Origin: an uncultured virus (IMG/VR IMGVR_UViG_3300037296_000406)
Lineage: Duplodnaviria > Heunggongvirae > Uroviricota > Caudoviricetes
IMG/VR virus record: IMGVR_UViG_3300037296_000406
DNA length: 64,000 bases
Direction: 5' to 3' (one strand)
Under the pieces are notes generated by a model, which saw only the letters and a program-made list of their open reading frames with translations, searched no databases and was not told the origin of the DNA. Made by a program: the position numbers and the translations under genes. Below, piece after piece: positions 1 to 64,000 of this stretch; position 1 is the first letter of the stretch, and every line of letters begins with the position of its first letter.

Positions 1-408
1 CTCTTTTATTCTTGGACCAATACCCTGACCATTAGGAAGAAGTCTTGGAGGAATTACTTGCCTTACTTTTCTAAAGTATAAAGATTCTTTTTTTTCATTT
101 TTTTGTTGCTCTAATAAATTGTACTTTTTAATTTGGTCTTTTAAAAAAAGTTCTTGATTTTCAAATTCTGCACCATACTTACTTTCATAATGACCTTTTA
201 TTAAGAAACCTACTGTTCCTGCAACCGCACAATAAATAGCCGCATTCTTCATTTCTTCGCCTTCAGTTCCAGTACTATAACCTACAGCGGCACCTATAGC
301 ACATCCTGCAGTTGGTTCAAAGTACTCCCATTCAAATATCCCTGCGTTAGCTTTTTGCATATTTGAAATTCCTAGTAGTAAAATTAAGCTTATAATTATT
401 TTTTTCAT
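1..408 (-). CDS. Secreted glycine-zipper-like protein, paralog of 424..843 (runs off window start)
   Basis: Hand translation from ATG at 408: MKKIIISLILLLGISNMQKANAGIFEWEYFEPTAGCAIGAAVG...AAIYCAVAGTVGF; shares KANAG, FEPT-x2-CA-x-G-x-AVG and YC motifs with 424..843; SD AAGAGGA. Confidence 0.8.
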   Translation of the reverse strand, partial: MKKIIISLILLLGISNMQKANAGIFEWEYFEPTAGCAIGAAVGYSTGTEGEEMKNAAIYCAVAGTVGFLIKGHYESKYGAEFENQELFLKDQIKKYNLLEQQKNEKKESLYFRKVRQVIPPRLLPNGQGIGPRIKE

Positions 409-427
409 ATATCCTCTTTTTAATTAT
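400..427. repeat. 28-bp direct repeat, copy 1 (stop-SD-start junction)
   Basis: ttttttcatatatcctctttttaattat identical at 400-427 and 835-862. Confidence 0.9.
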
Positions 428-843
428 GGTGCTTTAAGCAATATTTTCTTTGTTGGAGAAAATACACTTCCGTCTGGTTGTTCTTGAGCTTCTTCTATCT
501 GTTCAGCTTCTATTGCATAATAATCGTCAATGATTCCTAAATTAGCTTTTTCAGCTTGACGGACAACCCTTACTCTTACTTCATCTTTTAATCTTTGTAT
601 CCTATCTTCATGAACAATATCTACCTTCTTTCTCCAATATTGATTCATAGTGTAACCTAATATGGCTCCACCTAAACAATAGAGACCTGCTTGTGTTGCA
701 TCTCCATCACCACTGATGCCTACGGCTCCACCGACTGCACAAAGAACTGTTGGTTCAAACCAATTAGAACTATAAAAACCTGCATTAGCTTTTGGGCTAA
801 CAAATAATAGTGTGAATGTTAATGTTAAAAATAATTTTTTCAT
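424..843 (-). CDS. Secreted glycine-zipper-like protein (possible T4SS envelope accessory)
   Basis: Signal peptide ending ANA; two Gly/Ala-rich hydrophobic segments (CAVGGAVGI, CLGGAILG); directly downstream of virB8-like gene. Confidence 0.6.
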   Translation of the reverse strand: MKKLFLTLTFTLLFVSPKANAGFYSSNWFEPTVLCAVGGAVGISGDGDATQAGLYCLGGAILGYTMNQYWRKKVDIVHEDRIQRLKDEVRVRVVRQAEKANLGIIDDYYAIEAEQIEEAQEQPDGSVFSPTKKILLKAP

Positions 844-862
844 ATATCCTCTTTTTAATTAT
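835..862. repeat. 28-bp direct repeat, copy 2
   Basis: Identical to 400-427. Confidence 0.9.
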
Positions 863-1629
863 TGATCGTTTGGTAAAATACTAAGTTCACGACTCTTTTT
901 GTCTAATAGTAATTTTTCACCCGGATTTAAAACTCTTTCTGATGACCATATCATATAGAAACCGGGTTTATTTTCCCATTCACCTTTTTCATCAACTCTA
1001 GGAAATGAATTCTCAACAATATACTTTATTTCTCTATATCCTAAAAAGTCAGGTGGTAAATTTTGTTTTTCTTGGTCTGCAGCGTCATAGATAGCATCAA
1101 ACTGACCTCTAACGATGACTGTAGTATTCATTGACATTGGAACTGGAAATGTGAGTATCTCATCAATTAAAAACACAATTGATTTCCTGTCTTGACTTAA
1201 AAGATTGTACATATCGCTTGATTGAGCATATTTTTTTTCGTTTAAACCTCTTTCAGGTCCTTTTGACATAAAAATAGCCTTCCACTTTGCATCTGATAGT
1301 CTTGCCTTATCATATCTTTTTGAACCATCTTTTTCTGTTACTAACTTATGAAAATCAAAAATTTGCTCATTTCTTGTTAAGTGCACATATTCTTCAATAA
1401 ACATTTGCATTTTAGCATCATGATTAATTGGATGAGCTGCCGATTGAATATATACTGCTGGGTAATGAGTTTCAATTTGTGGAATACATGAAACGGCATC
1501 TCTATCTTTAGCCCATTTTTCATTTATTACATTTTTAAAAATAGAGCTTCCGAAAGCAATGATAGTAAATATGATTAATAAATAAACTCTTCTTGAGAAT
1601 AGTTCAATTTCTTTAGTTTCTTTTTCCAC
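859..1629 (-). CDS. VirB8/TrbF-like T4SS inner-membrane protein
   Basis: Single N-terminal TM; FIEEYV helix; C-terminal ENKPGFYM resembling the VirB8 NPxGFxV motif; GTG start with GGAGG SD. Confidence 0.55.
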   Translation of the reverse strand: MEKETKEIELFSRRVYLLIIFTIIAFGSSIFKNVINEKWAKDRDAVSCIPQIETHYPAVYIQSAAHPINHDAKMQMFIEEYVHLTRNEQIFDFHKLVTEKDGSKRYDKARLSDAKWKAIFMSKGPERGLNEKKYAQSSDMYNLLSQDRKSIVFLIDEILTFPVPMSMNTTVIVRGQFDAIYDAADQEKQNLPPDFLGYREIKYIVENSFPRVDEKGEWENKPGFYMIWSSERVLNPGEKLLLDKKSRELSILPNDQ

Positions 1630-1646
1630 TACTTCCTCCAGTCACA

Positions 1647-1654
1647 TAAATGGT
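1647..1654 (-). promoter_or_regulatory. TCCATTTA-family motif (ACCATTTA)
   Basis: 17 nt upstream of start 1629, SD in between. Confidence 0.6.
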
Positions 1655-1680
1655 AAATATATAAAATATCCATTCGTTTT

Positions 1681-2460
1681 TTAAGATCTTTCTACATAGT
1701 TTTGGATATTTTCTATATTATAATCTATCTTTTTTATTAACTCTTCTTTTTTGTCTTCATCAGTATTCTTGATCATTTGCTTCATTGTATATGTATGAGA
1801 AATTTTTTCTTGAATTTTATAAATTCTTTCTAGCATTAATTTTTCACTTGTAGTGAGTTCATCTAGAAAACCTTTTTTTCTTGCTCTTTTTTTATCATAA
1901 GTTTCTTCGCCTGAAACTTCTTTTTGGACTATTTCTGCGTAACCCATTAGATTTAAATTCTTCAATTTATAAATAAGTCTCTTTTTTTCAAATCTTCCAG
2001 AAAGAAAAAGATTTAACAGGTAAACGATAAAGAACAAAATTAAAACCATCGATATTGGATAAAAAGCTATTCCTGTAGATAAATTATCATTATTTTTGTT
2101 AATGTTTTCTTTAGATTCAACTAAAGTAGATTCATATTTATCCCAAGACTTTTGTTCTAGTTTGTGATTCATTCTATATGTAAAAACTTCTTTAAAGATT
2201 GTTGCTTCGTTTACATCTGCTAAATCTCCAGTTTTATCTTTTAGTTTACTACCCTTTAAAATACTTATTCTTGAATAAGACAATTCTGCACTTTCTTTTA
2301 AAATAGCCATGTCTTTATCAGAATCAGGTGTATATTTGATTAGAAGTTTAATGTCATTCAAACATTCATCAATTTCACTAAATTTTGTGAAAGTATCATG
2401 GTCTTTATCTTTACAAATCTTTACTTTATTGTAAAGATTTTGCCATGTTATTTTACTCAT
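1681..2460 (-). CDS. Hypothetical protein with one central TM segment
   Basis: 259-aa ORF overlapping the helicase stop; hydrophobic IAFYPISMVLILFFIVYLLNLFL. Confidence 0.7.
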   Translation of the reverse strand: MSKITWQNLYNKVKICKDKDHDTFTKFSEIDECLNDIKLLIKYTPDSDKDMAILKESAELSYSRISILKGSKLKDKTGDLADVNEATIFKEVFTYRMNHKLEQKSWDKYESTLVESKENINKNNDNLSTGIAFYPISMVLILFFIVYLLNLFLSGRFEKKRLIYKLKNLNLMGYAEIVQKEVSGEETYDKKRARKKGFLDELTTSEKLMLERIYKIQEKISHTYTMKQMIKNTDEDKKEELIKKIDYNIENIQNYVERS

Positions 2461-4360
2461 TCATAAGCTCCATACCCTTTTTATATCGGTTGACAAGATT
2501 TTCAATTTCTTGAGTTCTCTCTTCATCTCTTTTAAGGTTTTTTGCTTTTAAATCGTTATACTTTGACTTGAAAAGATTTAAAGTATCTATATTTGCGTTT
2601 GGATACACCGCAGAAAATAATTTTTTATATTCCACTTTAGATTGTTCTATTTTTTCATTAGTTTCAAATCTTCTTTTCTTAACAACGGCAAATTCACTAT
2701 CTTCATCTTCTTCAAATAGTTCTCCTTCATCTCCTAAAGATTCTAGCTCAACTGTTAAATCCTTAAAATCGCTTTCTAATTTATTAATATCAGTTGCAAG
2801 ATAATTCATCGTTTCAATCATTTTAATATGGTCAAAATTATCTTTACCTAAAGCTAAATTTATTTCAGCTTCTTCTTTTTGTTCATCAGATAAACCTGTT
2901 CCATCATTTTCTTCATAACCATCAGTTCCAGAGATAACATCAGCTTTTGCATTATATGTTTTACCCGGAATTAAATTACAATGAGAAAAGTCCGTAAAAA
3001 GTCCGTATTCTTTACCTTTTACACCATGTCTTTGTTTTTCTAAGAAAACCCTCATCTTCCCTTCAGGTCGCTCATCATCAGTCATATTTAATGACAAAAT
3101 AACACCAGAAACTCTTGCAATTTCGAAGGCTTCTGATATATCTGCTGAACGAAGGACTGGTCGATTATCACCTGCATTTTTATTATATGTAACATTTTGA
3201 GTTTCCTGACCTTGTCTTGTTGCTTGTACAGGTGTAACTACAACAGCATTAAACTTTCTTGCAATATTCACAAGTCCTCTGTGAACTATTGACATTGTAT
3301 GTCTGTGAGCATCTACTTTTATTTGAGTACTTAAAAGTTGACCATAATCAACAATTAACATATCAAAAGGGAATTCTTTATATATTTCATTACATTCAGC
3401 TATTAACTCTTCAATAGTCATATTAAAATCGACCATATTTCTTACCATTAAACGAGTCTCATTAAACTGTTCTTCAGCTTTATCTAATCTACCTAACTCT
3501 TCTGGAGTTAATGAATTGTTAATCATTTTACCATATTCAACATGAGCAAGATTAGATCCAAATCTCATAATAGCTTCATCACGCATCCCTTCCAAAGCAA
3601 CAAAAAGAACCTTAGTTCCTAAGTCGTTTCCTTCATCGTCAGTTGCTCTCAAGGCATTACACGCAAGAGATATACAAAACATAGTTTTACCTACATTTGT
3701 TCCAGATAATACTGAAATTAATGATTCCCTAGGAAGTCCTCCGTTAAGGTCATTATCTAATTCGACAATACCAGTTGCAAGAGTTCTCGAGAAAAGACCT
3801 TGACTTTCAGCAAGAAAAGTTTTTAAGTCTTTTAATGTAACAACATCTTGTTTATCAAATGAAACTTTATATATATTGTCAAGTAAAGTCTGCATTTTTG
3901 CTGGGGCATCTTCAGGATCTTTCTTAAAAACATCTTTAACATCAGATAATGCTTTTAGAAATTTTGTTTGTTTTACGAATGCTGAAATATAGTCTCTATA
4001 GAACCTATCATTTCCAACATCAAATTCCATTATTCTATCGAATGTTTTTATTAATTCTGCTCTTGAAGGTCTTTCTTTATTACCTTGTTCTGGTGACTGA
4101 AACAACATTTGTCTCATTTGGGCTTCGGTTGGTTTCATTCCATAAGCGGTAAAAGCTTCAACGATTTTGTTAAAAACCCCTTTAATTCCTTTGGTATCAA
4201 ATACGGCAAAGGTTGATTGAGCATCGTCCCCAATCGACCTTACCATTTGAGAACAAAAGTGGTCTTCTGTCATCATCATTTTGATTACTCCAAATTGAAA
4301 TAATCCGTCAAATATAGGTGCGTCTCTTCTTTGAGACGCTTCTTGATTTTCTTCACTCAT
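2453..4360 (-). CDS. Replicative DNA helicase, DnaB/T4 gp41-like (SF4), with acidic C-terminal extension
   Basis: TGIVELDNDLNGGL; Walker A SGTNVGKT; FVALEG; Walker B LIVDYGQLL; QATRQG; ADISEA; KQRHG arginine finger. Confidence 0.9.
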   Translation of the reverse strand: MSEENQEASQRRDAPIFDGLFQFGVIKMMMTEDHFCSQMVRSIGDDAQSTFAVFDTKGIKGVFNKIVEAFTAYGMKPTEAQMRQMLFQSPEQGNKERPSRAELIKTFDRIMEFDVGNDRFYRDYISAFVKQTKFLKALSDVKDVFKKDPEDAPAKMQTLLDNIYKVSFDKQDVVTLKDLKTFLAESQGLFSRTLATGIVELDNDLNGGLPRESLISVLSGTNVGKTMFCISLACNALRATDDEGNDLGTKVLFVALEGMRDEAIMRFGSNLAHVEYGKMINNSLTPEELGRLDKAEEQFNETRLMVRNMVDFNMTIEELIAECNEIYKEFPFDMLIVDYGQLLSTQIKVDAHRHTMSIVHRGLVNIARKFNAVVVTPVQATRQGQETQNVTYNKNAGDNRPVLRSADISEAFEIARVSGVILSLNMTDDERPEGKMRVFLEKQRHGVKGKEYGLFTDFSHCNLIPGKTYNAKADVISGTDGYEENDGTGLSDEQKEEAEINLALGKDNFDHIKMIETMNYLATDINKLESDFKDLTVELESLGDEGELFEEDEDSEFAVVKKRRFETNEKIEQSKVEYKKLFSAVYPNANIDTLNLFKSKYNDLKAKNLKRDEERTQEIENLVNRYKKGMELMNE

Positions 4361-4392
4361 TAAATATTCTCCACATTTTAATTATGCTCACC

Positions 4393-4400
4393 TAAATGGA
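4393..4400 (-). promoter_or_regulatory. TCCATTTA motif
   Basis: 32 nt upstream of helicase ATG, GGAG SD in between. Confidence 0.65.
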
Positions 4401-4420
4401 TAGTTTAAGATTTTAAATAT

Positions 4421-5149
4421 TTATCTTTTTTTTGTATTAATTCTATCTGCACCTATTTCTGTAATATATTCAATGTGATATTTTTGCTTTAATACAGTCT
4501 TAAACTTAGTCAATTCCTGTTTAAGCTTATTAAACCTTCCACCCCATTCTTCTCTTAACTCTTTTTGGCTTAATTGAATTCTATAACTTTGCTCAAAAAA
4601 CCTTTGAAAGTCGGTACTTTTCTTATTCAATTCAAGAAATATATTACTGGTAGCTTCATATTCATGATTAAATTCAGTGAAGTCTCCATCAAAATCTTCA
4701 TCATAAGCTACATCAATAGGTGTTCCTCTTGGACCAATCCCCCTTTTCTTCTTATAATCTCTTGCTTCACAAGCAACAAAATTAACTCTTCCGTAGTAAT
4801 AATTTTGAAAATAAAATTTTAAAGTTTTAGAAGCTGTTTTACCTTCTATATCGTAATCGGATATTTCTCCACATTTTGATTTATCAAATTTACCTAAAAT
4901 ATTTTCCATAAATATCCAAGCTTCTCCAATTAAGTCATCATTAACTTCATAATCAGATAATAAAGCAGAACTTGTCATTCTTACAATATATGCATTCCTA
5001 CACTTTTCCCAACAAACCTCTCTAAGATGTACTTTCTCTTTTTCTGTTAGAGGGTCAACTGCTGGATTTCTTGCAGACCTATCAGGGTATCTTTGTACCG
5101 CATTGTCTGCTTTTAGTAACATTGGTGATCCATTTCCGTCATTTGCCAT
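4421..5149 (-). CDS. Divergent sigma70-family-like factor
   Basis: DDLIGEAWIFMENILGKFDKSK...TLKFYFQNY resembles sigma region 2 (DLxQEg...kFDxsk...f.tY); C-terminal LSQKELREEWG resembles a region-4 HTH. Confidence 0.5.
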   Translation of the reverse strand: MANDGNGSPMLLKADNAVQRYPDRSARNPAVDPLTEKEKVHLREVCWEKCRNAYIVRMTSSALLSDYEVNDDLIGEAWIFMENILGKFDKSKCGEISDYDIEGKTASKTLKFYFQNYYYGRVNFVACEARDYKKKRGIGPRGTPIDVAYDEDFDGDFTEFNHEYEATSNIFLELNKKSTDFQRFFEQSYRIQLSQKELREEWGGRFNKLKQELTKFKTVLKQKYHIEYITEIGADRINTKKR

Positions 5150-5269
5150 TTTATAACTCCTTTATATAAATTGTTATTTACTTCTATATATTCTCTTTAT
5201 CGTAAAAAAAGGTTCAAATACTTTTTTTTACATTAAGAAAAAATAAAAAAGATATTTTTTTTTGTTATT

Positions 5270-5277
5270 TCCATTTA
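5270..5277 (+). promoter_or_regulatory. TCCATTTA motif
   Basis: 84 nt upstream of the ATG at 5362 (longest spacing seen). Confidence 0.45.
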
Positions 5278-5361
5278 TCTTTTGAAACAACTACATATTT
5301 AACTTATATATTATAAATAGAAATTAAAATTGCGAAATAATTAAAACAAGGAGAAAATTAG

Positions 5362-6294
5362 ATGGCGAATCAAAAATTAAAGACATTACTACAAAAAGCT
5401 CAGAGCGGTTCTCGAACAATACCTTACAAAAAGATGTTTATTACAGCAAATGGTACTGAGTACAGGTTTAGACCTTTATCAACACTATTAATAGACCCAA
5501 AAGAAGTTCCTTTTATTAAGGTTAGACTTCATGGTGGATATAAGCATCCAAATTTTGAAGGTAGTTTTGCATCTAATTATAGATGTCTGGGTAAAGATTG
5601 CCCAATGTGCGTTGATGTTAAAGCAATTAAAAATGTTGAATATACTAATAATTTATCAAGAGAATTAAGAACTGCGTGGAAAAAAGATAAAAGTCAATAT
5701 GCAATTCTTTGGGCTATTAATTTAGATAATAACGAATTAACTTTAGTAATGATACAAGACACAGATAGATTTAAAAAAATGAAAGATGAGAAAACTGGAA
5801 AAGATGAGTGGAAAAAAATAAACACAACTTGTCAAGAAATTGTTTTCAATAAATTAATGACTGCTGCTGAAAATGGATTAGACCCATTTGATTATGATGC
5901 TGGTAACGATATTGTGATTAAAAGTAAAAAAGTTGATAATGTTGTTCATTGGGATGTTTCTGTTATTAATGAAAAAAATAGTGTACCTGCTGAAATAAGA
6001 GAAAAATTAAAAAATGTACCTAAGCTTGAAGATTTGTATAAAAAATACACTAAAGAAGAGTTGGAATATATTGTAAAAGGGAAACCTTTCAATAAGGATT
6101 TAACAAAACAAAAAGTTGCTGAAGTTAAAGAATCTACTGAAGAAAAGGTTAGTGATATATCTAATGAAACTTTTGAAGAAGATTCTTCAGATAGCGACGA
6201 AGCAGCTTTGCTCGGTGATGACTCTAGTTTTGAAGATGATGATAGCTATAGTGACCTAAGTGACTCTTTGAGAGATATTTTAAATAAAAGTTAA
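5362..6294 (+). CDS. Single-stranded DNA-binding protein, T4 gp32-like
   Basis: YRFRP; H...CLGKDCPMC Zn motif; DPFDYDAGNDIVIK; highly acidic C-terminal tail ending LRDILNKS; first gene of the recA cluster. Confidence 0.75.
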   Translation: MANQKLKTLLQKAQSGSRTIPYKKMFITANGTEYRFRPLSTLLIDPKEVPFIKVRLHGGYKHPNFEGSFASNYRCLGKDCPMCVDVKAIKNVEYTNNLSRELRTAWKKDKSQYAILWAINLDNNELTLVMIQDTDRFKKMKDEKTGKDEWKKINTTCQEIVFNKLMTAAENGLDPFDYDAGNDIVIKSKKVDNVVHWDVSVINEKNSVPAEIREKLKNVPKLEDLYKKYTKEELEYIVKGKPFNKDLTKQKVAEVKESTEEKVSDISNETFEEDSSDSDEAALLGDDSSFEDDDSYSDLSDSLRDILNKS

Positions 6295-6309
6295 TATAAT
6301 AAGGAAAGT

Positions 6310-7068
6310 ATGAATATTAAAGAAGTTGAAATTGTTAAAGAAATGAAAGAGTTTCAAGAAACTTATCAAACGATAATTAATCAAATTGATTATTCATACA
6401 CTGGTTTATCCAAAGCGAAAGACCAGTTTCCTTTAAGTTTTTTAACTAAAACTGGTATTGAGACTCATATTACTAAATTGTTTGGAAAAAATAAAGATAG
6501 AATTAATTTTGCGAATGAATCTATTAAAAAAAATAGATTATTACTTCAGACAGAACAAAATCTATTAAAGAAAATAGATGTAGATAATATTGTTGAATAC
6601 GAGAAAATATCTAATAAAATTAAGAAAATAAAAGATACCATATTAAGAGAACAGAGTGAAACTCAATTACTTAGAAAATTAGAGCTACAAGTAAGTCCAG
6701 AAAAGGTGACTTATTTTTACGAAGACCTTTTACTTTTTGTTGCAAATTGTAAGCATGAAGCTTTAGAAATGTGGAAATACTCAAGCACAGTTTTTGATGA
6801 TATTAAAACAACTGAAGAACATTTTGCTGGACGATTCCTTATTGATGTTGCTGATGATGCTTTAAAAGATAAGGGTTACACCAAAATCATTGGAGATTTT
6901 AGAATAGCTTACCTTAATTCTAGAATAGAGTTAAAAGATTTAAGACAGATGATGGGACGTGCTAAAGTTGTTCGTGATGCATCATCAAAACTTTTGTCAG
7001 CATTAGAGGCTGATGAAGTTAATTTTAGGAAATTTACAGAAAGAATGAATAAACTTGGCGGAATATAA
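6310..7068 (+). CDS. Coiled-coil protein, possible UvsY-like recombination mediator
   Basis: Helical; lies between gp32-like SSB and recA; the call is mainly positional. Confidence 0.35.
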   Translation: MNIKEVEIVKEMKEFQETYQTIINQIDYSYTGLSKAKDQFPLSFLTKTGIETHITKLFGKNKDRINFANESIKKNRLLLQTEQNLLKKIDVDNIVEYEKISNKIKKIKDTILREQSETQLLRKLELQVSPEKVTYFYEDLLLFVANCKHEALEMWKYSSTVFDDIKTTEEHFAGRFLIDVADDALKDKGYTKIIGDFRIAYLNSRIELKDLRQMMGRAKVVRDASSKLLSALEADEVNFRKFTERMNKLGGI

Positions 7069-7090
7069 TTAATAACATGGAGGAATAGTT

Positions 7091-8218
7091 ATGAGCAAGA
7101 AAGTAGAAATGAGTGAAAAACAAAAACGTTTAGAGGCAATTAGAAGTACTGTAAACAAGAAATTTGGAAGTGATGAAACAATGATGCTTGCAGGTGCACA
7201 ACCTAAAGCAATTGAGGCAACTTCTACAGGATCTATGCAATTAGATTTAGCATTAGGCGTTGGTGGAGTCCCTAATGGAAGAATTCTTGAAGTCTATGGA
7301 CCAGAAGCTTCTGGTAAGACAACATTAGCTCTTCATGTTGCAGCTGAAACACAAAGAAAAGGTGGAACGGTTGCATTTATTGATGCAGAGCACGCGCTTG
7401 ACCCAAATTATGCAAAAGCTATTGGCGTTAAAATGGATGAGTTATTAATTGCTCAACCAGAATCAGGAAATCAAGCTCTTGAGATAACAGATATGCTAAT
7501 GGGCGAAGTTGACTTGGTTATTATTGACTCGGTAGCAGCTTTAACTCCTATTGAAGAACTTGAAGGTTCTATGGAAGATATGCAAATGGGTGCTCAGGCA
7601 AGAATGATGTCAAAAGGACTTAGAAAAATTGTTGGTAAAGCTGGAAGAAGTAAAACGACAGTTCTTTGTATTAACCAAATTAGAATGAAAATTGGTTTTG
7701 TTTTAGGTAACCCAGAGACAACTCCGGGTGGTAATGCTCTAAAATATGCAGCATCACTTAGATTAGAAATCAGAAGAGGTAAGTCAACAACTGGAGATGT
7801 TTCAACTCACGGAGTAATGAGAGTTAAAATTGTAAAAAATAAAGTTGCTACACCGTTTAAGTCAGTAGAAGTTCCAATAATTTTTGGTAAAGGTATTGAC
7901 CAAGTTGGTGAGGTTTACCAGATTGCAAAAGAAGCAGTTGAACTAATCGAAACTGGTGGTGGTACTCATTATTATGTTGGAGAGCCTGTTACCTTATCTG
8001 ACGGAACTAAACTTATGGGTGGTGAAAAAAGTGCTGAAAATAAGTTTGCAAGTAAGAGAGTTGATGCTCTTGAATTGCTAGAAAAAGATCCGATTTTTTA
8101 CGAATCGCTTAGAAAGCAAGTAAGAGAAAGGCTAGATATGTTACTCGCAGGTAAAACATGGAAAAAACCTGTTGAGGAAGCTAGTAAAGAAGATTCCTCA
8201 GAAGGTTCTGAAGAATAA
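7091..8218 (+). CDS. recA: Recombinase RecA
   Basis: STGSMQLDLALGVGG; GPEASGKTT; FIDAEHALDP; IIDSVAAL; INQIRMKIG; ETTPGGNALKYAAS; KNKVA. Confidence 0.97.
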   Translation: MSKKVEMSEKQKRLEAIRSTVNKKFGSDETMMLAGAQPKAIEATSTGSMQLDLALGVGGVPNGRILEVYGPEASGKTTLALHVAAETQRKGGTVAFIDAEHALDPNYAKAIGVKMDELLIAQPESGNQALEITDMLMGEVDLVIIDSVAALTPIEELEGSMEDMQMGAQARMMSKGLRKIVGKAGRSKTTVLCINQIRMKIGFVLGNPETTPGGNALKYAASLRLEIRRGKSTTGDVSTHGVMRVKIVKNKVATPFKSVEVPIIFGKGIDQVGEVYQIAKEAVELIETGGGTHYYVGEPVTLSDGTKLMGGEKSAENKFASKRVDALELLEKDPIFYESLRKQVRERLDMLLAGKTWKKPVEEASKEDSSEGSEE

Positions 8219-8243
8219 AATTCTAAATAAATAAAATAAACAG

Positions 8244-8264
8244 GGCTTCTTCGGAAGCCTTTTT
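8244..8264 (+). terminator. Intrinsic terminator with C(UUCG)G tetraloop
   Basis: GGCTTC-TTCG-GAAGCC followed by TTTTT, just after the recA stop. Confidence 0.85.
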
Positions 8265-8271
8265 CCATTTA
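8264..8271 (+). promoter_or_regulatory. TCCATTTA motif
   Basis: 9 nt before ATG 8281, abutting the terminator T-tract. Confidence 0.65.
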
Positions 8272-8280
8272 GGTACTACT

Positions 8281-9990
8281 ATGATAACATTTGAACAATA
8301 TAATCACAAAATCTTTTTTAAAAACGCTTCTGAGACTGAGAAGGAATTTCTAGATAAAAAACTAAAGTTTTTTTCACCTAAATTTGGTTTTGGGTTTGAA
8401 AAGAAATTTACTGTAACATCTATATTAAATAAAAAAGAGAAATCTTTTCCAGCTGCTTATTTAAGTAGAATATTATCGAAACTTGAAAAAGAAAAAATAA
8501 AATACAAGGTTGAAGATTGTAGGCAAATGCCATTAGGAAGATTTAATTTTATGTTAAGAAATACTCTTCCTGAATTATGGGTTACTCAAAAAGAGGCACT
8601 TGAAGCAATTAAAACCCATAATGTCGGAGTAATATCTTCTGCAACTGGTAGTGGTAAAAGTAGACTGATACTTGAAACTGTTCTTGATAAAAATTGTAAA
8701 ACATTAATTGTTGTTCCAACAGAAAACATTAGAGACCAGTTAGTTGATTTCTTTGAAGATTATATAGGTGATAAAAATGTAACGACAAAGGCTCCTAAGT
8801 TAGACGCAGATTTTTACTTAAAAAGTGATGAAGATGAAGAAGTCACGGTTAGTGATGAAGATGAAGAAGAAATTGAAGAGACTCCAGTAGATAAACTTAA
8901 AAAAATATTCAATAGTGGTACATCACATAGTCGAAGTGAAAGATCTTCTGACTCTGATAAAAAATTGAGTCAATTAAATAATCTTTACACACATTCTAAT
9001 TACGATGAGGAAAATGTTTCTCCCGAAGCTAAATTTAAAAAGGATAAAGGTCTTTATAAGTACAAAGATAAAAAAGATGTTTACCAAAAAGAAAAAAAGA
9101 AAAAAATAAAGAGCATCAGAAAGAAAATAAAGCCTGTTACGATTATGTGTTATCAATCATTAAGAAATGTCTCTAGAGAATTTCTGAAAGAAATCGAATG
9201 TATTATTGTTGACGAATGTCATCAATCAAGTGCAGAAACGATTAGAACGTCTTTACTAGAAATGGAGACCGCTGGGTATAGATATTTCTTTTCAGCTACA
9301 CCTTGGAGAGATATGACTGCTCAAATGGAGTTGTTAATATCATCTATTGGTGAAAACATGATATATGAATTAAAAGGTAAAGATGCTGCTGATCAAAACA
9401 TTATATCAAGACCTAAATACAGACTTGTAAACCCTCCAAAGCCACTGGAATGGCTCAGAGATATTCCTAAAAGAAAATATAGAGAATTACTTGAAAGAGG
9501 TATAATCGGAAATGAATCTAGAAACCAAGTTATTGTTGAAGAAGCTATCGAGTTATATGAAAATGAATTCAATGTATTTATAGCTGTTGATGAAATTAGT
9601 CATTTAATGATTCTTGAAAAAAGATTTAAAGATAAAGGAATTGATGTTATTACTATTCACGGGGAAATGGATTCTCATGAAAAAAATAATAAAGTTAAAC
9701 AAGTTGGTGAAAAGAAAGGTTCTTGTATAAGTATTGGGACGATGGCTGTTGGTATTGGGACGAATATGCCAGAAATAAATGCAGTTGTATTGGCTTCAGG
9801 TGGAAAAAGTACAATAAGATTTTTGCAAAGAATAGGTAGGGGATCTAGAAAAACAGCTTCAGATAAAGATTTTATCGTAGTTGACTTTTTTGACTGGTAT
9901 CATGATACATTAATTAAACACTCTAAGGAAAGAGTAAAAACATTTGAAAAAGAGTTTGAGATGGATGGTATGTCTTTACCTAAAGAGTAA
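8281..9990 (+). CDS. SF2 DExH helicase, UvsW/XPB-like
   Basis: Q-motif TQKEAL; SATGSGKS; IVVPT; IVDECH; SATP; GIGTNMP; QRIGRGSR; VVDFFD. Confidence 0.9.
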   Translation: MITFEQYNHKIFFKNASETEKEFLDKKLKFFSPKFGFGFEKKFTVTSILNKKEKSFPAAYLSRILSKLEKEKIKYKVEDCRQMPLGRFNFMLRNTLPELWVTQKEALEAIKTHNVGVISSATGSGKSRLILETVLDKNCKTLIVVPTENIRDQLVDFFEDYIGDKNVTTKAPKLDADFYLKSDEDEEVTVSDEDEEEIEETPVDKLKKIFNSGTSHSRSERSSDSDKKLSQLNNLYTHSNYDEENVSPEAKFKKDKGLYKYKDKKDVYQKEKKKKIKSIRKKIKPVTIMCYQSLRNVSREFLKEIECIIVDECHQSSAETIRTSLLEMETAGYRYFFSATPWRDMTAQMELLISSIGENMIYELKGKDAADQNIISRPKYRLVNPPKPLEWLRDIPKRKYRELLERGIIGNESRNQVIVEEAIELYENEFNVFIAVDEISHLMILEKRFKDKGIDVITIHGEMDSHEKNNKVKQVGEKKGSCISIGTMAVGIGTNMPEINAVVLASGGKSTIRFLQRIGRGSRKTASDKDFIVVDFFDWYHDTLIKHSKERVKTFEKEFEMDGMSLPKE

Positions 9991-9992
9991 AA

Positions 9993-10184
9993 TTACTTTC
10001 TAAGTATTTTGTTTTTTACTTTTTTCATGAACATACTATTTTTACTTGGCATTTTTTTAATTCTTTCTTCATAAGTTTCACATACGTTATCGCGTAAACA
10101 CCACTCACATTTTTTTGTATTATTAAACTGCTCTATTAGTCGAGTTTCATTACAAAATTTACATATTTTTACTGTAATACTCAT
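9993..10184 (-). CDS. Small zinc-finger protein
   Basis: CKFC...CEWC; AAGGA SD; last gene of the 12760 operon. Confidence 0.6.
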   Translation of the reverse strand: MSITVKICKFCNETRLIEQFNNTKKCEWCLRDNVCETYEERIKKMPSKNSMFMKKVKNKILRK

Positions 10185-10202
10185 TTAAATTATCCTTTTT
10201 AA

Positions 10203-11108
10203 TTAAGCAATTAATTGTTCTTTTGTATTTTTAACTGTATTGCATGCTAAGTCAATAAGCTTACAGATAGAATCTCTATCAATATAAGAAACTTCATTAT
10301 CTTTAGCTAAATCTATTGCAGGTCCTGTAAGATAATTATTTGTAATTACCATTGGATGCAATTTTTTAAGAAAATGCTTTTCATACATTTTAACTGCACC
10401 AACAACTTCTTGTACGGCTGTATTACCTACTGTACTAGAGTAATGTTTACATTGAATAATTAACCCATCTTTCATTGACCCAAAAACATACTGAGGTTCA
10501 TTAAAAAAAACTAATACATCGGCACCTTGTTCGCCATTACCTGCTCGATTCATTATACTTTCTGGTAAATCGTTTTCATCTTTAAGATCCATTGTTGTTT
10601 TTGATATATGTCCGCAAGCTCTATAAAGTTTAGCTATGTAGTACTCAAAATCACGACCATTATCACCTAACTTATCAATTTCTTCAATTGTCAAATTTAA
10701 ATTAGCGTTATCTTTACTTGAATTATTAAATGTTTTGTCGTACTGTTTCTTTACAATTCCTAACGGAATTAATATTGTATTCTCTACTAATATCTTTAAC
10801 CTTTTATACCCGAAGATAACCATAGAGAGGCTAATAGAAACTGATATTACTTTTAAAAAATTATACTCTATACTAGGATATATTTTAGTAATTACAGCCA
10901 TAATAAGAGCTTGAACAGTTATTACTTTAAAGCTGAATAAAAATATTTTAGACAAACCTTTCTTTAATATTAATAGAAATAGAATACTACCTAAACCTAA
11001 TAAAAAATAATTATTATAATTGTTTGGAATAAATCTTGATATATAACTACCTGCTACAATAGTTAATGTCGAAGAAAGCATTAATGTGTAAATAAAATTC
11101 TTAATCAA
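10203..11108 (-). CDS. Membrane-anchored Mrr-family (PD-(D/E)XK) endonuclease
   Basis: Four N-terminal TM segments, then DFEYYIAKLY, EQGADVL, IIQCKHY, VGNTAVQEVVGA, VITNN. Confidence 0.8.
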   Translation of the reverse strand: MIKNFIYTLMLSSTLTIVAGSYISRFIPNNYNNYFLLGLGSILFLLILKKGLSKIFLFSFKVITVQALIMAVITKIYPSIEYNFLKVISVSISLSMVIFGYKRLKILVENTILIPLGIVKKQYDKTFNNSSKDNANLNLTIEEIDKLGDNGRDFEYYIAKLYRACGHISKTTMDLKDENDLPESIMNRAGNGEQGADVLVFFNEPQYVFGSMKDGLIIQCKHYSSTVGNTAVQEVVGAVKMYEKHFLKKLHPMVITNNYLTGPAIDLAKDNEVSYIDRDSICKLIDLACNTVKNTKEQLIA

Positions 11109-11110
11109 AT

Positions 11111-12760
11111 TTAAACCTTGGTTACTTTTTTAATAGCTTCTTCTAAAGATATCCCATCGTCTTTAATCAATCGAATAACTTCATTTCTTAATCCTGCACG
11201 CTTTAACCTTTCAGCAGATATATTACCTTTATATTTTCTACTAATTAATTCCCACCAAGTGTCTGAAATTGAGTAGTCAAAACTATTAGAATTAACATAA
11301 TTTTCCAAATTCATTCTTTTATGTAAAGGCTTTGTTTCTTGAGCATACTTAAAAGATATTTGTACAGGTTCGCTTCCAAAACTTTTAGAAAATAATTCTT
11401 TAGAAAAAGGAAATTCTTCATATTGAGAACATAATATTTTTATTAATAATCCTTCATTTTCTTTTTTATAAAAGAAATACATATCTTCATCTTCTATGTC
11501 TTGATGGCTATACAATGCAGATACCCATCCCTCGGAAAAAGACCAATCATCAGAATAGACATCTAAAAATTTATTTCTTAAAAATGAATGTAAAGTATTA
11601 TCGACCACACCCATTGAGTGAAATGTGTTATCAAAAAGTCCAAATATAACACTTCCATTTCTTAGTATTAAAGGAAAGTCTTCATAATTCAATGGAGTAA
11701 AGCACACTCTTGTTCCTTGAACAATTTTTTCATTTTTTTCATAACAATAAAGCTCTCCGCAAAGACTTGCCTTATCCATAATATTCTTTTTCATGTCTTT
11801 AAAATCTATATTATCTTTGGTTGCAACATAACCTAAAGTAGAAACAAAAACTATTTCATTGTCAGATAAAGATGATGCACTGTTTGGGAATCTTGACATA
11901 GCTTCTAATATACCAATACCTGTAGAAGCTTTTGATATTCCATAGTGAGGATTTTTTTCAGCTTCATTTCCAATATATGGATTAAGTTGAAAATTTACGA
12001 CCTCTCCATTTCTTGTAGTCATAACTAAAGTTTTAAAACCTTCTTCATCTAACTCTTTCATATATTTATTGAAAAATGCTAATGCAATACTAAACTTATC
12101 AATCTTTTTTTCTTTTCTTAGTACTAAAATCAATTCTTTTAAAGCTAGCATATCATGGCAATCAGTTCTAACTTCTTCAAGTAACGTTGAGCTAGGCTTA
12201 TCTACATCACCATCTTCTTGATTAGATTGTAAATTAGTTATTCCGTATTGCTCCGTATCTTCGACTTCTGTAGTGTCATTCTGTTCATGACCCAAAACAG
12301 GTCCTATAAAATTATAATTAGAGCTAAATAGCCTTTTTTCAGATAACTCTATGACTTTTTTAATAATAGGCATTCTTAATTCTGATTCAAACATTAGAGG
12401 TGTCATTAGCTCATATAATTCTTCTTTCATTTCATTAAAATTATCATAACTATCTGTTTGTAACAAATATTTAGCTCTTAGTTCCATTTGATAATATATT
12501 GAAAAAGTGAAATCTCTATAAGACTTACTTTCCAAAGAATTTTCATAATCTACAGATACAGAACTATCAAAATTTGATAATAATGTTGTCTGGTCAGCTA
12601 AATATTTTATAATAGCACCATTAGTAAAACTAGTAACTTTATTTTTAGTTAACATGTAGGCAACACTATCAGATACTGTAGAAAATAAATCATAATTGTA
12701 TTCTTTAACTTCTTTAGTTTCTAAGCTTTCACCAAAATATTTTTTTAATTTTTCATCCAT
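11111..12760 (-). CDS. Hypothetical protein
   Basis: 549-aa ORF, AAGGAG SD; no recognised motif. Confidence 0.75.
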   Translation of the reverse strand: MDEKLKKYFGESLETKEVKEYNYDLFSTVSDSVAYMLTKNKVTSFTNGAIIKYLADQTTLLSNFDSSVSVDYENSLESKSYRDFTFSIYYQMELRAKYLLQTDSYDNFNEMKEELYELMTPLMFESELRMPIIKKVIELSEKRLFSSNYNFIGPVLGHEQNDTTEVEDTEQYGITNLQSNQEDGDVDKPSSTLLEEVRTDCHDMLALKELILVLRKEKKIDKFSIALAFFNKYMKELDEEGFKTLVMTTRNGEVVNFQLNPYIGNEAEKNPHYGISKASTGIGILEAMSRFPNSASSLSDNEIVFVSTLGYVATKDNIDFKDMKKNIMDKASLCGELYCYEKNEKIVQGTRVCFTPLNYEDFPLILRNGSVIFGLFDNTFHSMGVVDNTLHSFLRNKFLDVYSDDWSFSEGWVSALYSHQDIEDEDMYFFYKKENEGLLIKILCSQYEEFPFSKELFSKSFGSEPVQISFKYAQETKPLHKRMNLENYVNSNSFDYSISDTWWELISRKYKGNISAERLKRAGLRNEVIRLIKDDGISLEEAIKKVTKV

Positions 12761-12779
12761 TGAATGATCTCCTTAATAC

Positions 12780-12808
12780 ATTATAGCAAAAACCTGTAAA
12801 AAAATCAA
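12780..12808 (-). promoter_or_regulatory. Near-consensus sigma70 promoter
   Basis: Minus strand TTGATT-17 nt-TATAAT with extended -10 TG, upstream of ATG 12760. Confidence 0.7.
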
Positions 12809-12822
12809 ACTATTTATATATA

Positions 12823-15800
12823 TTAACTACTTATATCTAATTTGTCTTTTAATTTCAATAATTTATCTCTCTTAGAAGGCTCCACAGATTCTATCAAAGC
12901 TGGATTATCAAACATATTATCAAGTCTTTCTTTTAAAGAAGTTAGTCTATTCCTTAAATCTGAATTAGTTATATTATTTACTTTAATGACCCCATCCGAT
13001 TCCATTATCGACTCTGAACCATTCGACAGTTTTATCATATCTTGCCCCGTTACAAAATCTGTAGTAGACTTCATCGATATTCCATTACCTAATTCTCCAT
13101 CAGAAACACTGTCACTAAAAGCGGTTAATATAGCTTTATTCTCTTCATTAAACTTTAAAAATTCTTCACTAGAAGCCATAAACTTTGAAGTTTCACTATC
13201 TAGAGTTTCAGCTTTTACTGCTAATTCTCTCAAATTTTTATTTGCGTTTCCGATGTACATATTATTGTTATCTTTTAAATCAATACTATCTGTCATCATT
13301 TGAATTCTATTATTAGCTTCTTCTGAAAGAGCTGAATCTCCGCTTTCTTTATTTTTTACAATATTTCTTAATTCAGCTTCAGTATTACTACTATTTGCAT
13401 TATTTAGAATGTCTTGAGGTCTAAGTTTTGTATAATCAGAATTTTCCATAAAGGTATCTTGCATACCCTTATTCATTGTTCCATCACTATATAAATTAGA
13501 TATTTTTTGAGAATTAGCTAAAGAAGGATTACTCTTATATTTCTTTAAAGCTTTTGCTATTTGCTTCTCTTTTTCATTTCTATGTGACTGATATGAATTA
13601 GATTTTTCTATTAAATCAAGTCTATCTTGAGCTTCTGAACTCATTTTATTCCTATCTTCTGGACTATAGTTTCCTAAAGCTGAGTACACGCTATTGTTAA
13701 TATCCCCATTTATTTTTGACTCATCTAAGTTGCCATTTTCATCTAAGATATCAGCGTTACTTAATTGAGTATCAATGGAATTTCTGCCTGCTTCATCACC
13801 AGAATAATCTAGCCCTCTCATTTCACTAACAAGAGAGTTTGACTGATTTCGAGCTACCCCAGAATCTGTCATGTCTAACTTGTTTCTTTCTGACTCTAAA
13901 AGTTCTTCATTATCATATATATTAGCTAGTTTATCAGAATGTTTCTGGTCCATCTTTTCAAAAGAAGAGCTTACTCCACTTTCTATATTACCCGCAATAT
14001 TTTCATGCATTCTTACAGATCCACTTCCTGCTCCAGAAGCAACTAAGTTTCCGACCTTTTGAAATCTGTTTGAATATTTTTTAAATCTATTACCAAACTC
14101 TTTTCTAGCATTGTTTTTATTTAATTTATTTCTACCTGAATCTTCGTTTGAACGTCCTTCGTTCACGGTATTACCAGCTCCAGAAACTAATCCATTTTTA
14201 GAAGTATTCTCTCCAGAAGTAGCATCAAAATTATCACTTCCAGATTCAGAACGAATATTATTTACAGATGTTGTGTTACTTCCATTTCCACCACTAGAAT
14301 CTCCAGTTCCTCCAGAATTTCCACCTGACTTATTATTTTTTTCAGCATTTAAACTAGCTTTATTCTTCTTGTCTTCGTTAGCTTTAATTTGTTCTGGTGT
14401 GTCTTCGTTTTTTAGAATACTATCAGCAAAGTTCCTAGTGAACATTTCTTTTTGACCTTTATCTCCAAACATACCTTCTTGAGCACCTAGCTTTGCATTA
14501 GCAAATATTTTCTGACCTTTAGAACCTTCCCATGCTTCGCTTGCTTTATTCAGACCAGAAAATTTCTTACCAGCATTCTTTAATCCTTGTCCACCTTTAG
14601 ACATAGCACCACCTACTCTTCTTAGCTTTGAATTAGGTCCAAGAGTACTGGCTGCGCCTTTCATCGCGCCCATTCCACCCTTAGCTGCCATTACTCCGCC
14701 AGCTACACCAGCGCCAGCTACAACAGCGGCAATTTTTGCAGAAGCTGATATTCCCGATGAAACTAATTCTCCACCCAAACTAACCAACTTAGAAAAACTA
14801 AAATTTGCAATTGTTAAACATGTCTCTTTAACTTTACCAAGAGCAATAATATTAACAATTAAAATAACTAGTATTGTAAAATAAACTACAAGTAATAATT
14901 GATAGAATGTAAATGTAAATTGTATAATATTATAGGCACTGTCTCCAGCTTTAGCTGCGTCATTAAATAACTGCTTAAATACCCCATAAGATGCATAATG
15001 TAATCCCATCATAAGTAATGATGTAAAAAATGTAAATAAATCGGTTACAAATCCAAATAATGTTATTGCATATAATGTTCTATATGCACCTAATACATTT
15101 TTTCTCTCTTTTGGAAGAAGTAACATAGGAGATATTAACTTAGCAAAGACTAACATACCTGCTGATCCGATTCCATATCCTATAATTAAAAACATAGTAA
15201 CCATACTTCTGACGGCTTCTAGTGCCCAAACGAGAACTGGGAAAACTATAACGAAAATAAAGTCAGTAAATACAAGTTGGACAAATGTAATTAAATTGAT
15301 TACCATTAGTCCTGCTTCAGCTAGAACATCATACCAACTACCTCCAGTATCAGCCTCTTTTGCTGCTGTTTTTGACCCACAAGGCTTACCTTGACAGGCA
15401 ACTGATTTATCTAAAGCGTTTCCTAAAGGCATTTTATCTCTTACACATTTTAAATAACCACCTTCATTTAAAGGGGTACATGTTGTTCTCGCCCATTTTG
15501 CCTGACCTAGTAAATACATTATTTCTTGATATGCAAAAGTTTGGAGATTTTGTGGCATAGGAATAATAGATCCAGAAGGTTCTACTTTTACATTAACTGC
15601 ATTTCTTAACGTTGCAGATAAACTATCGAAAAACTGTTTTAAAGCATTATAAATATCTCTATCTATCGTTGGGACTTGTTTAATACTAGAAATATCTACG
15701 TCTAATTTAGCTAACAATGTATTCTTTCCTGAAGGTAAGTTTTCAGCAGACATATAATCATATTGGGGACCTAAATTAAAATCTATAATTCGTCTAGGGT

Positions 15801-16047
15801 TTATTAATCCGAAATTTGCAAAAACAACAAGTAAACAAAGAGATAGTGTAAGCATTTTTCTAGCAAACTCTCTAGAATTATCAATAGATCCAATAGCATC
15901 AAGAATAGCAATTAAAAGACAAAGACCTGTAAGTCCCTGAATAAACCCTGAACTCCAAGAAATAACTGGATTATTAATTAGGTAAAAACTAATTCCACCT
16001 AGAAGGTCTGCGTTGAATATTTTTTGATACGTCATCAAGCTTTTCAT
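12823..16047 (-). CDS. Extended VirB6/TrbL-like polytopic membrane protein
   Basis: Multiple TM helices in first ~450 aa, Gly/Ala-rich linker (AAVVAGAGVAGGVMAAKGGMG), long hydrophilic low-complexity C-terminus; in virB4 cluster. Confidence 0.65.
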   Translation of the reverse strand: MKSLMTYQKIFNADLLGGISFYLINNPVISWSSGFIQGLTGLCLLIAILDAIGSIDNSREFARKMLTLSLCLLVVFANFGLINPRRIIDFNLGPQYDYMSAENLPSGKNTLLAKLDVDISSIKQVPTIDRDIYNALKQFFDSLSATLRNAVNVKVEPSGSIIPMPQNLQTFAYQEIMYLLGQAKWARTTCTPLNEGGYLKCVRDKMPLGNALDKSVACQGKPCGSKTAAKEADTGGSWYDVLAEAGLMVINLITFVQLVFTDFIFVIVFPVLVWALEAVRSMVTMFLIIGYGIGSAGMLVFAKLISPMLLLPKERKNVLGAYRTLYAITLFGFVTDLFTFFTSLLMMGLHYASYGVFKQLFNDAAKAGDSAYNIIQFTFTFYQLLLVVYFTILVILIVNIIALGKVKETCLTIANFSFSKLVSLGGELVSSGISASAKIAAVVAGAGVAGGVMAAKGGMGAMKGAASTLGPNSKLRRVGGAMSKGGQGLKNAGKKFSGLNKASEAWEGSKGQKIFANAKLGAQEGMFGDKGQKEMFTRNFADSILKNEDTPEQIKANEDKKNKASLNAEKNNKSGGNSGGTGDSSGGNGSNTTSVNNIRSESGSDNFDATSGENTSKNGLVSGAGNTVNEGRSNEDSGRNKLNKNNARKEFGNRFKKYSNRFQKVGNLVASGAGSGSVRMHENIAGNIESGVSSSFEKMDQKHSDKLANIYDNEELLESERNKLDMTDSGVARNQSNSLVSEMRGLDYSGDEAGRNSIDTQLSNADILDENGNLDESKINGDINNSVYSALGNYSPEDRNKMSSEAQDRLDLIEKSNSYQSHRNEKEKQIAKALKKYKSNPSLANSQKISNLYSDGTMNKGMQDTFMENSDYTKLRPQDILNNANSSNTEAELRNIVKNKESGDSALSEEANNRIQMMTDSIDLKDNNNMYIGNANKNLRELAVKAETLDSETSKFMASSEEFLKFNEENKAILTAFSDSVSDGELGNGISMKSTTDFVTGQDMIKLSNGSESIMESDGVIKVNNITNSDLRNRLTSLKERLDNMFDNPALIESVEPSKRDKLLKLKDKLDISS

Positions 16048-16081
16048 TAAACTAACTTCCTCATTTAAATATATAAATATA

Positions 16082-16089
16082 TAAATGGT
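16082..16089 (-). promoter_or_regulatory. TCCATTTA-family motif (ACCATTTA)
   Basis: 34 nt upstream of ATG 16047, GAGGAA SD in between. Confidence 0.6.
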
Positions 16090-16128
16090 TTTTCATGAAT
16101 TTTTTATATAAAAAATATACTAAATAGT

Positions 16129-17874
16129 TTACAGTGAAGATCCACTTGTATCTGGAGCGCCCATAACGCTTCCTGCGCCACCCGCTTCTTGAAGATTTAA
16201 TATTTTCTGTTCATCCATTTCTAATTTCTTTTGAGCCTTTTGAGCCGACTTATATTTACTTTCTCTTTCAAGGTCTTCATTAATAGATCTTTCTGTTCCC
16301 GACTTAACAACTTCTTCAAGTAATGCATTGTTTGTATTTTGTAACTCAATATCTATTTTAGCCATTTCACCCGGAGTGAACTGAGGTCTACAGCTTTCTT
16401 GAGATGCTTGTGTTGTTTTCATTCTGTTTGTCATCTCATTTTTTGAATTTGATATATTATTTGGAGTATCTTCAATAATTGGGCTTGTTTGTAAATACAA
16501 CGACTCAAAAGTCCATATTTTAGCCTGAGAATCTTTTGCCATTCTAATATCGTTTCTCATCAACTGAACATAATTTTCCATTAAATTTTTCATTTCACTT
16601 TCTCTTACTTTAAGTTGCTCTCTACACCTTTCTTGTGCTCGTGTTAGTTCAGTATAATATCTAGGATTATTTCTGTCTGTTACAGCTAAAGTAAATGCTA
16701 ATTGTTGCTCGCTACACTCAAAAGCATAGTTTCTATATTTTTCTTCAATACGACCTTTTTTTCCATCAAATAAACCAAATGAACCTGAAACTAAAAATTG
16801 GCTTGTTATAAACTTATCCCACTTTTTAATATGAGAATCAAATCTTTCCCAAGGGTCATTGTTTGGAATTACTGATATTTTTTGATATGGAACTGGATCT
16901 TTCTCATCCTTATAGTCAGCTTCTGGCATTCCCGGCGCATCACCAGATTTAGCTTTCAACTTACCAGTAGGAACTTCTCTTTTTACGTAAACTACAGAAT
17001 CTACTTTCCTGTATCCAAACCCTTTATTAACAAGGCTTAATACATCATTTTTATAATCTTCTAAATCAGAAACATCCACATACATATCAGCTCCCATTTT
17101 CATAAGTTGTTCTTGAAAAAATCTAATCCTTTCTTCTTGTCTTTTGATATTAGCTTGCTCAGGAATAACTTTAGTCTGATATTCTTTTTGATAGTTTTTA
17201 TCGTTAGGTGCATCTGGACATGAAGATGCTTCAGATAAGATTGCTCTATTGTATGAAAGTTGAGCTACTCTTTGTAACTTTCTTCTTCGTTCTTGACGAG
17301 ATTCAATCCCCTCAGGATCTTTAACTCCATTTTGTTTTTGATAATATTTAGCTGTTTTATCAGCAGTATCAATTAGGGCTTTGTGGACATATGCCGAACG
17401 CATAGCACCTTTCCTAAAACCTCCATTACCTCGTAAGTCGTAAATCATATTAGATGTATTCCATAATAGATCAGCTTGGTTTAAATGGTCATTCCATTTT
17501 TTTCCTGTAAGATCGTTTAAAAATCTTGCAGAATGAAATATTGCACCCGAAGTATCTAGTGACTGAAGTTGAGTTAAGTAATCACATATTTTAAAAAGAA
17601 CTGACTCATTCTGAACCATTCCTGTAGTAATCCCCGGAATACCAATGACAGGCCACATAACTGTAGAATAAGATTGTAATATTGGAGCAAGAGCTTGGAG
17701 CTTCTGACAAAATGAATAACCAACAGCAAAAGGTCCTAAATTTGCAATAGGATTTTTTGCTTCTATATTAGGAGCAGAACCAGAGCCTTCGAACAAATCA
17801 GAAAATCTGTTTTGAGCTTGCGCATTCTGTTGCGTAATAAATATAGTTAAAAAAATTGTTGCAAATATTTTCAT
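16129..17874 (-). CDS. Secreted helical protein in the VirB5/TrbJ position (paralog of 39015..40802)
   Basis: Signal peptide (AQA); lies between virB4 and virB6; Cys positions and blocks shared with paralog (RSAYVHKxLID, AQLSY, GKKGRxEEKYR, FECSE). Confidence 0.5.
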   Translation of the reverse strand: MKIFATIFLTIFITQQNAQAQNRFSDLFEGSGSAPNIEAKNPIANLGPFAVGYSFCQKLQALAPILQSYSTVMWPVIGIPGITTGMVQNESVLFKICDYLTQLQSLDTSGAIFHSARFLNDLTGKKWNDHLNQADLLWNTSNMIYDLRGNGGFRKGAMRSAYVHKALIDTADKTAKYYQKQNGVKDPEGIESRQERRRKLQRVAQLSYNRAILSEASSCPDAPNDKNYQKEYQTKVIPEQANIKRQEERIRFFQEQLMKMGADMYVDVSDLEDYKNDVLSLVNKGFGYRKVDSVVYVKREVPTGKLKAKSGDAPGMPEADYKDEKDPVPYQKISVIPNNDPWERFDSHIKKWDKFITSQFLVSGSFGLFDGKKGRIEEKYRNYAFECSEQQLAFTLAVTDRNNPRYYTELTRAQERCREQLKVRESEMKNLMENYVQLMRNDIRMAKDSQAKIWTFESLYLQTSPIIEDTPNNISNSKNEMTNRMKTTQASQESCRPQFTPGEMAKIDIELQNTNNALLEEVVKSGTERSINEDLERESKYKSAQKAQKKLEMDEQKILNLQEAGGAGSVMGAPDTSGSSL

Positions 17875-17896
17875 TTAAGTATTGTTCCTTATGTAT

Positions 17897-17904
17897 TAAA
17901 TGGA
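17897..17904 (-). promoter_or_regulatory. TCCATTTA motif
   Basis: 22 nt upstream of ATG 17874, AAGGAA SD in between. Confidence 0.65.
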
Positions 17905-17955
17905 TAACTATTAGAAAAAGTTAGTTAAAGTCTTAAATTATTTCAAATTTAAAAC

Positions 17956-20910
17956 TTAGGTTAATTCCCCTCTAACACTTCTAGCAATATTAAAGTGACC
18001 AGCATCATCTAAAAACTTAGCTAATTTTAAATCACCAATATGATTTCTTCCTGCAATATACTTTAAAGTGTCCATTAAACTAGAAAACTTTTCTGTATGG
18101 TCCATATAATAACTTATCATTGCATTGTCTTCTGCTGATGATGAATAAAGCATATATTCAAAGGGGTCCAGAATATTTTTAAAAGAATAAACTGTCTTAC
18201 CAATAAGCATCATAAATTTAGAATATGCGGCTTTATAACTTCCATCTGGTTGTAATATTTTCTTTACACCAAGAGTACTTAGTTCTTTAGAAGTTTCTTC
18301 GCTCAACTGATATTCTCTTGAAACATCATCAAGTGCTTGTTGACCTTCAAAGAAACAGAAAATATTAACTTGCATGTTTGACATAATTGCCTTACCTACT
18401 TGAGCATCAGGAACCATGTAATCTGTTGGTAGTTGAGATATTGCTATAGTAGCAAATCCATTCTTTCTTGCAGTTCTTAAATCTTCTACAAAGAAATCTC
18501 TAGCTCTTTCATTTTTCATTAAAGACCATGCCTCATCTCTTACAATAAATTTTCTTCTATTTCTTGTAAAATACATTTTATCTGAAAATAACTGAGATAT
18601 TAATAAAGTGTACATCATTTGTAGCTTAGGTTCGTTTTCAACACCTTTCATATCTGCAAGAATAATATCATTACTCATATCAATACTTGTTGGTTGATCA
18701 AACATTGGATATTGACCCTCTACAGTCCAGTTTTTAAGTTTGTTTAAAAGTTTTCTAGATGCATTTGCAGTTTTATCTACTTTAGTTTCTGCGACATTGT
18801 ATAAGTCTGTCATTCTTGGAAATCGATTCTCTGTCTCACCTATATGCTCATAAGTACTAAGTACAATTTGAGAAATTTCATCTGGGTCAAAATTAGAAAA
18901 TCCATCTATTTTTTTTCCACTTGATGATAAAATAACTTCGAGTAGAGCCATTATCATATTTATTTTATTTTGGTCAGGTAAGCATTCTCCGGGTTTTAGA
19001 GTTAGTAATTCTTTATACTCAGGTTTAAATGGCATCTCCAGAGATTCTTCAAATTTTTTAATTAATATCTTATCATTTAATTTATCCGAACCTAAACTTA
19101 ATTTTTCGTTAAAATATGAAACAATTCTATTAGCCATATTTTGTTCATCAACATCTTCTGCATCAGGACCTAAGTCTAATTTAGCTCTATCTTCTATAAA
19201 AATTTTAGCTAAATCATATTTTTTCTTTTTTGTTGGAGTAGATCTTTCTGGTTGTAATTCTAACATTTGAATTCTTGGTTTTACTGGGCTTGCAAGAACA
19301 ATTCTAGTACCTTTAGCTAGTCTCATTATTTTATCATAAGAACCAACTTCATCACCACCTACATCTAAAATACATATAACTGGACCTTTACCCTTAGCTG
19401 TCTCAGCTAATTGCATAATTAATATAGCATTCATAAGAACAGACTTTCCAGAACCCGTTTGTCCTGAGATTGAATAATTCCATGCTGGTAAATTAGGATT
19501 CATTAGGTCAAAAGGAACTAAATTATCTTTCATGTCAACGAAATGGTTTGTTCCATTATGTTGAATACCTTTTATTTTATTATCGTACATAGATATAAAA
19601 TATGGTATATCTTGACTCATTAGTACAATCTTCTTAAGAACAAGTCCGTATACCGTTGACATCCCCGGAATTAGATTGCAAAAAACTTTCCATGAAGAAT
19701 GTGGCTCGTTTACCCATTCAGAAGAACCAAAAGCTGCAAAAACTCTTTTATTCATTATTTGGTCTAATTTTCTAATAACTTCTTTTCTTGTTAAATTTTC
19801 ATCTTTTGCGACTCTCTCCATTAGACTTTCTTCACATCTTAAAACTAAATTTGCAGAAACTTCAATTCCTGCACTATCTCCATAAGCAAAGACATCGTAA
19901 CTGTTAGACATTCTTTCTTCATTTGCAGTAATTGTTCTATCTTCAACGATTGCATCTTCATTTTGTCCAGAAACCATTCTTGATGTTGCCATTTTAAATT
20001 TAAAAGTATTTAACGTTTCTGGAAAACTCATTTTTCTAAATGATATAGAATATACAATTTCAAAAGGAACAGAATCTATTACATGTATACTTTTTCCATA
20101 TATCATTTTTGTTGGGGCTCTATCTAGAGTATAAATCTTATGATAATAATCATCTAGAGTAAACTCATCTTTTCTAACTTCTGCTCTAACTCCTGAGAAA
20201 AGTGCTTGCCTAGGAGACTCAATTCTTTCTGTTTCTTTGTTTATTTCTACATTACTTATTCTTGATTTTGCGGGTCTTGTAAATTTTTGCATTATATTGT
20301 AATAATCTTGCTCTTTTTTTAATATTTTAAAAGAACTTCCAATATCATCAAGCATTTGACACAGACTACTTTGAGTCTCGAGTGTTCTAGAAACTCTTTC
20401 GTCAATTCCTTCCATTGCTTTGTTTAAGTTAAAACTTACATTATTTCTATTTTTTATTTTATTTATTACTTTTTTTACAATCCCTTCCCTATCTGATAGG
20501 GTTATTTTATTTTTACAGTGAATAGCTAAATAATATTCATTTTCAAACAATGCATTATTGTCAGCTAATTTATTTAAAAATAAAGCTCTTGGTTGTGCAA
20601 ATTCTGGAATACCATGATACTGATCTTCTTCAACTCTCTTTGCTCTAATTCTATTCATTAAAAACTGTACTGTTATTCCATTATCATCTAAATCTTCAAT
20701 TATTGATTTTATTTTTTCAAACATATTTTCGTATTCATTTTCATCATATGAATTACAATTAATAGATTGAAAAGGAACTACCACAGAAGTTGAACCATCC
20801 ATGTGAATAGCGATAGGTTGTCCTTTAGATGTCTTTATTACTTTATATAAAGTTAAATCTTCATATATAGGACCTTCTAATCCTGTATGGTATTCTGTTC
20901 CTTTATTCAT
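17956..20910 (-). CDS. virB4: VirB4/TraC-family T4SS ATPase
   Basis: 984 aa; Walker A SGQTGSGKS; ILDVGG...SY; Walker B RDEAWSLM; TARKNGF; ISQLPTD; overlaps the upstream VirB3-like gene. Confidence 0.85.
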   Translation of the reverse strand: MNKGTEYHTGLEGPIYEDLTLYKVIKTSKGQPIAIHMDGSTSVVVPFQSINCNSYDENEYENMFEKIKSIIEDLDDNGITVQFLMNRIRAKRVEEDQYHGIPEFAQPRALFLNKLADNNALFENEYYLAIHCKNKITLSDREGIVKKVINKIKNRNNVSFNLNKAMEGIDERVSRTLETQSSLCQMLDDIGSSFKILKKEQDYYNIMQKFTRPAKSRISNVEINKETERIESPRQALFSGVRAEVRKDEFTLDDYYHKIYTLDRAPTKMIYGKSIHVIDSVPFEIVYSISFRKMSFPETLNTFKFKMATSRMVSGQNEDAIVEDRTITANEERMSNSYDVFAYGDSAGIEVSANLVLRCEESLMERVAKDENLTRKEVIRKLDQIMNKRVFAAFGSSEWVNEPHSSWKVFCNLIPGMSTVYGLVLKKIVLMSQDIPYFISMYDNKIKGIQHNGTNHFVDMKDNLVPFDLMNPNLPAWNYSISGQTGSGKSVLMNAILIMQLAETAKGKGPVICILDVGGDEVGSYDKIMRLAKGTRIVLASPVKPRIQMLELQPERSTPTKKKKYDLAKIFIEDRAKLDLGPDAEDVDEQNMANRIVSYFNEKLSLGSDKLNDKILIKKFEESLEMPFKPEYKELLTLKPGECLPDQNKINMIMALLEVILSSSGKKIDGFSNFDPDEISQIVLSTYEHIGETENRFPRMTDLYNVAETKVDKTANASRKLLNKLKNWTVEGQYPMFDQPTSIDMSNDIILADMKGVENEPKLQMMYTLLISQLFSDKMYFTRNRRKFIVRDEAWSLMKNERARDFFVEDLRTARKNGFATIAISQLPTDYMVPDAQVGKAIMSNMQVNIFCFFEGQQALDDVSREYQLSEETSKELSTLGVKKILQPDGSYKAAYSKFMMLIGKTVYSFKNILDPFEYMLYSSSAEDNAMISYYMDHTEKFSSLMDTLKYIAGRNHIGDLKLAKFLDDAGHFNIARSVRGELT

Positions 20911-21232
20911 ATTTATCCTTTTTCTTTTTTGATAATATTTTCTTCATCGCAACAAGAGAATTCTCGTCTGGATGGTATTTAACATCCGTAGATGTTGGAG
21001 ACATTAGCGTTTCTCTAAATAAAAATATAATTGTTAAATAAACCATTCGAACTGAAAACTGAAATAATATTTGGCAGAGTATTAACTCGACTAATACTAC
21101 AATAACATAAAGAAAATCTGGTTTCATGAAAAGATTGGTTATAATAAAACAAATAATAAAAGCAAACATCGAAATTGGAGATGATTGCGTTAAGTTTTTG
21201 TCAGCGGAAATATCAATACATTGTGTTGCCAT
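20903..21232 (-). CDS. VirB3-like small membrane protein
   Basis: 109 aa, two TM segments, overlaps virB4 start by 8 nt, downstream of pilin-like genes. Confidence 0.55.
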   Translation of the reverse strand: MATQCIDISADKNLTQSSPISMFAFIICFIITNLFMKPDFLYVIVVLVELILCQILFQFSVRMVYLTIIFLFRETLMSPTSTDVKYHPDENSLVAMKKILSKKKKDKYE

Positions 21233-21240
21233 ATAAAACT

Positions 21241-21248
21241 TAAATGTA
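21241..21248 (-). promoter_or_regulatory. TCCATTTA-family motif (TACATTTA)
   Basis: 8 nt before ATG 21232, no SD. Confidence 0.55.
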
Positions 21249-21313
21249 AAAAAATAAGAAAGTTCATTGCTATTTTTTTATTATACTAATAATTATATTT
21301 ATTTATTTTTTAG

Positions 21314-21349
21314 AAAAAAAAAGAGCTTTTATTATTAGCTCTTTTTTTT
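21314..21349. terminator. Intrinsic terminator (A/T-flanked, potentially bidirectional)
   Basis: AAAAAAAAGAGCT-loop-AGCTCTTTTTTTT just after the pilin-like gene 21366..21677. Confidence 0.75.
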
Positions 21350-21365
21350 GGAATATAATGTTTTT

Positions 21366-21677
21366 TTATAAGCCTGTTAAGCCAACCCATTTAAATGCTG
21401 TAGGCCACTGAAATGCAAACCAAGTTATTACTGCAGGAACTATAGCTTCCTTAAATGCATTTGCTGGATTAAAATTATTAAAATAGAGAAACCATTGATA
21501 ACCTGCAAATATAATTAATCCAAAATCTAGTGATTTTTTAAAGTAAGGGTCAGTTATAAGAGAATTCAAGCTTGACTGAGCTGTGTTACTTGACTGAGCT
21601 AAAGCTAACTCTGGAGACAAAGCTATTAAAACTAAGCTTATAGTTGATAAAGCGTAAATCCAATTAATTTTTTTCAT
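21366..21677 (-). CDS. VirB2/TrbC-like pilin, paralog 1
   Basis: Signal-like leader ending PELALAQ, two hydrophobic helices, ~100 aa, upstream of virB3/virB4. Confidence 0.6.
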   Translation of the reverse strand: MKKINWIYALSTISLVLIALSPELALAQSSNTAQSSLNSLITDPYFKKSLDFGLIIFAGYQWFLYFNNFNPANAFKEAIVPAVITWFAFQWPTAFKWVGLTGL

Positions 21678-21700
21678 ATTTATTTCCTATTATTAAATTC

Positions 21701-21708
21701 TAAATGGA
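21701..21708 (-). promoter_or_regulatory. TCCATTTA motif
   Basis: 23 nt upstream of ATG 21677, AGGAA SD in between. Confidence 0.65.
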
Positions 21709-21752
21709 TATTTAACTATAAAACACATGATTTAATATTATTAATTAAAAAT

Positions 21753-21776
21753 AAAAAGCCTTCAATTAAGAAGGCT
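21753..21776 (-). terminator. Intrinsic terminator
   Basis: Stem AGCCTTC/GAAGGCT with 6-nt loop, followed by T-run on the minus strand, after gene 21801..22109. Confidence 0.75.
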
Positions 21777-21800
21777 ATTTATTAATTTTCACTGGTGTTC

Positions 21801-22109
21801 TTAAATAAGTTGAACCCATTTAAGAACATCTGTCCACTGAAATGCTAAGAATGTAATTCCGGCAGGAACTATAACTTCTTTAAATGCACTTGCTGGATCA
21901 AAGTTAGCAAAATACATAAACCATTTATATCCAGCAAAGATGATTAGACCTAAGTCAATCGCGCCTTTAAATAATGGATTCGATAGTAATGTTGCAAAGT
22001 TTCCTTTCATATCATTACCCTGAGCCATTGCTAGTTCTGGCATAAATGCTACAACAGCGACAAGAGTTACCATAAATAGGTAATTCCAGTTGATTTTTGT
22101 GTTTTTCAT
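21801..22109 (-). CDS. VirB2/TrbC-like pilin, paralog 2 (start revised to ATG 22109)
   Basis: AAGGAGG SD before 22109; PELAMAQ leader; GLIIFAGYKWFMYFANFDPASAFKEVIVP closely matches paralog 1. Confidence 0.6.
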   Translation of the reverse strand: MKNTKINWNYLFMVTLVAVVAFMPELAMAQGNDMKGNFATLLSNPLFKGAIDLGLIIFAGYKWFMYFANFDPASAFKEVIVPAGITFLAFQWTDVLKWVQLI

Positions 22110-22156
22110 TATATTCCTCCTTAATGTAAAAACCTGTTTCTCTATTAACAAACATC

Positions 22157-22164
22157 TAAATGGA
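22157..22164 (-). promoter_or_regulatory. TCCATTTA motif
   Basis: 47 nt upstream of ATG 22109, SD in between. Confidence 0.6.
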
Positions 22165-22223
22165 TTATTTTTTTTATTTATATGTTTTTTTTTATTTTTT
22201 TTATTTTTATAGGTATTAAGCGT

Positions 22224-23165
22224 TTATCCATTCTTAATATCCTTCATTGAGTTCCAAAGTTTAGCAAGAAAACCTCGAGGTATTCTATCAGGACAAAAAG
22301 GCATTCCTCTTTTAACTGCGTCAAAATAGTCAACTAAGATATGAACAATATCTGTTAAATAAACTGGTACACACCAGATGACCCAATTTAAACTTAAAAA
22401 ATTTTCATCCCAAGGAAAAAACATCTTTAGCCAAGAAACCATTGTTACCAAGTAATAATTTCCTGTAATAAAGAATATTGACTCATTGATGATTGTTGCT
22501 ATTAACAATAAATAAGCAACTCTTAGCCATGTACTTAAAATTAAGTAATGAGATACCCCCCTGTGTGTAAATACGTAAGCATATGGTGTCCAAAGATGAT
22601 ACCAGAACTTTGTAAGAGGAATTAATATATACTTCAGAGAACGAGCTAGAGAGTAGTACAAGACCCATTTTCCTATAGGGAAGTGGGTCATTCCGGGTCT
22701 CGACCCATATACATCTAAATCTGGTTGAAAATAGTCACTACAATACATATAGAAAAAAACAAATATACCTGATGCAGAAAGTGAGCCATAGTATGGAGCA
22801 GTGTCGCTAAAAACAGGAATACCTTCTTTTATACTTAAATATGCAAATACTCCGACAAAAACAAAAGGAGCTATTAGTTTATTGGCTTTGACATTATCTG
22901 TCAGATCATCAGGGTCTAAGCTTCCATATAATATTAAGTAAACAGCAGCCATAACGGTTAGGAAAGGGGCTATTCCACCAAACATAGATTCTGGGTTATA
23001 TAAAGGAACATTTATTCCAAAATGTAAATAAATTGCAACCATAATAGAAAGTATAGGTATTGTATGAGTTATCTTTCTAGCTCTCGTATTTTTCCGTTCT
23101 AATAATTTAACAAAAGGATGCTTTCTAGGTCTTCCTTTTTTTTTCTTCTTTTTCTTAAAAATCAT
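22224..23165 (-). CDS. DUF2227/YdjM-like putative metal-binding membrane protein
   Basis: PDLD; WTPYAYVFTHRGVSH; TWLRVAYL; HILVD; multiple TMs. Confidence 0.65.
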   Translation of the reverse strand: MIFKKKKKKKGRPRKHPFVKLLERKNTRARKITHTIPILSIMVAIYLHFGINVPLYNPESMFGGIAPFLTVMAAVYLILYGSLDPDDLTDNVKANKLIAPFVFVGVFAYLSIKEGIPVFSDTAPYYGSLSASGIFVFFYMYCSDYFQPDLDVYGSRPGMTHFPIGKWVLYYSLARSLKYILIPLTKFWYHLWTPYAYVFTHRGVSHYLILSTWLRVAYLLLIATIINESIFFITGNYYLVTMVSWLKMFFPWDENFLSLNWVIWCVPVYLTDIVHILVDYFDAVKRGMPFCPDRIPRGFLAKLWNSMKDIKNG

Positions 23166-23172
23166 AATTAAT

Positions 23173-23180
23173 TAAATGGA
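23173..23180 (-). promoter_or_regulatory. TCCATTTA motif
   Basis: 7 nt before ATG 23165, no SD. Confidence 0.7.
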
Positions 23181-23202
23181 TAAATAGTAAAAGAAACTGA
23201 TA

Positions 23203-23439
23203 TTATCTAGAGCCTTCTCTCAATTCTCTCAACAGTCTTTCTCTCTCAATAGGCGAACGTCCATCGATAAAGCTATTCATTGGAAAATCTATTCCGGGTA
23301 AGCACCTAAGATATTTACCTTGTTTATCTTTATCTGGGTGATGAGTACAAATTTTATGTGGATTTGTTTTATAGATTACATACCAACCTGATGCACAAAT
23401 AAAAACTCCTGCCAATAATAATTGCATTAAAACTTTCAT
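23203..23439 (-). CDS. Small membrane-anchored hypothetical protein
   Basis: 78 aa, N-terminal hydrophobic segment, AAGGAG SD. Confidence 0.65.
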   Translation of the reverse strand: MKVLMQLLLAGVFICASGWYVIYKTNPHKICTHHPDKDKQGKYLRCLPGIDFPMNSFIDGRSPIERERLLRELREGSR

Positions 23440-23451
23440 ATATTCTCCTTC

Positions 23452-23973
23452 TTAATTTACGTTTATTTCGGTTAAAACATGTTCGCCTGAAATCGTTGGC
23501 TTTATAAACAACATTTCAACAGTTTGAGTTTTTCCATTTTCATACTCAATAAGATATCTAGTCCTATAATAATTTCCATTAAGTAATTGTTCATCATTTC
23601 CAACTTTTCTATATTTTTTGATATTACCATCTTCCTCTTTCATTGCGAAATCGATTTTAGATAGACCTTCGTCTTTGGACATATCTTTTTGCATTTCTTG
23701 GTCTACAAATTTTGATGTTGATGAGTTAAGCATAGAACCCTCTTTTAAATTATCTAAGGCTACTGAACCAGATGTTTTTAATTCAACAAAAAAAGCTTCT
23801 GCTTTCTGTTGAGGTGTTTTCATATTTTTCTGCTTATTCTCTTGTTGTATTTTTCCCATTAAAGCGAGTCTTTCTCTAAAAGACATACCTCTGACATCGT
23901 ATGTCTTTTCTTTTTCTGCCAAAGCTATTCCTGACATTGTTAAAATTATTATGATTAGATATTTCATATACAT
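23452..23973 (-). CDS. Secreted hypothetical protein (start may be ATG 23967)
   Basis: Signal peptide ending ALA; AAGGAA SD fits 23967. Confidence 0.7.
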   Translation of the reverse strand: MYMKYLIIIILTMSGIALAEKEKTYDVRGMSFRERLALMGKIQQENKQKNMKTPQQKAEAFFVELKTSGSVALDNLKEGSMLNSSTSKFVDQEMQKDMSKDEGLSKIDFAMKEEDGNIKKYRKVGNDEQLLNGNYYRTRYLIEYENGKTQTVEMLFIKPTISGEHVLTEINVN

Positions 23974-23988
23974 TCCTTTATTAATAAG

Positions 23989-23996
23989 TAAATGGA
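23989..23996 (-). promoter_or_regulatory. TCCATTTA motif
   Basis: 15-21 nt upstream of the start; divergent from the copy at 24048. Confidence 0.65.
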
Positions 23997-24047
23997 GTTG
24001 TTCCTTCTTTTAAGTGTTATTTTATATATGTCTTTTTATTTACATTA

Positions 24048-24055
24048 CCCATTTA
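24048..24055 (+). promoter_or_regulatory. TCCATTTA-family motif (CCCATTTA)
   Basis: 6 nt before ATG 24062, no SD. Confidence 0.65.
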
Positions 24056-24061
24056 GTTTTT

Positions 24062-24382
24062 ATGAAAAGAAAAATAATACACTTTAGTTTTTTGTCATTA
24101 ATGTTTATAAGCAAAGCTATTGCTCAATCTTCCGAAGAAATTGAAGATACTTTGGGTAAGAAAATTCCTGTACCAACTGCAGATGAATTAAATGTTCTCA
24201 AACTATTTGCACCTTATATCGACATAATTTTATTATTTACCGTAGCTTATAACTTATATTTATATTTTATGGATTTTCAGACAGAAAAAGCTTTTCTAAA
24301 AATGATTCCTATTGCTTTCATGGTATTCATGGCTACACAGTGGAGAACAGTTCTTGGTTGGTTTGGAGTTTTTGGAGTTTAA
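24062..24382 (+). CDS. VirB2-like pilin, divergent paralog 3 (start revised to ATG 24062)
   Basis: AIAQ leader; AYNLYLYFMDFQTEKAFLKMIPIAFMVFMATQW aligns with the C-termini of paralogs 1 and 2. Confidence 0.55.
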   Translation: MKRKIIHFSFLSLMFISKAIAQSSEEIEDTLGKKIPVPTADELNVLKLFAPYIDIILLFTVAYNLYLYFMDFQTEKAFLKMIPIAFMVFMATQWRTVLGWFGVFGV

Positions 24383-25098
24383 AACTTAACAATAAACCCA
24401 AACCTAGAAGTTGATTGTCCTTGTCTAGAATATTCTAAATCTAATTGATCATAATGCTCTTGAGCAAAATAAATACCTACATCATTATTTTTCATTCTAT
24501 AAGATAATTCTGAATAGAATCCTAATTTATCAAATGTAGTAGGAGACGAATATACGTCTAATCGAGAAGTAAAAGATTCTCCTTCATACAATATTGCTGA
24601 ACCTAAATTAAAAAATATATATCCAGAATTAACTTGATCAGTGAATGCTAATTTTTGACCAAATCTTAAAAGTGGTGATAATGTTATACTATTTAAATTT
24701 AAAATAGAATACATGACACTTTGCCTAAATATTCCATTATTTTTAGAAACTTGAAAATCAAAATCAAAATTTAACTTCTCATTCATTTTTTTATAAAATG
24801 TTAAATCAAAAGATGGTGTTAAGCTAGAAACAAAGAAACCTAGTTTTTCTTCATATTCTTCTTGCTGAATACCTAGTCTAAATGACATAATATTTTTGTC
24901 ATTAAAATCATCAATATTCAGATCATTATTTTTATTTCTCTTTTTTATAGATGGGCTTATTGTTTTTAAATTAATTTTTTGGTGGAAGTAATCTGAATCT
25001 TGTTCTAGGTTGTATATAAATTTTCCCTCGCCAGTATTATCAAATGATAAAGTTAAATTAGATACAATAAGAGTTATAATTAAAATTAATTTTTTCAT
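24379..25098 (-). CDS. Putative outer-membrane beta-barrel protein
   Basis: Signal peptide; alternating aromatic/hydrophobic strands; C-terminal RFGFIVKF beta-signal. Confidence 0.55.
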   Translation of the reverse strand: MKKLILIITLIVSNLTLSFDNTGEGKFIYNLEQDSDYFHQKINLKTISPSIKKRNKNNDLNIDDFNDKNIMSFRLGIQQEEYEEKLGFFVSSLTPSFDLTFYKKMNEKLNFDFDFQVSKNNGIFRQSVMYSILNLNSITLSPLLRFGQKLAFTDQVNSGYIFFNLGSAILYEGESFTSRLDVYSSPTTFDKLGFYSELSYRMKNNDVGIYFAQEHYDQLDLEYSRQGQSTSRFGFIVKF

Positions 25099-25105
25099 GT
25101 ATATC

Positions 25106-25113
25106 TAAATGGA
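25106..25113 (-). promoter_or_regulatory. TCCATTTA motif
   Basis: 7 nt before ATG 25098, squeezed into an 18-nt intergenic gap. Confidence 0.7.
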
Positions 25114-25116
25114 TTA

Positions 25117-28100
25117 TTATTCAGATGAGCAATTAAATTCTATGCCTTCAAGAGTAATGTTTAAACATGATCCAGCTTCTCCTTGGACACCTGATTCCCC
25201 TTGACTTCCTCTTGTTGCAAAAAATGGATTATTGTATATTGTATCTGCGTCTCCGCCTAAACCTCCTGTACCGAAAATACCTCCAGAAGTAATAATATCG
25301 CCTGTAAAGCTATTATCTTCAGATATTAAGAATATTGTACCAGAATGACCTCCATTGCCTCCTGCCGATCCTCCACCTCCACCATAAGATATTTCAGTAC
25401 TATCGTCTCTAGTACCATTTTTTCCTGAAATTCCCGACTGAGCGTCTAAACCACTAACCGACATTTCACCTAATCCAGATATAGAACTTAAGCATTTTAT
25501 TAATAGTGGTGCACCATCATAGCCTCTTAACCCTCCAGAGATAGAATCACCACTAGAATCATTAATAGCTAGCTGACCTTCAGCTCCTCTAAATAAACTT
25601 GGAGTACCAAAATCAGAAAAAGGAGCCCTTTGAACTGATGAAGAGCCTCCGCTTCTTCCACCAAAACCGTGTATTTGATAAAGCGGAACCAAGTGAGATA
25701 ATTGATTATTATCTATATCATTTAGAATTATTGTTACATCATTCTCTGGATTATTAGAAAACCCACCTTCCCCGATAATAGAGCCATCAATAATACAAGA
25801 TGATTGAGAATACAATTCTATAAATTCTGTTGCTGATTTTCTTATTCCAGAGACCTCATCAATTGGTTTTAGAACTAGAGAAGTTCCTTCTTCAATAATT
25901 ATTTTAGAAAAATCATATCTTCCTGCAGGTAAAGTTAATATTTTATTAATAGGATTCCAATCATATCCGATAATAGAACTAATTGCAATCAAGTTATTTA
26001 CATTATCTTTTATAAGGGATGGTCCTGACTCACTTAAAATAAAACTACCTAAATTACCTGAAATTGAACTACCTGTAACTTCTATGTCTACTATTTGAGT
26101 AGTTGAATAATCAGTTCCATTAAAGGCTCTATAGAAAAATGAATCTAAATTTCTATTAGTATTATTATTAGGTGTGTACTTACATGATAAATAATCTCCT
26201 TCATCAATAAAGCAGTTAGTTATTGTTCCTGATGTAGGATTTTGAATAATTTCATAAGTTATAGCGTTTCCGTTTGGATCGTAAGCTTTAGGAATATTTA
26301 ATACTATTTCATTAGATAAGTTGTTAATATAGAAAGTTTCAGCGCCAGTCAAAAAAATTGGTTCTGTTGCATCACTAACTGTAATATTAATTAACTTAGA
26401 AACTGTTCTTTTATTTTTATCAGTAACATAAAAGGATAAAGAATCTACTCCAACAAAATTATTGTTTGGAAAGTACATGCAATTATTAGTTACAACTAGA
26501 TTACTTTCATTTAAATTACAATTAGATAATGTTCCATTAGACGGTTCACTATCTACTACATAAAACAGAGAATTCCCTTCAGCATCGTTAGCATTATCGA
26601 AATTGACTCTAGTACTAATGTTTTTAAATACATCTAAAATTAAATTATTATTATTTTCAAATCTTGGTGCGGTATTTGAAATATAAAAAGAGACTGTTTT
26701 ACTTTCTGAAAATTCTTTTCCATCAAATGCTCTAAATACTAAAGAGTCGAATTCACCTTCTCCTGTATGATAGTATTCGCAAATCAAGTCTTTCGTATCG
26801 CTATTAATACCCAAACATTTATCTATATATCCTTGAGTAGGATTAGTTATTACATCATAAGATAAAACATCATTTTTGTCTTCGTCTATAAACTTAGGAA
26901 GATTTATCTTACCTAAAGATTTGTAATTAGCTTTTGAAAAATTCTTAAATCCAACTTTATTAAAAACTATTTTATTTTTTAATTCATTTTCAGATATAAA
27001 ATAATATTCACCTTCTATCTTTTTTACATTATTAGAATAAAATTCTGTTCCTTTAAAAAGTGAAGATAGTGGAGTAGTACTTCCTATGACTTTATCTTTC
27101 TCATTTACTACAATAGTATTAAATAAAGATACTCCGTTATTTAATAAAGTAGCTTCATTAATGTATATATAAGGTGAGTTAGAACCTAGTGAAATCAATT
27201 CTGTTTTTTTGTAAGATATTGAATTATTTGTAATAATTCTTTCCGAATTAAATAGATATGATTCAGTTTCATAGACATTAGATACAGTATCAAAATATCT
27301 TAAATCAAATTCATTATTATTGAATGGATTCTCTATTACTAGCATTAAGTACTGGTCAATAGATGTTGATAAATCAGTTCTTATTCTACTTGAACTTACT
27401 TGAGTACTAACAAAAGTGTTATCTACATCATTAAATTTTGCAAAATTATTTTCTGCGACTATATAAAAATAATTATTTACAGGAAATATTTTACCGTTAA
27501 TTAAACCTGAAGGTAATGCAACTTCAATAAAACTTAAATTTTGAAGACTTTGTTTTATTAGTCTATCTCTTGCGGGATTTCCATAATTTCTAGTAATATA
27601 ATAAACATAATCAGAATTTATATAAGTATCTTTAATTTCCATAGTAACACCGATAGTGTCTTCAAAGGCTAATACTAAATCTCCTTCTACTTGATTGTAA
27701 GAAAATACTTTGTTTGGTAAAGTAGAGTCTGTAAAGAAAATATTTTCTCCTTTTGCTTCAATATTTATAATTGGAGATTGACTTTCATATATCTTAACTT
27801 TAATATTTTCATTAATTAATTTATAAAAAACATTTTTATTATCTTCAAAAACAGTAATATAAAACTCATCTTTTAAAGCAACATAATCTATAATATCATT
27901 AAAGTTGTGATTTAAAGTTAATAAGTTTAACTTTTTTTCTACAGAAACTTCTTCTCTAGGAATACTGTTCTCTAATAAAACTTTTACAGAAAAAGAGGTT
28001 CTTACTGAGTTAATACTTGACGAATATATAAAAGAGTCTGTTCCAAATGAACCACTAATTAAATTCACCAAGCAATCTTGACTTGAACCACTACCTAAAC

Positions 28101-31100
28101 AATTCATTAAATTGAATTTTGATGGAGTTACATCAACATTAGGATTTAATCCAATTAAACCATCAATATAACTTGACCCTGAACTAGGTATACTATAGTT
28201 AAAATTTTCCTTATACAAATAAAGACTTTCATTTCCTGATTCGCTTGACCATAAAGCAACTTCGTCTTTGAATATGCTTTTATTTCCGTTAAAATTAAAC
28301 CCTGTAGGAGTAATAACCTCAGATATAAGTAGAGAATCATTAATTATATGATAATTATTTAGAGTATCTTTTATAAAAAATCTATTTCCGAAAAAGCTAT
28401 CTATTTTTGATATTGTAAAATTTATATTCAAAATATTGAATCCTAAAATTGGATTATCATCAGTTATTTTTAGTACACTATCTTGGTCTAATAATAATCT
28501 AGATTTATCTTCAGAGACGTAAAAATCTTTTATAATATCATTAGAAACAAAATCTAATACAAGAATATCAGGTCTTAAATAAACCGCTTTTTTAGATTTA
28601 GTATCTTTAAATATAATAAAATCTTGAGACTTTCCTTTAAATAATTTACCATTACTTAGAGTTGACTGCAATGTTTTATTCGCTGTAACTGAATAAAATC
28701 TTTCATTTATATTTGATTGCAGATAATCATAAACATATATCCTTTGACTTTCATCTAATTCTTTAACAGTAATAAATACTCTTTTTAAATTAGTGTCATT
28801 ATCATATGAAACTATTTGTCCAATACTATTAAAAAGTTTACCTTTTATATTAGATATCTTTTCTACTTTTCCAAGAGAATTCATTTTAGCGATAAACCAT
28901 TTTCCTGAGTCATTTTGATATTTAAAAAATAAGTCTCCGTTAAAAGATGTTATTGGGGTAAAATTATTAGTAGTTCCAGTAATTAAAAAATCAGATTTAT
29001 TAATTACTTTATCTACGTAGTATTTATTCTCTTGACCAATCCTTGTTAAATTCAATCGATATATTGTTGATTGATTACTTCCCCAATATATATTATTATT
29101 AAAAACAACAGGATTTGACATTATATAATTTGGATTAAAATTAACAAAAGAAACTGAATCTTTACTGATAACTTTAATAGTATTGTTCGTTCCTGTTGTC
29201 TCAAAAGAAAATAACTCATCATTATATTGTATAGATCTAAATTTTAGAATACTTCCTGATATGGAATTCTCAGTTTTGTCAATATTTCTTCTTAAAACAT
29301 ATGATAAGGGTCCTGAAGAATTATTAAATATTAATGAGTTTCCTAGCTTAAAAACTTTATCTTCAAGAGATATACTTTCATTTTTTGATATAATAGTATT
29401 TGTTTTTAGTTTAAAAATCCTAGCAAACTTAGCTTCTTCTATACTAAAATCGATTTGTACGTCATTAAAAGAATTATTTAATAAGTCTTTCGATCTATAA
29501 ACAATAACATCGTTTCCAGTTTCGTTCTCACTAGCTGTATAAGAACAGTTATCAATACCATTCAGTCCAAAGCAATTACTCAATATACCTTTTGTTGGCG
29601 GATTAATTAATTCATATGTTAAATCATCATTTTCTAAATCTAAGGCTTCTGTTGCTCTGAAAAAATAAGGAACTTCTTGTTCTACTCTAAACAACCCTAG
29701 CTTTGTTGTTTGAAAAAAAGGCTCATCATTAACATCTTCTATTGAGATTAAAGATTCCAGAGGTAATGATTCATCTGTACCATCAAAAGATTTGTAAGAG
29801 AAAGAATCTATTCCAACTTCATTTGACTGAGTAATATACTTACAATTTAAGCCTTCAACACCATTAATGCCTAAACAGTTTGATAGAAACCCTTTAGTCG
29901 GTGCAGTATCTAACCTGTAATAAATATCTATGTCTTCACTATCAATATCAGTAGCTCCTCTCAAAATTATATCAGAAAGACTATCTTCTTGAACGATAAA
30001 AGCTAACAAACTTTGGCCAATCTCAGGCGCGTCATTTACATTAGAAACATTAAATATATATTTAAACTCGCTTGTTAATCCTGAGACATCTGCTACTTCA
30101 ACAATAACAAAATCTTCTCCAAAGAAATTTTCAGAAGGAGTATATGAACAGTCAATAGAACTATTTGTTAAGCAATCAGAGTTAAATACTCCATGTTCAG
30201 CATTTATTTTAATTGAATAAATTAATATATCATTTTCTAAGTCTGTTGCATTTTCTAAACTAAAATTGACTAAAGAGTCCTCTAATACTTCAAATACTTT
30301 TTCTTTATTTTGAAAAATAGGCGCGTCATTAATTTGATTAACATTAATGTTTACAATTAATTCAGATGAACTTTGACCTCCACCATCTGATACTGAATAA
30401 GAAAATTGGTCTGTACCAACAAAGTCTGAGTTAGGGATATACGTACAAGTTACATCAGAGTCTCCATCACTACCCGTCAAATCCATACAATTTTTTATCG
30501 TACCGTTTTGTGGACTTATAGATGATATAAAATATTCTAGAAACTCTTGAGGCGTATCTGAATCATTTCCTTCCAATAGATTAAAATTAAATTCTTCATC
30601 TTCATCTAAATTTATATTTAGACTACCTATTAACGTAGGTGCTAACTTTGTTGCACCAATAATAATTCTTACAGTTCTTGTTTCAGATATTTCTCCAAGT
30701 TGGTCTCTAGCTTGGTAAACAAATTCGTCGTACTCATTATTAAATTCAGGAAATGGGGTATAAGAACATGAAAGAGTGTCTCTACATGATAAAGATAAAT
30801 TCCCTTTAGTTGGAAACTGCACAATTGCATATGTAATACTATTTTCTTCAGGGTCTATAGCTGAAAGTATATTAAAATTCACTGGACTGGCAGGCAGTGT
30901 CTGTACTTCCTGATACTTATTTACAAAATAAGGTGCATCATTAACTTGAGATATTGTTATGGATACACTTCTAGATTCAGATTCAAGACCTTTGCTATCA
31001 ATTGCAACATAAGAAAAAGTATCTGCACTGTCTTCATTTTTATTAGGCGTATAAGTACAACTTAAATCAGATGTCAATTTTAAGCAATTAGAAATAGTTC

Positions 31101-32634
31101 CTTTTACTGGAGAAGATTTTATTTTATAAATTAAATTGTCGTTTTTATCTAAATCAACTGCAGAAGTTAATGTTATATTTACAGGAGTATCTTCAATAGT
31201 CGAGTGAATCTCATTTCCACCAAGAAGTGGTTTTTCATTTACATCTAAAATATTTATATTAATTCTAAAGGTTGATGATTCTAATGAACTTCCATCTACT
31301 ACTTTATAAACAAGATAGTCTGTATTATCTATAAGATTCGACTGAGCTTTATATACGCAATTTCTAATTGAGCATGAAAAAGTACCTTTAGATGGTGCAA
31401 CTGTAACAAGATAAGTTAGAGAGTCACCATCAACATCAAAACCCTTAGGTAGAAGTATTTGGGTATCGTTATTTTCAAAAACAGTAATATTTTTTAAACC
31501 TGATAAAACAGGTGCATCATTGACAGAAGAAACTACAATCTTAACTTGAGCTTCCTCAAAAGATAAGGATTCTCCGTTCCATGCTTTATATTTAAAGAAA
31601 TCATTTCCATTAAAATTAGGGTTTGGAGTATACACACAGGTAATCAATGTAACAAAAACATTTCCTTGTAAACAGTTTGATATAACCCCCTTAGATGGTG
31701 GGACAGTTAATCTGTAGCTTACAGGTAAACCTCTATAATCTTCACCTTTTGTTAGATTTACAAGTCTTATCTTAACGTCATCTTCGTTTATGTTATAAAC
31801 TTTTTCAACACTAGATATTCTTGGCTTATTATTTAAAAAAGATACCGAAAATGTTTCGTTGATTATACCTATATTTGGGTCTGTATAGACTCTATCTAGT
31901 TCCATATTTAATTCTGCAGAATCCACTAATTGGCTTTGTTGCAAATTATCACTTTTAAGAAAATAAAATAATTTACCTTCAGAATCTAAGAAAGAACTTA
32001 TCGGGTCTAGTTGAAAGTTAACATTATCTAAAGAAACAACTCTATTTGATGTTATTCTTAATGGGTCTTTAATTATATTACCAAATCTGTCAACAAGAGG
32101 ACCTACTGAAATCTTCATTTTATCAAAACTAACAAAATCATCAGCTTCGAACAATATTTCCTTATTTAATGGATAGCTTGATATTATTTTGTATGAAAAA
32201 GGAACTGATTTATTTATAATTCCTGTTTTATCTGAAAATGAAACTAATCCATTTTTTTGACCTGAAATAGTATCTTCGATTCTAATATTTATTAAACAAT
32301 TATCTTCAGGTAAAAATTTATCAGGACAACTATTTTGAGTAACTGTAGCATTACTTACATTAATCTTAAAATCAAATATTTTAGCTAAACCTTTGTTTGA
32401 TATTTTAATAGTTTTTTCTATAGGATAACCAGCTTCGACTGTACCTAATAAGTAATTAGAGCTGTCTAAAGTAATATCATTATTTGTTGGGTTTCCTGTT
32501 GGACAATCATAACGCTTATCCTCAAAAGCTCCACTCGATGATCCAGAATCATCGCAGTCAGAAACATTCTTTTTTGCACAAGAAGATATCAATAAAGACA
32601 ATATTAACCACGTTAATGTTAAGAACTTACTCAT
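25117..32634 (-). CDS. Giant surface lipoprotein/adhesin with tandem cadherin-like Ig repeats
   Basis: Lipobox ISSC; about 10 repeats with VNDAP / GxlsNC..C.YtP / D.F.Y motifs; beta-propeller-like middle; Gly-rich C-terminus. Confidence 0.8.
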   Translation of the reverse strand: MSKFLTLTWLILSLLISSCAKKNVSDCDDSGSSSGAFEDKRYDCPTGNPTNNDITLDSSNYLLGTVEAGYPIEKTIKISNKGLAKIFDFKINVSNATVTQNSCPDKFLPEDNCLINIRIEDTISGQKNGLVSFSDKTGIINKSVPFSYKIISSYPLNKEILFEADDFVSFDKMKISVGPLVDRFGNIIKDPLRITSNRVVSLDNVNFQLDPISSFLDSEGKLFYFLKSDNLQQSQLVDSAELNMELDRVYTDPNIGIINETFSVSFLNNKPRISSVEKVYNINEDDVKIRLVNLTKGEDYRGLPVSYRLTVPPSKGVISNCLQGNVFVTLITCVYTPNPNFNGNDFFKYKAWNGESLSFEEAQVKIVVSSVNDAPVLSGLKNITVFENNDTQILLPKGFDVDGDSLTYLVTVAPSKGTFSCSIRNCVYKAQSNLIDNTDYLVYKVVDGSSLESSTFRININILDVNEKPLLGGNEIHSTIEDTPVNITLTSAVDLDKNDNLIYKIKSSPVKGTISNCLKLTSDLSCTYTPNKNEDSADTFSYVAIDSKGLESESRSVSITISQVNDAPYFVNKYQEVQTLPASPVNFNILSAIDPEENSITYAIVQFPTKGNLSLSCRDTLSCSYTPFPEFNNEYDEFVYQARDQLGEISETRTVRIIIGATKLAPTLIGSLNINLDEDEEFNFNLLEGNDSDTPQEFLEYFISSISPQNGTIKNCMDLTGSDGDSDVTCTYIPNSDFVGTDQFSYSVSDGGGQSSSELIVNINVNQINDAPIFQNKEKVFEVLEDSLVNFSLENATDLENDILIYSIKINAEHGVFNSDCLTNSSIDCSYTPSENFFGEDFVIVEVADVSGLTSEFKYIFNVSNVNDAPEIGQSLLAFIVQEDSLSDIILRGATDIDSEDIDIYYRLDTAPTKGFLSNCLGINGVEGLNCKYITQSNEVGIDSFSYKSFDGTDESLPLESLISIEDVNDEPFFQTTKLGLFRVEQEVPYFFRATEALDLENDDLTYELINPPTKGILSNCFGLNGIDNCSYTASENETGNDVIVYRSKDLLNNSFNDVQIDFSIEEAKFARIFKLKTNTIISKNESISLEDKVFKLGNSLIFNNSSGPLSYVLRRNIDKTENSISGSILKFRSIQYNDELFSFETTGTNNTIKVISKDSVSFVNFNPNYIMSNPVVFNNNIYWGSNQSTIYRLNLTRIGQENKYYVDKVINKSDFLITGTTNNFTPITSFNGDLFFKYQNDSGKWFIAKMNSLGKVEKISNIKGKLFNSIGQIVSYDNDTNLKRVFITVKELDESQRIYVYDYLQSNINERFYSVTANKTLQSTLSNGKLFKGKSQDFIIFKDTKSKKAVYLRPDILVLDFVSNDIIKDFYVSEDKSRLLLDQDSVLKITDDNPILGFNILNINFTISKIDSFFGNRFFIKDTLNNYHIINDSLLISEVITPTGFNFNGNKSIFKDEVALWSSESGNESLYLYKENFNYSIPSSGSSYIDGLIGLNPNVDVTPSKFNLMNCLGSGSSQDCLVNLISGSFGTDSFIYSSSINSVRTSFSVKVLLENSIPREEVSVEKKLNLLTLNHNFNDIIDYVALKDEFYITVFEDNKNVFYKLINENIKVKIYESQSPIINIEAKGENIFFTDSTLPNKVFSYNQVEGDLVLAFEDTIGVTMEIKDTYINSDYVYYITRNYGNPARDRLIKQSLQNLSFIEVALPSGLINGKIFPVNNYFYIVAENNFAKFNDVDNTFVSTQVSSSRIRTDLSTSIDQYLMLVIENPFNNNEFDLRYFDTVSNVYETESYLFNSERIITNNSISYKKTELISLGSNSPYIYINEATLLNNGVSLFNTIVVNEKDKVIGSTTPLSSLFKGTEFYSNNVKKIEGEYYFISENELKNKIVFNKVGFKNFSKANYKSLGKINLPKFIDEDKNDVLSYDVITNPTQGYIDKCLGINSDTKDLICEYYHTGEGEFDSLVFRAFDGKEFSESKTVSFYISNTAPRFENNNNLILDVFKNISTRVNFDNANDAEGNSLFYVVDSEPSNGTLSNCNLNESNLVVTNNCMYFPNNNFVGVDSLSFYVTDKNKRTVSKLINITVSDATEPIFLTGAETFYINNLSNEIVLNIPKAYDPNGNAITYEIIQNPTSGTITNCFIDEGDYLSCKYTPNNNTNRNLDSFFYRAFNGTDYSTTQIVDIEVTGSSISGNLGSFILSESGPSLIKDNVNNLIAISSIIGYDWNPINKILTLPAGRYDFSKIIIEEGTSLVLKPIDEVSGIRKSATEFIELYSQSSCIIDGSIIGEGGFSNNPENDVTIILNDIDNNQLSHLVPLYQIHGFGGRSGGSSSVQRAPFSDFGTPSLFRGAEGQLAINDSSGDSISGGLRGYDGAPLLIKCLSSISGLGEMSVSGLDAQSGISGKNGTRDDSTEISYGGGGGSAGGNGGHSGTIFLISEDNSFTGDIITSGGIFGTGGLGGDADTIYNNPFFATRGSQGESGVQGEAGSCLNITLEGIEFNCSSE

Positions 32635-32640
32635 ATTACT

Positions 32641-32648
32641 TAAATGGA
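32641..32648 (-). promoter_or_regulatory. TCCATTTA motif
   Basis: 6 nt before ATG 32634, no SD. Confidence 0.7.
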
Positions 32649-32669
32649 ATAAATTACTAGCTTATTTGG

Positions 32670-34490
32670 CTATTTTTTTAATTTTAGTTCTTTTAAAAAC
32701 TCTTTCATAAATTGCTTTATCACTTGCTTCTCATCTATAACGTCTTTAGCTTCTTTTCCATCGAGAACTTGACCGAGAATAGCTTCTTTACCCTTAAGTA
32801 TTTGCCACAACATAGACTCCATAGAATTTAAATAATTCATATAATAAATCGATACTTTCTTTTTTTGACCTAATCTATAAGCTCTATCTTCTGCTTGTTC
32901 ATGATCTGCTGGATTCCATAATAAATCACAAAACAATACAGTATCCGCAGCGGTTATATTGAAACCAATGCCTCCTGCTTTAGTTGATGCAACAAGAATT
33001 CTTTTATTTGGATCATTTGAAAATTCATCGACTTGATCTAACCTTTTCTCCGAACTATACTTTGCTAAAATAGCTGATGAAATATCCTTATAGTGTTCAT
33101 GTAAAAGCCTTTGGCTTTCTTTAAATTGAGTAAATATTATGATTTTACGTGAAGGGTCATCTTCCATTAATTGATCTGCAAATTCAATAACCCTTTGAAC
33201 TTTCATAATAGATAAGTGTTGTTTTATTTTTATTGTTTTTGCTAGAAAAGAGAATGTTGACCCTTTTTTAGATAAATAATCATTTTTAAAATCTAATTTT
33301 AATTTATTGTATGATGATTGTTCTTTTGAAGAAAACTCTAAATCTAATAAATTTATTGTTTTTGATGGAAGTTCTTTCAAAACATTTTCTTTAATTCTTC
33401 TTATATAAAAGGGCGCTATCTTAAAATGAAGTTCTCTTAAATTAGATGCACCAGTGTAGTCGTAACCTCTACCCCAATGATTTTCTTGAGCATCACAATA
33501 CCGTAATCCAAATTTTTCTTTATTTGGAAACAAATCTCCTCTAAGAAATTTAAGTTGAGGATAAAACTCTATAGGTCTATTCTTAATTGCTGTACCACTA
33601 AGCAAAATTCTTTTTTCTATCTTTGAAAAAATACTAAAAACGGCTTTAGTTCTTTTTGCTTGGTTATTACTAATGTATTGAGATTCATCTAAAACAACAC
33701 AATCAAATTTCAATAATTTTAGTATTACTTTATATTTGTCTAATTGTTCATAATTTATTATAATATAGTCAAAAGATTCTTCAGTAAAATAATTTCTTAT
33801 GGAGTCATTGTATTTTCTAGAAGTAATACCTTTTTCTTTTATAGGTATTTTATACTCGGACAAAACAAGTGCTTTTCTATTAGTAAATTTATTAATTTCT
33901 CTTTCCCAGTTGTATTTAAGAGATGCTGGAGAAACTACGACTGTTTTTAGTCCGTTTTTTGTAGTATATCCTATTGCTTGCATAGTTTTTCCAAGACCCA
34001 TAGAATCGCCAATATAAGCAATACCATCATTGGCTTCAATAAATTCAATTCCTACTTTCTGGAAAGGGAATGGTTGAACTAACATAGATTCAAAACTCAA
34101 ATCGTTAGTAATCTTCTTTTTAATTCTCAATTTAACTCTAGCTTCTTCTAGATAAGCTTTTCTATCTAAGATAGAATTATTTAAAATATTAAATGCTTTA
34201 GTTGAGATTTCCCAGCTATACTGAGGTGCTTCTTTATTAATCTCTAAAAGAAATTGACAAGTATCTTTATCTGTTGTTTTTTTTAATTCCCATTTCTTTA
34301 AAAGAGAATCCCATCTTATCGTATTTAAAAAATGATATTTTTTTCTTAACTTTTGGTCGAAAGGATGGTCAATAAAAATTCTTCCATTATTTTCTGAAAT
34401 ATATGCTTTATCAGGCTTGAGTTTTCTATTTAAAACTCTTTTTTTAATAGGGTTTTCAATAATATTATTAATTATATCTTTAGCTTTCAT
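32670..34490 (-). CDS. SNF2-family ATPase, SMARCAL1/HARP-like
   Basis: GDSMGLGKT; VLDESQ; LLSGTAIKNRP; GGIGFNITAA; QAEDRAYRLGQ; N-terminal PFD...RWD...KWEL HARP-like segment. Confidence 0.9.
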   Translation of the reverse strand: MKAKDIINNIIENPIKKRVLNRKLKPDKAYISENNGRIFIDHPFDQKLRKKYHFLNTIRWDSLLKKWELKKTTDKDTCQFLLEINKEAPQYSWEISTKAFNILNNSILDRKAYLEEARVKLRIKKKITNDLSFESMLVQPFPFQKVGIEFIEANDGIAYIGDSMGLGKTMQAIGYTTKNGLKTVVVSPASLKYNWEREINKFTNRKALVLSEYKIPIKEKGITSRKYNDSIRNYFTEESFDYIIINYEQLDKYKVILKLLKFDCVVLDESQYISNNQAKRTKAVFSIFSKIEKRILLSGTAIKNRPIEFYPQLKFLRGDLFPNKEKFGLRYCDAQENHWGRGYDYTGASNLRELHFKIAPFYIRRIKENVLKELPSKTINLLDLEFSSKEQSSYNKLKLDFKNDYLSKKGSTFSFLAKTIKIKQHLSIMKVQRVIEFADQLMEDDPSRKIIIFTQFKESQRLLHEHYKDISSAILAKYSSEKRLDQVDEFSNDPNKRILVASTKAGGIGFNITAADTVLFCDLLWNPADHEQAEDRAYRLGQKKKVSIYYMNYLNSMESMLWQILKGKEAILGQVLDGKEAKDVIDEKQVIKQFMKEFLKELKLKK

Positions 34491-34497
34491 CTATCTA

Positions 34498-34505
34498 TAA
34501 ATGTA
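34498..34505 (-). promoter_or_regulatory. TCCATTTA-family motif (TACATTTA)
   Basis: 7 nt before ATG 34490, no SD. Confidence 0.6.
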
Positions 34506-34542
34506 TTTTTATAGAATGATCTCACTTTTCTTTTAATTACTT

Positions 34543-34550
34543 TCCATTTA
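34543..34550 (+). promoter_or_regulatory. TCCATTTA motif
   Basis: 6 nt before ATG 34557; divergent partner of the 34498 copy. Confidence 0.7.
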
Positions 34551-34556
34551 CAGTAT

Positions 34557-34961
34557 ATGAAAGAAATGAAGAATATGATTATACTAATTATACTAACAAT
34601 AAGCTCATCTGTCTTAGCTCTTGATTTTTCTGAAAATGTTCCGGGAAAAAATTATACATACAGAGAATTTCTTATGAATAGAGCTATTGTAAATAAATTT
34701 AGACAAGATGCTAAACAAGACCAATTACAAGGTGATGGAATGCAATTTTCAGGCATTGTAAAAATGAAGATGGAAGATACTTTTAATGAAGAAGGCGTTA
34801 AAGAAGTTAAAAAAGTATATAGAATATTCCTTAGAGGTTGTGGTGACGTTAAAGTACCCGACAAAGATGAAAAGAAAATGAAAAAACTTAATAAAGGTTC
34901 TAGAATAAAACTATACCTTAATGGCTCTTCTTGTACAATATCTAACTGGGAAATGTTTTAA
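34557..34961 (+). CDS. Secreted hypothetical protein (possible OB-fold)
   Basis: Signal peptide ending VLA; beta-rich C-terminus with two Cys. Confidence 0.65.
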   Translation: MKEMKNMIILIILTISSSVLALDFSENVPGKNYTYREFLMNRAIVNKFRQDAKQDQLQGDGMQFSGIVKMKMEDTFNEEGVKEVKKVYRIFLRGCGDVKVPDKDEKKMKKLNKGSRIKLYLNGSSCTISNWEMF

Positions 34962-35031
34962 AAGTCAAGTAAAAAAACGAGCTATAACTACCTAAATTAA
35001 TTACGATTTTAAATTTAAATATTTCATTTTT

Positions 35032-35060
35032 TTGACATTGTATTTTCTGTGTGTTAACAT
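35032..35060 (+). promoter_or_regulatory. Near-consensus sigma70 promoter
   Basis: TTGACA (35032-35037), 17 nt spacer, TAACAT (35055-35060), extended -10 TG; AGGAG SD before ATG 35103. Confidence 0.7.
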
Positions 35061-35102
35061 TCTAAATATAACTAATGCATGATGCATTTTTAGGAGTTTA
35101 GG

Positions 35103-36227
35103 ATGAACAAATCAAAAAGACAAAGTCTCAATTTTGAGACTTCACAAGTATCAAGAGACGAACTGGCTTTTTTTCTGTTAAAAACTGCAAGTAAAACTAA
35201 GTTAGTAAATAGAAAAGTAAAAGACTTTTCGTCTCACCCTCAATTTAGTGTAATATATAATAAAGAAGAATTAACTGAGATTTTAAATATTACTATTGCT
35301 AAAGTTATTAATGCTCATGAGGCATACATCTTAAAAAAACTAGGTAAAGAAATTCCTGAGGGATATCCTAACATTGGAGCTGATTTGGACTTAAGTTCTT
35401 TCGGAAACGTTACAGGGTATATGAGAAGTGCTTATGATAATAATGTTTCAAAAGATTATAAAAGACATATTGCAGTGAAGAGAAGCGGAGACGTTGTATC
35501 TTATGACTCAGCTTCGCAAGAAGACTCGAATGACAATAAGCAAGGTAATGCTATATTAAATCAAATGTTTGAATCTTCAATTGAGGATTCAGATGCAAAA
35601 AATGAATATGATAGACTTATCGGGGAAATTTTATCATTTTTAAAAAAATATGATAAAAAAGTTAATACCTTATTAGCTAAGAAAAACAAAGGTATTGTCC
35701 GAGATGAAAAAAAATCAAAATTTGCATTCTTATTTATTTATTTATTAAATCCTAAATTAAAAGGTAAGTACGTTCACATAAAAGATAAACTGCCTGAATG
35801 GACTCAATATTTATTTAAAAAAAATAAAAATGAATTAGCAGAAATTATACAGGCTAATTTTCCTGAAGAGATGAAGTTTCTTTATACTTATCTTAATGAA
35901 TCATCTGATTCTTATGGTGAAACCTTAAGACCAAAAAGAACAGCAACTTACTTTGATCAGTCATGTGATGTAACATCATCGTATAGTTATATTTTTAAAG
36001 GTAAAAAGATGAAAGTTGTTTACACAATACAAATGTTCAGAAAAAATAATGGTAGAGTAGAAATTCTTGAAGAAATGAGTAAAAGTAAGATATCTTCTCA
36101 AGAAAATTTAGAACTTGTTAAAGCTGAACTCGCTCAGAAAATGGAAAGGTCTTTTGTAAAAATGAAAGATATTGCAGAAAGAAGAAGAATAAAGAGTGTT
36201 CAAGCTATATACAGCAAGGCAGCTTAA
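35103..36227 (+). CDS. Possible highly divergent sigma-like transcription factor
   Basis: NVTGYMRSAYDNNVSKDYKRHIAVKR followed by VSYDS resembles the end of sigma region 2; parallels 42518..43315 (YNYFKKAFSFKCQDLYRKHSRLKR). Confidence 0.4.
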   Translation: MNKSKRQSLNFETSQVSRDELAFFLLKTASKTKLVNRKVKDFSSHPQFSVIYNKEELTEILNITIAKVINAHEAYILKKLGKEIPEGYPNIGADLDLSSFGNVTGYMRSAYDNNVSKDYKRHIAVKRSGDVVSYDSASQEDSNDNKQGNAILNQMFESSIEDSDAKNEYDRLIGEILSFLKKYDKKVNTLLAKKNKGIVRDEKKSKFAFLFIYLLNPKLKGKYVHIKDKLPEWTQYLFKKNKNELAEIIQANFPEEMKFLYTYLNESSDSYGETLRPKRTATYFDQSCDVTSSYSYIFKGKKMKVVYTIQMFRKNNGRVEILEEMSKSKISSQENLELVKAELAQKMERSFVKMKDIAERRRIKSVQAIYSKAA

Positions 36228-38137
36228 GCTTCCCTTTCGTCCAAGATGTTTTGCTTTAATCTTTCTCTGATTTTAAGTAAAACATCTTTATCTAAAGATT
36301 CTTGATTATCTTCTTTTCGATTCTGTTCATTTTTTACTTCTTTTATTTCTTCAACAGAAGCAACTTCCGCATTGTCTTCAATAAAAGTAACATCTTCTTT
36401 TTTTTCTTTCAGTATAGGCTTGTCAATAGTTTCTAAAAACTGTTTTCTATCCGATTTTAGCTTTGCTTTATAGGCTTCTCTTTCTTCTTTAAGCTGTTCT
36501 TTAATATTTTTAGTTTCAGATACAATGGGCTCGACAGGTAATTTTTCATTAACTTCAATTCTATTAGATATACTCTCAGAAATATCTTCGATAATTTTGT
36601 AGTCTTCTTCAATTTCTTCAGATACATTAGCTGTCTCAATAACATTAGTTCCTACTGTTTCTATAGAATCGTTTTCTAAGTCTTTAATATCTGAGATTCC
36701 ATATCTTAAATAAAACTCGTGAAACTTTCCTTCTTTTTCTAATACAGCTCTATTATCTAACATGTTAGCTATCTGAATTAAATCGTCATTATCGAGAACA
36801 ACTGCATCAACTTCACTATTCTTTTCTAAAGAATTAACTCCCATAGGAGGAGATATTTCACTAACGATTACTAATATTTTATTACATTTAAGAACTTCTG
36901 CTCCTCGAATAAGAGCTTCAACTTCTTTTTTACTTCCTTGTTCTCTGTTATTTATTAATCTAATTGCATATTTGTCGTCATATTTCGTTCCTATCATGTC
37001 CGCGACAAAAGTCTCATTAGGTTGTATTTCTACTTCAATATTAAAGTCTTTTAACAATCTTGTTGCAATAGTTTTAATATCGTATTGATTTGAAAACTTT
37101 ATAATATCCTTATAAGGCTTTATCCATACCATACCATCATTACCTTCACCCGCAAGTGCTTTATGATAGTCTTCAGGTTGACCTTTAAGTAATTTAGCAA
37201 TTAAAGGTTTATAATACTTTTTTAACATTATTTCAAGGATATCATCTGAAATATATGGATACTGAATAAATCCATCTTCGTATGCGCACCTACCACGTTG
37301 TTTTACGCCAATTTCTTGAGCGTGTGGTAAATTCATAGAGCTAGCTTCTCCGGGGTTATTCATCCTGAACGCCATCATCATAGATAATCCGGGTTTTAAT
37401 TGAGAAGGTACATCTTCTGATGTAGCTCTTTGTGTTGCGAACATAAAACATATACCATATGAACGACCAACTCTCATTAATTCTTTTAACTTAGATGCAA
37501 TAGAACCTTGTTGATCTACTTTCATAGCAAATCTGACTTGAGGACTGTTTGGTATAGCATGAAATTCTTCAATACAGATCATCATTCTTGCGATACCTTT
37601 AAAATCCTTATCTTTATCTTTCATGATAGAATCATAACTATAGATATTATTTGCTCCAACATTAGAAAACTCTTCTTTTCTAGCCATACATTCTTCATAA
37701 ACCATATCAATTACAGGAACTATTTTTGCGCTATCATTAATAGCAGCGACTACATTCCTTTTGTAAGGATTTTCTTTAATTATGTTTCCAAAATCATCGG
37801 TTTCATCTTTAAACAATTGGACATAATCGTTCATTCCCTTTAATGTATCTACAAGTATATAGAATGTGTTTTCACTATTTGTTGCTATATGTGTTGCTAC
37901 AGTAAATCTCATCGCAATAGACTTACCTGAACCCATTCCTCCACAAAATAAAGCTCCGGGTTGCATTACAGGATCTAAATAGTGAAAGCCTTTTTCAGAA
38001 TCAGATATCCCAAAAACAACTTTATCTTTAAATTTTCCAGACTCTAAAGCTTTGATGTATGAATTTAGATCACCTTCAACTTTCTGTGTTGGTGATAAAA
38101 ATACTTTATCTAATAGATTTGATACAACGCCTGACAT
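36224..38137 (-). CDS. FtsK/SpoIIIE-type P-loop ATPase with C-terminal degenerate Mrr-like domain
   Basis: CGGMGSGKS; VDTLKG; IEEFHA; GRSYGI...ATQRAT; GRC; then ADMIGTK...YAIRL...CNKILVIVS; acidic tail; no TM. Confidence 0.75.
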   Translation of the reverse strand: MSGVVSNLLDKVFLSPTQKVEGDLNSYIKALESGKFKDKVVFGISDSEKGFHYLDPVMQPGALFCGGMGSGKSIAMRFTVATHIATNSENTFYILVDTLKGMNDYVQLFKDETDDFGNIIKENPYKRNVVAAINDSAKIVPVIDMVYEECMARKEEFSNVGANNIYSYDSIMKDKDKDFKGIARMMICIEEFHAIPNSPQVRFAMKVDQQGSIASKLKELMRVGRSYGICFMFATQRATSEDVPSQLKPGLSMMMAFRMNNPGEASSMNLPHAQEIGVKQRGRCAYEDGFIQYPYISDDILEIMLKKYYKPLIAKLLKGQPEDYHKALAGEGNDGMVWIKPYKDIIKFSNQYDIKTIATRLLKDFNIEVEIQPNETFVADMIGTKYDDKYAIRLINNREQGSKKEVEALIRGAEVLKCNKILVIVSEISPPMGVNSLEKNSEVDAVVLDNDDLIQIANMLDNRAVLEKEGKFHEFYLRYGISDIKDLENDSIETVGTNVIETANVSEEIEEDYKIIEDISESISNRIEVNEKLPVEPIVSETKNIKEQLKEEREAYKAKLKSDRKQFLETIDKPILKEKKEDVTFIEDNAEVASVEEIKEVKNEQNRKEDNQESLDKDVLLKIRERLKQNILDEREA

Positions 38138-38953
38138 TTAAACTCCATCTGAACCATCAAAATCTCCACCATCTCCGTCATCAGAGATATATTGACCATT
38201 TGGTCTTCCACCTTTATTAGGATTAACTCTATTATTAATCCTATCTTTAGTTAACCAGTACTCTCTAGATTGACCGAAAGAATTTGCTTTAACGAACTTA
38301 TGTAGTTTTTCGGCATTATGAATTGATATTTTATCAAATATAATTTTTTGATTTCGACCTAATTCTAATATTACTTTACCTAGACCTAAAACGATATCCA
38401 TTGTATTTCTTTCTAAATCTTCATCTTGAAGTTTTGTTAAATTTGTTGAGTCATTAATACGAGTAAAGACTCCTTTTGATATTTGAACGAATCTTTTATT
38501 AGCAGTTATAACTGCTGTTTTTGCATATATAATATAATAAAGTATCATTAATATTGATATACCTGCGATTGGGAGTAATATCCACTGAAACATATCGTAA
38601 CTAATAACATATGTATTTGATTGAAAATAGATAAGAGATATAAATCCTGCCATAGCTACAATAAACACCATTAATATATTTTTTCTTCCCATTGAAATTT
38701 TATTAAAGATATATAATAGAATAACCATTAATATAATTTCCATAGGAGTAAGAATGTTTATTTTAAATAAAAATTTTGCAGGTATCCCTTTCGTAGGTAT
38801 CTTAGATAGAATAAAAAGAGAATATACTGCTACGATTAGTGCTGGAAGAATATGAGGAAAAAATCCTTTAATAGACATATTCATCTTAATATCTATTCTT
38901 TCTATTTCTCTTTCGAAATCGTCTTTTTCATAATTTTCTTCATTATCGTTCAT
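38138..38953 (-). CDS. Membrane protein with bacterial PH (bPH_2-like) domain
   Basis: Four TMs, then ISKGVFTR...KLQD...DIVLGLGKVIL; its stop abuts the ATPase start. Confidence 0.6.
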   Translation of the reverse strand: MNDNEENYEKDDFEREIERIDIKMNMSIKGFFPHILPALIVAVYSLFILSKIPTKGIPAKFLFKINILTPMEIILMVILLYIFNKISMGRKNILMVFIVAMAGFISLIYFQSNTYVISYDMFQWILLPIAGISILMILYYIIYAKTAVITANKRFVQISKGVFTRINDSTNLTKLQDEDLERNTMDIVLGLGKVILELGRNQKIIFDKISIHNAEKLHKFVKANSFGQSREYWLTKDRINNRVNPNKGGRPNGQYISDDGDGGDFDGSDGV

Positions 38954-38978
38954 AAATAATTTCCTTGATTTGTCTATC

Positions 38979-38986
38979 TAAATGGA
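38979..38986 (-). promoter_or_regulatory. TCCATTTA motif
   Basis: 25 nt upstream of ATG 38953, AAGGAA SD in between. Confidence 0.65.
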
Positions 38987-39014
38987 TTTTTTTATATTAT
39001 TAATTGTGTTTTTA

Positions 39015-40802
39015 TTATAATCCGCCATCTATTGTTGGATTTAGTCCCATCAGAGAGCCTGAACCACTTTCTTTTAAATTATTGATCCTCTGGTCTTGAG
39101 AATCTTTTTTTCTTTTTGTGTCTTGCGCTTTTTTATACTTTGCTTCACGTTCTACAGAATTTGAATTTGTATCAGTTATTTTATTTTTTGCCCACTCTTC
39201 TGTTAAGGCAACATTAACTGTTTTTAATTTATTTTTCATCATCGCCATTTCTGCAGGTGTCAAATCTGTAGAACAAGATACATCTGCAACAGAGATGGCT
39301 TTTAATTCGTTTTCTTCAATTTCTCTTTGTTTAGATATCACTAAAGAGGATTCTCCTATAATTCGAACAAAACCTAAATTACGTGCTTCAAAATTCCATA
39401 TATCTACTTGGTTAGAAGACCTCAAGATGAGTGCTATACTTAGATTTTGAACATAAGCTTCCATTAGATTTTTAAAATCATTTTCTCTTAACTTCAGCCT
39501 AGCCCTACACTTTTCTTGTTCTCTAACTAAATTTGAATAATATCTGCTATCATTTTTATCTTGAGGAGTTACTAATCTACCTAACCTAAACTCACTACAC
39601 TCAAATGAATAGCTTCTATACTTTTCTTCTAATCTACCTTTTTTTCCACTAAACAAACCTAATGTTCCTGAGACTAACATCTGAGAAGATATATATTTTT
39701 CCCACCTTGAAACGTATTTTGACTGAAAAATTTCAAAAACTTCATTATTTAAAACAGCAGAATATATATACACAGTTCGAGAAACATTTTCTGTTACTTT
39801 AATTGGTTTTCCTTTAGAGTCTAATTTTGATGTAAATTTTGTATTTTCTTCTGAAAATTTTGCTTCTTTTGGATTGTATATAACGGAGTTATGAACTAGT
39901 TGATTTAACAAATTACCATAATCTGTAATGTCTGACTGTTCTAAAAACAAGTCTTTTCCCATTCTTAACAAAGTAGTATAGTAATAATCTATCTCTTGGT
40001 CTGCTTGCTTTATTATAGATTCTTTTGGAAGAATTTCCTTTATGTATTTTTCTTGATAGTTTGTATTACTTGGAGGGGTTGGACACTCCGTTGATTCTTT
40101 TAAGATTGTTCTTTGATATGATAACTGGGCAATTCTATCAATTTTTTGTCTTCTTCTAGATTCAGTCTCTAACCCTTCAGGATTTTTATTACCACTTTTT
40201 TGTTCCCAATACTTTTTAGAAGCGCTTCCAGCATCTATAAGTTGTTTATGAACGTAAGCTGAACGTAATGCTCCAACACGTACGGTTCCATTTTGTAAAT
40301 CAAATAAACTGTTAGACGCATTATACAAAGTATCAGACAAAGTAAGTTCATTGTCGAACTGTCCTCCTGTCATATCATTTAAAAAAGAACCCGCGGCTAA
40401 AGAACCTTTTAATATTCCGTTGTTATCAAATTCAATTAAAACATTACAAAGTTTCATTATAATAGGGTCGTCTTGAGTCGTTGATGTTCCGGGTACAGCT
40501 AAACTAAACCAAGGAGCAAATGTTGGTGGAGAGCCCGCTGCAGATTTTGCAGCATCTATTGCAAGTAAGTGAGAATGAAATCCGTATTGTTGTTGTAAAG
40601 TAAATAAGTAAGAAAATGGCATCAAAGCATTTTTCATCTCTTTACAATTTTCAGCTAAAGAGGCTATAGCTCCTCCTGACTGACCTTGTGATGTTGCAGA
40701 TGCTGTAGGGTAAGGATTTTCAAATAACTCAGAGAAGCCAGCAGACATAGCATTCTGGCTAAATATTATTAAAAAAAATAGAGTAATTAGTCTCTTATTC
40801 AT
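39015..40802 (-). CDS. Secreted helical protein, paralog of 16129..17874
   Basis: Signal peptide; FLNDMTG, GALRSAYVHKQLID, AQLSYQR, GKKGRLEEKYRSYSFECSE, TPAEMA shared with the paralog. Confidence 0.7.
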   Translation of the reverse strand: MNKRLITLFFLIIFSQNAMSAGFSELFENPYPTASATSQGQSGGAIASLAENCKEMKNALMPFSYLFTLQQQYGFHSHLLAIDAAKSAAGSPPTFAPWFSLAVPGTSTTQDDPIIMKLCNVLIEFDNNGILKGSLAAGSFLNDMTGGQFDNELTLSDTLYNASNSLFDLQNGTVRVGALRSAYVHKQLIDAGSASKKYWEQKSGNKNPEGLETESRRRQKIDRIAQLSYQRTILKESTECPTPPSNTNYQEKYIKEILPKESIIKQADQEIDYYYTTLLRMGKDLFLEQSDITDYGNLLNQLVHNSVIYNPKEAKFSEENTKFTSKLDSKGKPIKVTENVSRTVYIYSAVLNNEVFEIFQSKYVSRWEKYISSQMLVSGTLGLFSGKKGRLEEKYRSYSFECSEFRLGRLVTPQDKNDSRYYSNLVREQEKCRARLKLRENDFKNLMEAYVQNLSIALILRSSNQVDIWNFEARNLGFVRIIGESSLVISKQREIEENELKAISVADVSCSTDLTPAEMAMMKNKLKTVNVALTEEWAKNKITDTNSNSVEREAKYKKAQDTKRKKDSQDQRINNLKESGSGSLMGLNPTIDGGL

Positions 40803-40808
40803 ACTTAT

Positions 40809-40816
40809 TAAATGGA
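40809..40816 (-). promoter_or_regulatory. TCCATTTA motif
   Basis: 6 nt before ATG 40802, no SD. Confidence 0.7.
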
Positions 40817-40828
40817 AGGTTTTCTCTT

Positions 40829-42166
40829 TTAATCATCATTTAGATCAATATCTTTATATTTTTGAAAAAGTACTACTTGAGACTTAAACTCATTCATTTC
40901 TTCTTTCGAATAATCTCCAGCATCTTTAAATTCTGCATGTTTCATGAATTCTTGTAGGTTCTCTAACTCATATTTACTTAAAGCATTTTTTCCACTTAAA
41001 AACCATTTTGGTTCTTCATCAAGTCTTGTAGTTATTTTATCGTGAATACTATATGATATTATCATTTCATTTTCGGTAAAATAAGAAATCTCTTCTTTAG
41101 TAAATTCTTCTAATATTTTTTTAATACTTTCATTCAAAAGGGATTTCTTCTGAGTCAATAACTCAGGTAACTCTATCTTATATATTGCTCCGGGAAAATC
41201 TAAAAACAATTCATCAAATATAGCATTTTGTTTTAACTCTGTACCTTGGTCAAGAGCAATAATAATTTTTTTTGCTTTAGTTTTTCTAAGCAAATCAAAC
41301 TGACCAGAACTCATATCTGCACCTAAAATAGCAATTGACTGGTCTAAACCCGTCTTTACTGCATCCATAAATCCTTCGCATATGATAATTGTTTCAGAAT
41401 CTTTCACTCTATCAAAATTCCAAAAAACATCAGCTCTGAAAGACCCTTCAGAATTCATTACTTTGTATTTTTTAGGCACTTTATTTGTATAATCTCTTGC
41501 AACATAACCAAAAAGTTTACCTTCAACTTCAACAGGAAATATGACCCTATTAACATATTTTATATACTTTTTTATGTCCTCTGGAGAATATTTAGCTCTT
41601 TGAAGAGCTACACTATAATCTTTATAGTTTTCAAAAGGAATAATCTTCATATCAACTTTCTGTATATCTTCTTTAGACATTCCTCTATTGATTAAATAGC
41701 TCCATGCGACAGAGTGAGTCTCGTTTAAACTTTCTGTTAATGGAGGAAATACTATCTCAACTAATTCTTTCTTTTTTTTCTTTTTAGTAATCTTATTTTT
41801 TTGCTTGATATCTTCTAGCCAGTCGTCGCCTAAAACATCAGCTTTAGTGGTTTGTTTCTGTTCATCTTTTCCAAAACACAATATATATGCTCTACCTTTT
41901 GATATACTTAATAGTTTTGCTACTAATTCAATAGGACTAATACCCTCGCTAAAATCACAACCCGAATATTTACATTGGGCAACTCCATTTTCAGAATCTA
42001 CGTACAATTTATTGGTTCTATTACAAGATGGACAGTCTTCTAATATGATTTCACCTCTAGGCGCGTCTTTATAGTCAATTCCCATATCGTCAAACCATTC
42101 AGGTAGAGATAACTTAAATGGCTTTCTCCCTCCTTCGTAATTCTGTTTACCCGTAAAAAATTTCAT
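40829..42166 (-). CDS. DNA primase (Zn finger + TOPRIM), phage-like (start revised to ATG 42166)
   Basis: CPSC...C..SGC; YLINRG; RVIFP...GYVARD; ICEGFMDA; IIALD; KDAGD; GAGAGG SD before 42166. Confidence 0.85.
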   Translation of the reverse strand: MKFFTGKQNYEGGRKPFKLSLPEWFDDMGIDYKDAPRGEIILEDCPSCNRTNKLYVDSENGVAQCKYSGCDFSEGISPIELVAKLLSISKGRAYILCFGKDEQKQTTKADVLGDDWLEDIKQKNKITKKKKKKELVEIVFPPLTESLNETHSVAWSYLINRGMSKEDIQKVDMKIIPFENYKDYSVALQRAKYSPEDIKKYIKYVNRVIFPVEVEGKLFGYVARDYTNKVPKKYKVMNSEGSFRADVFWNFDRVKDSETIIICEGFMDAVKTGLDQSIAILGADMSSGQFDLLRKTKAKKIIIALDQGTELKQNAIFDELFLDFPGAIYKIELPELLTQKKSLLNESIKKILEEFTKEEISYFTENEMIISYSIHDKITTRLDEEPKWFLSGKNALSKYELENLQEFMKHAEFKDAGDYSKEEMNEFKSQVVLFQKYKDIDLNDD

Positions 42167-42167
42167 A

Positions 42168-42428
42168 TTAAAACCTCTCAAAATACCATACAAGAGGTAT
42201 TTGTAAATCTAGTTCAGTTCCTTGAACTATGGGTTCATCGGTATTTTTATTAAACCTATATCTCCAAGAGGAGTCTTCATAAACAATCTTTGATTCTTCT
42301 CGAGTGTCGATTTCGCCACTAAACGACTTTACAATATTCTTAGTAATAAATCTATTTGAAATAACTCTTTCTTCAGAAAAAGCAGAGATAGAAATCATTA
42401 GAATAATTATTGTTATAATATTTTTCAT
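42168..42428 (-). CDS. Small secreted hypothetical protein
   Basis: Signal peptide ending AFS; ends in F. Confidence 0.6.
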   Translation of the reverse strand: MKNIITIIILMISISAFSEERVISNRFITKNIVKSFSGEIDTREESKIVYEDSSWRYRFNKNTDEPIVQGTELDLQIPLVWYFERF

Positions 42429-42435
42429 TACAAGC

Positions 42436-42443
42436 TAAATGTA
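42436..42443 (-). promoter_or_regulatory. TCCATTTA-family motif (TACATTTA)
   Basis: 7 nt before ATG 42428, no SD. Confidence 0.6.
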
Positions 42444-42517
42444 TTAATTATTCATTTATCTTTTGTATTTTTTATTTTACTTTTACATATAATTATTAAA
42501 TTGACTATATAGACTCT

Positions 42518-43315
42518 ATGGATGTTTACAATAAATTATTACCCTTAAGTATACCATTGATCAATAAAGTGGTTAATCGATACGAAAATGATAGCCAAAT
42601 GGCTCTTATATTCAACAAAGAATGTCTTACAACGATATCTCATGAACTAATTAGTGAAATAAAATTGAAAGTAGAAAACAACTTGGTAGACGACAAAGGT
42701 ATATATAATTATTTTAAAAAAGCCTTTTCATTTAAATGTCAAGATCTTTATAGAAAACATAGTAGACTTAAAAGGAAAGTTCTTTTATTAAACAAAGATA
42801 TAAACGATGTTGAGTTCGGTGTTAAGGATAACAGTGTATCTTTAACTAAAAATCCTGAATTCGTAGAGTTAATTAATGACATAAATGAAAAATTAATTTC
42901 ATTTAGTGATTCTTCAAATCAACCCTTAACTAAAATTTTTAATCTTATTTATGAAGGTTATACTATAAAAGAGATTTCTGAAAAAATTGACACTTCTTTA
43001 AGTAGTACTAAAAGAATGAAAAATAAAATTATCTATTTTTTAAACACAGAATATAATAACAATGAAGATTTTAAAACATTCTTTGAACCCTTATCGGACG
43101 TTACTCGTTTTTCAATAAAATCTCCTGTAAAGTCAGAAGAGAACTTATATCTAATAGAAACAAGTTATGGAGTCAAGAGCGAATTTGCACATATAAAATT
43201 ATATCAACAAATTGACGGTAAAAAACTAATTATTGATGAAGAATTCTGTACGACACAACATCAGTACGATAAAAAATATATTGACTTAAAGAAAAAACTA
43301 ATTATACTAAATTGA
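42518..43315 (+). CDS. ECF-type sigma-factor-like protein with C-terminal extension
   Basis: Region-2-like YNYFKKAFSFKCQDLYRK; region-4 HTH IFNLIYEGYTIKEISEKIDTSLSSTKRMKNKI; TATAAT at 42488-42493. Confidence 0.6.
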   Translation: MDVYNKLLPLSIPLINKVVNRYENDSQMALIFNKECLTTISHELISEIKLKVENNLVDDKGIYNYFKKAFSFKCQDLYRKHSRLKRKVLLLNKDINDVEFGVKDNSVSLTKNPEFVELINDINEKLISFSDSSNQPLTKIFNLIYEGYTIKEISEKIDTSLSSTKRMKNKIIYFLNTEYNNNEDFKTFFEPLSDVTRFSIKSPVKSEENLYLIETSYGVKSEFAHIKLYQQIDGKKLIIDEEFCTTQHQYDKKYIDLKKKLIILN

Positions 43316-43328
43316 TCATTCATTTTTA

Positions 43329-43336
43329 TCTATTTA
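43329..43336 (+). promoter_or_regulatory. TCCATTTA-family variant (TCTATTTA)
   Basis: 6 nt before ATG 43343, no SD. Confidence 0.5.
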
Positions 43337-43342
43337 TATCTC

Positions 43343-44446
43343 ATGTTAAAAAATTTAAAAAAAGATAAAGCCCTAATTGTATCTGACCTTCACTTGTCGT
43401 TTGATCGTATTAAACAGAAAAGTGACAAAGAAGCCTCTGGAGGAGTACTTTACTTACCTGTACTAGAAAAAATCATATCGACTCTTAAAGAACATACTCC
43501 AGAATATCTTTTTAATCTAGGTGATACCTTTCATAATAAAGATACAGTTTCGGCAACTTTACTGGAAATTTATCGAGATTTTCTTGTTAGAGTTTCATCA
43601 ATGGGAATAAAGGTTATTCAGATTGCTGGAAATCATGACTTTTCTTTAGTTGTTAATAATTATGTTTACCATGCACTTAGGCAATTCGAGTTAGATAATG
43701 TTACAATTGTTCATGATACTTATAAATTAAATGATAAAATTGGATTCATGAGTTATTGTAATGATAAAGAAACCTATCAGAGAAGAATATCTGAACTTGG
43801 TTCAGTCAAAGTTCTATTTGGTCATTTTGATATTAACGGGTTTGCTTTAGGTGATGATTATATAGAGAAAAAGACTTACTTAAGTTTAGAAGATTTAATT
43901 GACTTTGATTTAGTAATATCTGGTCATTATCATGAGCCTCAAGAAAAAGATTTGGGTGATTTTAAAGTAGTGTATGCTGGAAGTGCTTATACAACAACCT
44001 TTGGAGAAAGTAATCAAGAAAAAAGATTTATACTATTCGATCTAAAAACAAATGAGCAATTAGATATTCCCACAAATATGACTTTACATAAAACAATAAA
44101 AATCACAAGTAAAGATTCTTATCCTGAAATTCCTAAGAAAGACTTAGCCATTGGAGTGAAGTACAAAGTTAAAGTAGAAGCTACTATTGAACAGTATGAA
44201 AATTTTCTACTTGCAAAACCAAAGAATTACCCAGATAGTGTAATAATAGAACCATCTTTTATTTCAGAGAATAAAGATAGAATTGAAATGAAGTCTTCGG
44301 ATACGAAAGAAGATATTATAGAAAAGTATGTAGAATACAGACTAGAGTCTCTTTTTGAAAAAGACAAAAGAGAAAGTCAAGATTATATAGATATGAAAGA
44401 AGAACTAATTGCAGAGGGTCTGCGATATTTAAGTATGGGATTTTAA
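43343..44446 (+). CDS. SbcD/Mre11/T4 gp47-like nuclease
   Basis: SDLH; GDTFH; AGNHD; FGHF; SGHYH; YAGS metallophosphoesterase motifs; adjacent to SbcC. Confidence 0.9.
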   Translation: MLKNLKKDKALIVSDLHLSFDRIKQKSDKEASGGVLYLPVLEKIISTLKEHTPEYLFNLGDTFHNKDTVSATLLEIYRDFLVRVSSMGIKVIQIAGNHDFSLVVNNYVYHALRQFELDNVTIVHDTYKLNDKIGFMSYCNDKETYQRRISELGSVKVLFGHFDINGFALGDDYIEKKTYLSLEDLIDFDLVISGHYHEPQEKDLGDFKVVYAGSAYTTTFGESNQEKRFILFDLKTNEQLDIPTNMTLHKTIKITSKDSYPEIPKKDLAIGVKYKVKVEATIEQYENFLLAKPKNYPDSVIIEPSFISENKDRIEMKSSDTKEDIIEKYVEYRLESLFEKDKRESQDYIDMKEELIAEGLRYLSMGF

Positions 44447-44448
44447 TT

Positions 44449-46905
44449 ATGAAATTATTAGATATGTATTGTGACAATCTGTATTCTTTTGCAGAACTTA
44501 GTTTAGATTTTACAAAATATGATAGTGGTACAACAATCATCCTTGGAAAAAACTTAAATATGGATTCTTCAAATGGGGCTGGAAAATCTTCTATCTTGAA
44601 GAGTATTTTCTTTGCTTTTTGGGGAACTGATCTAAATAAGGTTCCTCTTGAAGGAATTGTGCATGACTTAAATCCTAAAATGGGTTGCTTAAGTCAAATA
44701 AGTTTTAAAGATGATAAAAATACTTATAAAATAACGAGATTTAAGAATTACAAAAATGAAAAAAGTAAAATACGCCTTCATAACGGAAGTATTCCTAAAG
44801 GTAGTGCTGTGGAGTTAGTTATCAATGATGATGTATTCTATGCACCAAAAGATAATGCTAAAATTGAAAAACTTGTATTAGGTATTCTTGGAATGAGTTC
44901 TGAAATATTCTTAAACTCTATTTTAACTGGTCAAAAAAGGAGTGAAAATTTCCTAAGTTCTCCTGACTCTTCTAAAAAAGAACTTCTATCTGAAATATTA
45001 GATTTAAAACAATATGACCAAGCTGCTAAATTTTTAGATAAAGATATAAAAGAAAAAAAAGAATTAATTAAACATAAAGAGTTAAAATTAGAAGAATATG
45101 AAAAATTTATGCTAAAAACTCATGAAGACTTAAAAGAGTTGAAGGTACAAGGAAATAACTTCAGTAAAGACCTACTTGAAAAAGAAGAAGTATTAAAGGA
45201 ATCTATTGAAACTTTAAAAACTCATATTCTAGAACTAGAATCTAATAATTCAGAAAAAATAAATATTTCAGAACTTAAAAGTAAAGAAATTGAACTCTCC
45301 AATCAAATCATTAATAATGAAAAATTATTAAAAGAAATTAATCAAATAAGAGAGAGAGTTAATTCAATGTCATTAAAACTAGAGCGTTTTAACAACTCTA
45401 TTATAAATAACAATGCGAACATAGAAGATGTAATTACTCAAGAAAAGAAATTAAAAGATACGGTTTCAAAAAAAGATTCTTTAGAAAAAGATTCTTTAGA
45501 AAAAAATGAAAAACTTAAAGAAATAGAGTCAAAAATAATCGAGTCAAATTCTGTTGAAAATGAAATTAAAGGGCTCCAAGAAGAGTTAAATATTCTTAAT
45601 ATTAATCTAACTAAAAAAGATGGTATCATTAAAGATTTAGAATCTAAGATATCTGAAAACAAATCTAATTTAAAGAAAAGTTTAGATGAAAATCAATGCT
45701 TTACTTGTGAAAGAACTTTTGATAAAGAAAACCCATTAATTAAAGATTTAAAAACTAAAGAAGAAGACTTAAGTTCTAGTCTAGACTTAGTTAAGGTTGA
45801 TAAATCTACGTTAAAAGAATCTCAATTAAAAATTAGTAATCACATTGAAAAACTTAAAAAACATTTTCAAGAATTTAAAGAAGTTTTAACAGAGAAAGAA
45901 TCTTTAGTTATATCAATAAACAATATTGAAAATAAATTATCTATAATATCTGACAGCGAAAAAAATCTTAACGACTTAACAACAAAAAAAGATTTATATA
46001 CTGAAGATAATAAAGAAAAAGAAGCTCTTATAATAAAAGCAACTGAATCTTTAAAAAAATCTAAAGATATATTAATACAGCTTGAAAACTTAGAATTAAA
46101 AAACAAAAATGTTAAAAACAGTAAAGACGATTTGCTAACAAAGATACACTCTGCTGAAAAATTTAACTTAGAACTAGATAATAAGACTTCTATAATAAAA
46201 AATAGTAAAGATAATTTAAAAAATCTTTCAGCACAACTTTTAGATTTGTCAGAAGGTAAAAACCCATACATGGATTTAATTATTAAAAAAACAAATGAGC
46301 TAAAATCTTATGAATCTAGTTTTGAATCTATGAATAATGAGATTAAAGAACTAACAAAGAAATATAGCTTACTTAGATTTTGGGAACAAGGATTCTCTAA
46401 GAATGGAATAAAGTCTTTTATCATTGATGAAATCATAACTTTACTAAATTTAAAGATAAAAGAATATTTACAAGTTCTTTCAAGTGGTAATGTATCTTTA
46501 TATTTTGAACCTGAAAAAACTGTTAAGAAAAATAAAACTACGAAAAATGAAATAAGTACCAAAATTTACATCAACGGAAAACAAAAAAACCCAAATTCAA
46601 CGTCTGGAGGTGAAGAAGACAGATTGACTTTAGCTGTTGATTTAGCATTATCAGACGTAGCTGAGACTCGTAGTGGGACAAAGTTTAATATTAAATTCTT
46701 AGATGAACCATTTAAGTGGGTTGACAATAAAGGTCAAATGAAAGCTTTAGCTTTATTTAATAAATTGTCTTTACACAAACAAGGTTTCTTTTTAATAAGT
46801 CACGATGAAAAAATGCAAAGCTTTTGTCAAAATACAATTTATGTAATAAATGAAAATGGAGTTTCTAGGATTGTAGATAAGAATACTTTTATGAATTTAA
46901 AATAA
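44449..46905 (+). CDS. SbcC/Rad50/T4 gp46-like SMC ATPase
   Basis: SNGAGKSS; long coiled coil with central CFTC Zn hook; SGGEE; FLDEPF; LISHD. Confidence 0.9.
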   Translation: MKLLDMYCDNLYSFAELSLDFTKYDSGTTIILGKNLNMDSSNGAGKSSILKSIFFAFWGTDLNKVPLEGIVHDLNPKMGCLSQISFKDDKNTYKITRFKNYKNEKSKIRLHNGSIPKGSAVELVINDDVFYAPKDNAKIEKLVLGILGMSSEIFLNSILTGQKRSENFLSSPDSSKKELLSEILDLKQYDQAAKFLDKDIKEKKELIKHKELKLEEYEKFMLKTHEDLKELKVQGNNFSKDLLEKEEVLKESIETLKTHILELESNNSEKINISELKSKEIELSNQIINNEKLLKEINQIRERVNSMSLKLERFNNSIINNNANIEDVITQEKKLKDTVSKKDSLEKDSLEKNEKLKEIESKIIESNSVENEIKGLQEELNILNINLTKKDGIIKDLESKISENKSNLKKSLDENQCFTCERTFDKENPLIKDLKTKEEDLSSSLDLVKVDKSTLKESQLKISNHIEKLKKHFQEFKEVLTEKESLVISINNIENKLSIISDSEKNLNDLTTKKDLYTEDNKEKEALIIKATESLKKSKDILIQLENLELKNKNVKNSKDDLLTKIHSAEKFNLELDNKTSIIKNSKDNLKNLSAQLLDLSEGKNPYMDLIIKKTNELKSYESSFESMNNEIKELTKKYSLLRFWEQGFSKNGIKSFIIDEIITLLNLKIKEYLQVLSSGNVSLYFEPEKTVKKNKTTKNEISTKIYINGKQKNPNSTSGGEEDRLTLAVDLALSDVAETRSGTKFNIKFLDEPFKWVDNKGQMKALALFNKLSLHKQGFFLISHDEKMQSFCQNTIYVINENGVSRIVDKNTFMNLK

Positions 46906-47496
46906 TTATTCTTTTTTCCAGTGCCTGTAGCATCTCGCTTGATATAAGTCTTTTTCACCAAGTTCTACTACGTTCTCGGCATCTAGATCTCTTTCTTTAT
47001 CTTTCTTATAGCTCATCTCTGCAGTCTCTCCACAGCCTCTATACATACAAATAGCAGTTAACTTATTAATTCTATCACTAATAGCCATTAAGTCCGGCAT
47101 AAGACCAAATGGCTTTCCATCACAGTCCATATCCAATCCATTAAGAATAACTTTACAGTTTCTACTTTTTAATTCAAAACATAACTGAATCAAATTGAAT
47201 TTTTCATTTTTATCAAAAAATTGAGCTTCATCTATAGCAATACAATTAATACTTTTATTTTCAGGTAAATTAACCACATCCATTATCTCTTGTGCATTTT
47301 TTATAGGAATTGATTTAAGTTCTTTTTTTGAATGAGATATTACACAATCTTGAGAGTATCGGTCATCAAAAGAAGGCTTAAAAAGTAAAAATTTTTTATC
47401 AGCTAAAGACAGTCTCTCTAGCAATCTTAAAAGTTCAGTTGTTTTTCCTGAAAACATTGGTCCACATATAATTTCTATACTACCTATCTTTCTCAT
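46906..47496 (-). CDS. tdk: Thymidine kinase
   Basis: GPMFSGKTTEL; DDRY; IDEAQFF; GLDMD; KLTAIC..C; YQARCYRH. Confidence 0.95.
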   Translation of the reverse strand: MRKIGSIEIICGPMFSGKTTELLRLLERLSLADKKFLLFKPSFDDRYSQDCVISHSKKELKSIPIKNAQEIMDVVNLPENKSINCIAIDEAQFFDKNEKFNLIQLCFELKSRNCKVILNGLDMDCDGKPFGLMPDLMAISDRINKLTAICMYRGCGETAEMSYKKDKERDLDAENVVELGEKDLYQARCYRHWKKE

Positions 47497-47514
47497 ATTT
47501 TTATACCTTATTTA

Positions 47515-48546
47515 TTATTCAAATATTATTAATTTAATTGCTTCAAGAATAATATTAGGATTGTTTTTGTATAATTCCTTACTAGCAATATCTTTTTCTA
47601 ATTGTATTTTTTTCTGCTTTAATTTTTTTTCTTTATTTTTAAAAGCTATTTTGTTTTTATTCTTAAAGTTAACATTTTTTTTAACTTTTTTTTCATTTTT
47701 CTTTTGAGACTCAAGAAAATTAAACAAACTATCTCCTTTAGTATCTACAATATTTTTTTTATCATCTAGTACTTCTACAACTTTATCTTTTATAGGAATT
47801 AATTTTTGTTCTATCTCTTTGTTTAATTCAAAAGACTTAACGGGGTTTTTCTCTTGTTCTGCCATTTTATCAGAATAATTTAAAACATCTTTAGCTATAG
47901 AACCTAACTCTTCATTAGATAACTTTTTAATTTCATTTTTTTGTATTTTATTATTAAAATCTACTACGCCTAGTTTATTATTTCCTTCATAATATTTTTT
48001 TTTATGAAGTTCAATATATTTACTATATTTTTTCAGAGTCTCTTCGTCAGTTATCTGAGTAAAGTTAGACATATCGATGGTTTCTTCATTAATTTCTTTT
48101 TTTAATGATTTGGATTCGATCGGGTCTTTCTTTACTGTTTTTTTTTCTATTGATTTTTTTTTAAAGTTTCCTGAACCATCGTCGATTACATCACTAGATA
48201 AAGCACATGATTCTGCTTTAATAAGTAGTTTTTCTAAATCATCTGTTTTTATTAATAATGAATGAAAATCTTTATATTGATATTTTTTGTTTTTTTCTAC
48301 TTCTACTAATTTTCTTCTCGATTGAACTTCTTGAACAACGCCTGTAATGAATTTTTCATCATATGAATATTTAGATCCTTTATTATTAGAATTTTGTCCT
48401 GAAATTGAATCATTTAACTTTTGTGCAGTCATATTAGTTGAAGATTGGTTATAATTTCTTAAGCCATCACCTCTTGGAGCTTCTTTTTGTACGGGATTCA
48501 GTACAAGAATTTTACATAATACTAAAGATCCTAATGCTATTTTCAT
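47515..48546 (-). CDS. Hypothetical Lys/Glu-rich protein
   Basis: 343-aa ORF with AGGAA SD. Confidence 0.7.
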   Translation of the reverse strand: MKIALGSLVLCKILVLNPVQKEAPRGDGLRNYNQSSTNMTAQKLNDSISGQNSNNKGSKYSYDEKFITGVVQEVQSRRKLVEVEKNKKYQYKDFHSLLIKTDDLEKLLIKAESCALSSDVIDDGSGNFKKKSIEKKTVKKDPIESKSLKKEINEETIDMSNFTQITDEETLKKYSKYIELHKKKYYEGNNKLGVVDFNNKIQKNEIKKLSNEELGSIAKDVLNYSDKMAEQEKNPVKSFELNKEIEQKLIPIKDKVVEVLDDKKNIVDTKGDSLFNFLESQKKNEKKVKKNVNFKNKNKIAFKNKEKKLKQKKIQLEKDIASKELYKNNPNIILEAIKLIIFE

Positions 48547-48568
48547 AATATTTTCCTATTCTTAATGC

Positions 48569-48576
48569 TAAATGGA
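48569..48576 (-). promoter_or_regulatory. TCCATTTA motif
   Basis: 22 nt upstream of ATG 48546, SD in between. Confidence 0.65.
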
Positions 48577-48669
48577 TTATTTCAATTAAAAAAAACCTTA
48601 TTTTAAGAATAATAAGATGATCACAAGCGTTAATTTCTCAAATATTATAATAGTGGGTATACAATATAT

Positions 48670-49194
48670 ATGAAAAAAATATTATATTTCTTTATTGTAC
48701 CTTTTATTATATCATGTGCTAGTTCTCAACAAGGGAAAGTAGATGCCCTAGAGCTTAAATTAGATAAATTGACTAAGTTGTTGGAAGATAAACCTGAAAA
48801 ACCTGAATCAAAAGAAAATGTCGAAGAAGTAAAGAAAATAGAGTCGCCTACAATCGTTTTAGAAATACCTAAAGTTAAAAAATCTCAATCTAATTCTATG
48901 AAAAGAAAAATTTCTTTAGGTATAAAAAATAATATAAAGTTTGATTTACTTTTTGATACCCACAGTTACTGGGTAGTGCTAACATCTGAAAATAAAAACG
49001 TATCTTTGGATGGAGTTATAACTATGGGAATAAGTCATGAAGACAAAAGTCCTGAATCTCATAATTTTTTTAAAATACGTGATGGAGTTTACCAATCTTA
49101 TGGTGAGAATTTAAAAGGTAAAGTTGAGTTTGAAATAATTTTCGCTCAAGGTAATAAAAAACCAATTGGATTTATCGTTGAAGCAGAACTTTAA
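48670..49194 (+). CDS. Hypothetical lipoprotein
   Basis: Lipobox IISC, short coiled coil, beta-rich C-terminus. Confidence 0.7.
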   Translation: MKKILYFFIVPFIISCASSQQGKVDALELKLDKLTKLLEDKPEKPESKENVEEVKKIESPTIVLEIPKVKKSQSNSMKRKISLGIKNNIKFDLLFDTHSYWVVLTSENKNVSLDGVITMGISHEDKSPESHNFFKIRDGVYQSYGENLKGKVEFEIIFAQGNKKPIGFIVEAEL

Positions 49195-49208
49195 AAAAAG
49201 GTAATAAC

Positions 49209-49847
49209 ATGAAATATCTATTAATAATTTTGACATTTAGTTCTCTTGCGTATTCTCAGAATCAAGAATTTTCTTTTGAAAATAAATTACAAAAACTTGA
49301 AGATGAGCGATTAAGAATAAGAAGTGGTGAAGATGTTATATCACAACCAAGCGTTACTGAAGTTACTGGCTTAGAAAAAGATCGAGGTCCTATTGGGATT
49401 ACTTCAGAATGGAGCTATTATTACTTGCTCATAGGTAAACCTATTATAAACTATGATGACGAAAAACTTTTTGGTAGTAGTTTAGCTTTTGGACACAAAA
49501 GACTTGCTAATTCTTTTCTATATGGAGTTGAATATAACTTTAGTAAATTAAATGATATTCTAAGTTTACAAGATATTGGTATTCAACTAGGATTTCAAAC
49601 GATCTGGAAGCATAGATTTCAGCCTTTTATTACTTTTAATTTTGGAACTTCTTCTTTAGAAGAACATACATTAAACAAAACTTTCAATGGATATAAAACT
49701 GGTTTAGATGTCGGAATAAATTTGAATCCTTATTCTATGTTTAAACTTTTTACTGGAATGAGATATAACACATACAATTTTGAGAAATTAGAAAGTGGGG
49801 AAGTAAGTACTCAAGAATTTTATATTACTTTAGGAATAGATATTTAA
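49209..49847 (+). CDS. Putative small outer-membrane beta-barrel protein
   Basis: Signal peptide; strands YGVEYN, QPFITFNFG, FTGMRYN; C-terminal FYITLGIDI. Confidence 0.6.
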   Translation: MKYLLIILTFSSLAYSQNQEFSFENKLQKLEDERLRIRSGEDVISQPSVTEVTGLEKDRGPIGITSEWSYYYLLIGKPIINYDDEKLFGSSLAFGHKRLANSFLYGVEYNFSKLNDILSLQDIGIQLGFQTIWKHRFQPFITFNFGTSSLEEHTLNKTFNGYKTGLDVGINLNPYSMFKLFTGMRYNTYNFEKLESGEVSTQEFYITLGIDI

Positions 49848-52800
49848 AAAATGCCTTCTAAGTCAATATAATCTATTTTCAATTCATTAGTCCCTGTTAC
49901 ATTATCCTTTCCTCGTCCTCTTCCTTCTGTTGAATCTATACCTAATTGACCAAAAGAATTTCTTCCCCAACATTTAGATGTATCGTCATTCAAGATTACG
50001 CAATTAAATTCTCTACCAGCCGAGATTGATTTAACAAAACCGTTAGTTCCCAAATCTACAGGATTTAAATTAAATCCCATCTGTTCTAAGGATATTCCAT
50101 ATTCGTCAACGCCTTGACCATAACCTAATTGACCACCAGTGTTTTGACCAAAACATTTAACATCATTTGACTGGCTAACTACACAAGTATGTTCATCACC
50201 TAAATCAAAATCTATAGGAATTTCGGCTCCACCAATATCAGTGAAATCTGCAAGAACATTATTGTCAGTTAGTAAGCCGTCGATAAACTCAATAGTATCC
50301 GAACCTATTTTTAGATAGATATAGCCTATCAAACCTTCAAAATGACCTGAAGCTCTTTGAGGTCCTTCTAGAGATGAATCATCAAATGTGGAACCAATAA
50401 CTATAGGAGCATCGGTGTTATTCGATAAATTTAATCCTGTTAAATCTTGAATAGAATTTCCTGACGATAAATTAGTGTTTACAGTAATATCTTTCCATCC
50501 TAAACCAATATCTCTATAAAACTTTATCTTATTTATTCCTTCTTCAGTTGTTCTTTGAATTCTTATTTTTTGAAACCCTGTATCTATAATTTGTGATTCC
50601 GCAACAATTCCAAATTCTTCTGAATAGAATACCAATCTCTTACTTGGATCTATATAAGCAATCCACCCACCTGTAATATTAACGATGCCTGCTAATTCAC
50701 TTAATCCTATTTTAGAAATTAAAGGTCTTTTTATTCCTAAACCTTTTGGGTCTATTTCCATATCAATTACGAAATCTTCTGTTCCAATATTCGTATTAGG
50801 TAAATCTTCTAATTGAATTCTATTTTGAGCCGAAGATTCGAAACTTAACATTTTTTGATGCAGTGCTCTAAAATTAGGTAGTTCATTTTTAGGAACATAA
50901 GCTTCTTCCAATAATAAAAGGTTAGAAACATTTGGAGTAATTTCATCTACACTAATAAATTCAAAATTTAAATCTAAAGGTAATTGAACTAATATTTCAT
51001 CTTTAAGTTCCATTTCTATATTATCAAGAAAAACCTCTTCGGAGGTACTCGATATTATTGATGAAACAATTTCAAATTTAATATTACTGCTTGGAGCAAT
51101 AAACTCATGTCTTAAAGTTCCTGTATCATTCATTGTTACAGAATCAAAAGATTCATAACCGAATCCATTATTTTTAAAAAAGTTTACTGTAATAGGAACA
51201 CTAGAAAGAGGATTCTTAAATAATTCCATCTGTTCAATTGTTGCGCTCAAATATTTATCAACATACCAATCTATATATACTATATCTTGGAATCCTAATA
51301 GTTGAAAAGATACTGTAGTAAATCCTTCAGATAATTTATCCGAAGAATATATAATATTAAAGTTCTCATCTAATATTTTAAAATAAGGTTGACCTTGTGC
51401 GTTTTCAACTTTAAATTTATAAGTATACGTTCTTGATGGTTCTAATTGTTCTATAGGAAATGTTCTTCGTCTAGATACCTGATTTACTGCTGGATCAGAA
51501 CCTATTTCAATAGAAACACCGTTGCCTGAACCCGAACCTGATAATTGCTCCCAAACTAAACTAGAATCAAGTAAGTTCGATGATGCTGAAGCTATGTTTT
51601 GTCTTAAATCCATTGAAAAGTTATATGTTTTATCATTTTTTATAAAATTGAATTCTTGACGTAAACCATTGCCTCCACCTCTAACAGAAGCTTCTTCATT
51701 TATAATAGAAGGACTTATTGTTCCAATTGTATCCCAATTATTAATACCACTAGAAAAATCAGAGTTCTTAACTAATTGAGTAGATACTATTCCACCTCCA
51801 CCTCTTCCAAGCTGACCATAATCATTTTTACCCCAACAGAAAAATTTATCGAATGAACCATCGAAAAATGTCATACAATTATGGTCTCCACCAGATTTTA
51901 GTTTATATATTTCTATAGTTTGTATTGATGTTGACGTTGCAATTTTTTTATCTGTTAAGTCATTAATTAATGATAATTGTCCATTATTATTTCTTCCCCA
52001 ACATTGAAGAGCGTCTAAACCTTGACCTGTTTCAACAATTGAACATGTATGGTAATTTCCTGAAGAAATATCATGAATAGAACCTTCTCTAGTAGTACCT
52101 AAACCGACGTCATTGAAAGATATTATTCCTTCAACCCAAGGAAGATTATCGCCCATAGATGCAGGACTTGAACCAAAGTTTACACTCTGGTTATTACCTA
52201 ATTGTCCATATTGGTTTCTTCCCCAACATTTAACTCTATTTCTTGTACCAAATTCTGATACCTTAATTAACGCACATGTATGTTCTAATCCTGCCACTAA
52301 CTTAACAACTTCATAACCTAAAGATTCATCAAAAAGTTGTACCTTAGGCAAGAAAGAACCCATCTCATTTATTCCATCTCCAAATGATGCGTTAGAATCT
52401 ATTGCGTCTAAGCCTAAACCTAATTTTCCATAAGAGTTATCTCCCCAACATTTAACTTCTTTATTACTTAAAAGTGAACAGACATGGTTTCCGCCGATAG
52501 CTAATTGAGAAACAGTAACTCCAAAGTAATCAGGATTACTTGAATCAAATATATTTATTGGTTGTATTGATGCCATTTCATTAGAGCTTTCTCCTATAGA
52601 CGATACTGCAACTCCTTGACCTAATTGACCAGTATCATTTCTTCCCCAACACTTAACAGAATTGTCCTTTAGTATACCACAAGAAGTTTGTCCTCCAGTA
52701 TATAATTTTTCAAATTCAGCAACGCTACCAGATACGTCTTGTAACTTAACGAGTTCTAAATCTTCTCCCATTTTAGGGTCACCTCCAGCAAATCCCGGAC

Positions 52801-55800
52801 GACCTTTTGGAGTTATTAATGCAGAGACTTTTCCATCAATTGAAACATAATTAGCAGAATTATAATCGCTAACTAAAAATTCAATAGGAGTTTGAGCTGT
52901 TTGTGCATCATTAGCTATATTTTCTCCGACCAACTCCCACTCTATAGACTGATAATTAAATAGATACAATTCTACACCTGATTCAATAATAGTACCTTCA
53001 GGTCTATATGTCTGAGATTGACCATAAGCATATAAGTTTATTTTTAATTCTTTTATAAAATTTTTAGTTTCACTTTCTAAGTTAAAAGTTACTTTAATGT
53101 ATTGCTTTTCATCTCTATTCATATCCCAAAAAAATATTCTAGAATCTTCTTGTCCGGGTTCACCTCTAGCGTAACCAAAGGTTCTACCTAGCTCAGAATT
53201 ATATTCTAACTGATACATTGTCTTAAAATCACTAATTCCTGCAATCGGTAAATCCGATAAAGTTTCATCGTAAGGATTAAATTTTTTGAAGAAGTTTGTT
53301 TCAGGAATATAAAAATAAGCACTTTGAGTTGCTGTATGCCAAAAAGAATTAATATTCTTGACGTTCCTTGCAGAAAAAACATAATTACTTAATGTTTGAG
53401 TGTTTGGATTATTTACCAAATCTTTCCATGATGTTCCTAAGTTAGAATAAATCCCATTAGGAACAAAGTTACATAAATCACAAATTCTATTCCAAACTTT
53501 ATCTTCTTGACTTAAATCCATTTTCCATAAATCATCTTTTGAACTCCACTTAGAATCATCATCTTTATCTTGCTGAAGTCCTCCAACTAAATATAGATTA
53601 TTTACCTCGGGTATAAATAGTAATCCATTCTGATATCTTTTCCCGGGTTTTCCCAATCCTAATTCATCAGGGTCAAAAATAGATGGGTCTGGAAGAACTG
53701 TAGTCTTACTCCATTTTAGAGAACTACCGCTCCAAATATAGAAATCATCTTTTGCTATACCATCTCCAGATAAGGACAAACCTCCGTAAGAATATAAATT
53801 ATCATCACTGCTCTCCATTGACATATATCCTCTTGGAGATGGTCTGTCTCCGATGTCTGTTTGAGACTGTGAATCATATTCAGATACTACTACACCAATA
53901 GAGGTATCTAATATTCTTGATAGAACAGTTGTTTGTGAAGAATTCTGAGAGGTGTATTGACTAGAAGATTGTTCAATAACAGTTGTTCCTCCGAACATAA
54001 CAGCTTGGTCCCAATTTCTCATATACCCTATTGAGACACCATCTGTAGAAAAAGTATCATGAATATTTTGAGTTGTTAATTCTTTCATAGATATATCATC
54101 TATCTTTATTGAAGCCATACTTCCACTTCCTTTTGTCGAAAAATACAATCTTATCGTATCCGTATTTGATGGAGGCAGGAATACCAGTCGTTGTTGAACG
54201 TTAACGTCATCTGTAGAATAATTATTTCTAATGATAGTTGGGTTGGGTAACGAGTATCCTGATTGCCCAATAGAGCTAGCATTTTCCTTTACATAACCTA
54301 TTTCTAAAAAACTATTATCAGTAATACCTATCATCGACTTTATTGTAAAAACAATAATATATCTTTTGTCTGAAGATACAGTTATTGGACTACTAACTGC
54401 AAAATTTTTATTTGATGAATTATCTTCTGGATCAACAAAAAGTTGATTATCAATCCATAAAGAACCTGTATAATCACTGCTATATTTTACTCCTGTAGAT
54501 GTTTGAGAAGTTCCCTCAAAATCATCCCAAAAATCTAATTCTTTTTGTGGGGAAAAATCGCCATTCAAAACTAACTCTTCTAAATTATTTACTTGAGGAC
54601 TATCTAATGTAAAGTCAAAGTTAGAACCATATTTATATAAAGGAGAATAAGTACCGTCTGGTTGTATGCAAAAATTGAAAATTAAAAAACTTCCTGCAGT
54701 AAAACCACAATTCCAATTAAAATATGGAAAATTATCACTTAAACTAAATTTTGTTGCAGGTCTATCACTATATTTTAAAAAACCATAATAATTAGAATCT
54801 AAGTTTGCCATAGGAACGCCATCTTTAATGATTCCCCACTTTCTATCTACGTTTGGATTATACTGAGCACTTGAATGTAAAAAATTAAAGTCTACTTGAT
54901 TTTGAGAAGTTTCATATTTTACTCTTGATTTTTCATAACTCCACACGTCTAAACTTGAACTAGCGCCTGCAATTGTTGCATCTATTTTAATATTTCCTCT
55001 TTGATTTGCACCAACTAAAAGAAAGCTTGAACGTCCAAAACTGTCTGTATAAATAACCGAATTATTTTCAGGAACAACACCAGAAACATTGAATCCATTA
55101 CTAATCGATATTTGAATTGGACTATTTTCTGCAACTATATTACCAAATTCATCAACTATGGGACCAAGATTGACTCCTGTCTGAGTAGGAATATCTATTC
55201 CTTCAGGAGGATTATTGTTTGAATATATAGAATTAACTCCTGATACCATATTAAATTGACCATAAGCTGGTCCAGAAACTAAACTAACAACTGAAGTTCC
55301 ATTGGCTTTATAACCTACAATTTCGTTAAATTCATTTAATATTTCACCTGAGTAAACTTTTAATTGAATATCAGAAGCTGTTGTTCCTGCAGTAACTCTT
55401 ACAAAAGCTGTTCCCCCAATGGATATAGTTTTTTTTATTTTTGGATTGTTTCCCGCGCTAACAGAAGCATCTCCGACAACCTCAAATATAACTTCAGTAC
55501 CATCTTCAATGATGTTGTTATACTGGTCGTAGATAACTTCCGTTGTTATTATAGTTTGAGTCTGACCATTTGCAGGAATATTATTTATAAAAGATTTAAT
55601 CGATATTGTACCAAAAGCATCCCCTGCTGTAATTGGAAAACTTAAATAACCAGATGCTTGCTCAGAAACTAAAGAAATAATTGCTTCGCCCTTAATTGTT
55701 CTTGTTCTTATCCTAAAAGATATTTTTCCTTCAGAGTCTGTATCGAAAGAATTTCCATCTAAGCTTAATAAGTTAGAATTAACGGTTAGAAAAATTCTTG

Positions 55801-56626
55801 TTCCTTCACTAACTTTATTTCCAAAAGAATCTTTAATCTCTTTAGTTTTGAAAAGAAATTCCTCTCCTTCTGAGTCCATTTTAAAAGGAGTATTTTCAAA
55901 AGAAATAAGACCCGAAGCTGAGCTGGGCTCAACCGTTGAAACATAGTCTATATTTACAAAGCCCCCGTCAATAGATTGAATTGTTATTTGTCCAGAATTA
56001 GTTCCAGCTTCAGTAAGTCTGGCTTCTAAATTAACTTTACAACTTTGTTTAGATGCAATAAATGCACCGCATCGATTCAAACCTACTTGAATATAACTTG
56101 GCATTATGAATTCTGGAGATGTTATAGATAAATCCCCTAAATTTGTTATCGTAATATTTTTAGTCTTTGTTGTTCCAGCAACAGATGTTCCAATATCCCA
56201 AACAGAACTATCAACAATTAGAAATCCATTTTTCAATCCGACACCTTTAAAGTTTAGAATCTTATCTCCAAAAGTTAAGTCTAAAAAAAACTCTCCTTCA
56301 ACGATAGGTTCAAATTTAATAGAAACAATACAAGACTGACCTATTGCCAATTTTCTTCCAAGACAAGCTTGAGATACTGAACTTAATAGAAATGGTTGTG
56401 GTATTGTTAGATTAATATCTAAAATTTCTTGTGAATTATTTGTAACCTTAATTGAAGTACTTTTATCTGAACCGAGAATTACTCCTCCAAAATCAGAAAT
56501 AGTAGCTTCAACAGAAACTTCAAAAATTTCTTGTGAGCTTTCTTCAACTTCTTTAGCACAAGAGCTTAAAAGAAATATCGAAGATAATGCTATTAGAATT
56601 AATAAGTTATTTTTAAATTTAATCAC
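49844..56626 (-). CDS. Giant surface lipoprotein with Ig-like, Kelch, carbohydrate-binding-like, RCC1 and LamG-like modules
   Basis: Lipobox LSSC; Ig-like domains; DxFGN repeats; Kelch YSYGG/YLVGG; RCC1 repeats (HTC...KCWGRNxxGQLG); LVLNGDF/LVKNSDF CBM-like starts; IVIGS...HFEGLI LamG-like. Confidence 0.8.
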   Translation of the reverse strand: MIKFKNNLLILIALSSIFLLSSCAKEVEESSQEIFEVSVEATISDFGGVILGSDKSTSIKVTNNSQEILDINLTIPQPFLLSSVSQACLGRKLAIGQSCIVSIKFEPIVEGEFFLDLTFGDKILNFKGVGLKNGFLIVDSSVWDIGTSVAGTTKTKNITITNLGDLSITSPEFIMPSYIQVGLNRCGAFIASKQSCKVNLEARLTEAGTNSGQITIQSIDGGFVNIDYVSTVEPSSASGLISFENTPFKMDSEGEEFLFKTKEIKDSFGNKVSEGTRIFLTVNSNLLSLDGNSFDTDSEGKISFRIRTRTIKGEAIISLVSEQASGYLSFPITAGDAFGTISIKSFINNIPANGQTQTIITTEVIYDQYNNIIEDGTEVIFEVVGDASVSAGNNPKIKKTISIGGTAFVRVTAGTTASDIQLKVYSGEILNEFNEIVGYKANGTSVVSLVSGPAYGQFNMVSGVNSIYSNNNPPEGIDIPTQTGVNLGPIVDEFGNIVAENSPIQISISNGFNVSGVVPENNSVIYTDSFGRSSFLLVGANQRGNIKIDATIAGASSSLDVWSYEKSRVKYETSQNQVDFNFLHSSAQYNPNVDRKWGIIKDGVPMANLDSNYYGFLKYSDRPATKFSLSDNFPYFNWNCGFTAGSFLIFNFCIQPDGTYSPLYKYGSNFDFTLDSPQVNNLEELVLNGDFSPQKELDFWDDFEGTSQTSTGVKYSSDYTGSLWIDNQLFVDPEDNSSNKNFAVSSPITVSSDKRYIIVFTIKSMIGITDNSFLEIGYVKENASSIGQSGYSLPNPTIIRNNYSTDDVNVQQRLVFLPPSNTDTIRLYFSTKGSGSMASIKIDDISMKELTTQNIHDTFSTDGVSIGYMRNWDQAVMFGGTTVIEQSSSQYTSQNSSQTTVLSRILDTSIGVVVSEYDSQSQTDIGDRPSPRGYMSMESSDDNLYSYGGLSLSGDGIAKDDFYIWSGSSLKWSKTTVLPDPSIFDPDELGLGKPGKRYQNGLLFIPEVNNLYLVGGLQQDKDDDSKWSSKDDLWKMDLSQEDKVWNRICDLCNFVPNGIYSNLGTSWKDLVNNPNTQTLSNYVFSARNVKNINSFWHTATQSAYFYIPETNFFKKFNPYDETLSDLPIAGISDFKTMYQLEYNSELGRTFGYARGEPGQEDSRIFFWDMNRDEKQYIKVTFNLESETKNFIKELKINLYAYGQSQTYRPEGTIIESGVELYLFNYQSIEWELVGENIANDAQTAQTPIEFLVSDYNSANYVSIDGKVSALITPKGRPGFAGGDPKMGEDLELVKLQDVSGSVAEFEKLYTGGQTSCGILKDNSVKCWGRNDTGQLGQGVAVSSIGESSNEMASIQPINIFDSSNPDYFGVTVSQLAIGGNHVCSLLSNKEVKCWGDNSYGKLGLGLDAIDSNASFGDGINEMGSFLPKVQLFDESLGYEVVKLVAGLEHTCALIKVSEFGTRNRVKCWGRNQYGQLGNNQSVNFGSSPASMGDNLPWVEGIISFNDVGLGTTREGSIHDISSGNYHTCSIVETGQGLDALQCWGRNNNGQLSLINDLTDKKIATSTSIQTIEIYKLKSGGDHNCMTFFDGSFDKFFCWGKNDYGQLGRGGGGIVSTQLVKNSDFSSGINNWDTIGTISPSIINEEASVRGGGNGLRQEFNFIKNDKTYNFSMDLRQNIASASSNLLDSSLVWEQLSGSGSGNGVSIEIGSDPAVNQVSRRRTFPIEQLEPSRTYTYKFKVENAQGQPYFKILDENFNIIYSSDKLSEGFTTVSFQLLGFQDIVYIDWYVDKYLSATIEQMELFKNPLSSVPITVNFFKNNGFGYESFDSVTMNDTGTLRHEFIAPSSNIKFEIVSSIISSTSEEVFLDNIEMELKDEILVQLPLDLNFEFISVDEITPNVSNLLLLEEAYVPKNELPNFRALHQKMLSFESSAQNRIQLEDLPNTNIGTEDFVIDMEIDPKGLGIKRPLISKIGLSELAGIVNITGGWIAYIDPSKRLVFYSEEFGIVAESQIIDTGFQKIRIQRTTEEGINKIKFYRDIGLGWKDITVNTNLSSGNSIQDLTGLNLSNNTDAPIVIGSTFDDSSLEGPQRASGHFEGLIGYIYLKIGSDTIEFIDGLLTDNNVLADFTDIGGAEIPIDFDLGDEHTCVVSQSNDVKCFGQNTGGQLGYGQGVDEYGISLEQMGFNLNPVDLGTNGFVKSISAGREFNCVILNDDTSKCWGRNSFGQLGIDSTEGRGRGKDNVTGTNELKIDYIDLEGIF

Positions 56627-56644
56627 TAAACTACTCCTATATAA

Positions 56645-56652
56645 TAAATGGG
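56645..56652 (-). promoter_or_regulatory. TCCATTTA-family motif (CCCATTTA)
   Basis: 18 nt upstream of GTG 56626, AGGAG SD in between. Confidence 0.6.
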
Positions 56653-56738
56653 GTATTTTAGTGATTATAAAGGCTGTTTAAATAAAAAAAATGCTTTTTT
56701 TAGGTTTTTTTATATTTAAGGTTAAAGGAATATTTTAT

Positions 56739-57239
56739 ATGGATATAAATGATATTATTAAAAATTTAAGTAAAAATATTTCATTCTTAGGAATAGATCC
56801 TAAAGAGCTAGAAAATGAAGATTTTTCTTGCTCAAAATCAGTTAAGTATTCAATATTTAAAGAAATGATAATTCTTGGGAATAACTACGATTTGAATGAA
56901 GTTATTATCGAAATAAATAGCAAAAAGAATACTATTAAACAAAAAATTCTTCTTAACTTTGTTGAAAACATCAATAAACTATTATTATATTGCAGTTCAA
57001 AAAAAGTTGAATACACAGAAATAAAAATAAATTTAGATAAAATGGAATTACATCTAGATGAAATAAACGGAAAAAGAGATTTCGACTTTTTATCTTTAGA
57101 TAATTTTAAATTAATAAAAGATTCTTTTTACGAAGGAGACCCTCTGGTTGAAGATCTTTTTCTAAATCTTTCTAATTTAGATTTGAGTCAACTGTGTAAG
57201 ATAAAGCAAGAGATATCTATTGAAAATAAAATATTTTAA
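56739..57239 (+). CDS. Hypothetical protein (start revised to ATG 56739)
   Basis: AAGGAA SD before 56739. Confidence 0.6.
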   Translation: MDINDIIKNLSKNISFLGIDPKELENEDFSCSKSVKYSIFKEMIILGNNYDLNEVIIEINSKKNTIKQKILLNFVENINKLLLYCSSKKVEYTEIKINLDKMELHLDEINGKRDFDFLSLDNFKLIKDSFYEGDPLVEDLFLNLSNLDLSQLCKIKQEISIENKIF

Positions 57240-57261
57240 CAATACAATATAGAGGTAAAAA

Positions 57262-57849
57262 ATGAAAAGAATATTAGATATGGATAGTTTTATTAAGGAG
57301 GCTGAAACAGCTTTTATTGATAGCATAGAGAATGATTCTAAAATTAAAATAAAACATAAAAAAAATAAACATGATATAACAATATGGATTAAAGAATCTT
57401 TAAGTGCTCTTATTGAAAAAAATAGTTCATCGGTAATTAAAAAAATAAACTTAAGAACAAACAAAAAGCTTACGAAACAAGAAGTATATACGTTAAAAAA
57501 ATCTTCTATGGACTTCATTACGTACAACTTCTTTAAAAAGAAGAACCAAGACTACTTCTCTAATAATTTTATAATAAAACTAAACTCTCAGAATGTTCCT
57601 GAAAACTTTCCCATAAAAATAAAAAATAATCAACTTATATATTTTTATATGAATTTTTATCCTTTAGCACTAATCAAATTAAGTAAAAATTCTTCTATCT
57701 TAGATCCAGTATCTGGAAATAGTTATATGATAGAAGAATATTATCAAAATAGTATAAGAGCTGATTTTATAGCTCCTTTAGATAAAGGTAACGTTTCTTT
57801 AGAATATCCATTATTTTTCGGATACATAATTTTAAATAAAGAAAAATAA
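57262..57849 (+). CDS. Hypothetical protein
   Basis: 195-aa ORF with GAGG SD. Confidence 0.65.
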   Translation: MKRILDMDSFIKEAETAFIDSIENDSKIKIKHKKNKHDITIWIKESLSALIEKNSSSVIKKINLRTNKKLTKQEVYTLKKSSMDFITYNFFKKKNQDYFSNNFIIKLNSQNVPENFPIKIKNNQLIYFYMNFYPLALIKLSKNSSILDPVSGNSYMIEEYYQNSIRADFIAPLDKGNVSLEYPLFFGYIILNKEK

Positions 57850-57859
57850 TACTAAAGAA

Positions 57860-58504
57860 TTATGAAATCTTTTCTCTTTCTTCTAGTTTATTCTTGAAAA
57901 ATCTTTCTAGTTCTTTTCTATCATCTTTCTCGTTATCTCTTCTTCTTTTCTGAGATTCTCTCATTAATCTTTTTGTTTCATCCGTAGCAGTTGAACCTGT
58001 TCTTCTTTGCTTTGTCCACCACGATGTCGGATAAAAATGTCCAGTTTCTTTTACAGATTTATAAGTATTTAATTGAGCCCTTGTTGGAGTATATATCTGT
58101 GTATCGCCATCTTCATCAATAAAAGATATTACGATATGTTTTCTTGACCAAGGCTTTAAACTTGATGCAGTGTACCCATATTCTTTCATAGTGAGTTCGT
58201 CATCAGCTTCAGGCGGTAGTGGTAAATGAGTTTTTCCAGAGGAAACTGTAGCTTTCCCTCGCCTATGTGCATGTGAGCATACTTGACAGAGAGAGTCTTT
58301 ACCCTCTTTTTTAGCTTTTTCTTCTTTTTGTCTAGCATAATTATAAACGAATTCTCTTTCGCTAACATCGGATGGAGCATCACAATTGACATTATCACAT
58401 TTCCAAATAACTTTTTGATTTGTTGTTTTAGATACTCTAGAAGATCCTTTTGCAAATTCCATATCAGTCAAAGATCTTTCTTCTGTTTTTTTCCAGTCAA
58501 TCAT
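57860..58504 (-). CDS. Zn-ribbon plus NUMOD3-like putative DNA-binding protein
   Basis: KVIWKCDNVNC...CQVC; TDETKRLMRESQK resembles NUMOD3; AAGGAG SD. Confidence 0.45.
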   Translation of the reverse strand: MIDWKKTEERSLTDMEFAKGSSRVSKTTNQKVIWKCDNVNCDAPSDVSEREFVYNYARQKEEKAKKEGKDSLCQVCSHAHRRGKATVSSGKTHLPLPPEADDELTMKEYGYTASSLKPWSRKHIVISFIDEDGDTQIYTPTRAQLNTYKSVKETGHFYPTSWWTKQRRTGSTATDETKRLMRESQKRRRDNEKDDRKELERFFKNKLEEREKIS

Positions 58505-58601
58505 AAATAACTCCTTTACTTTTGATTTCTTATAATAGAAAATATACCTATTAAAATAAAAAAATATAAAAATTAGTATTTTAGACTTGTTAATTTAGTG
58601 T

Positions 58602-59090
58602 TTACATTATAGGAATGTCATACTTTTCGATTAATAATGAGATCAATGAAGAGATATCTTCTTTAATTGCTAGATTAAATACGGGAATATTATTATCTCT
58701 AGAATAAATAATCGCGGTTCTTGTTCCTCCGATATCTTTTCCATTTCTTGTCCAACATATAAGAAAAGATGATGGGAGTTCAAGACTTAAACCCATTACT
58801 TGGTATAAATTTCTAGTATGTAACTTCTTAGCAAATTCAGAACATCTATCCCAAGCTGGGTGTATTTTTTCAGTAATATGGAAATGTTCAGTTTTTGAAT
58901 GATTTGCATTATATTCTTCTACATTAGAACTGTTTGTTGTCCCTTTTATAAAAGCAGAATCTGCACCCTTAGCATCTCCAGTTCTTAAAATAAAATTATG
59001 TTTTTCAAGTACTGAAGATATTTTTGTCATAATTTCCAATATTTCTTTAGGAGTATCTCTACTTCCGACTCCTGTATAGTAATTCGACAT
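58602..59090 (-). CDS. SLOG-superfamily (DprA/Smf-like) protein, phage type
   Basis: YTGVGSRDTP; LRTGDAKGADSAF; TRN..QVMG; ICWT; GGTRTAI; IPVFNL. Confidence 0.75.
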   Translation of the reverse strand: MSNYYTGVGSRDTPKEILEIMTKISSVLEKHNFILRTGDAKGADSAFIKGTTNSSNVEEYNANHSKTEHFHITEKIHPAWDRCSEFAKKLHTRNLYQVMGLSLELPSSFLICWTRNGKDIGGTRTAIIYSRDNNIPVFNLAIKEDISSLISLLIEKYDIPIM

Positions 59091-59116
59091 ATATCTCCTA
59101 GGCTCTTATTTAAAAA

Positions 59117-59124
59117 TAAATGGT
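59117..59124 (-). promoter_or_regulatory. TCCATTTA-family motif (ACCATTTA)
   Basis: 26 nt upstream of ATG 59090, AGGAG SD in between. Confidence 0.6.
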
Positions 59125-59162
59125 TTTTATTCATGGATTACATATGTTTTTTTATTTAAAAA

Positions 59163-59170
59163 TCCATTTA
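59163..59170 (+). promoter_or_regulatory. TCCATTTA motif
   Basis: 7 nt before ATG 59178, no SD; divergent partner of the 59117 copy. Confidence 0.7.
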
Positions 59171-59177
59171 TTACTTT

Positions 59178-59366
59178 ATGAAAAATATTATTATATTAAG
59201 TGCCCTATTTTTATTATCATCTTGTTCTATTCTTTTAAGTAATGAAAGCCCTGAACTAGTTACTGAAAAAAGTTGTAAACAGACCTGTATGGTGACTAAT
59301 AGAATTTACGTATCTTATGACAAAGACTTCGGTTGTATGTGTCAAAGTTATACTCAAGAAAAATAA
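59178..59366 (+). CDS. Small Cys-rich lipoprotein
   Basis: Lipobox LSSC; CKQTC...CMC. Confidence 0.65.
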   Translation: MKNIIILSALFLLSSCSILLSNESPELVTEKSCKQTCMVTNRIYVSYDKDFGCMCQSYTQEK

Positions 59367-59374
59367 GGAATAAT

Positions 59375-59923
59375 ATGAAAATTGGAATCATTGGTCCCCC
59401 CGGAGCTGGAAAAACAACACTGGCTGCAGGTCTCTTCTATAATTTAAAAAAATTAGGAAAAACTATTGAATTAGTTCCTGAGTTGATTAAATATAAAGTT
59501 TATCAAGGAAGAGATTTTGCTCGAACTGGTTTTGATATTGCAAATAATCTTGAACAACGTTCATTTGAAGAAAGTTTCTCAAATGCTGTTCCTCCCATTG
59601 ATTTTATTTTATGTGAAGCTCCTTTATGTAATGGATTTTTTTATGCATCTTATTACAATAAAGAAGATGAAGCTAAGATATTGAGAAAAATAGCTAAAGA
59701 AACGATCAATAACTACGATATCATACTACAATTACCTATGGAATTAGAATCAAAAGAAAATTACCAACAACACGGTAGAAAAGAAACTTATGATCAGTCT
59801 AAAGAACTTAATGATTTTATTTTTAATGAATTTAAAAAATTAGGATTTAAAAAAAATATCATTAAAGTCAATTCTAGAGATGATATTATGCAAACAATTG
59901 CAATGATTCTTCAATTAAAATAA
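59375..59923 (+). CDS. P-loop NTPase/kinase, AAA_28/NadR-like (start revised to ATG 59375)
   Basis: IGIIGPPGAGKTT; VPE; ILCEAPL; YQQHGR; AAGGAA SD. Confidence 0.7.
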   Translation: MKIGIIGPPGAGKTTLAAGLFYNLKKLGKTIELVPELIKYKVYQGRDFARTGFDIANNLEQRSFEESFSNAVPPIDFILCEAPLCNGFFYASYYNKEDEAKILRKIAKETINNYDIILQLPMELESKENYQQHGRKETYDQSKELNDFIFNEFKKLGFKKNIIKVNSRDDIMQTIAMILQLK

Positions 59924-59970
59924 TTTTTAAATTTATTTTTGTTTTTTCTTAATAACACCTTTAAAAATCA

Positions 59971-59978
59971 ACCATTTA
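59971..59978 (+). promoter_or_regulatory. TCCATTTA-family motif (ACCATTTA)
   Basis: 29 nt upstream of lon ATG, AAGGA SD in between. Confidence 0.6.
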
Positions 59979-60007
59979 TTTTTTATAGACAACTATAAGG
60001 AATTTAA

Positions 60008-62317
60008 ATGAATAATAAAGATTTAGCAGAACTTAAAATTATTAAAGAAAAGACAAAAGATGTCCCTCTTATTATTATTGCAAATAATGTAATTCATCCT
60101 AACCTATATCTACCTCTAGGAGGATTCTCTCAAGAAGATAAAGATACTTTACAGAAATCTAAAGATGATTGTGATGGATACTTTGTTATATCAACAAAAA
60201 TAGATGATGTTAGTGGAAGTCGCAATGACTTAGTATATAAAATTGGTACTTTATGTAAAATAACTAAACTTGATTTTGTTGATGGAGAAGTTATTTTAAA
60301 ATATGATTCGCTATTTAAGTACAGTATAAACTCTCTCAATGTTTTAGGTAAGATAAGATTAGCAAGAGGAGAAGCTCTAACTCAAGACGTTTTAGTTGAA
60401 ATAACTGATGATATTTGGGAAGTTCATGATATGGTTTTTGATTCTATAGTAGAATATTTAAGAATTTTTAATCCATCAGTTTTAGAAAAATATAGAGAAA
60501 CTACTTTCGCTTCACCAGAAGATTTAAGTCCTCTAGAACTTATAGGCGTATGTTTTGCAAATTTGAACATGAATGTTAACGTTAAACAAAGTATTCTAGA
60601 AAGTTCGGATATCAAGAAAAACTTAAATACTATATTAAAAGTAATAAACATAGGATTGAAATTAAAAAAATCTATTGACGACAAGCCAAATCAAACGATA
60701 CAAGAATTATTAAATAACGAGGCTCAAGACTCATTGAATGACGAGCAAGATTTTTTACAAAAAATTCAATCACGAGAATTCCCTGAAGAAGTTAAAAAAA
60801 TTGTTGATAGAGATGTTAAGCGATTATCATCCATGTCACCTAATGGTTCCGAATATCATTCAATAGAGAATTATTTAAATACATTATACGATTATCCTTG
60901 GAAAGAATTTTCTGTAGAATCTGTTGACTTAGTTAAGACAAAAGCTATTCTAGAGAATGACCATTTTGGTCTTGATAAAGTTAAAAAAAGAATCATTAGA
61001 CAATTAGCAACATATAAATTAACTAATAAAAAAAATGGTCTAATAATCTGTCTAGATGGACCTCCGGGCGTTGGGAAAACATCAATATGTAAAAGTATTG
61101 CTGAGTCTCTAAATAGGAAATATGTTCGAATAGGTTTAGGTGGTGTCAGTGATGAGGCTGAAATTAGAGGTCACAGGAAAACTTATGTTGGTTCTATGAC
61201 TGGGAAAATAGTTAGTGCGATAATTAAGTCTAAAGTAAACAACCCACTTATTGTTCTTGATGAGATTGATAAAGTTGGACAAAGCTCGGTTAAAGGTAGT
61301 GTAGAGGCAGCTCTTTTAGAAGTTCTCGACCCTGAACAAAATACAAGTTTTAATGACCATTTTATGAATACTCCTGTTGACCTTTCTGACGTATTATTTA
61401 TAGCAACCTCGAATGATATAAGTAGAATATCAAGACCACTTAGAGATAGAATGGAAATAATACATTTAGGAAGCTATACTTCTCAAGATAAATTTCATAT
61501 TGCAAAAAAATATTTAATTCCAAAAGAAAAATTAAGACTTGGACTTGAAAAATACACAATAAAATTTAATGATTCTGTAATTAGTCATTTAATAGATGAT
61601 TACACAAGAGAGTCTGGTGTAAGGGGTCTTAAAAAAGTTATTACAGAAATTTATCAACATTGTGCAGAAAAAATTCTTCTCGATAAAAAACACAAAATAA
61701 CAATTTCAAAAAAGAATCTATCTGATTTTCTTGAGCGTAAAGCTATCCCTAAAGAAGATAAGCCTAAATATTTAAGGTCTGGTGTAATTAATGGTCTAGC
61801 TTGGACACCTGTTGGTGGTGAAGTTCTAATGGTAGAAAGTTTAACTCATCGAGGAAATGGTAAAATATCTGTTACAGGTAAGCTTGGTGACGTGATGAAA
61901 GAATCTGCACAAATAGCTTTATCATTAGTAAAAGTTATTTGTGAAGAGGATTCTATTAATTTTCCTTTTAACGAACAAGATATTCATATACACTTTCCTG
62001 CAGGTGCAACGCCTAAAGATGGACCTAGTGCAGGAATAACCCTCGTATCATCATTATATTCTTTAGTTACAAACAAGAAAGTAAAATCCTCTATTGCTAT
62101 GACTGGAGAGATTTCATTAAGAGGAGAAATATTACCTGTTGGAGGAATTAAAGAAAAAATATTAGGTGCTTATAAAAGAGGAATTAAAACTGTTCTAATT
62201 CCAAAAAGCAACGCAATTGATTTAGAAGAAATTCCAGAAGAAGTACTTAATGATAAAACTTTTAATATAAATTTGGTATCGCATTATAAAGATGTCTTAA
62301 GTATTTTATTCAAATAA
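60008..62317 (+). CDS. lon: ATP-dependent Lon protease
   Basis: DHFGLDKVK; GPPGVGKTS; EIRGHRKTYVG; LDEIDK; LRDRME; PKDGPSAG (catalytic Ser); VGGIKEK. Confidence 0.95.
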   Translation: MNNKDLAELKIIKEKTKDVPLIIIANNVIHPNLYLPLGGFSQEDKDTLQKSKDDCDGYFVISTKIDDVSGSRNDLVYKIGTLCKITKLDFVDGEVILKYDSLFKYSINSLNVLGKIRLARGEALTQDVLVEITDDIWEVHDMVFDSIVEYLRIFNPSVLEKYRETTFASPEDLSPLELIGVCFANLNMNVNVKQSILESSDIKKNLNTILKVINIGLKLKKSIDDKPNQTIQELLNNEAQDSLNDEQDFLQKIQSREFPEEVKKIVDRDVKRLSSMSPNGSEYHSIENYLNTLYDYPWKEFSVESVDLVKTKAILENDHFGLDKVKKRIIRQLATYKLTNKKNGLIICLDGPPGVGKTSICKSIAESLNRKYVRIGLGGVSDEAEIRGHRKTYVGSMTGKIVSAIIKSKVNNPLIVLDEIDKVGQSSVKGSVEAALLEVLDPEQNTSFNDHFMNTPVDLSDVLFIATSNDISRISRPLRDRMEIIHLGSYTSQDKFHIAKKYLIPKEKLRLGLEKYTIKFNDSVISHLIDDYTRESGVRGLKKVITEIYQHCAEKILLDKKHKITISKKNLSDFLERKAIPKEDKPKYLRSGVINGLAWTPVGGEVLMVESLTHRGNGKISVTGKLGDVMKESAQIALSLVKVICEEDSINFPFNEQDIHIHFPAGATPKDGPSAGITLVSSLYSLVTNKKVKSSIAMTGEISLRGEILPVGGIKEKILGAYKRGIKTVLIPKSNAIDLEEIPEEVLNDKTFNINLVSHYKDVLSILFK

Positions 62318-63487
62318 AATTAATCCCTCTAAAAGAATTCCACCAGAATTTTTGAGGGATATTTCATTACACATTTTTGTATTTTCTTCAATTTTAATTA
62401 TCTTATAATAAAAAATTTCTTTTTCATATTCTATATCCCAATAAGATATTACTGAATCCTTTACTAATCTATTTTTATTAGTACGAATCCTTTTAAAAGA
62501 TTCATAAGTTTTATTAGTTGATTTTACTTTTTTATTTGCTAAATTAGGAACTTTAACATTAAAATTTCTTTTTAATTTAGATAGGTCAATATCTTCATTA
62601 AAATTTATTCCTAAAGCACTTAATTCTGATAACGGAAGTTCTCTTGATGCGCCTATTATATTTAGGTAATTAATCGTAGAACCATTTCCTGATTTTGTTA
62701 TTTTTTTTGAAATAATAAATCCTAAATTTTTTAGGATGGAACTTAAATAATTAATAAACAACCCAGAGGCTCTTGAAAAAACTACTTTAGATTTTTCCTG
62801 ATAAGACTTGAAGCTTAATCCAGCTACGTAAGCTAATTGCTCATCTACGGAAGCTTGCTGAATTATCGGTGCAATTTTCTTAAACTTATTTTTCAATCCA
62901 AATTGTTGTTTTAAAAAATTAACAACATTAGCTGAATATATTACTATATAATCTTTATTATGCTTCTTAATCAAGTCAGGAGTTAAGTCAAATACTTCTT
63001 TTGTTAACTTAACTAAATCTTTCTGTAGTTGAGTGTTTTTAGCAACTTCAATAAATATTGTATTTTTAGTATTGTTAATGTGTCCTCTTGATGAATATAT
63101 ACCAAACCAATAAGCTAATTTTAAATCCATTTTAGATGGAATTCTAATTGGAATGTATCTAGTTCTGAACTCATCTTTCCATCCAATTTCTTTATTGGCT
63201 ATTGGAGAGAAAAAACTATTAAGCTTAAACCCTATATGTTGACCAGTTTCTATACGTTCAACTAAAGATATTCCATCTAGAGTTATAACACTATTTTTAT
63301 TAGCTAAAAAAAACACTTCTCCATTTTCTAATGTAATATTTTTACCAGAAACCTCAGAACTTCCTAAATCTTTAATAATCTGAATCTTATTTTCATAAGT
63401 TTTCAAGATAAGATTTGAATAAAGCTGAGAAGCTCTAAACATTCCTTTGGCAGTAAAAATATTATTTTTATTATCTAAATAAATCAT
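62306..63487 (-). CDS. Stand-alone degenerate intein-like (Hint + LAGLIDADG) protein (start revised to ATG 63487)
   Basis: Block A-like YLDNKNNIFTAKG; block B-like ITLENGEVFFLANKNSVIT; LAGLIDADG-like LAYWFGIYSSRG and QLAYVAGLSFKS; block F/G-like KIIKIEE...NEISL...GILLEGLILFE. Confidence 0.6.
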   Translation of the reverse strand: MIYLDNKNNIFTAKGMFRASQLYSNLILKTYENKIQIIKDLGSSEVSGKNITLENGEVFFLANKNSVITLDGISLVERIETGQHIGFKLNSFFSPIANKEIGWKDEFRTRYIPIRIPSKMDLKLAYWFGIYSSRGHINNTKNTIFIEVAKNTQLQKDLVKLTKEVFDLTPDLIKKHNKDYIVIYSANVVNFLKQQFGLKNKFKKIAPIIQQASVDEQLAYVAGLSFKSYQEKSKVVFSRASGLFINYLSSILKNLGFIISKKITKSGNGSTINYLNIIGASRELPLSELSALGINFNEDIDLSKLKRNFNVKVPNLANKKVKSTNKTYESFKRIRTNKNRLVKDSVISYWDIEYEKEIFYYKIIKIEENTKMCNEISLKNSGGILLEGLILFE

Positions 63488-63489
63488 TT

Positions 63490-64000
63490 TTAATTTGTAA
63501 GAAACCAAGCCTGATAATCTAATAATATCTCATCAAAAATTGAAGACTTATCATCTATCTTTAAGCTTAATTCTTTAATTAACTCCTCTCTATTAACATC
63601 TTTTTGTCCAAGAACTTCATCAAAGTAATTTTCTAACACAATTGGAACTGACGCAAAATTTTCTTTTTTCTCTTTAATATAAAAATCAAAAAAATCTAAA
63701 TCTTTATCCCAAATAATAAACTTCAATTGATTCTCACATGAATCAAAATTCTCCATATATCTAGATAAGGTAGATTCAAATTCTCTTTGATTATTTACCA
63801 AAGGGTCGTTGTTCCAATCTTTTGTATCTTTAATTCCTAACTTACGCTTACTTACGTAAGAAAAATTAGTTTCTATTTGCTTATCAATAAAATACTTATG
63901 CTTTTCTTTTCCATGAAGAACTGTTAAAAGTAAGACTCTATAGACCTCATTTTTTTCATTTCTTAAGCAATGTATTAATATATTTGGGCTATCTTCAGCA
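63490..64000 (-). CDS. Hypothetical protein, 5' end outside the window
   Basis: Frame of ORF 63490..63801 stays open to the window end by hand translation (AEDSPNILIHCLRNEKNEVYRVLLL...). Confidence 0.7.
   Translation of the reverse strand, partial: AEDSPNILIHCLRNEKNEVYRVLLLTVLHGKEKHKYFIDKQIETNFSYVSKRKLGIKDTKDWNNDPLVNNQREFESTLSRYMENFDSCENQLKFIIWDKDLDFFDFYIKEKKENFASVPIVLENYFDEVLGQKDVNREELIKELSLKIDDKSSIFDEILLDYQAWFLTN

Follow-up and report, generated by a model that had tools for sequence, protein, structure and literature searches.

Phage-plasmids of the P1, N15 and SSU5 types retain a complete set of virion and packaging genes and, to our knowledge, carry no type IV secretion system (T4SS). 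The Hodor conjugative megaplasmids of gut Bacillota are larger than 300 kb, have 45-47% GC and carry VirB4, a VirB6 detectable only by structure, a large surface-protein module, a Rep_3 initiator, a MOBH-like relaxase and VirD4, and the portions of their description drawn on here show no phage-type replisome (PMC12934698). The window examined here, meaning the whole 64-kb stretch of DNA that was analysed, is 30% GC and 95.5% coding with 47 ORFs, and probably forms part of a very large, plasmid-like, extrachromosomal element hosted by a low-GC diderm bacterium of salt lakes. It would resemble the phage-plasmids as an extrachromosomal replicon joining phage and plasmid functions, but the arrangement is reversed, with a T4SS and, in these 64 kb, no virion module. 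Compared with the Hodors, as far as the source covers them, size, VirB4 and surface proteins are alike, whereas GC content, relaxase, VirD4 and replisome differ. We favor, with a probability of about 55%, a new family of giant extrachromosomal elements that combine a phage-type replisome with a divergent T4SS. Such a family seems not to have been described before.

Phage-type replication genes

An initial sequence-only reading had reported phage-like replication genes mixed gene by gene with VirB-like genes, and this mixture was confirmed with Pfam, NCBIfam, PHROGs and the PDB. The replication and recombination genes are listed below; pBdHM1 (a plasmid) and L011 (a metagenomic contig) are relatives described later.

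2453..4360, minus strand: DnaB-family replicative helicase, phage-type (Pfam DnaB_C 87.5 bits, phrog_19 161 bits)
4421..5149, minus strand: unknown protein; the pBdHM1 homologue is fused to the primase N-terminus
5362..6294, plus strand: gp32-type SSB with His-Cys3 zinc motif and acidic tail (homologue profile; Pfam gp32 in homologues)
6310..7068, plus strand: conserved protein of unknown function just upstream of RecA, with homologues upstream of RecA in pBdHM1 and L011
7091..8218, plus strand: RecA, bacterial type (TIGR02012 369.6 bits, cut-off 325.3)
8281..9990, plus strand: UvsW-like SF2 helicase (best PDB match T4 UvsW, E 1.8e-15)
40829..42193, minus strand: DnaG/TOPRIM-type primase, phage-type (phrog_47 107 bits)
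43343..44446, plus strand: SbcD nuclease subunit (phrog_100 131.7 bits; homologue in pBdHM1)
44449..46905, plus strand: SbcC nuclease subunit (phrog_77 205.7 bits; homologue in pBdHM1)
46906..47496, minus strand: thymidine kinase (TK; NF003296 197.3 bits, cut-off 183)

The helicase reaches 79.5 bits with TIGR00665 (cut-off 385), the primase 56.6 bits with TIGR01391, under its cut-off, and cellular NCBIfam models give SbcC 79.1 bits and SbcD 34.2 bits. For these four proteins the phage models score far above the cellular equivalogs, and the predicted replisome is therefore of phage type, as had been proposed. The SSB has no direct Pfam match; a profile of 42 homologues had RB69 gp32 as its sole PDB match (E 0.0023), Pfam gp32 was found in 10 of the 42, and H57, C75, C80 and C83 are invariant in the homologue alignment. 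By tblastn, the 4421-5149 protein is 43% identical over 124 residues to positions 14087-14452 of pBdHM1 (L002), inside a 686-aa primase ORF. A DprA-like gene (phrog_768, 168.8 bits) is also found in the window.

Likeness to T4-type and jumbo-phage modules lies in the gp32-type zinc SSB, the UvsW-like helicase, a DnaB/gp41-family helicase with a separate primase, the SbcCD pair (gp46/47 analogues) and TK. The earlier label of T4-like therefore fits in part. It does not hold for RecA, which is bacterial-type whereas T4-type phages use UvsX, or for the polymerase, which is of family C in a relative; relatives also carry RuvC, and the window is without virion genes.

A divergent secretion system

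The secretion genes and their conserved companions are as follows.

859..1629, minus strand: VirB8-like bitopic membrane protein, N-terminal helix plus NTF2-like domain (VirB8 fold)
12823..16047, minus strand: polytopic membrane protein, candidate VirB6/TraJ/TraG analogue (eight hydrophobic segments, residues 31-455)
16129..17874, minus strand: secreted "family X" protein, fold unknown, conserved downstream of VirB4
17956..20910, minus strand: VirB4/TraC-family ATPase (PF19044 53.5 bits, cut-off 25.8)
20903..21232, minus strand: VirB3-like small membrane protein, 109 aa (size, hydrophobic segments, overlap with VirB4 start)
21366..21677, minus strand: VirB2/TrbC-like pilin, paralogue of the next
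21801..22151, minus strand: VirB2/TrbC-like pilin (Pfam TrbC E 1.6e-4, 22.3 bits, below the cut-off of 27.9)
22224..23165, minus strand: DUF2227 membrane metal-hydrolase-like protein (Pfam 42.3 bits)
36224..38137, minus strand: FtsK/SpoIIIE-like ATPase, candidate DNA translocase or coupling unit (phrog_1358 75 bits, EccC domains E 7e-10)
38138..38953, minus strand: bPH_2 membrane protein (Pfam) adjoining the FtsK-like ATPase
39015..40802, minus strand: second family X paralogue, with homologues in relatives

The two VirB2-like, VirB3-like, VirB4, VirB6/TraJ-like and VirB8-fold proteins make up a very divergent inner-membrane T4SS core, in which the VirB3, VirB6 and pilin calls are candidates based on topology, position and sub-threshold scores. 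Among conjugative systems (VirB/Trb, F-type Tra, CTnDOT Tra), likeness is seen in the VirB8 fold, the VirB2-like pilins, the VirB3-VirB4 gene overlap, the polytopic VirB6/TraJ-like protein and VirB4, which is nearest the TraC F-type model. Nevertheless, VirB4 comes nowhere near any of the three curated cut-offs (134.9 bits against 567 for TraC, 76.1 against 643 and 61 against 325), and the other components are unrecognisable by sequence. Family searches with the VirB3-like protein gave no match; its gene occupies the same position in contigs L006, L007 and L011. Both pilins have a signal peptide ending A-x-A-Q, followed by two hydrophobic stretches. Residues 1-480 of the VirB6-like protein were nearest to CtnDOT_TraJ (0.92, 203 shared features) and TraJ/TrbL (0.90) in an ESM Atlas feature search; neither Pfam nor an hhalign comparison with F-type TraG matched the protein, and hhalign of window proteins against the Tra proteins of one F-type plasmid returned nothing.

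The DUF2227 gene always adjoins a pilin gene; in L007 and L011 it sits where it does in the window, and pBdHM1 also has it. VirB4 is accompanied by two lineage-specific families, X and Y. Homologues of family X are encoded on the downstream side of VirB4 in L006, L008 and L010, and pBdHM1 has two copies. The structure model of the 16129-17874 protein was poor, with no fold match. Two paralogues in pBdHM1, adjoining bPH_2 and DUF2227 genes, correspond to the FtsK-like ATPase, which is 36% identical to one of them. With Pfam and NCBIfam, no relaxase, VirD4, VirB9, VirB10 or VirB11 was found in the window; the sequence-only reading had suggested looking for the relaxase and VirB9/10/11, and the relaxase is not found in pBdHM1 either.

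A motif shared by both gene sets

Three further genes bear on what follows.

25117..32634, minus strand: cadherin/Big_9 repeat surface protein, 2505 aa, candidate adhesin (Pfam)
42518..43315, plus strand: candidate sigma-70/ECF-like factor (TIGR02937 26.8 bits, cut-off 42.9; Pfam Sigma70_ECF E 0.0027; phrog_1740 E 1.8e-6)
60008..62317, plus strand: Lon protease (TIGR00763 731 bits, cut-off 608), outside the range of the earlier reading

Replication and secretion genes are mixed, both behind the 8-nt motif TCCATTTA, and are joined by the FtsK-like ATPase and giant repeat surface proteins. The motif occurs 15 times in the window against 6.21 +/- 2.52 expected (none of 100 shuffles reached 15), and 13 of the 15 sites fall within 0-60 nt upstream of a same-strand ORF, where 0.34 would be expected by area. 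These 13 lie 5-32 nt from the ORF and precede genes of both sets, bearing out the earlier claim of a common motif: distances are 32 nt for the DnaB-family helicase, 9 nt for the UvsW-like helicase and 6 nt for both the cadherin/Big_9 protein and the second family X gene, and each of the two pilin genes is also preceded. The Lon gene has CCATTTA 29 nt upstream. Contigs L007, L008 and L011 likewise have TCCATTTA a short distance ahead of ORFs; pBdHM1 has 3 sites, not enriched upstream of genes.

Going by its position, TCCATTTA could be a -10-like single-element promoter from which leaderless or short-leader mRNAs arise, and the element's own sigma-like factor may be what recognises it. That factor is a candidate whose scores fall under every curated cut-off; a PDB search with it gave no match, and the gene is present in pBdHM1. 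T4 late transcription, in which a short single-element promoter is used with the phage's own sigma factor, offers a comparison.

The two sets are also alike in composition, with GC3 of 0.183 for replication and 0.195 for secretion genes and an RSCU correlation of 0.98. A chimera in which the assembly had joined a phage to a conjugative plasmid would explain the unusual gene mixture, and nothing else points to it. Both sets share codon usage and motif, their junctions lie within tight operons (26 nt from primase to family X gene, for example), and a finished circular plasmid and the independent contigs L007 and L011 show this mixture too, so we consider a chimera highly improbable. The earlier view of one co-evolved unit is upheld by the mixture kept in independent relatives, the RSCU correlation and the common motif.

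Relatives in a plasmid and in metagenomes

Among 72,556 plasmids, a full-length VirB4 relative was found only in pBdHM1 (AP029175.1), the one record of 2,971 matching plasmid records with at least 80% VirB4 coverage. This complete, circular sequence of 160,999 bp was deposited as a plasmid of the cultured Bdellovibrio sp. HM001; we found no paper on it. Its VirB4 is 32% identical over 98%, with a VirB8-like gene directly upstream, and 17 of the 47 window ORFs have homologues there, representing both gene sets and including the VirB3-like, DUF2227, both family X, FtsK-like, DnaB, primase, SbcC and SbcD proteins. Its recA_2 product is 46% identical to the window RecA and adjoins the same neighbours. 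In addition, pBdHM1 carries TrbI/VirB10, SLT, a ParA-like protein, two integrases, AbiEii (toxin-antitoxin) and a split Pol III alpha. Of these, TrbI, SLT, ParA, the integrases and Pol III alpha were seen in pBdHM1 and not in the window; the polymerase, par and VirB10 genes that the sequence-only reading had proposed seeking were thus located in the relative alone. The pBdHM1 SSB is bacterial-type whereas that of the window is gp32-type, and the plasmid is about a third of the size of the contig that contains the window (161 versus 519 kb), with 48.6% rather than 30% GC. It is a distant relative, and this counts against our preferred reading.

PHROGs searches of 127 pBdHM1 ORFs of at least 140 aa (E <= 1e-6) detected no head, packaging, connector or tail protein, and Pfam searches of 106 of the 127 detected no capsid, terminase or portal, which agrees with the earlier suggestion of a plasmid-like kind.

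Metagenomes supplied 73 more VirB4 homologues at 32-77% identity, on contigs of up to 478,583 bp. The order RecA-helicase-pilin-VirB3-VirB4 is kept in relatives: in L007, a stretch of 8.3 kb contains, one after another, RecA, helicase, RuvC, DUF2227, pilin, VirB3-like and VirB4, and in L011 the same cluster is preceded, at a distance of about 5 kb, by SSB and RNase HII. Family hosts range from 30 to 49% GC.

The parent contig

Lon, VirB4 and the VirB8-like protein each map to one and the same contig of 518,954 bp, consistent with the giant element proposed earlier. Four further runs yielded short, mostly identical contigs that cover 26-29 of 30 bins across positions 800-20799. The window represents 64 of 519 kb, so virion, rRNA or ribosomal protein genes could sit on the other 455 kb.

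The contig could accordingly belong to a huge phage with virion and packaging genes in those 455 kb and the VirB-like genes as accessories, serving, for example, host-envelope remodelling or superinfection control. The phage-type replication and recombination genes, a length within the huge-phage range, and the resemblance of the short promoter and possible own sigma factor to phage late transcription would all fit. The widest-covering DnaB match among phage records is in an uncultured 484-kb phage record, yet at 21.6% identity, and window proteins are 22-34% identical to any phage protein. However, IMG/VR gave no match to a 25-sequence VirB4 profile, and a search of 50,697 phage records gave none to the family, even though it is present on JGI contigs of 111-479 kb. 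Complete pBdHM1 has ParA, integrases and a toxin-antitoxin gene, and no capsid, portal, terminase or tail was found. As the sequence-only reading had stated for the 64 kb, 44 of the 47 window ORFs were scanned without a structural PHROG match, bar two weak cross-matches to "terminase large subunit" (27.7 and 26.7 bits), which fell on the VirB4 and FtsK-like ATPases. We therefore judge a huge phage improbable.

RecA, Lon and TK exceed NCBIfam cellular equivalog cut-offs, as chromosomal genes would, and this too counts against the preferred reading. They could be the cell's own, with the window either an integrated conjugative or phage-derived island in a small chromosome or simply chromosomal DNA of a reduced, deep-branching bacterium. 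The two pBdHM1 integrases fit an island, and identities of about 40-48% between Lon and RecA and any named bacterium are expected for an unsampled lineage. Nevertheless, the 64 kb gave no match in tRNA and Rfam scans, no rRNA and, among the 47 ORFs (Pfam, NCBIfam), no ribosomal protein, synthetase or metabolic gene; rRNA and ribosomal protein genes had been named earlier as marks of an ordinary chromosome. Neither pBdHM1 (161 kb) nor six metagenomic relatives contain a tRNA. Composition is even up to both window ends, with no island border, pBdHM1 carries RecA beside the same neighbours, and we know of no cellular replisome with a gp32-type SSB or UvsW-like helicase. Lon itself belongs to the same element family: its closest relatives are metagenomic (64, 62 and 58% identity), and a relative at 44% lies on a 78,375-bp contig, identical in length to one that carries a family VirB4. 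A chromosomal origin is thus unlikely.

Replication and possible transfer

On the preferred reading of a giant extrachromosomal element, it would replicate autonomously with its own phage-type replisome, to which pBdHM1 adds the split Pol III alpha, and would spread between cells by way of its secretion machine and not as virions, with the FtsK-like ATPase as a putative DNA motor and the giant proteins as putative adhesins. The testable parts of the earlier, hedged inference to this effect are supported. Alternatively, the machine could take up DNA in a ComB-like manner, working with RecA and the DprA-like protein, or could deliver proteins and adhere to other cells, and the element would then be a vertically inherited, non-mobile megaplasmid. 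Relaxase and VirD4 were found neither in the window nor in the complete pBdHM1, which PLSDB types as non-mobilizable; the window has both the DprA-like gene and RecA; RecA and helicase directly adjoin pilin-VirB3-VirB4 in L007; and giant adhesin-like proteins also have TCCATTTA. This is the most serious of the alternatives, though still a doubtful one. Against it, HD-domain proteins in pBdHM1 and L011 could be MOBH-like relaxases, and Streptomyces is known for FtsK-type DNA transfer that works without a relaxase. An FtsK-like ATPase with its membrane partner is conserved beside T4SS-linked genes, and the family is spread across hosts of widely differing GC content.

Size of the element and search for virion genes

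The best-supported reading of the window is that it belongs to an undescribed family of giant plasmid-like elements that combine a phage-type replisome with a very divergent type IV secretion system (T4SS). The GC content is ~30% throughout, and 47 ORFs of at least 80 aa (genetic code table 11) occupy 95.5% of the window as coding sequence, with no tRNA found and no Rfam family at gathering score. The window's own Lon, VirB4 and VirB8-like proteins were each located in a protein collection on one contig of 518,954 bp. Borgs, Inocles, Hodors and similar giant extrachromosomal elements are coming to light one family after another, and for the most part little is understood of how they replicate and move. 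We found no description in the literature of elements of the present kind or of pBdHM1, the complete circular plasmid of Bdellovibrio sp. HM001 (AP029175.1) that is used for comparison here.

The sequence-only reading had reported no virion genes. Examination of 44 window ORFs gave no structural PHROG match for major capsid protein, portal or large terminase other than two weak ATPase cross-hits, both to phrog_2666, and there was no structural PHROG among 127 ORFs of the complete pBdHM1. The claim holds for the ORFs scanned, but 455 kb of the window's contig is unread, and one main rival is that the element is a huge phage with its virion genes in that remainder. Phage-plasmids of the P1, N15 and SSU5 kinds carry a complete virion module on a plasmid replicon, a feature that was not found here. 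Hodor megaplasmids have a Rep_3 initiator, a MOBH-like relaxase, VirD4, Bacillota-like genes and a GC content of 45-47% (PMC12934698), whereas the window has 30% GC, no match to Rep_3, relaxase or VirD4, and diderm-type OMP domains detected by Pfam. Given these differences in host, GC content, initiator and relaxase, membership in the same family was rejected.

Replication and recombination genes

The features on which the phage-like assignment of the replication genes depends are as follows.

2453-4360 (-), DnaB-family helicase; phrog_19 at 161 bits versus 79.5 for the cellular equivalog (cut-off 385)
5362-6294, gp32-type SSB ORF; assigned from the profile of its homologues and Pfam gp32 in members
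8281-9990, UvsW-like helicase; best solved relative T4 UvsW, E 1.8e-15

PHROG models also outscore cellular models for the primase (107 versus 56.6 bits), SbcC (205.7 versus 79.1 bits) and SbcD (131.7 versus 34.2 bits). The gp32-like ORF has no direct family match, a single-sequence PDB search gave nothing useful, and tblastn against phage records and plasmids returned no match. An exhaustive search gathered 47 proteins (the window's own included) at E <= 0.001, and H57, C75, C80 and C83 do not vary among the 42 that were aligned. Pfam gp32 is found in 10 of the 42 (best E 2e-10), and the only PDB match of the profile is RB69 gp32 (E 0.0023), extending over ~170 residues that include the zinc motif. 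The protein also has an acidic C-terminal tail.

RecA (369.6 bits, cut-off 325.3), TK (197.3 bits, cut-off 183) and Lon (731.3 bits, cut-off 608) are full members of cellular families, and the window's replication proteins share 22-34% identity with any phage record. Tblastn of RecA and Lon against phage records mostly returned records that resemble bacterial contamination, and these are uninformative for host taxonomy. Phage-type and bacterial-type components are thus combined in the replication set as a mosaic, and the description of these genes as T4-phage-like is only partly apt.

Type IV secretion genes

The genes interleaved with the replication set had been read as a VirB-type T4SS, and this is supported by two of the features below, a VirB4 above the PF19044 cut-off and a VirB8 fold match.

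859-1629, VirB8-like protein, bitopic with an NTF2-like periplasmic domain; assigned by Foldseek
17956-20910 (-), VirB4-family ATPase; PF19044 at 53.5 bits (cut-off 25.8)
16129-17874 (-) and 39015-40802 (-), two copies of family X, a secreted protein of the conserved set
22224-23165 (-), DUF2227/YdjM-like membrane metal-hydrolase

VirB4 matches TIGR02746, TIGR00929 and NF045971, each below cut-off and with F-type TraC closest, and it therefore falls in no curated subfamily. A PDB sequence search with the VirB8-like protein gave nothing useful; a model built with 17 homologues (pLDDT 74.3) has CagV, TrwG, TraE and VirB8 as its best Foldseek matches, so that a VirB8 component is predicted in the window. 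The VirB2-, VirB3- and VirB6-like assignments remain putative. The VirB2-like pilin matches Pfam TrbC at 22.3 bits, below the cut-off of 27.9, across profile positions 2-94 of 98, and there are two small pilin paralogues, both of which have a signal peptide along with two hydrophobic stretches; the pilin profile had no match among PDB sequences. The VirB3-like gene, encoding a 109-aa membrane protein and overlapping the VirB4 start, is assigned by position and topology only, and its profile found nothing useful among PDB sequences. The VirB6-like protein (1074 aa, downstream of VirB4, eight hydrophobic segments) lies nearest to the Atlas language-model feature clusters CtnDOT_TraJ (0.92) and TrbL (0.90), which is a lead and not a test. 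Neither the VirB3-like nor the VirB6-like protein has a Pfam or hhalign match, and in hhalign comparison with 14 Tra proteins of one F-type plasmid, all probabilities were <2% for these two, the pilin, the VirB8-like protein, family X and a further family, Y.

The conserved set also contains an FtsK-like ATPase with a bPH_2 membrane partner (the ATPase gave nothing useful against PDB sequences) and the DUF2227 membrane hydrolase, which adjoins the pilins. VirB7, VirB9 and VirB10, the outer-membrane core expected in a diderm host, were not found among the 47 window ORFs, nor was VirB11. Relaxase and VirD4/TraD have no family match in the window or in 106 pBdHM1 ORFs, and pBdHM1 is typed by PLSDB as non-mobilizable. 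Transfer-protein candidates are the FtsK-like ATPase in the window and HD-domain proteins in the relatives. It is plausible that the element transfers itself through the T4SS with the FtsK-like ATPase as motor. A main rival gives the secretion machine a role other than transfer.

The DUF2227 gene always adjoins the pilin genes, in the window as well as at two loci on metagenome contigs (L007:8635-9339 and L011:7553-8332), and in pBdHM1 (L003:4180-4941) it adjoins an FtsK-like ATPase gene, with a bPH_2 gene beyond. Its product is a candidate pilin-processing or pilus-assembly factor outside the canonical T4SS. Family Y is a second lineage-specific family, arranged as tandem paralogue pairs of 630-740 aa (L007:13026-17437, L011:12160-15971, L009:2459-4684 and, in pBdHM1, L003:11191-15370). 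In some relatives it immediately follows VirB4; it is absent from the window, and no significant Pfam match was obtained, the only one being DUF19 (E 0.0042, below cut-off). Candidate T4SS components that current profile libraries miss are families X and Y together with the pilin's DUF2227 partner.

A complete relative and metagenomic relatives

The 50,697 phage records searched contain nothing that matches VirB4. Among 72,556 plasmids there are 2,971 matching records, with at least 80% coverage only in pBdHM1, which is circular, 160,999 bp in length and 32% identical to the window VirB4. Reading of the whole plasmid revealed homologues of 17 of the 47 window ORFs, representing both gene sets, and its VirB8-like gene is directly upstream of VirB4. 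A PHROG scan of its 127 ORFs of at least 140 aa identified replication and nucleotide genes (DNA polymerase in two pieces, DnaB, SbcCD, RNR, RuvC and SSB) along with a ParA-like protein, two integrases, a sigma-like factor, ArdA and two FtsK-like ATPases, and no ORF fell into the head, connector or tail categories. Pfam, applied to 106 of these ORFs, assigns the polymerase to Pol III alpha and detects TrbI/VirB10 (45 bits, cut-off 35), SLT, AbiEii and an HD-domain protein, but neither a relaxase nor a capsid or terminase. A remaining main rival is an integrated element or a chromosomal location. A finished member of the family exists in a cultured Bdellovibrio isolate, making replication, transcription from TCCATTTA and transfer testable at the bench.

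In pBdHM1 the family C DNA polymerase is encoded in two parts by genes far from each other, L001:167-2539 and L003:40785-42290: one carries the PHP domain with the beginning of the catalytic domain, and the other carries the remainder of the catalytic domain plus the finger and HhH domains.

A word-indexed search identified 73 further VirB4 homologues of 32-77% identity, all metagenomic, on contigs that reach 478,583, 315,433, 312,794, 298,849, 261,841 and 237,093 bp. With a 25-sequence VirB4 profile, none was found in IMG/VR and six loci of 31-35% GC were found in JGI metagenome contigs; locus searches with one protein at a time gave no match, whether for VirB4 (viral and genome contigs) or for Lon (genome contigs). 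At L007, genes for RecA, the UvsW-like helicase, RuvC, DUF2227, pilin, VirB3-like protein and VirB4 lie in a row, and at L011, RNase HII, SSB and an HD-domain protein are upstream of DUF2227, pilin, VirB3-like protein and VirB4. No tRNA is present in the six loci or in pBdHM1. Within the window, codon usage of the two gene sets is alike (GC3 0.183 for replication and 0.195 for secretion; RSCU r 0.98) and there is no compositional border. Together with the mixing retained at L007 and L011, this agrees with the proposal of one co-evolved unit and, by composition, argues against a chimera.

Part of the window is contained in 19 sequencing runs labelled salt lake metagenome. In four of these, the possible source not among them, short contigs mostly identical to the window cover 26-29 of 30 bins across 800-20799, including both gene kinds, and leave 1-4 bins uncovered. 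Among the 32 pieces listed, beyond which there are 179 more, run contigs measure 244-605 bases and none bridges a replication-T4SS junction, and no piece spans the whole stretch; four joints with sides of only 20-23 letters were disregarded. No RNA run is listed among those containing the window stretch.

Upstream motif and transcription

The motif TCCATTTA has 15 copies in the window against 6.2 +/- 2.5 expected, a number reached in 0 of 100 shuffles, and 13 of the 15 sites are 5-32 nt upstream of a same-strand ORF (0.34 expected by area). For the degenerate form CCATTTA, 18 of 29 sites are upstream of an ORF (0.65 expected). Genes with the exact motif in front include those for the two helicases (DnaB-like and UvsW-like), the two pilins, the two family X proteins, DUF2227, the bPH_2/FtsK pair and a 2505-aa candidate adhesin, and the degenerate form precedes the VirB8-like, VirB6-like, DprA-like and Lon genes. 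This enrichment and placement confirm the earlier observation that replication and secretion genes carry the same upstream motif, which is also seen just upstream of ORFs at L007, L008 and L011. Seven sites are 5-9 nt from the start codon, leaving no room for a ribosome-binding site, and the remaining sites are followed by GGAG or AGGA. The arrangement would fit a -10-like element that yields transcripts with a short leader or none, for which, as a single-element motif, T4 late promoters are the comparison. The sigma-like protein gave nothing useful against PDB sequences.

A bolder reading, which we regard as unlikely at roughly one chance in four, is that these elements of 160-520 kb form a giant mobile replicon class of their own, so far undescribed: relatives of large phages without a capsid that kept a phage replisome and phage-like transcription and replaced virions by a relaxase-free, FtsK-driven T4SS route. 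Such elements would have retained the phage replisome, would be transcribed in a phage-like manner from the single -10-like element TCCATTTA as leaderless mRNAs with their own sigma factor, and would pass double-stranded DNA between diderm cells via the T4SS, with FtsK as motor and no relaxase. If so, they would bridge viruses and conjugative plasmids in bacteria. The family as such would show that a replicon of as much as half a megabase can use a phage-type replisome and conjugation-type machinery without recognisable capsid genes, and it bears directly on module exchange between plasmids and viruses.

Other genes

Two giant secreted repeat proteins are encoded in the window.

25117-32634 (-), 2505 aa, Big_9 and cadherin-like repeats; TCCATTTA 6 nt before the start
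49844-56626 (-), 2260 aa, RCC1, Kelch and Ig-like repeats, hydrophobic segment at the N-terminus; CCATTTA 18 nt before the start

The tandem paralogues at 1-408 (-) and 424-843 (-), ~137 aa each, have near-identical upstream sequence; the former has a weak glycine-zipper OMP match, and pBdHM1 has a homologue at L003:20526-20990. PADLOC relates a SNF2 helicase (32670-34490, -) to the helicase part of ZorD and a Mrr-type nuclease with hydrophobic segments (10203-11108, -) to its nuclease part. These genes are 21 kb apart, no further Zorya gene is present among the 15 ORFs scanned, and the matches in that set amount to generic SNF2, Mrr and helicase similarity to ZorD, DpdE and PbeA and no system. 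A 400-aa ORF (62306-63508, -) has two weak LAGLIDADG-like matches that do not reach the Pfam cut-offs; it lies on the strand opposite Lon and shares 12 nt with the 3' end of that gene. Adjoining Lon are a short DprA-like gene (58602-59090, -; phrog_768, 168.8 bits), which is preceded by CCATTTA, and an AAA_28 kinase-like gene (59333-59923, +) with an additional match to a PHROG that carries the annotation thymidylate kinase. At 59163-59170 there is an exact TCCATTTA, and the ATG 9 nt beyond it is in frame with the ORF called from 59333; a short ORF or an earlier start of this gene is therefore possible.
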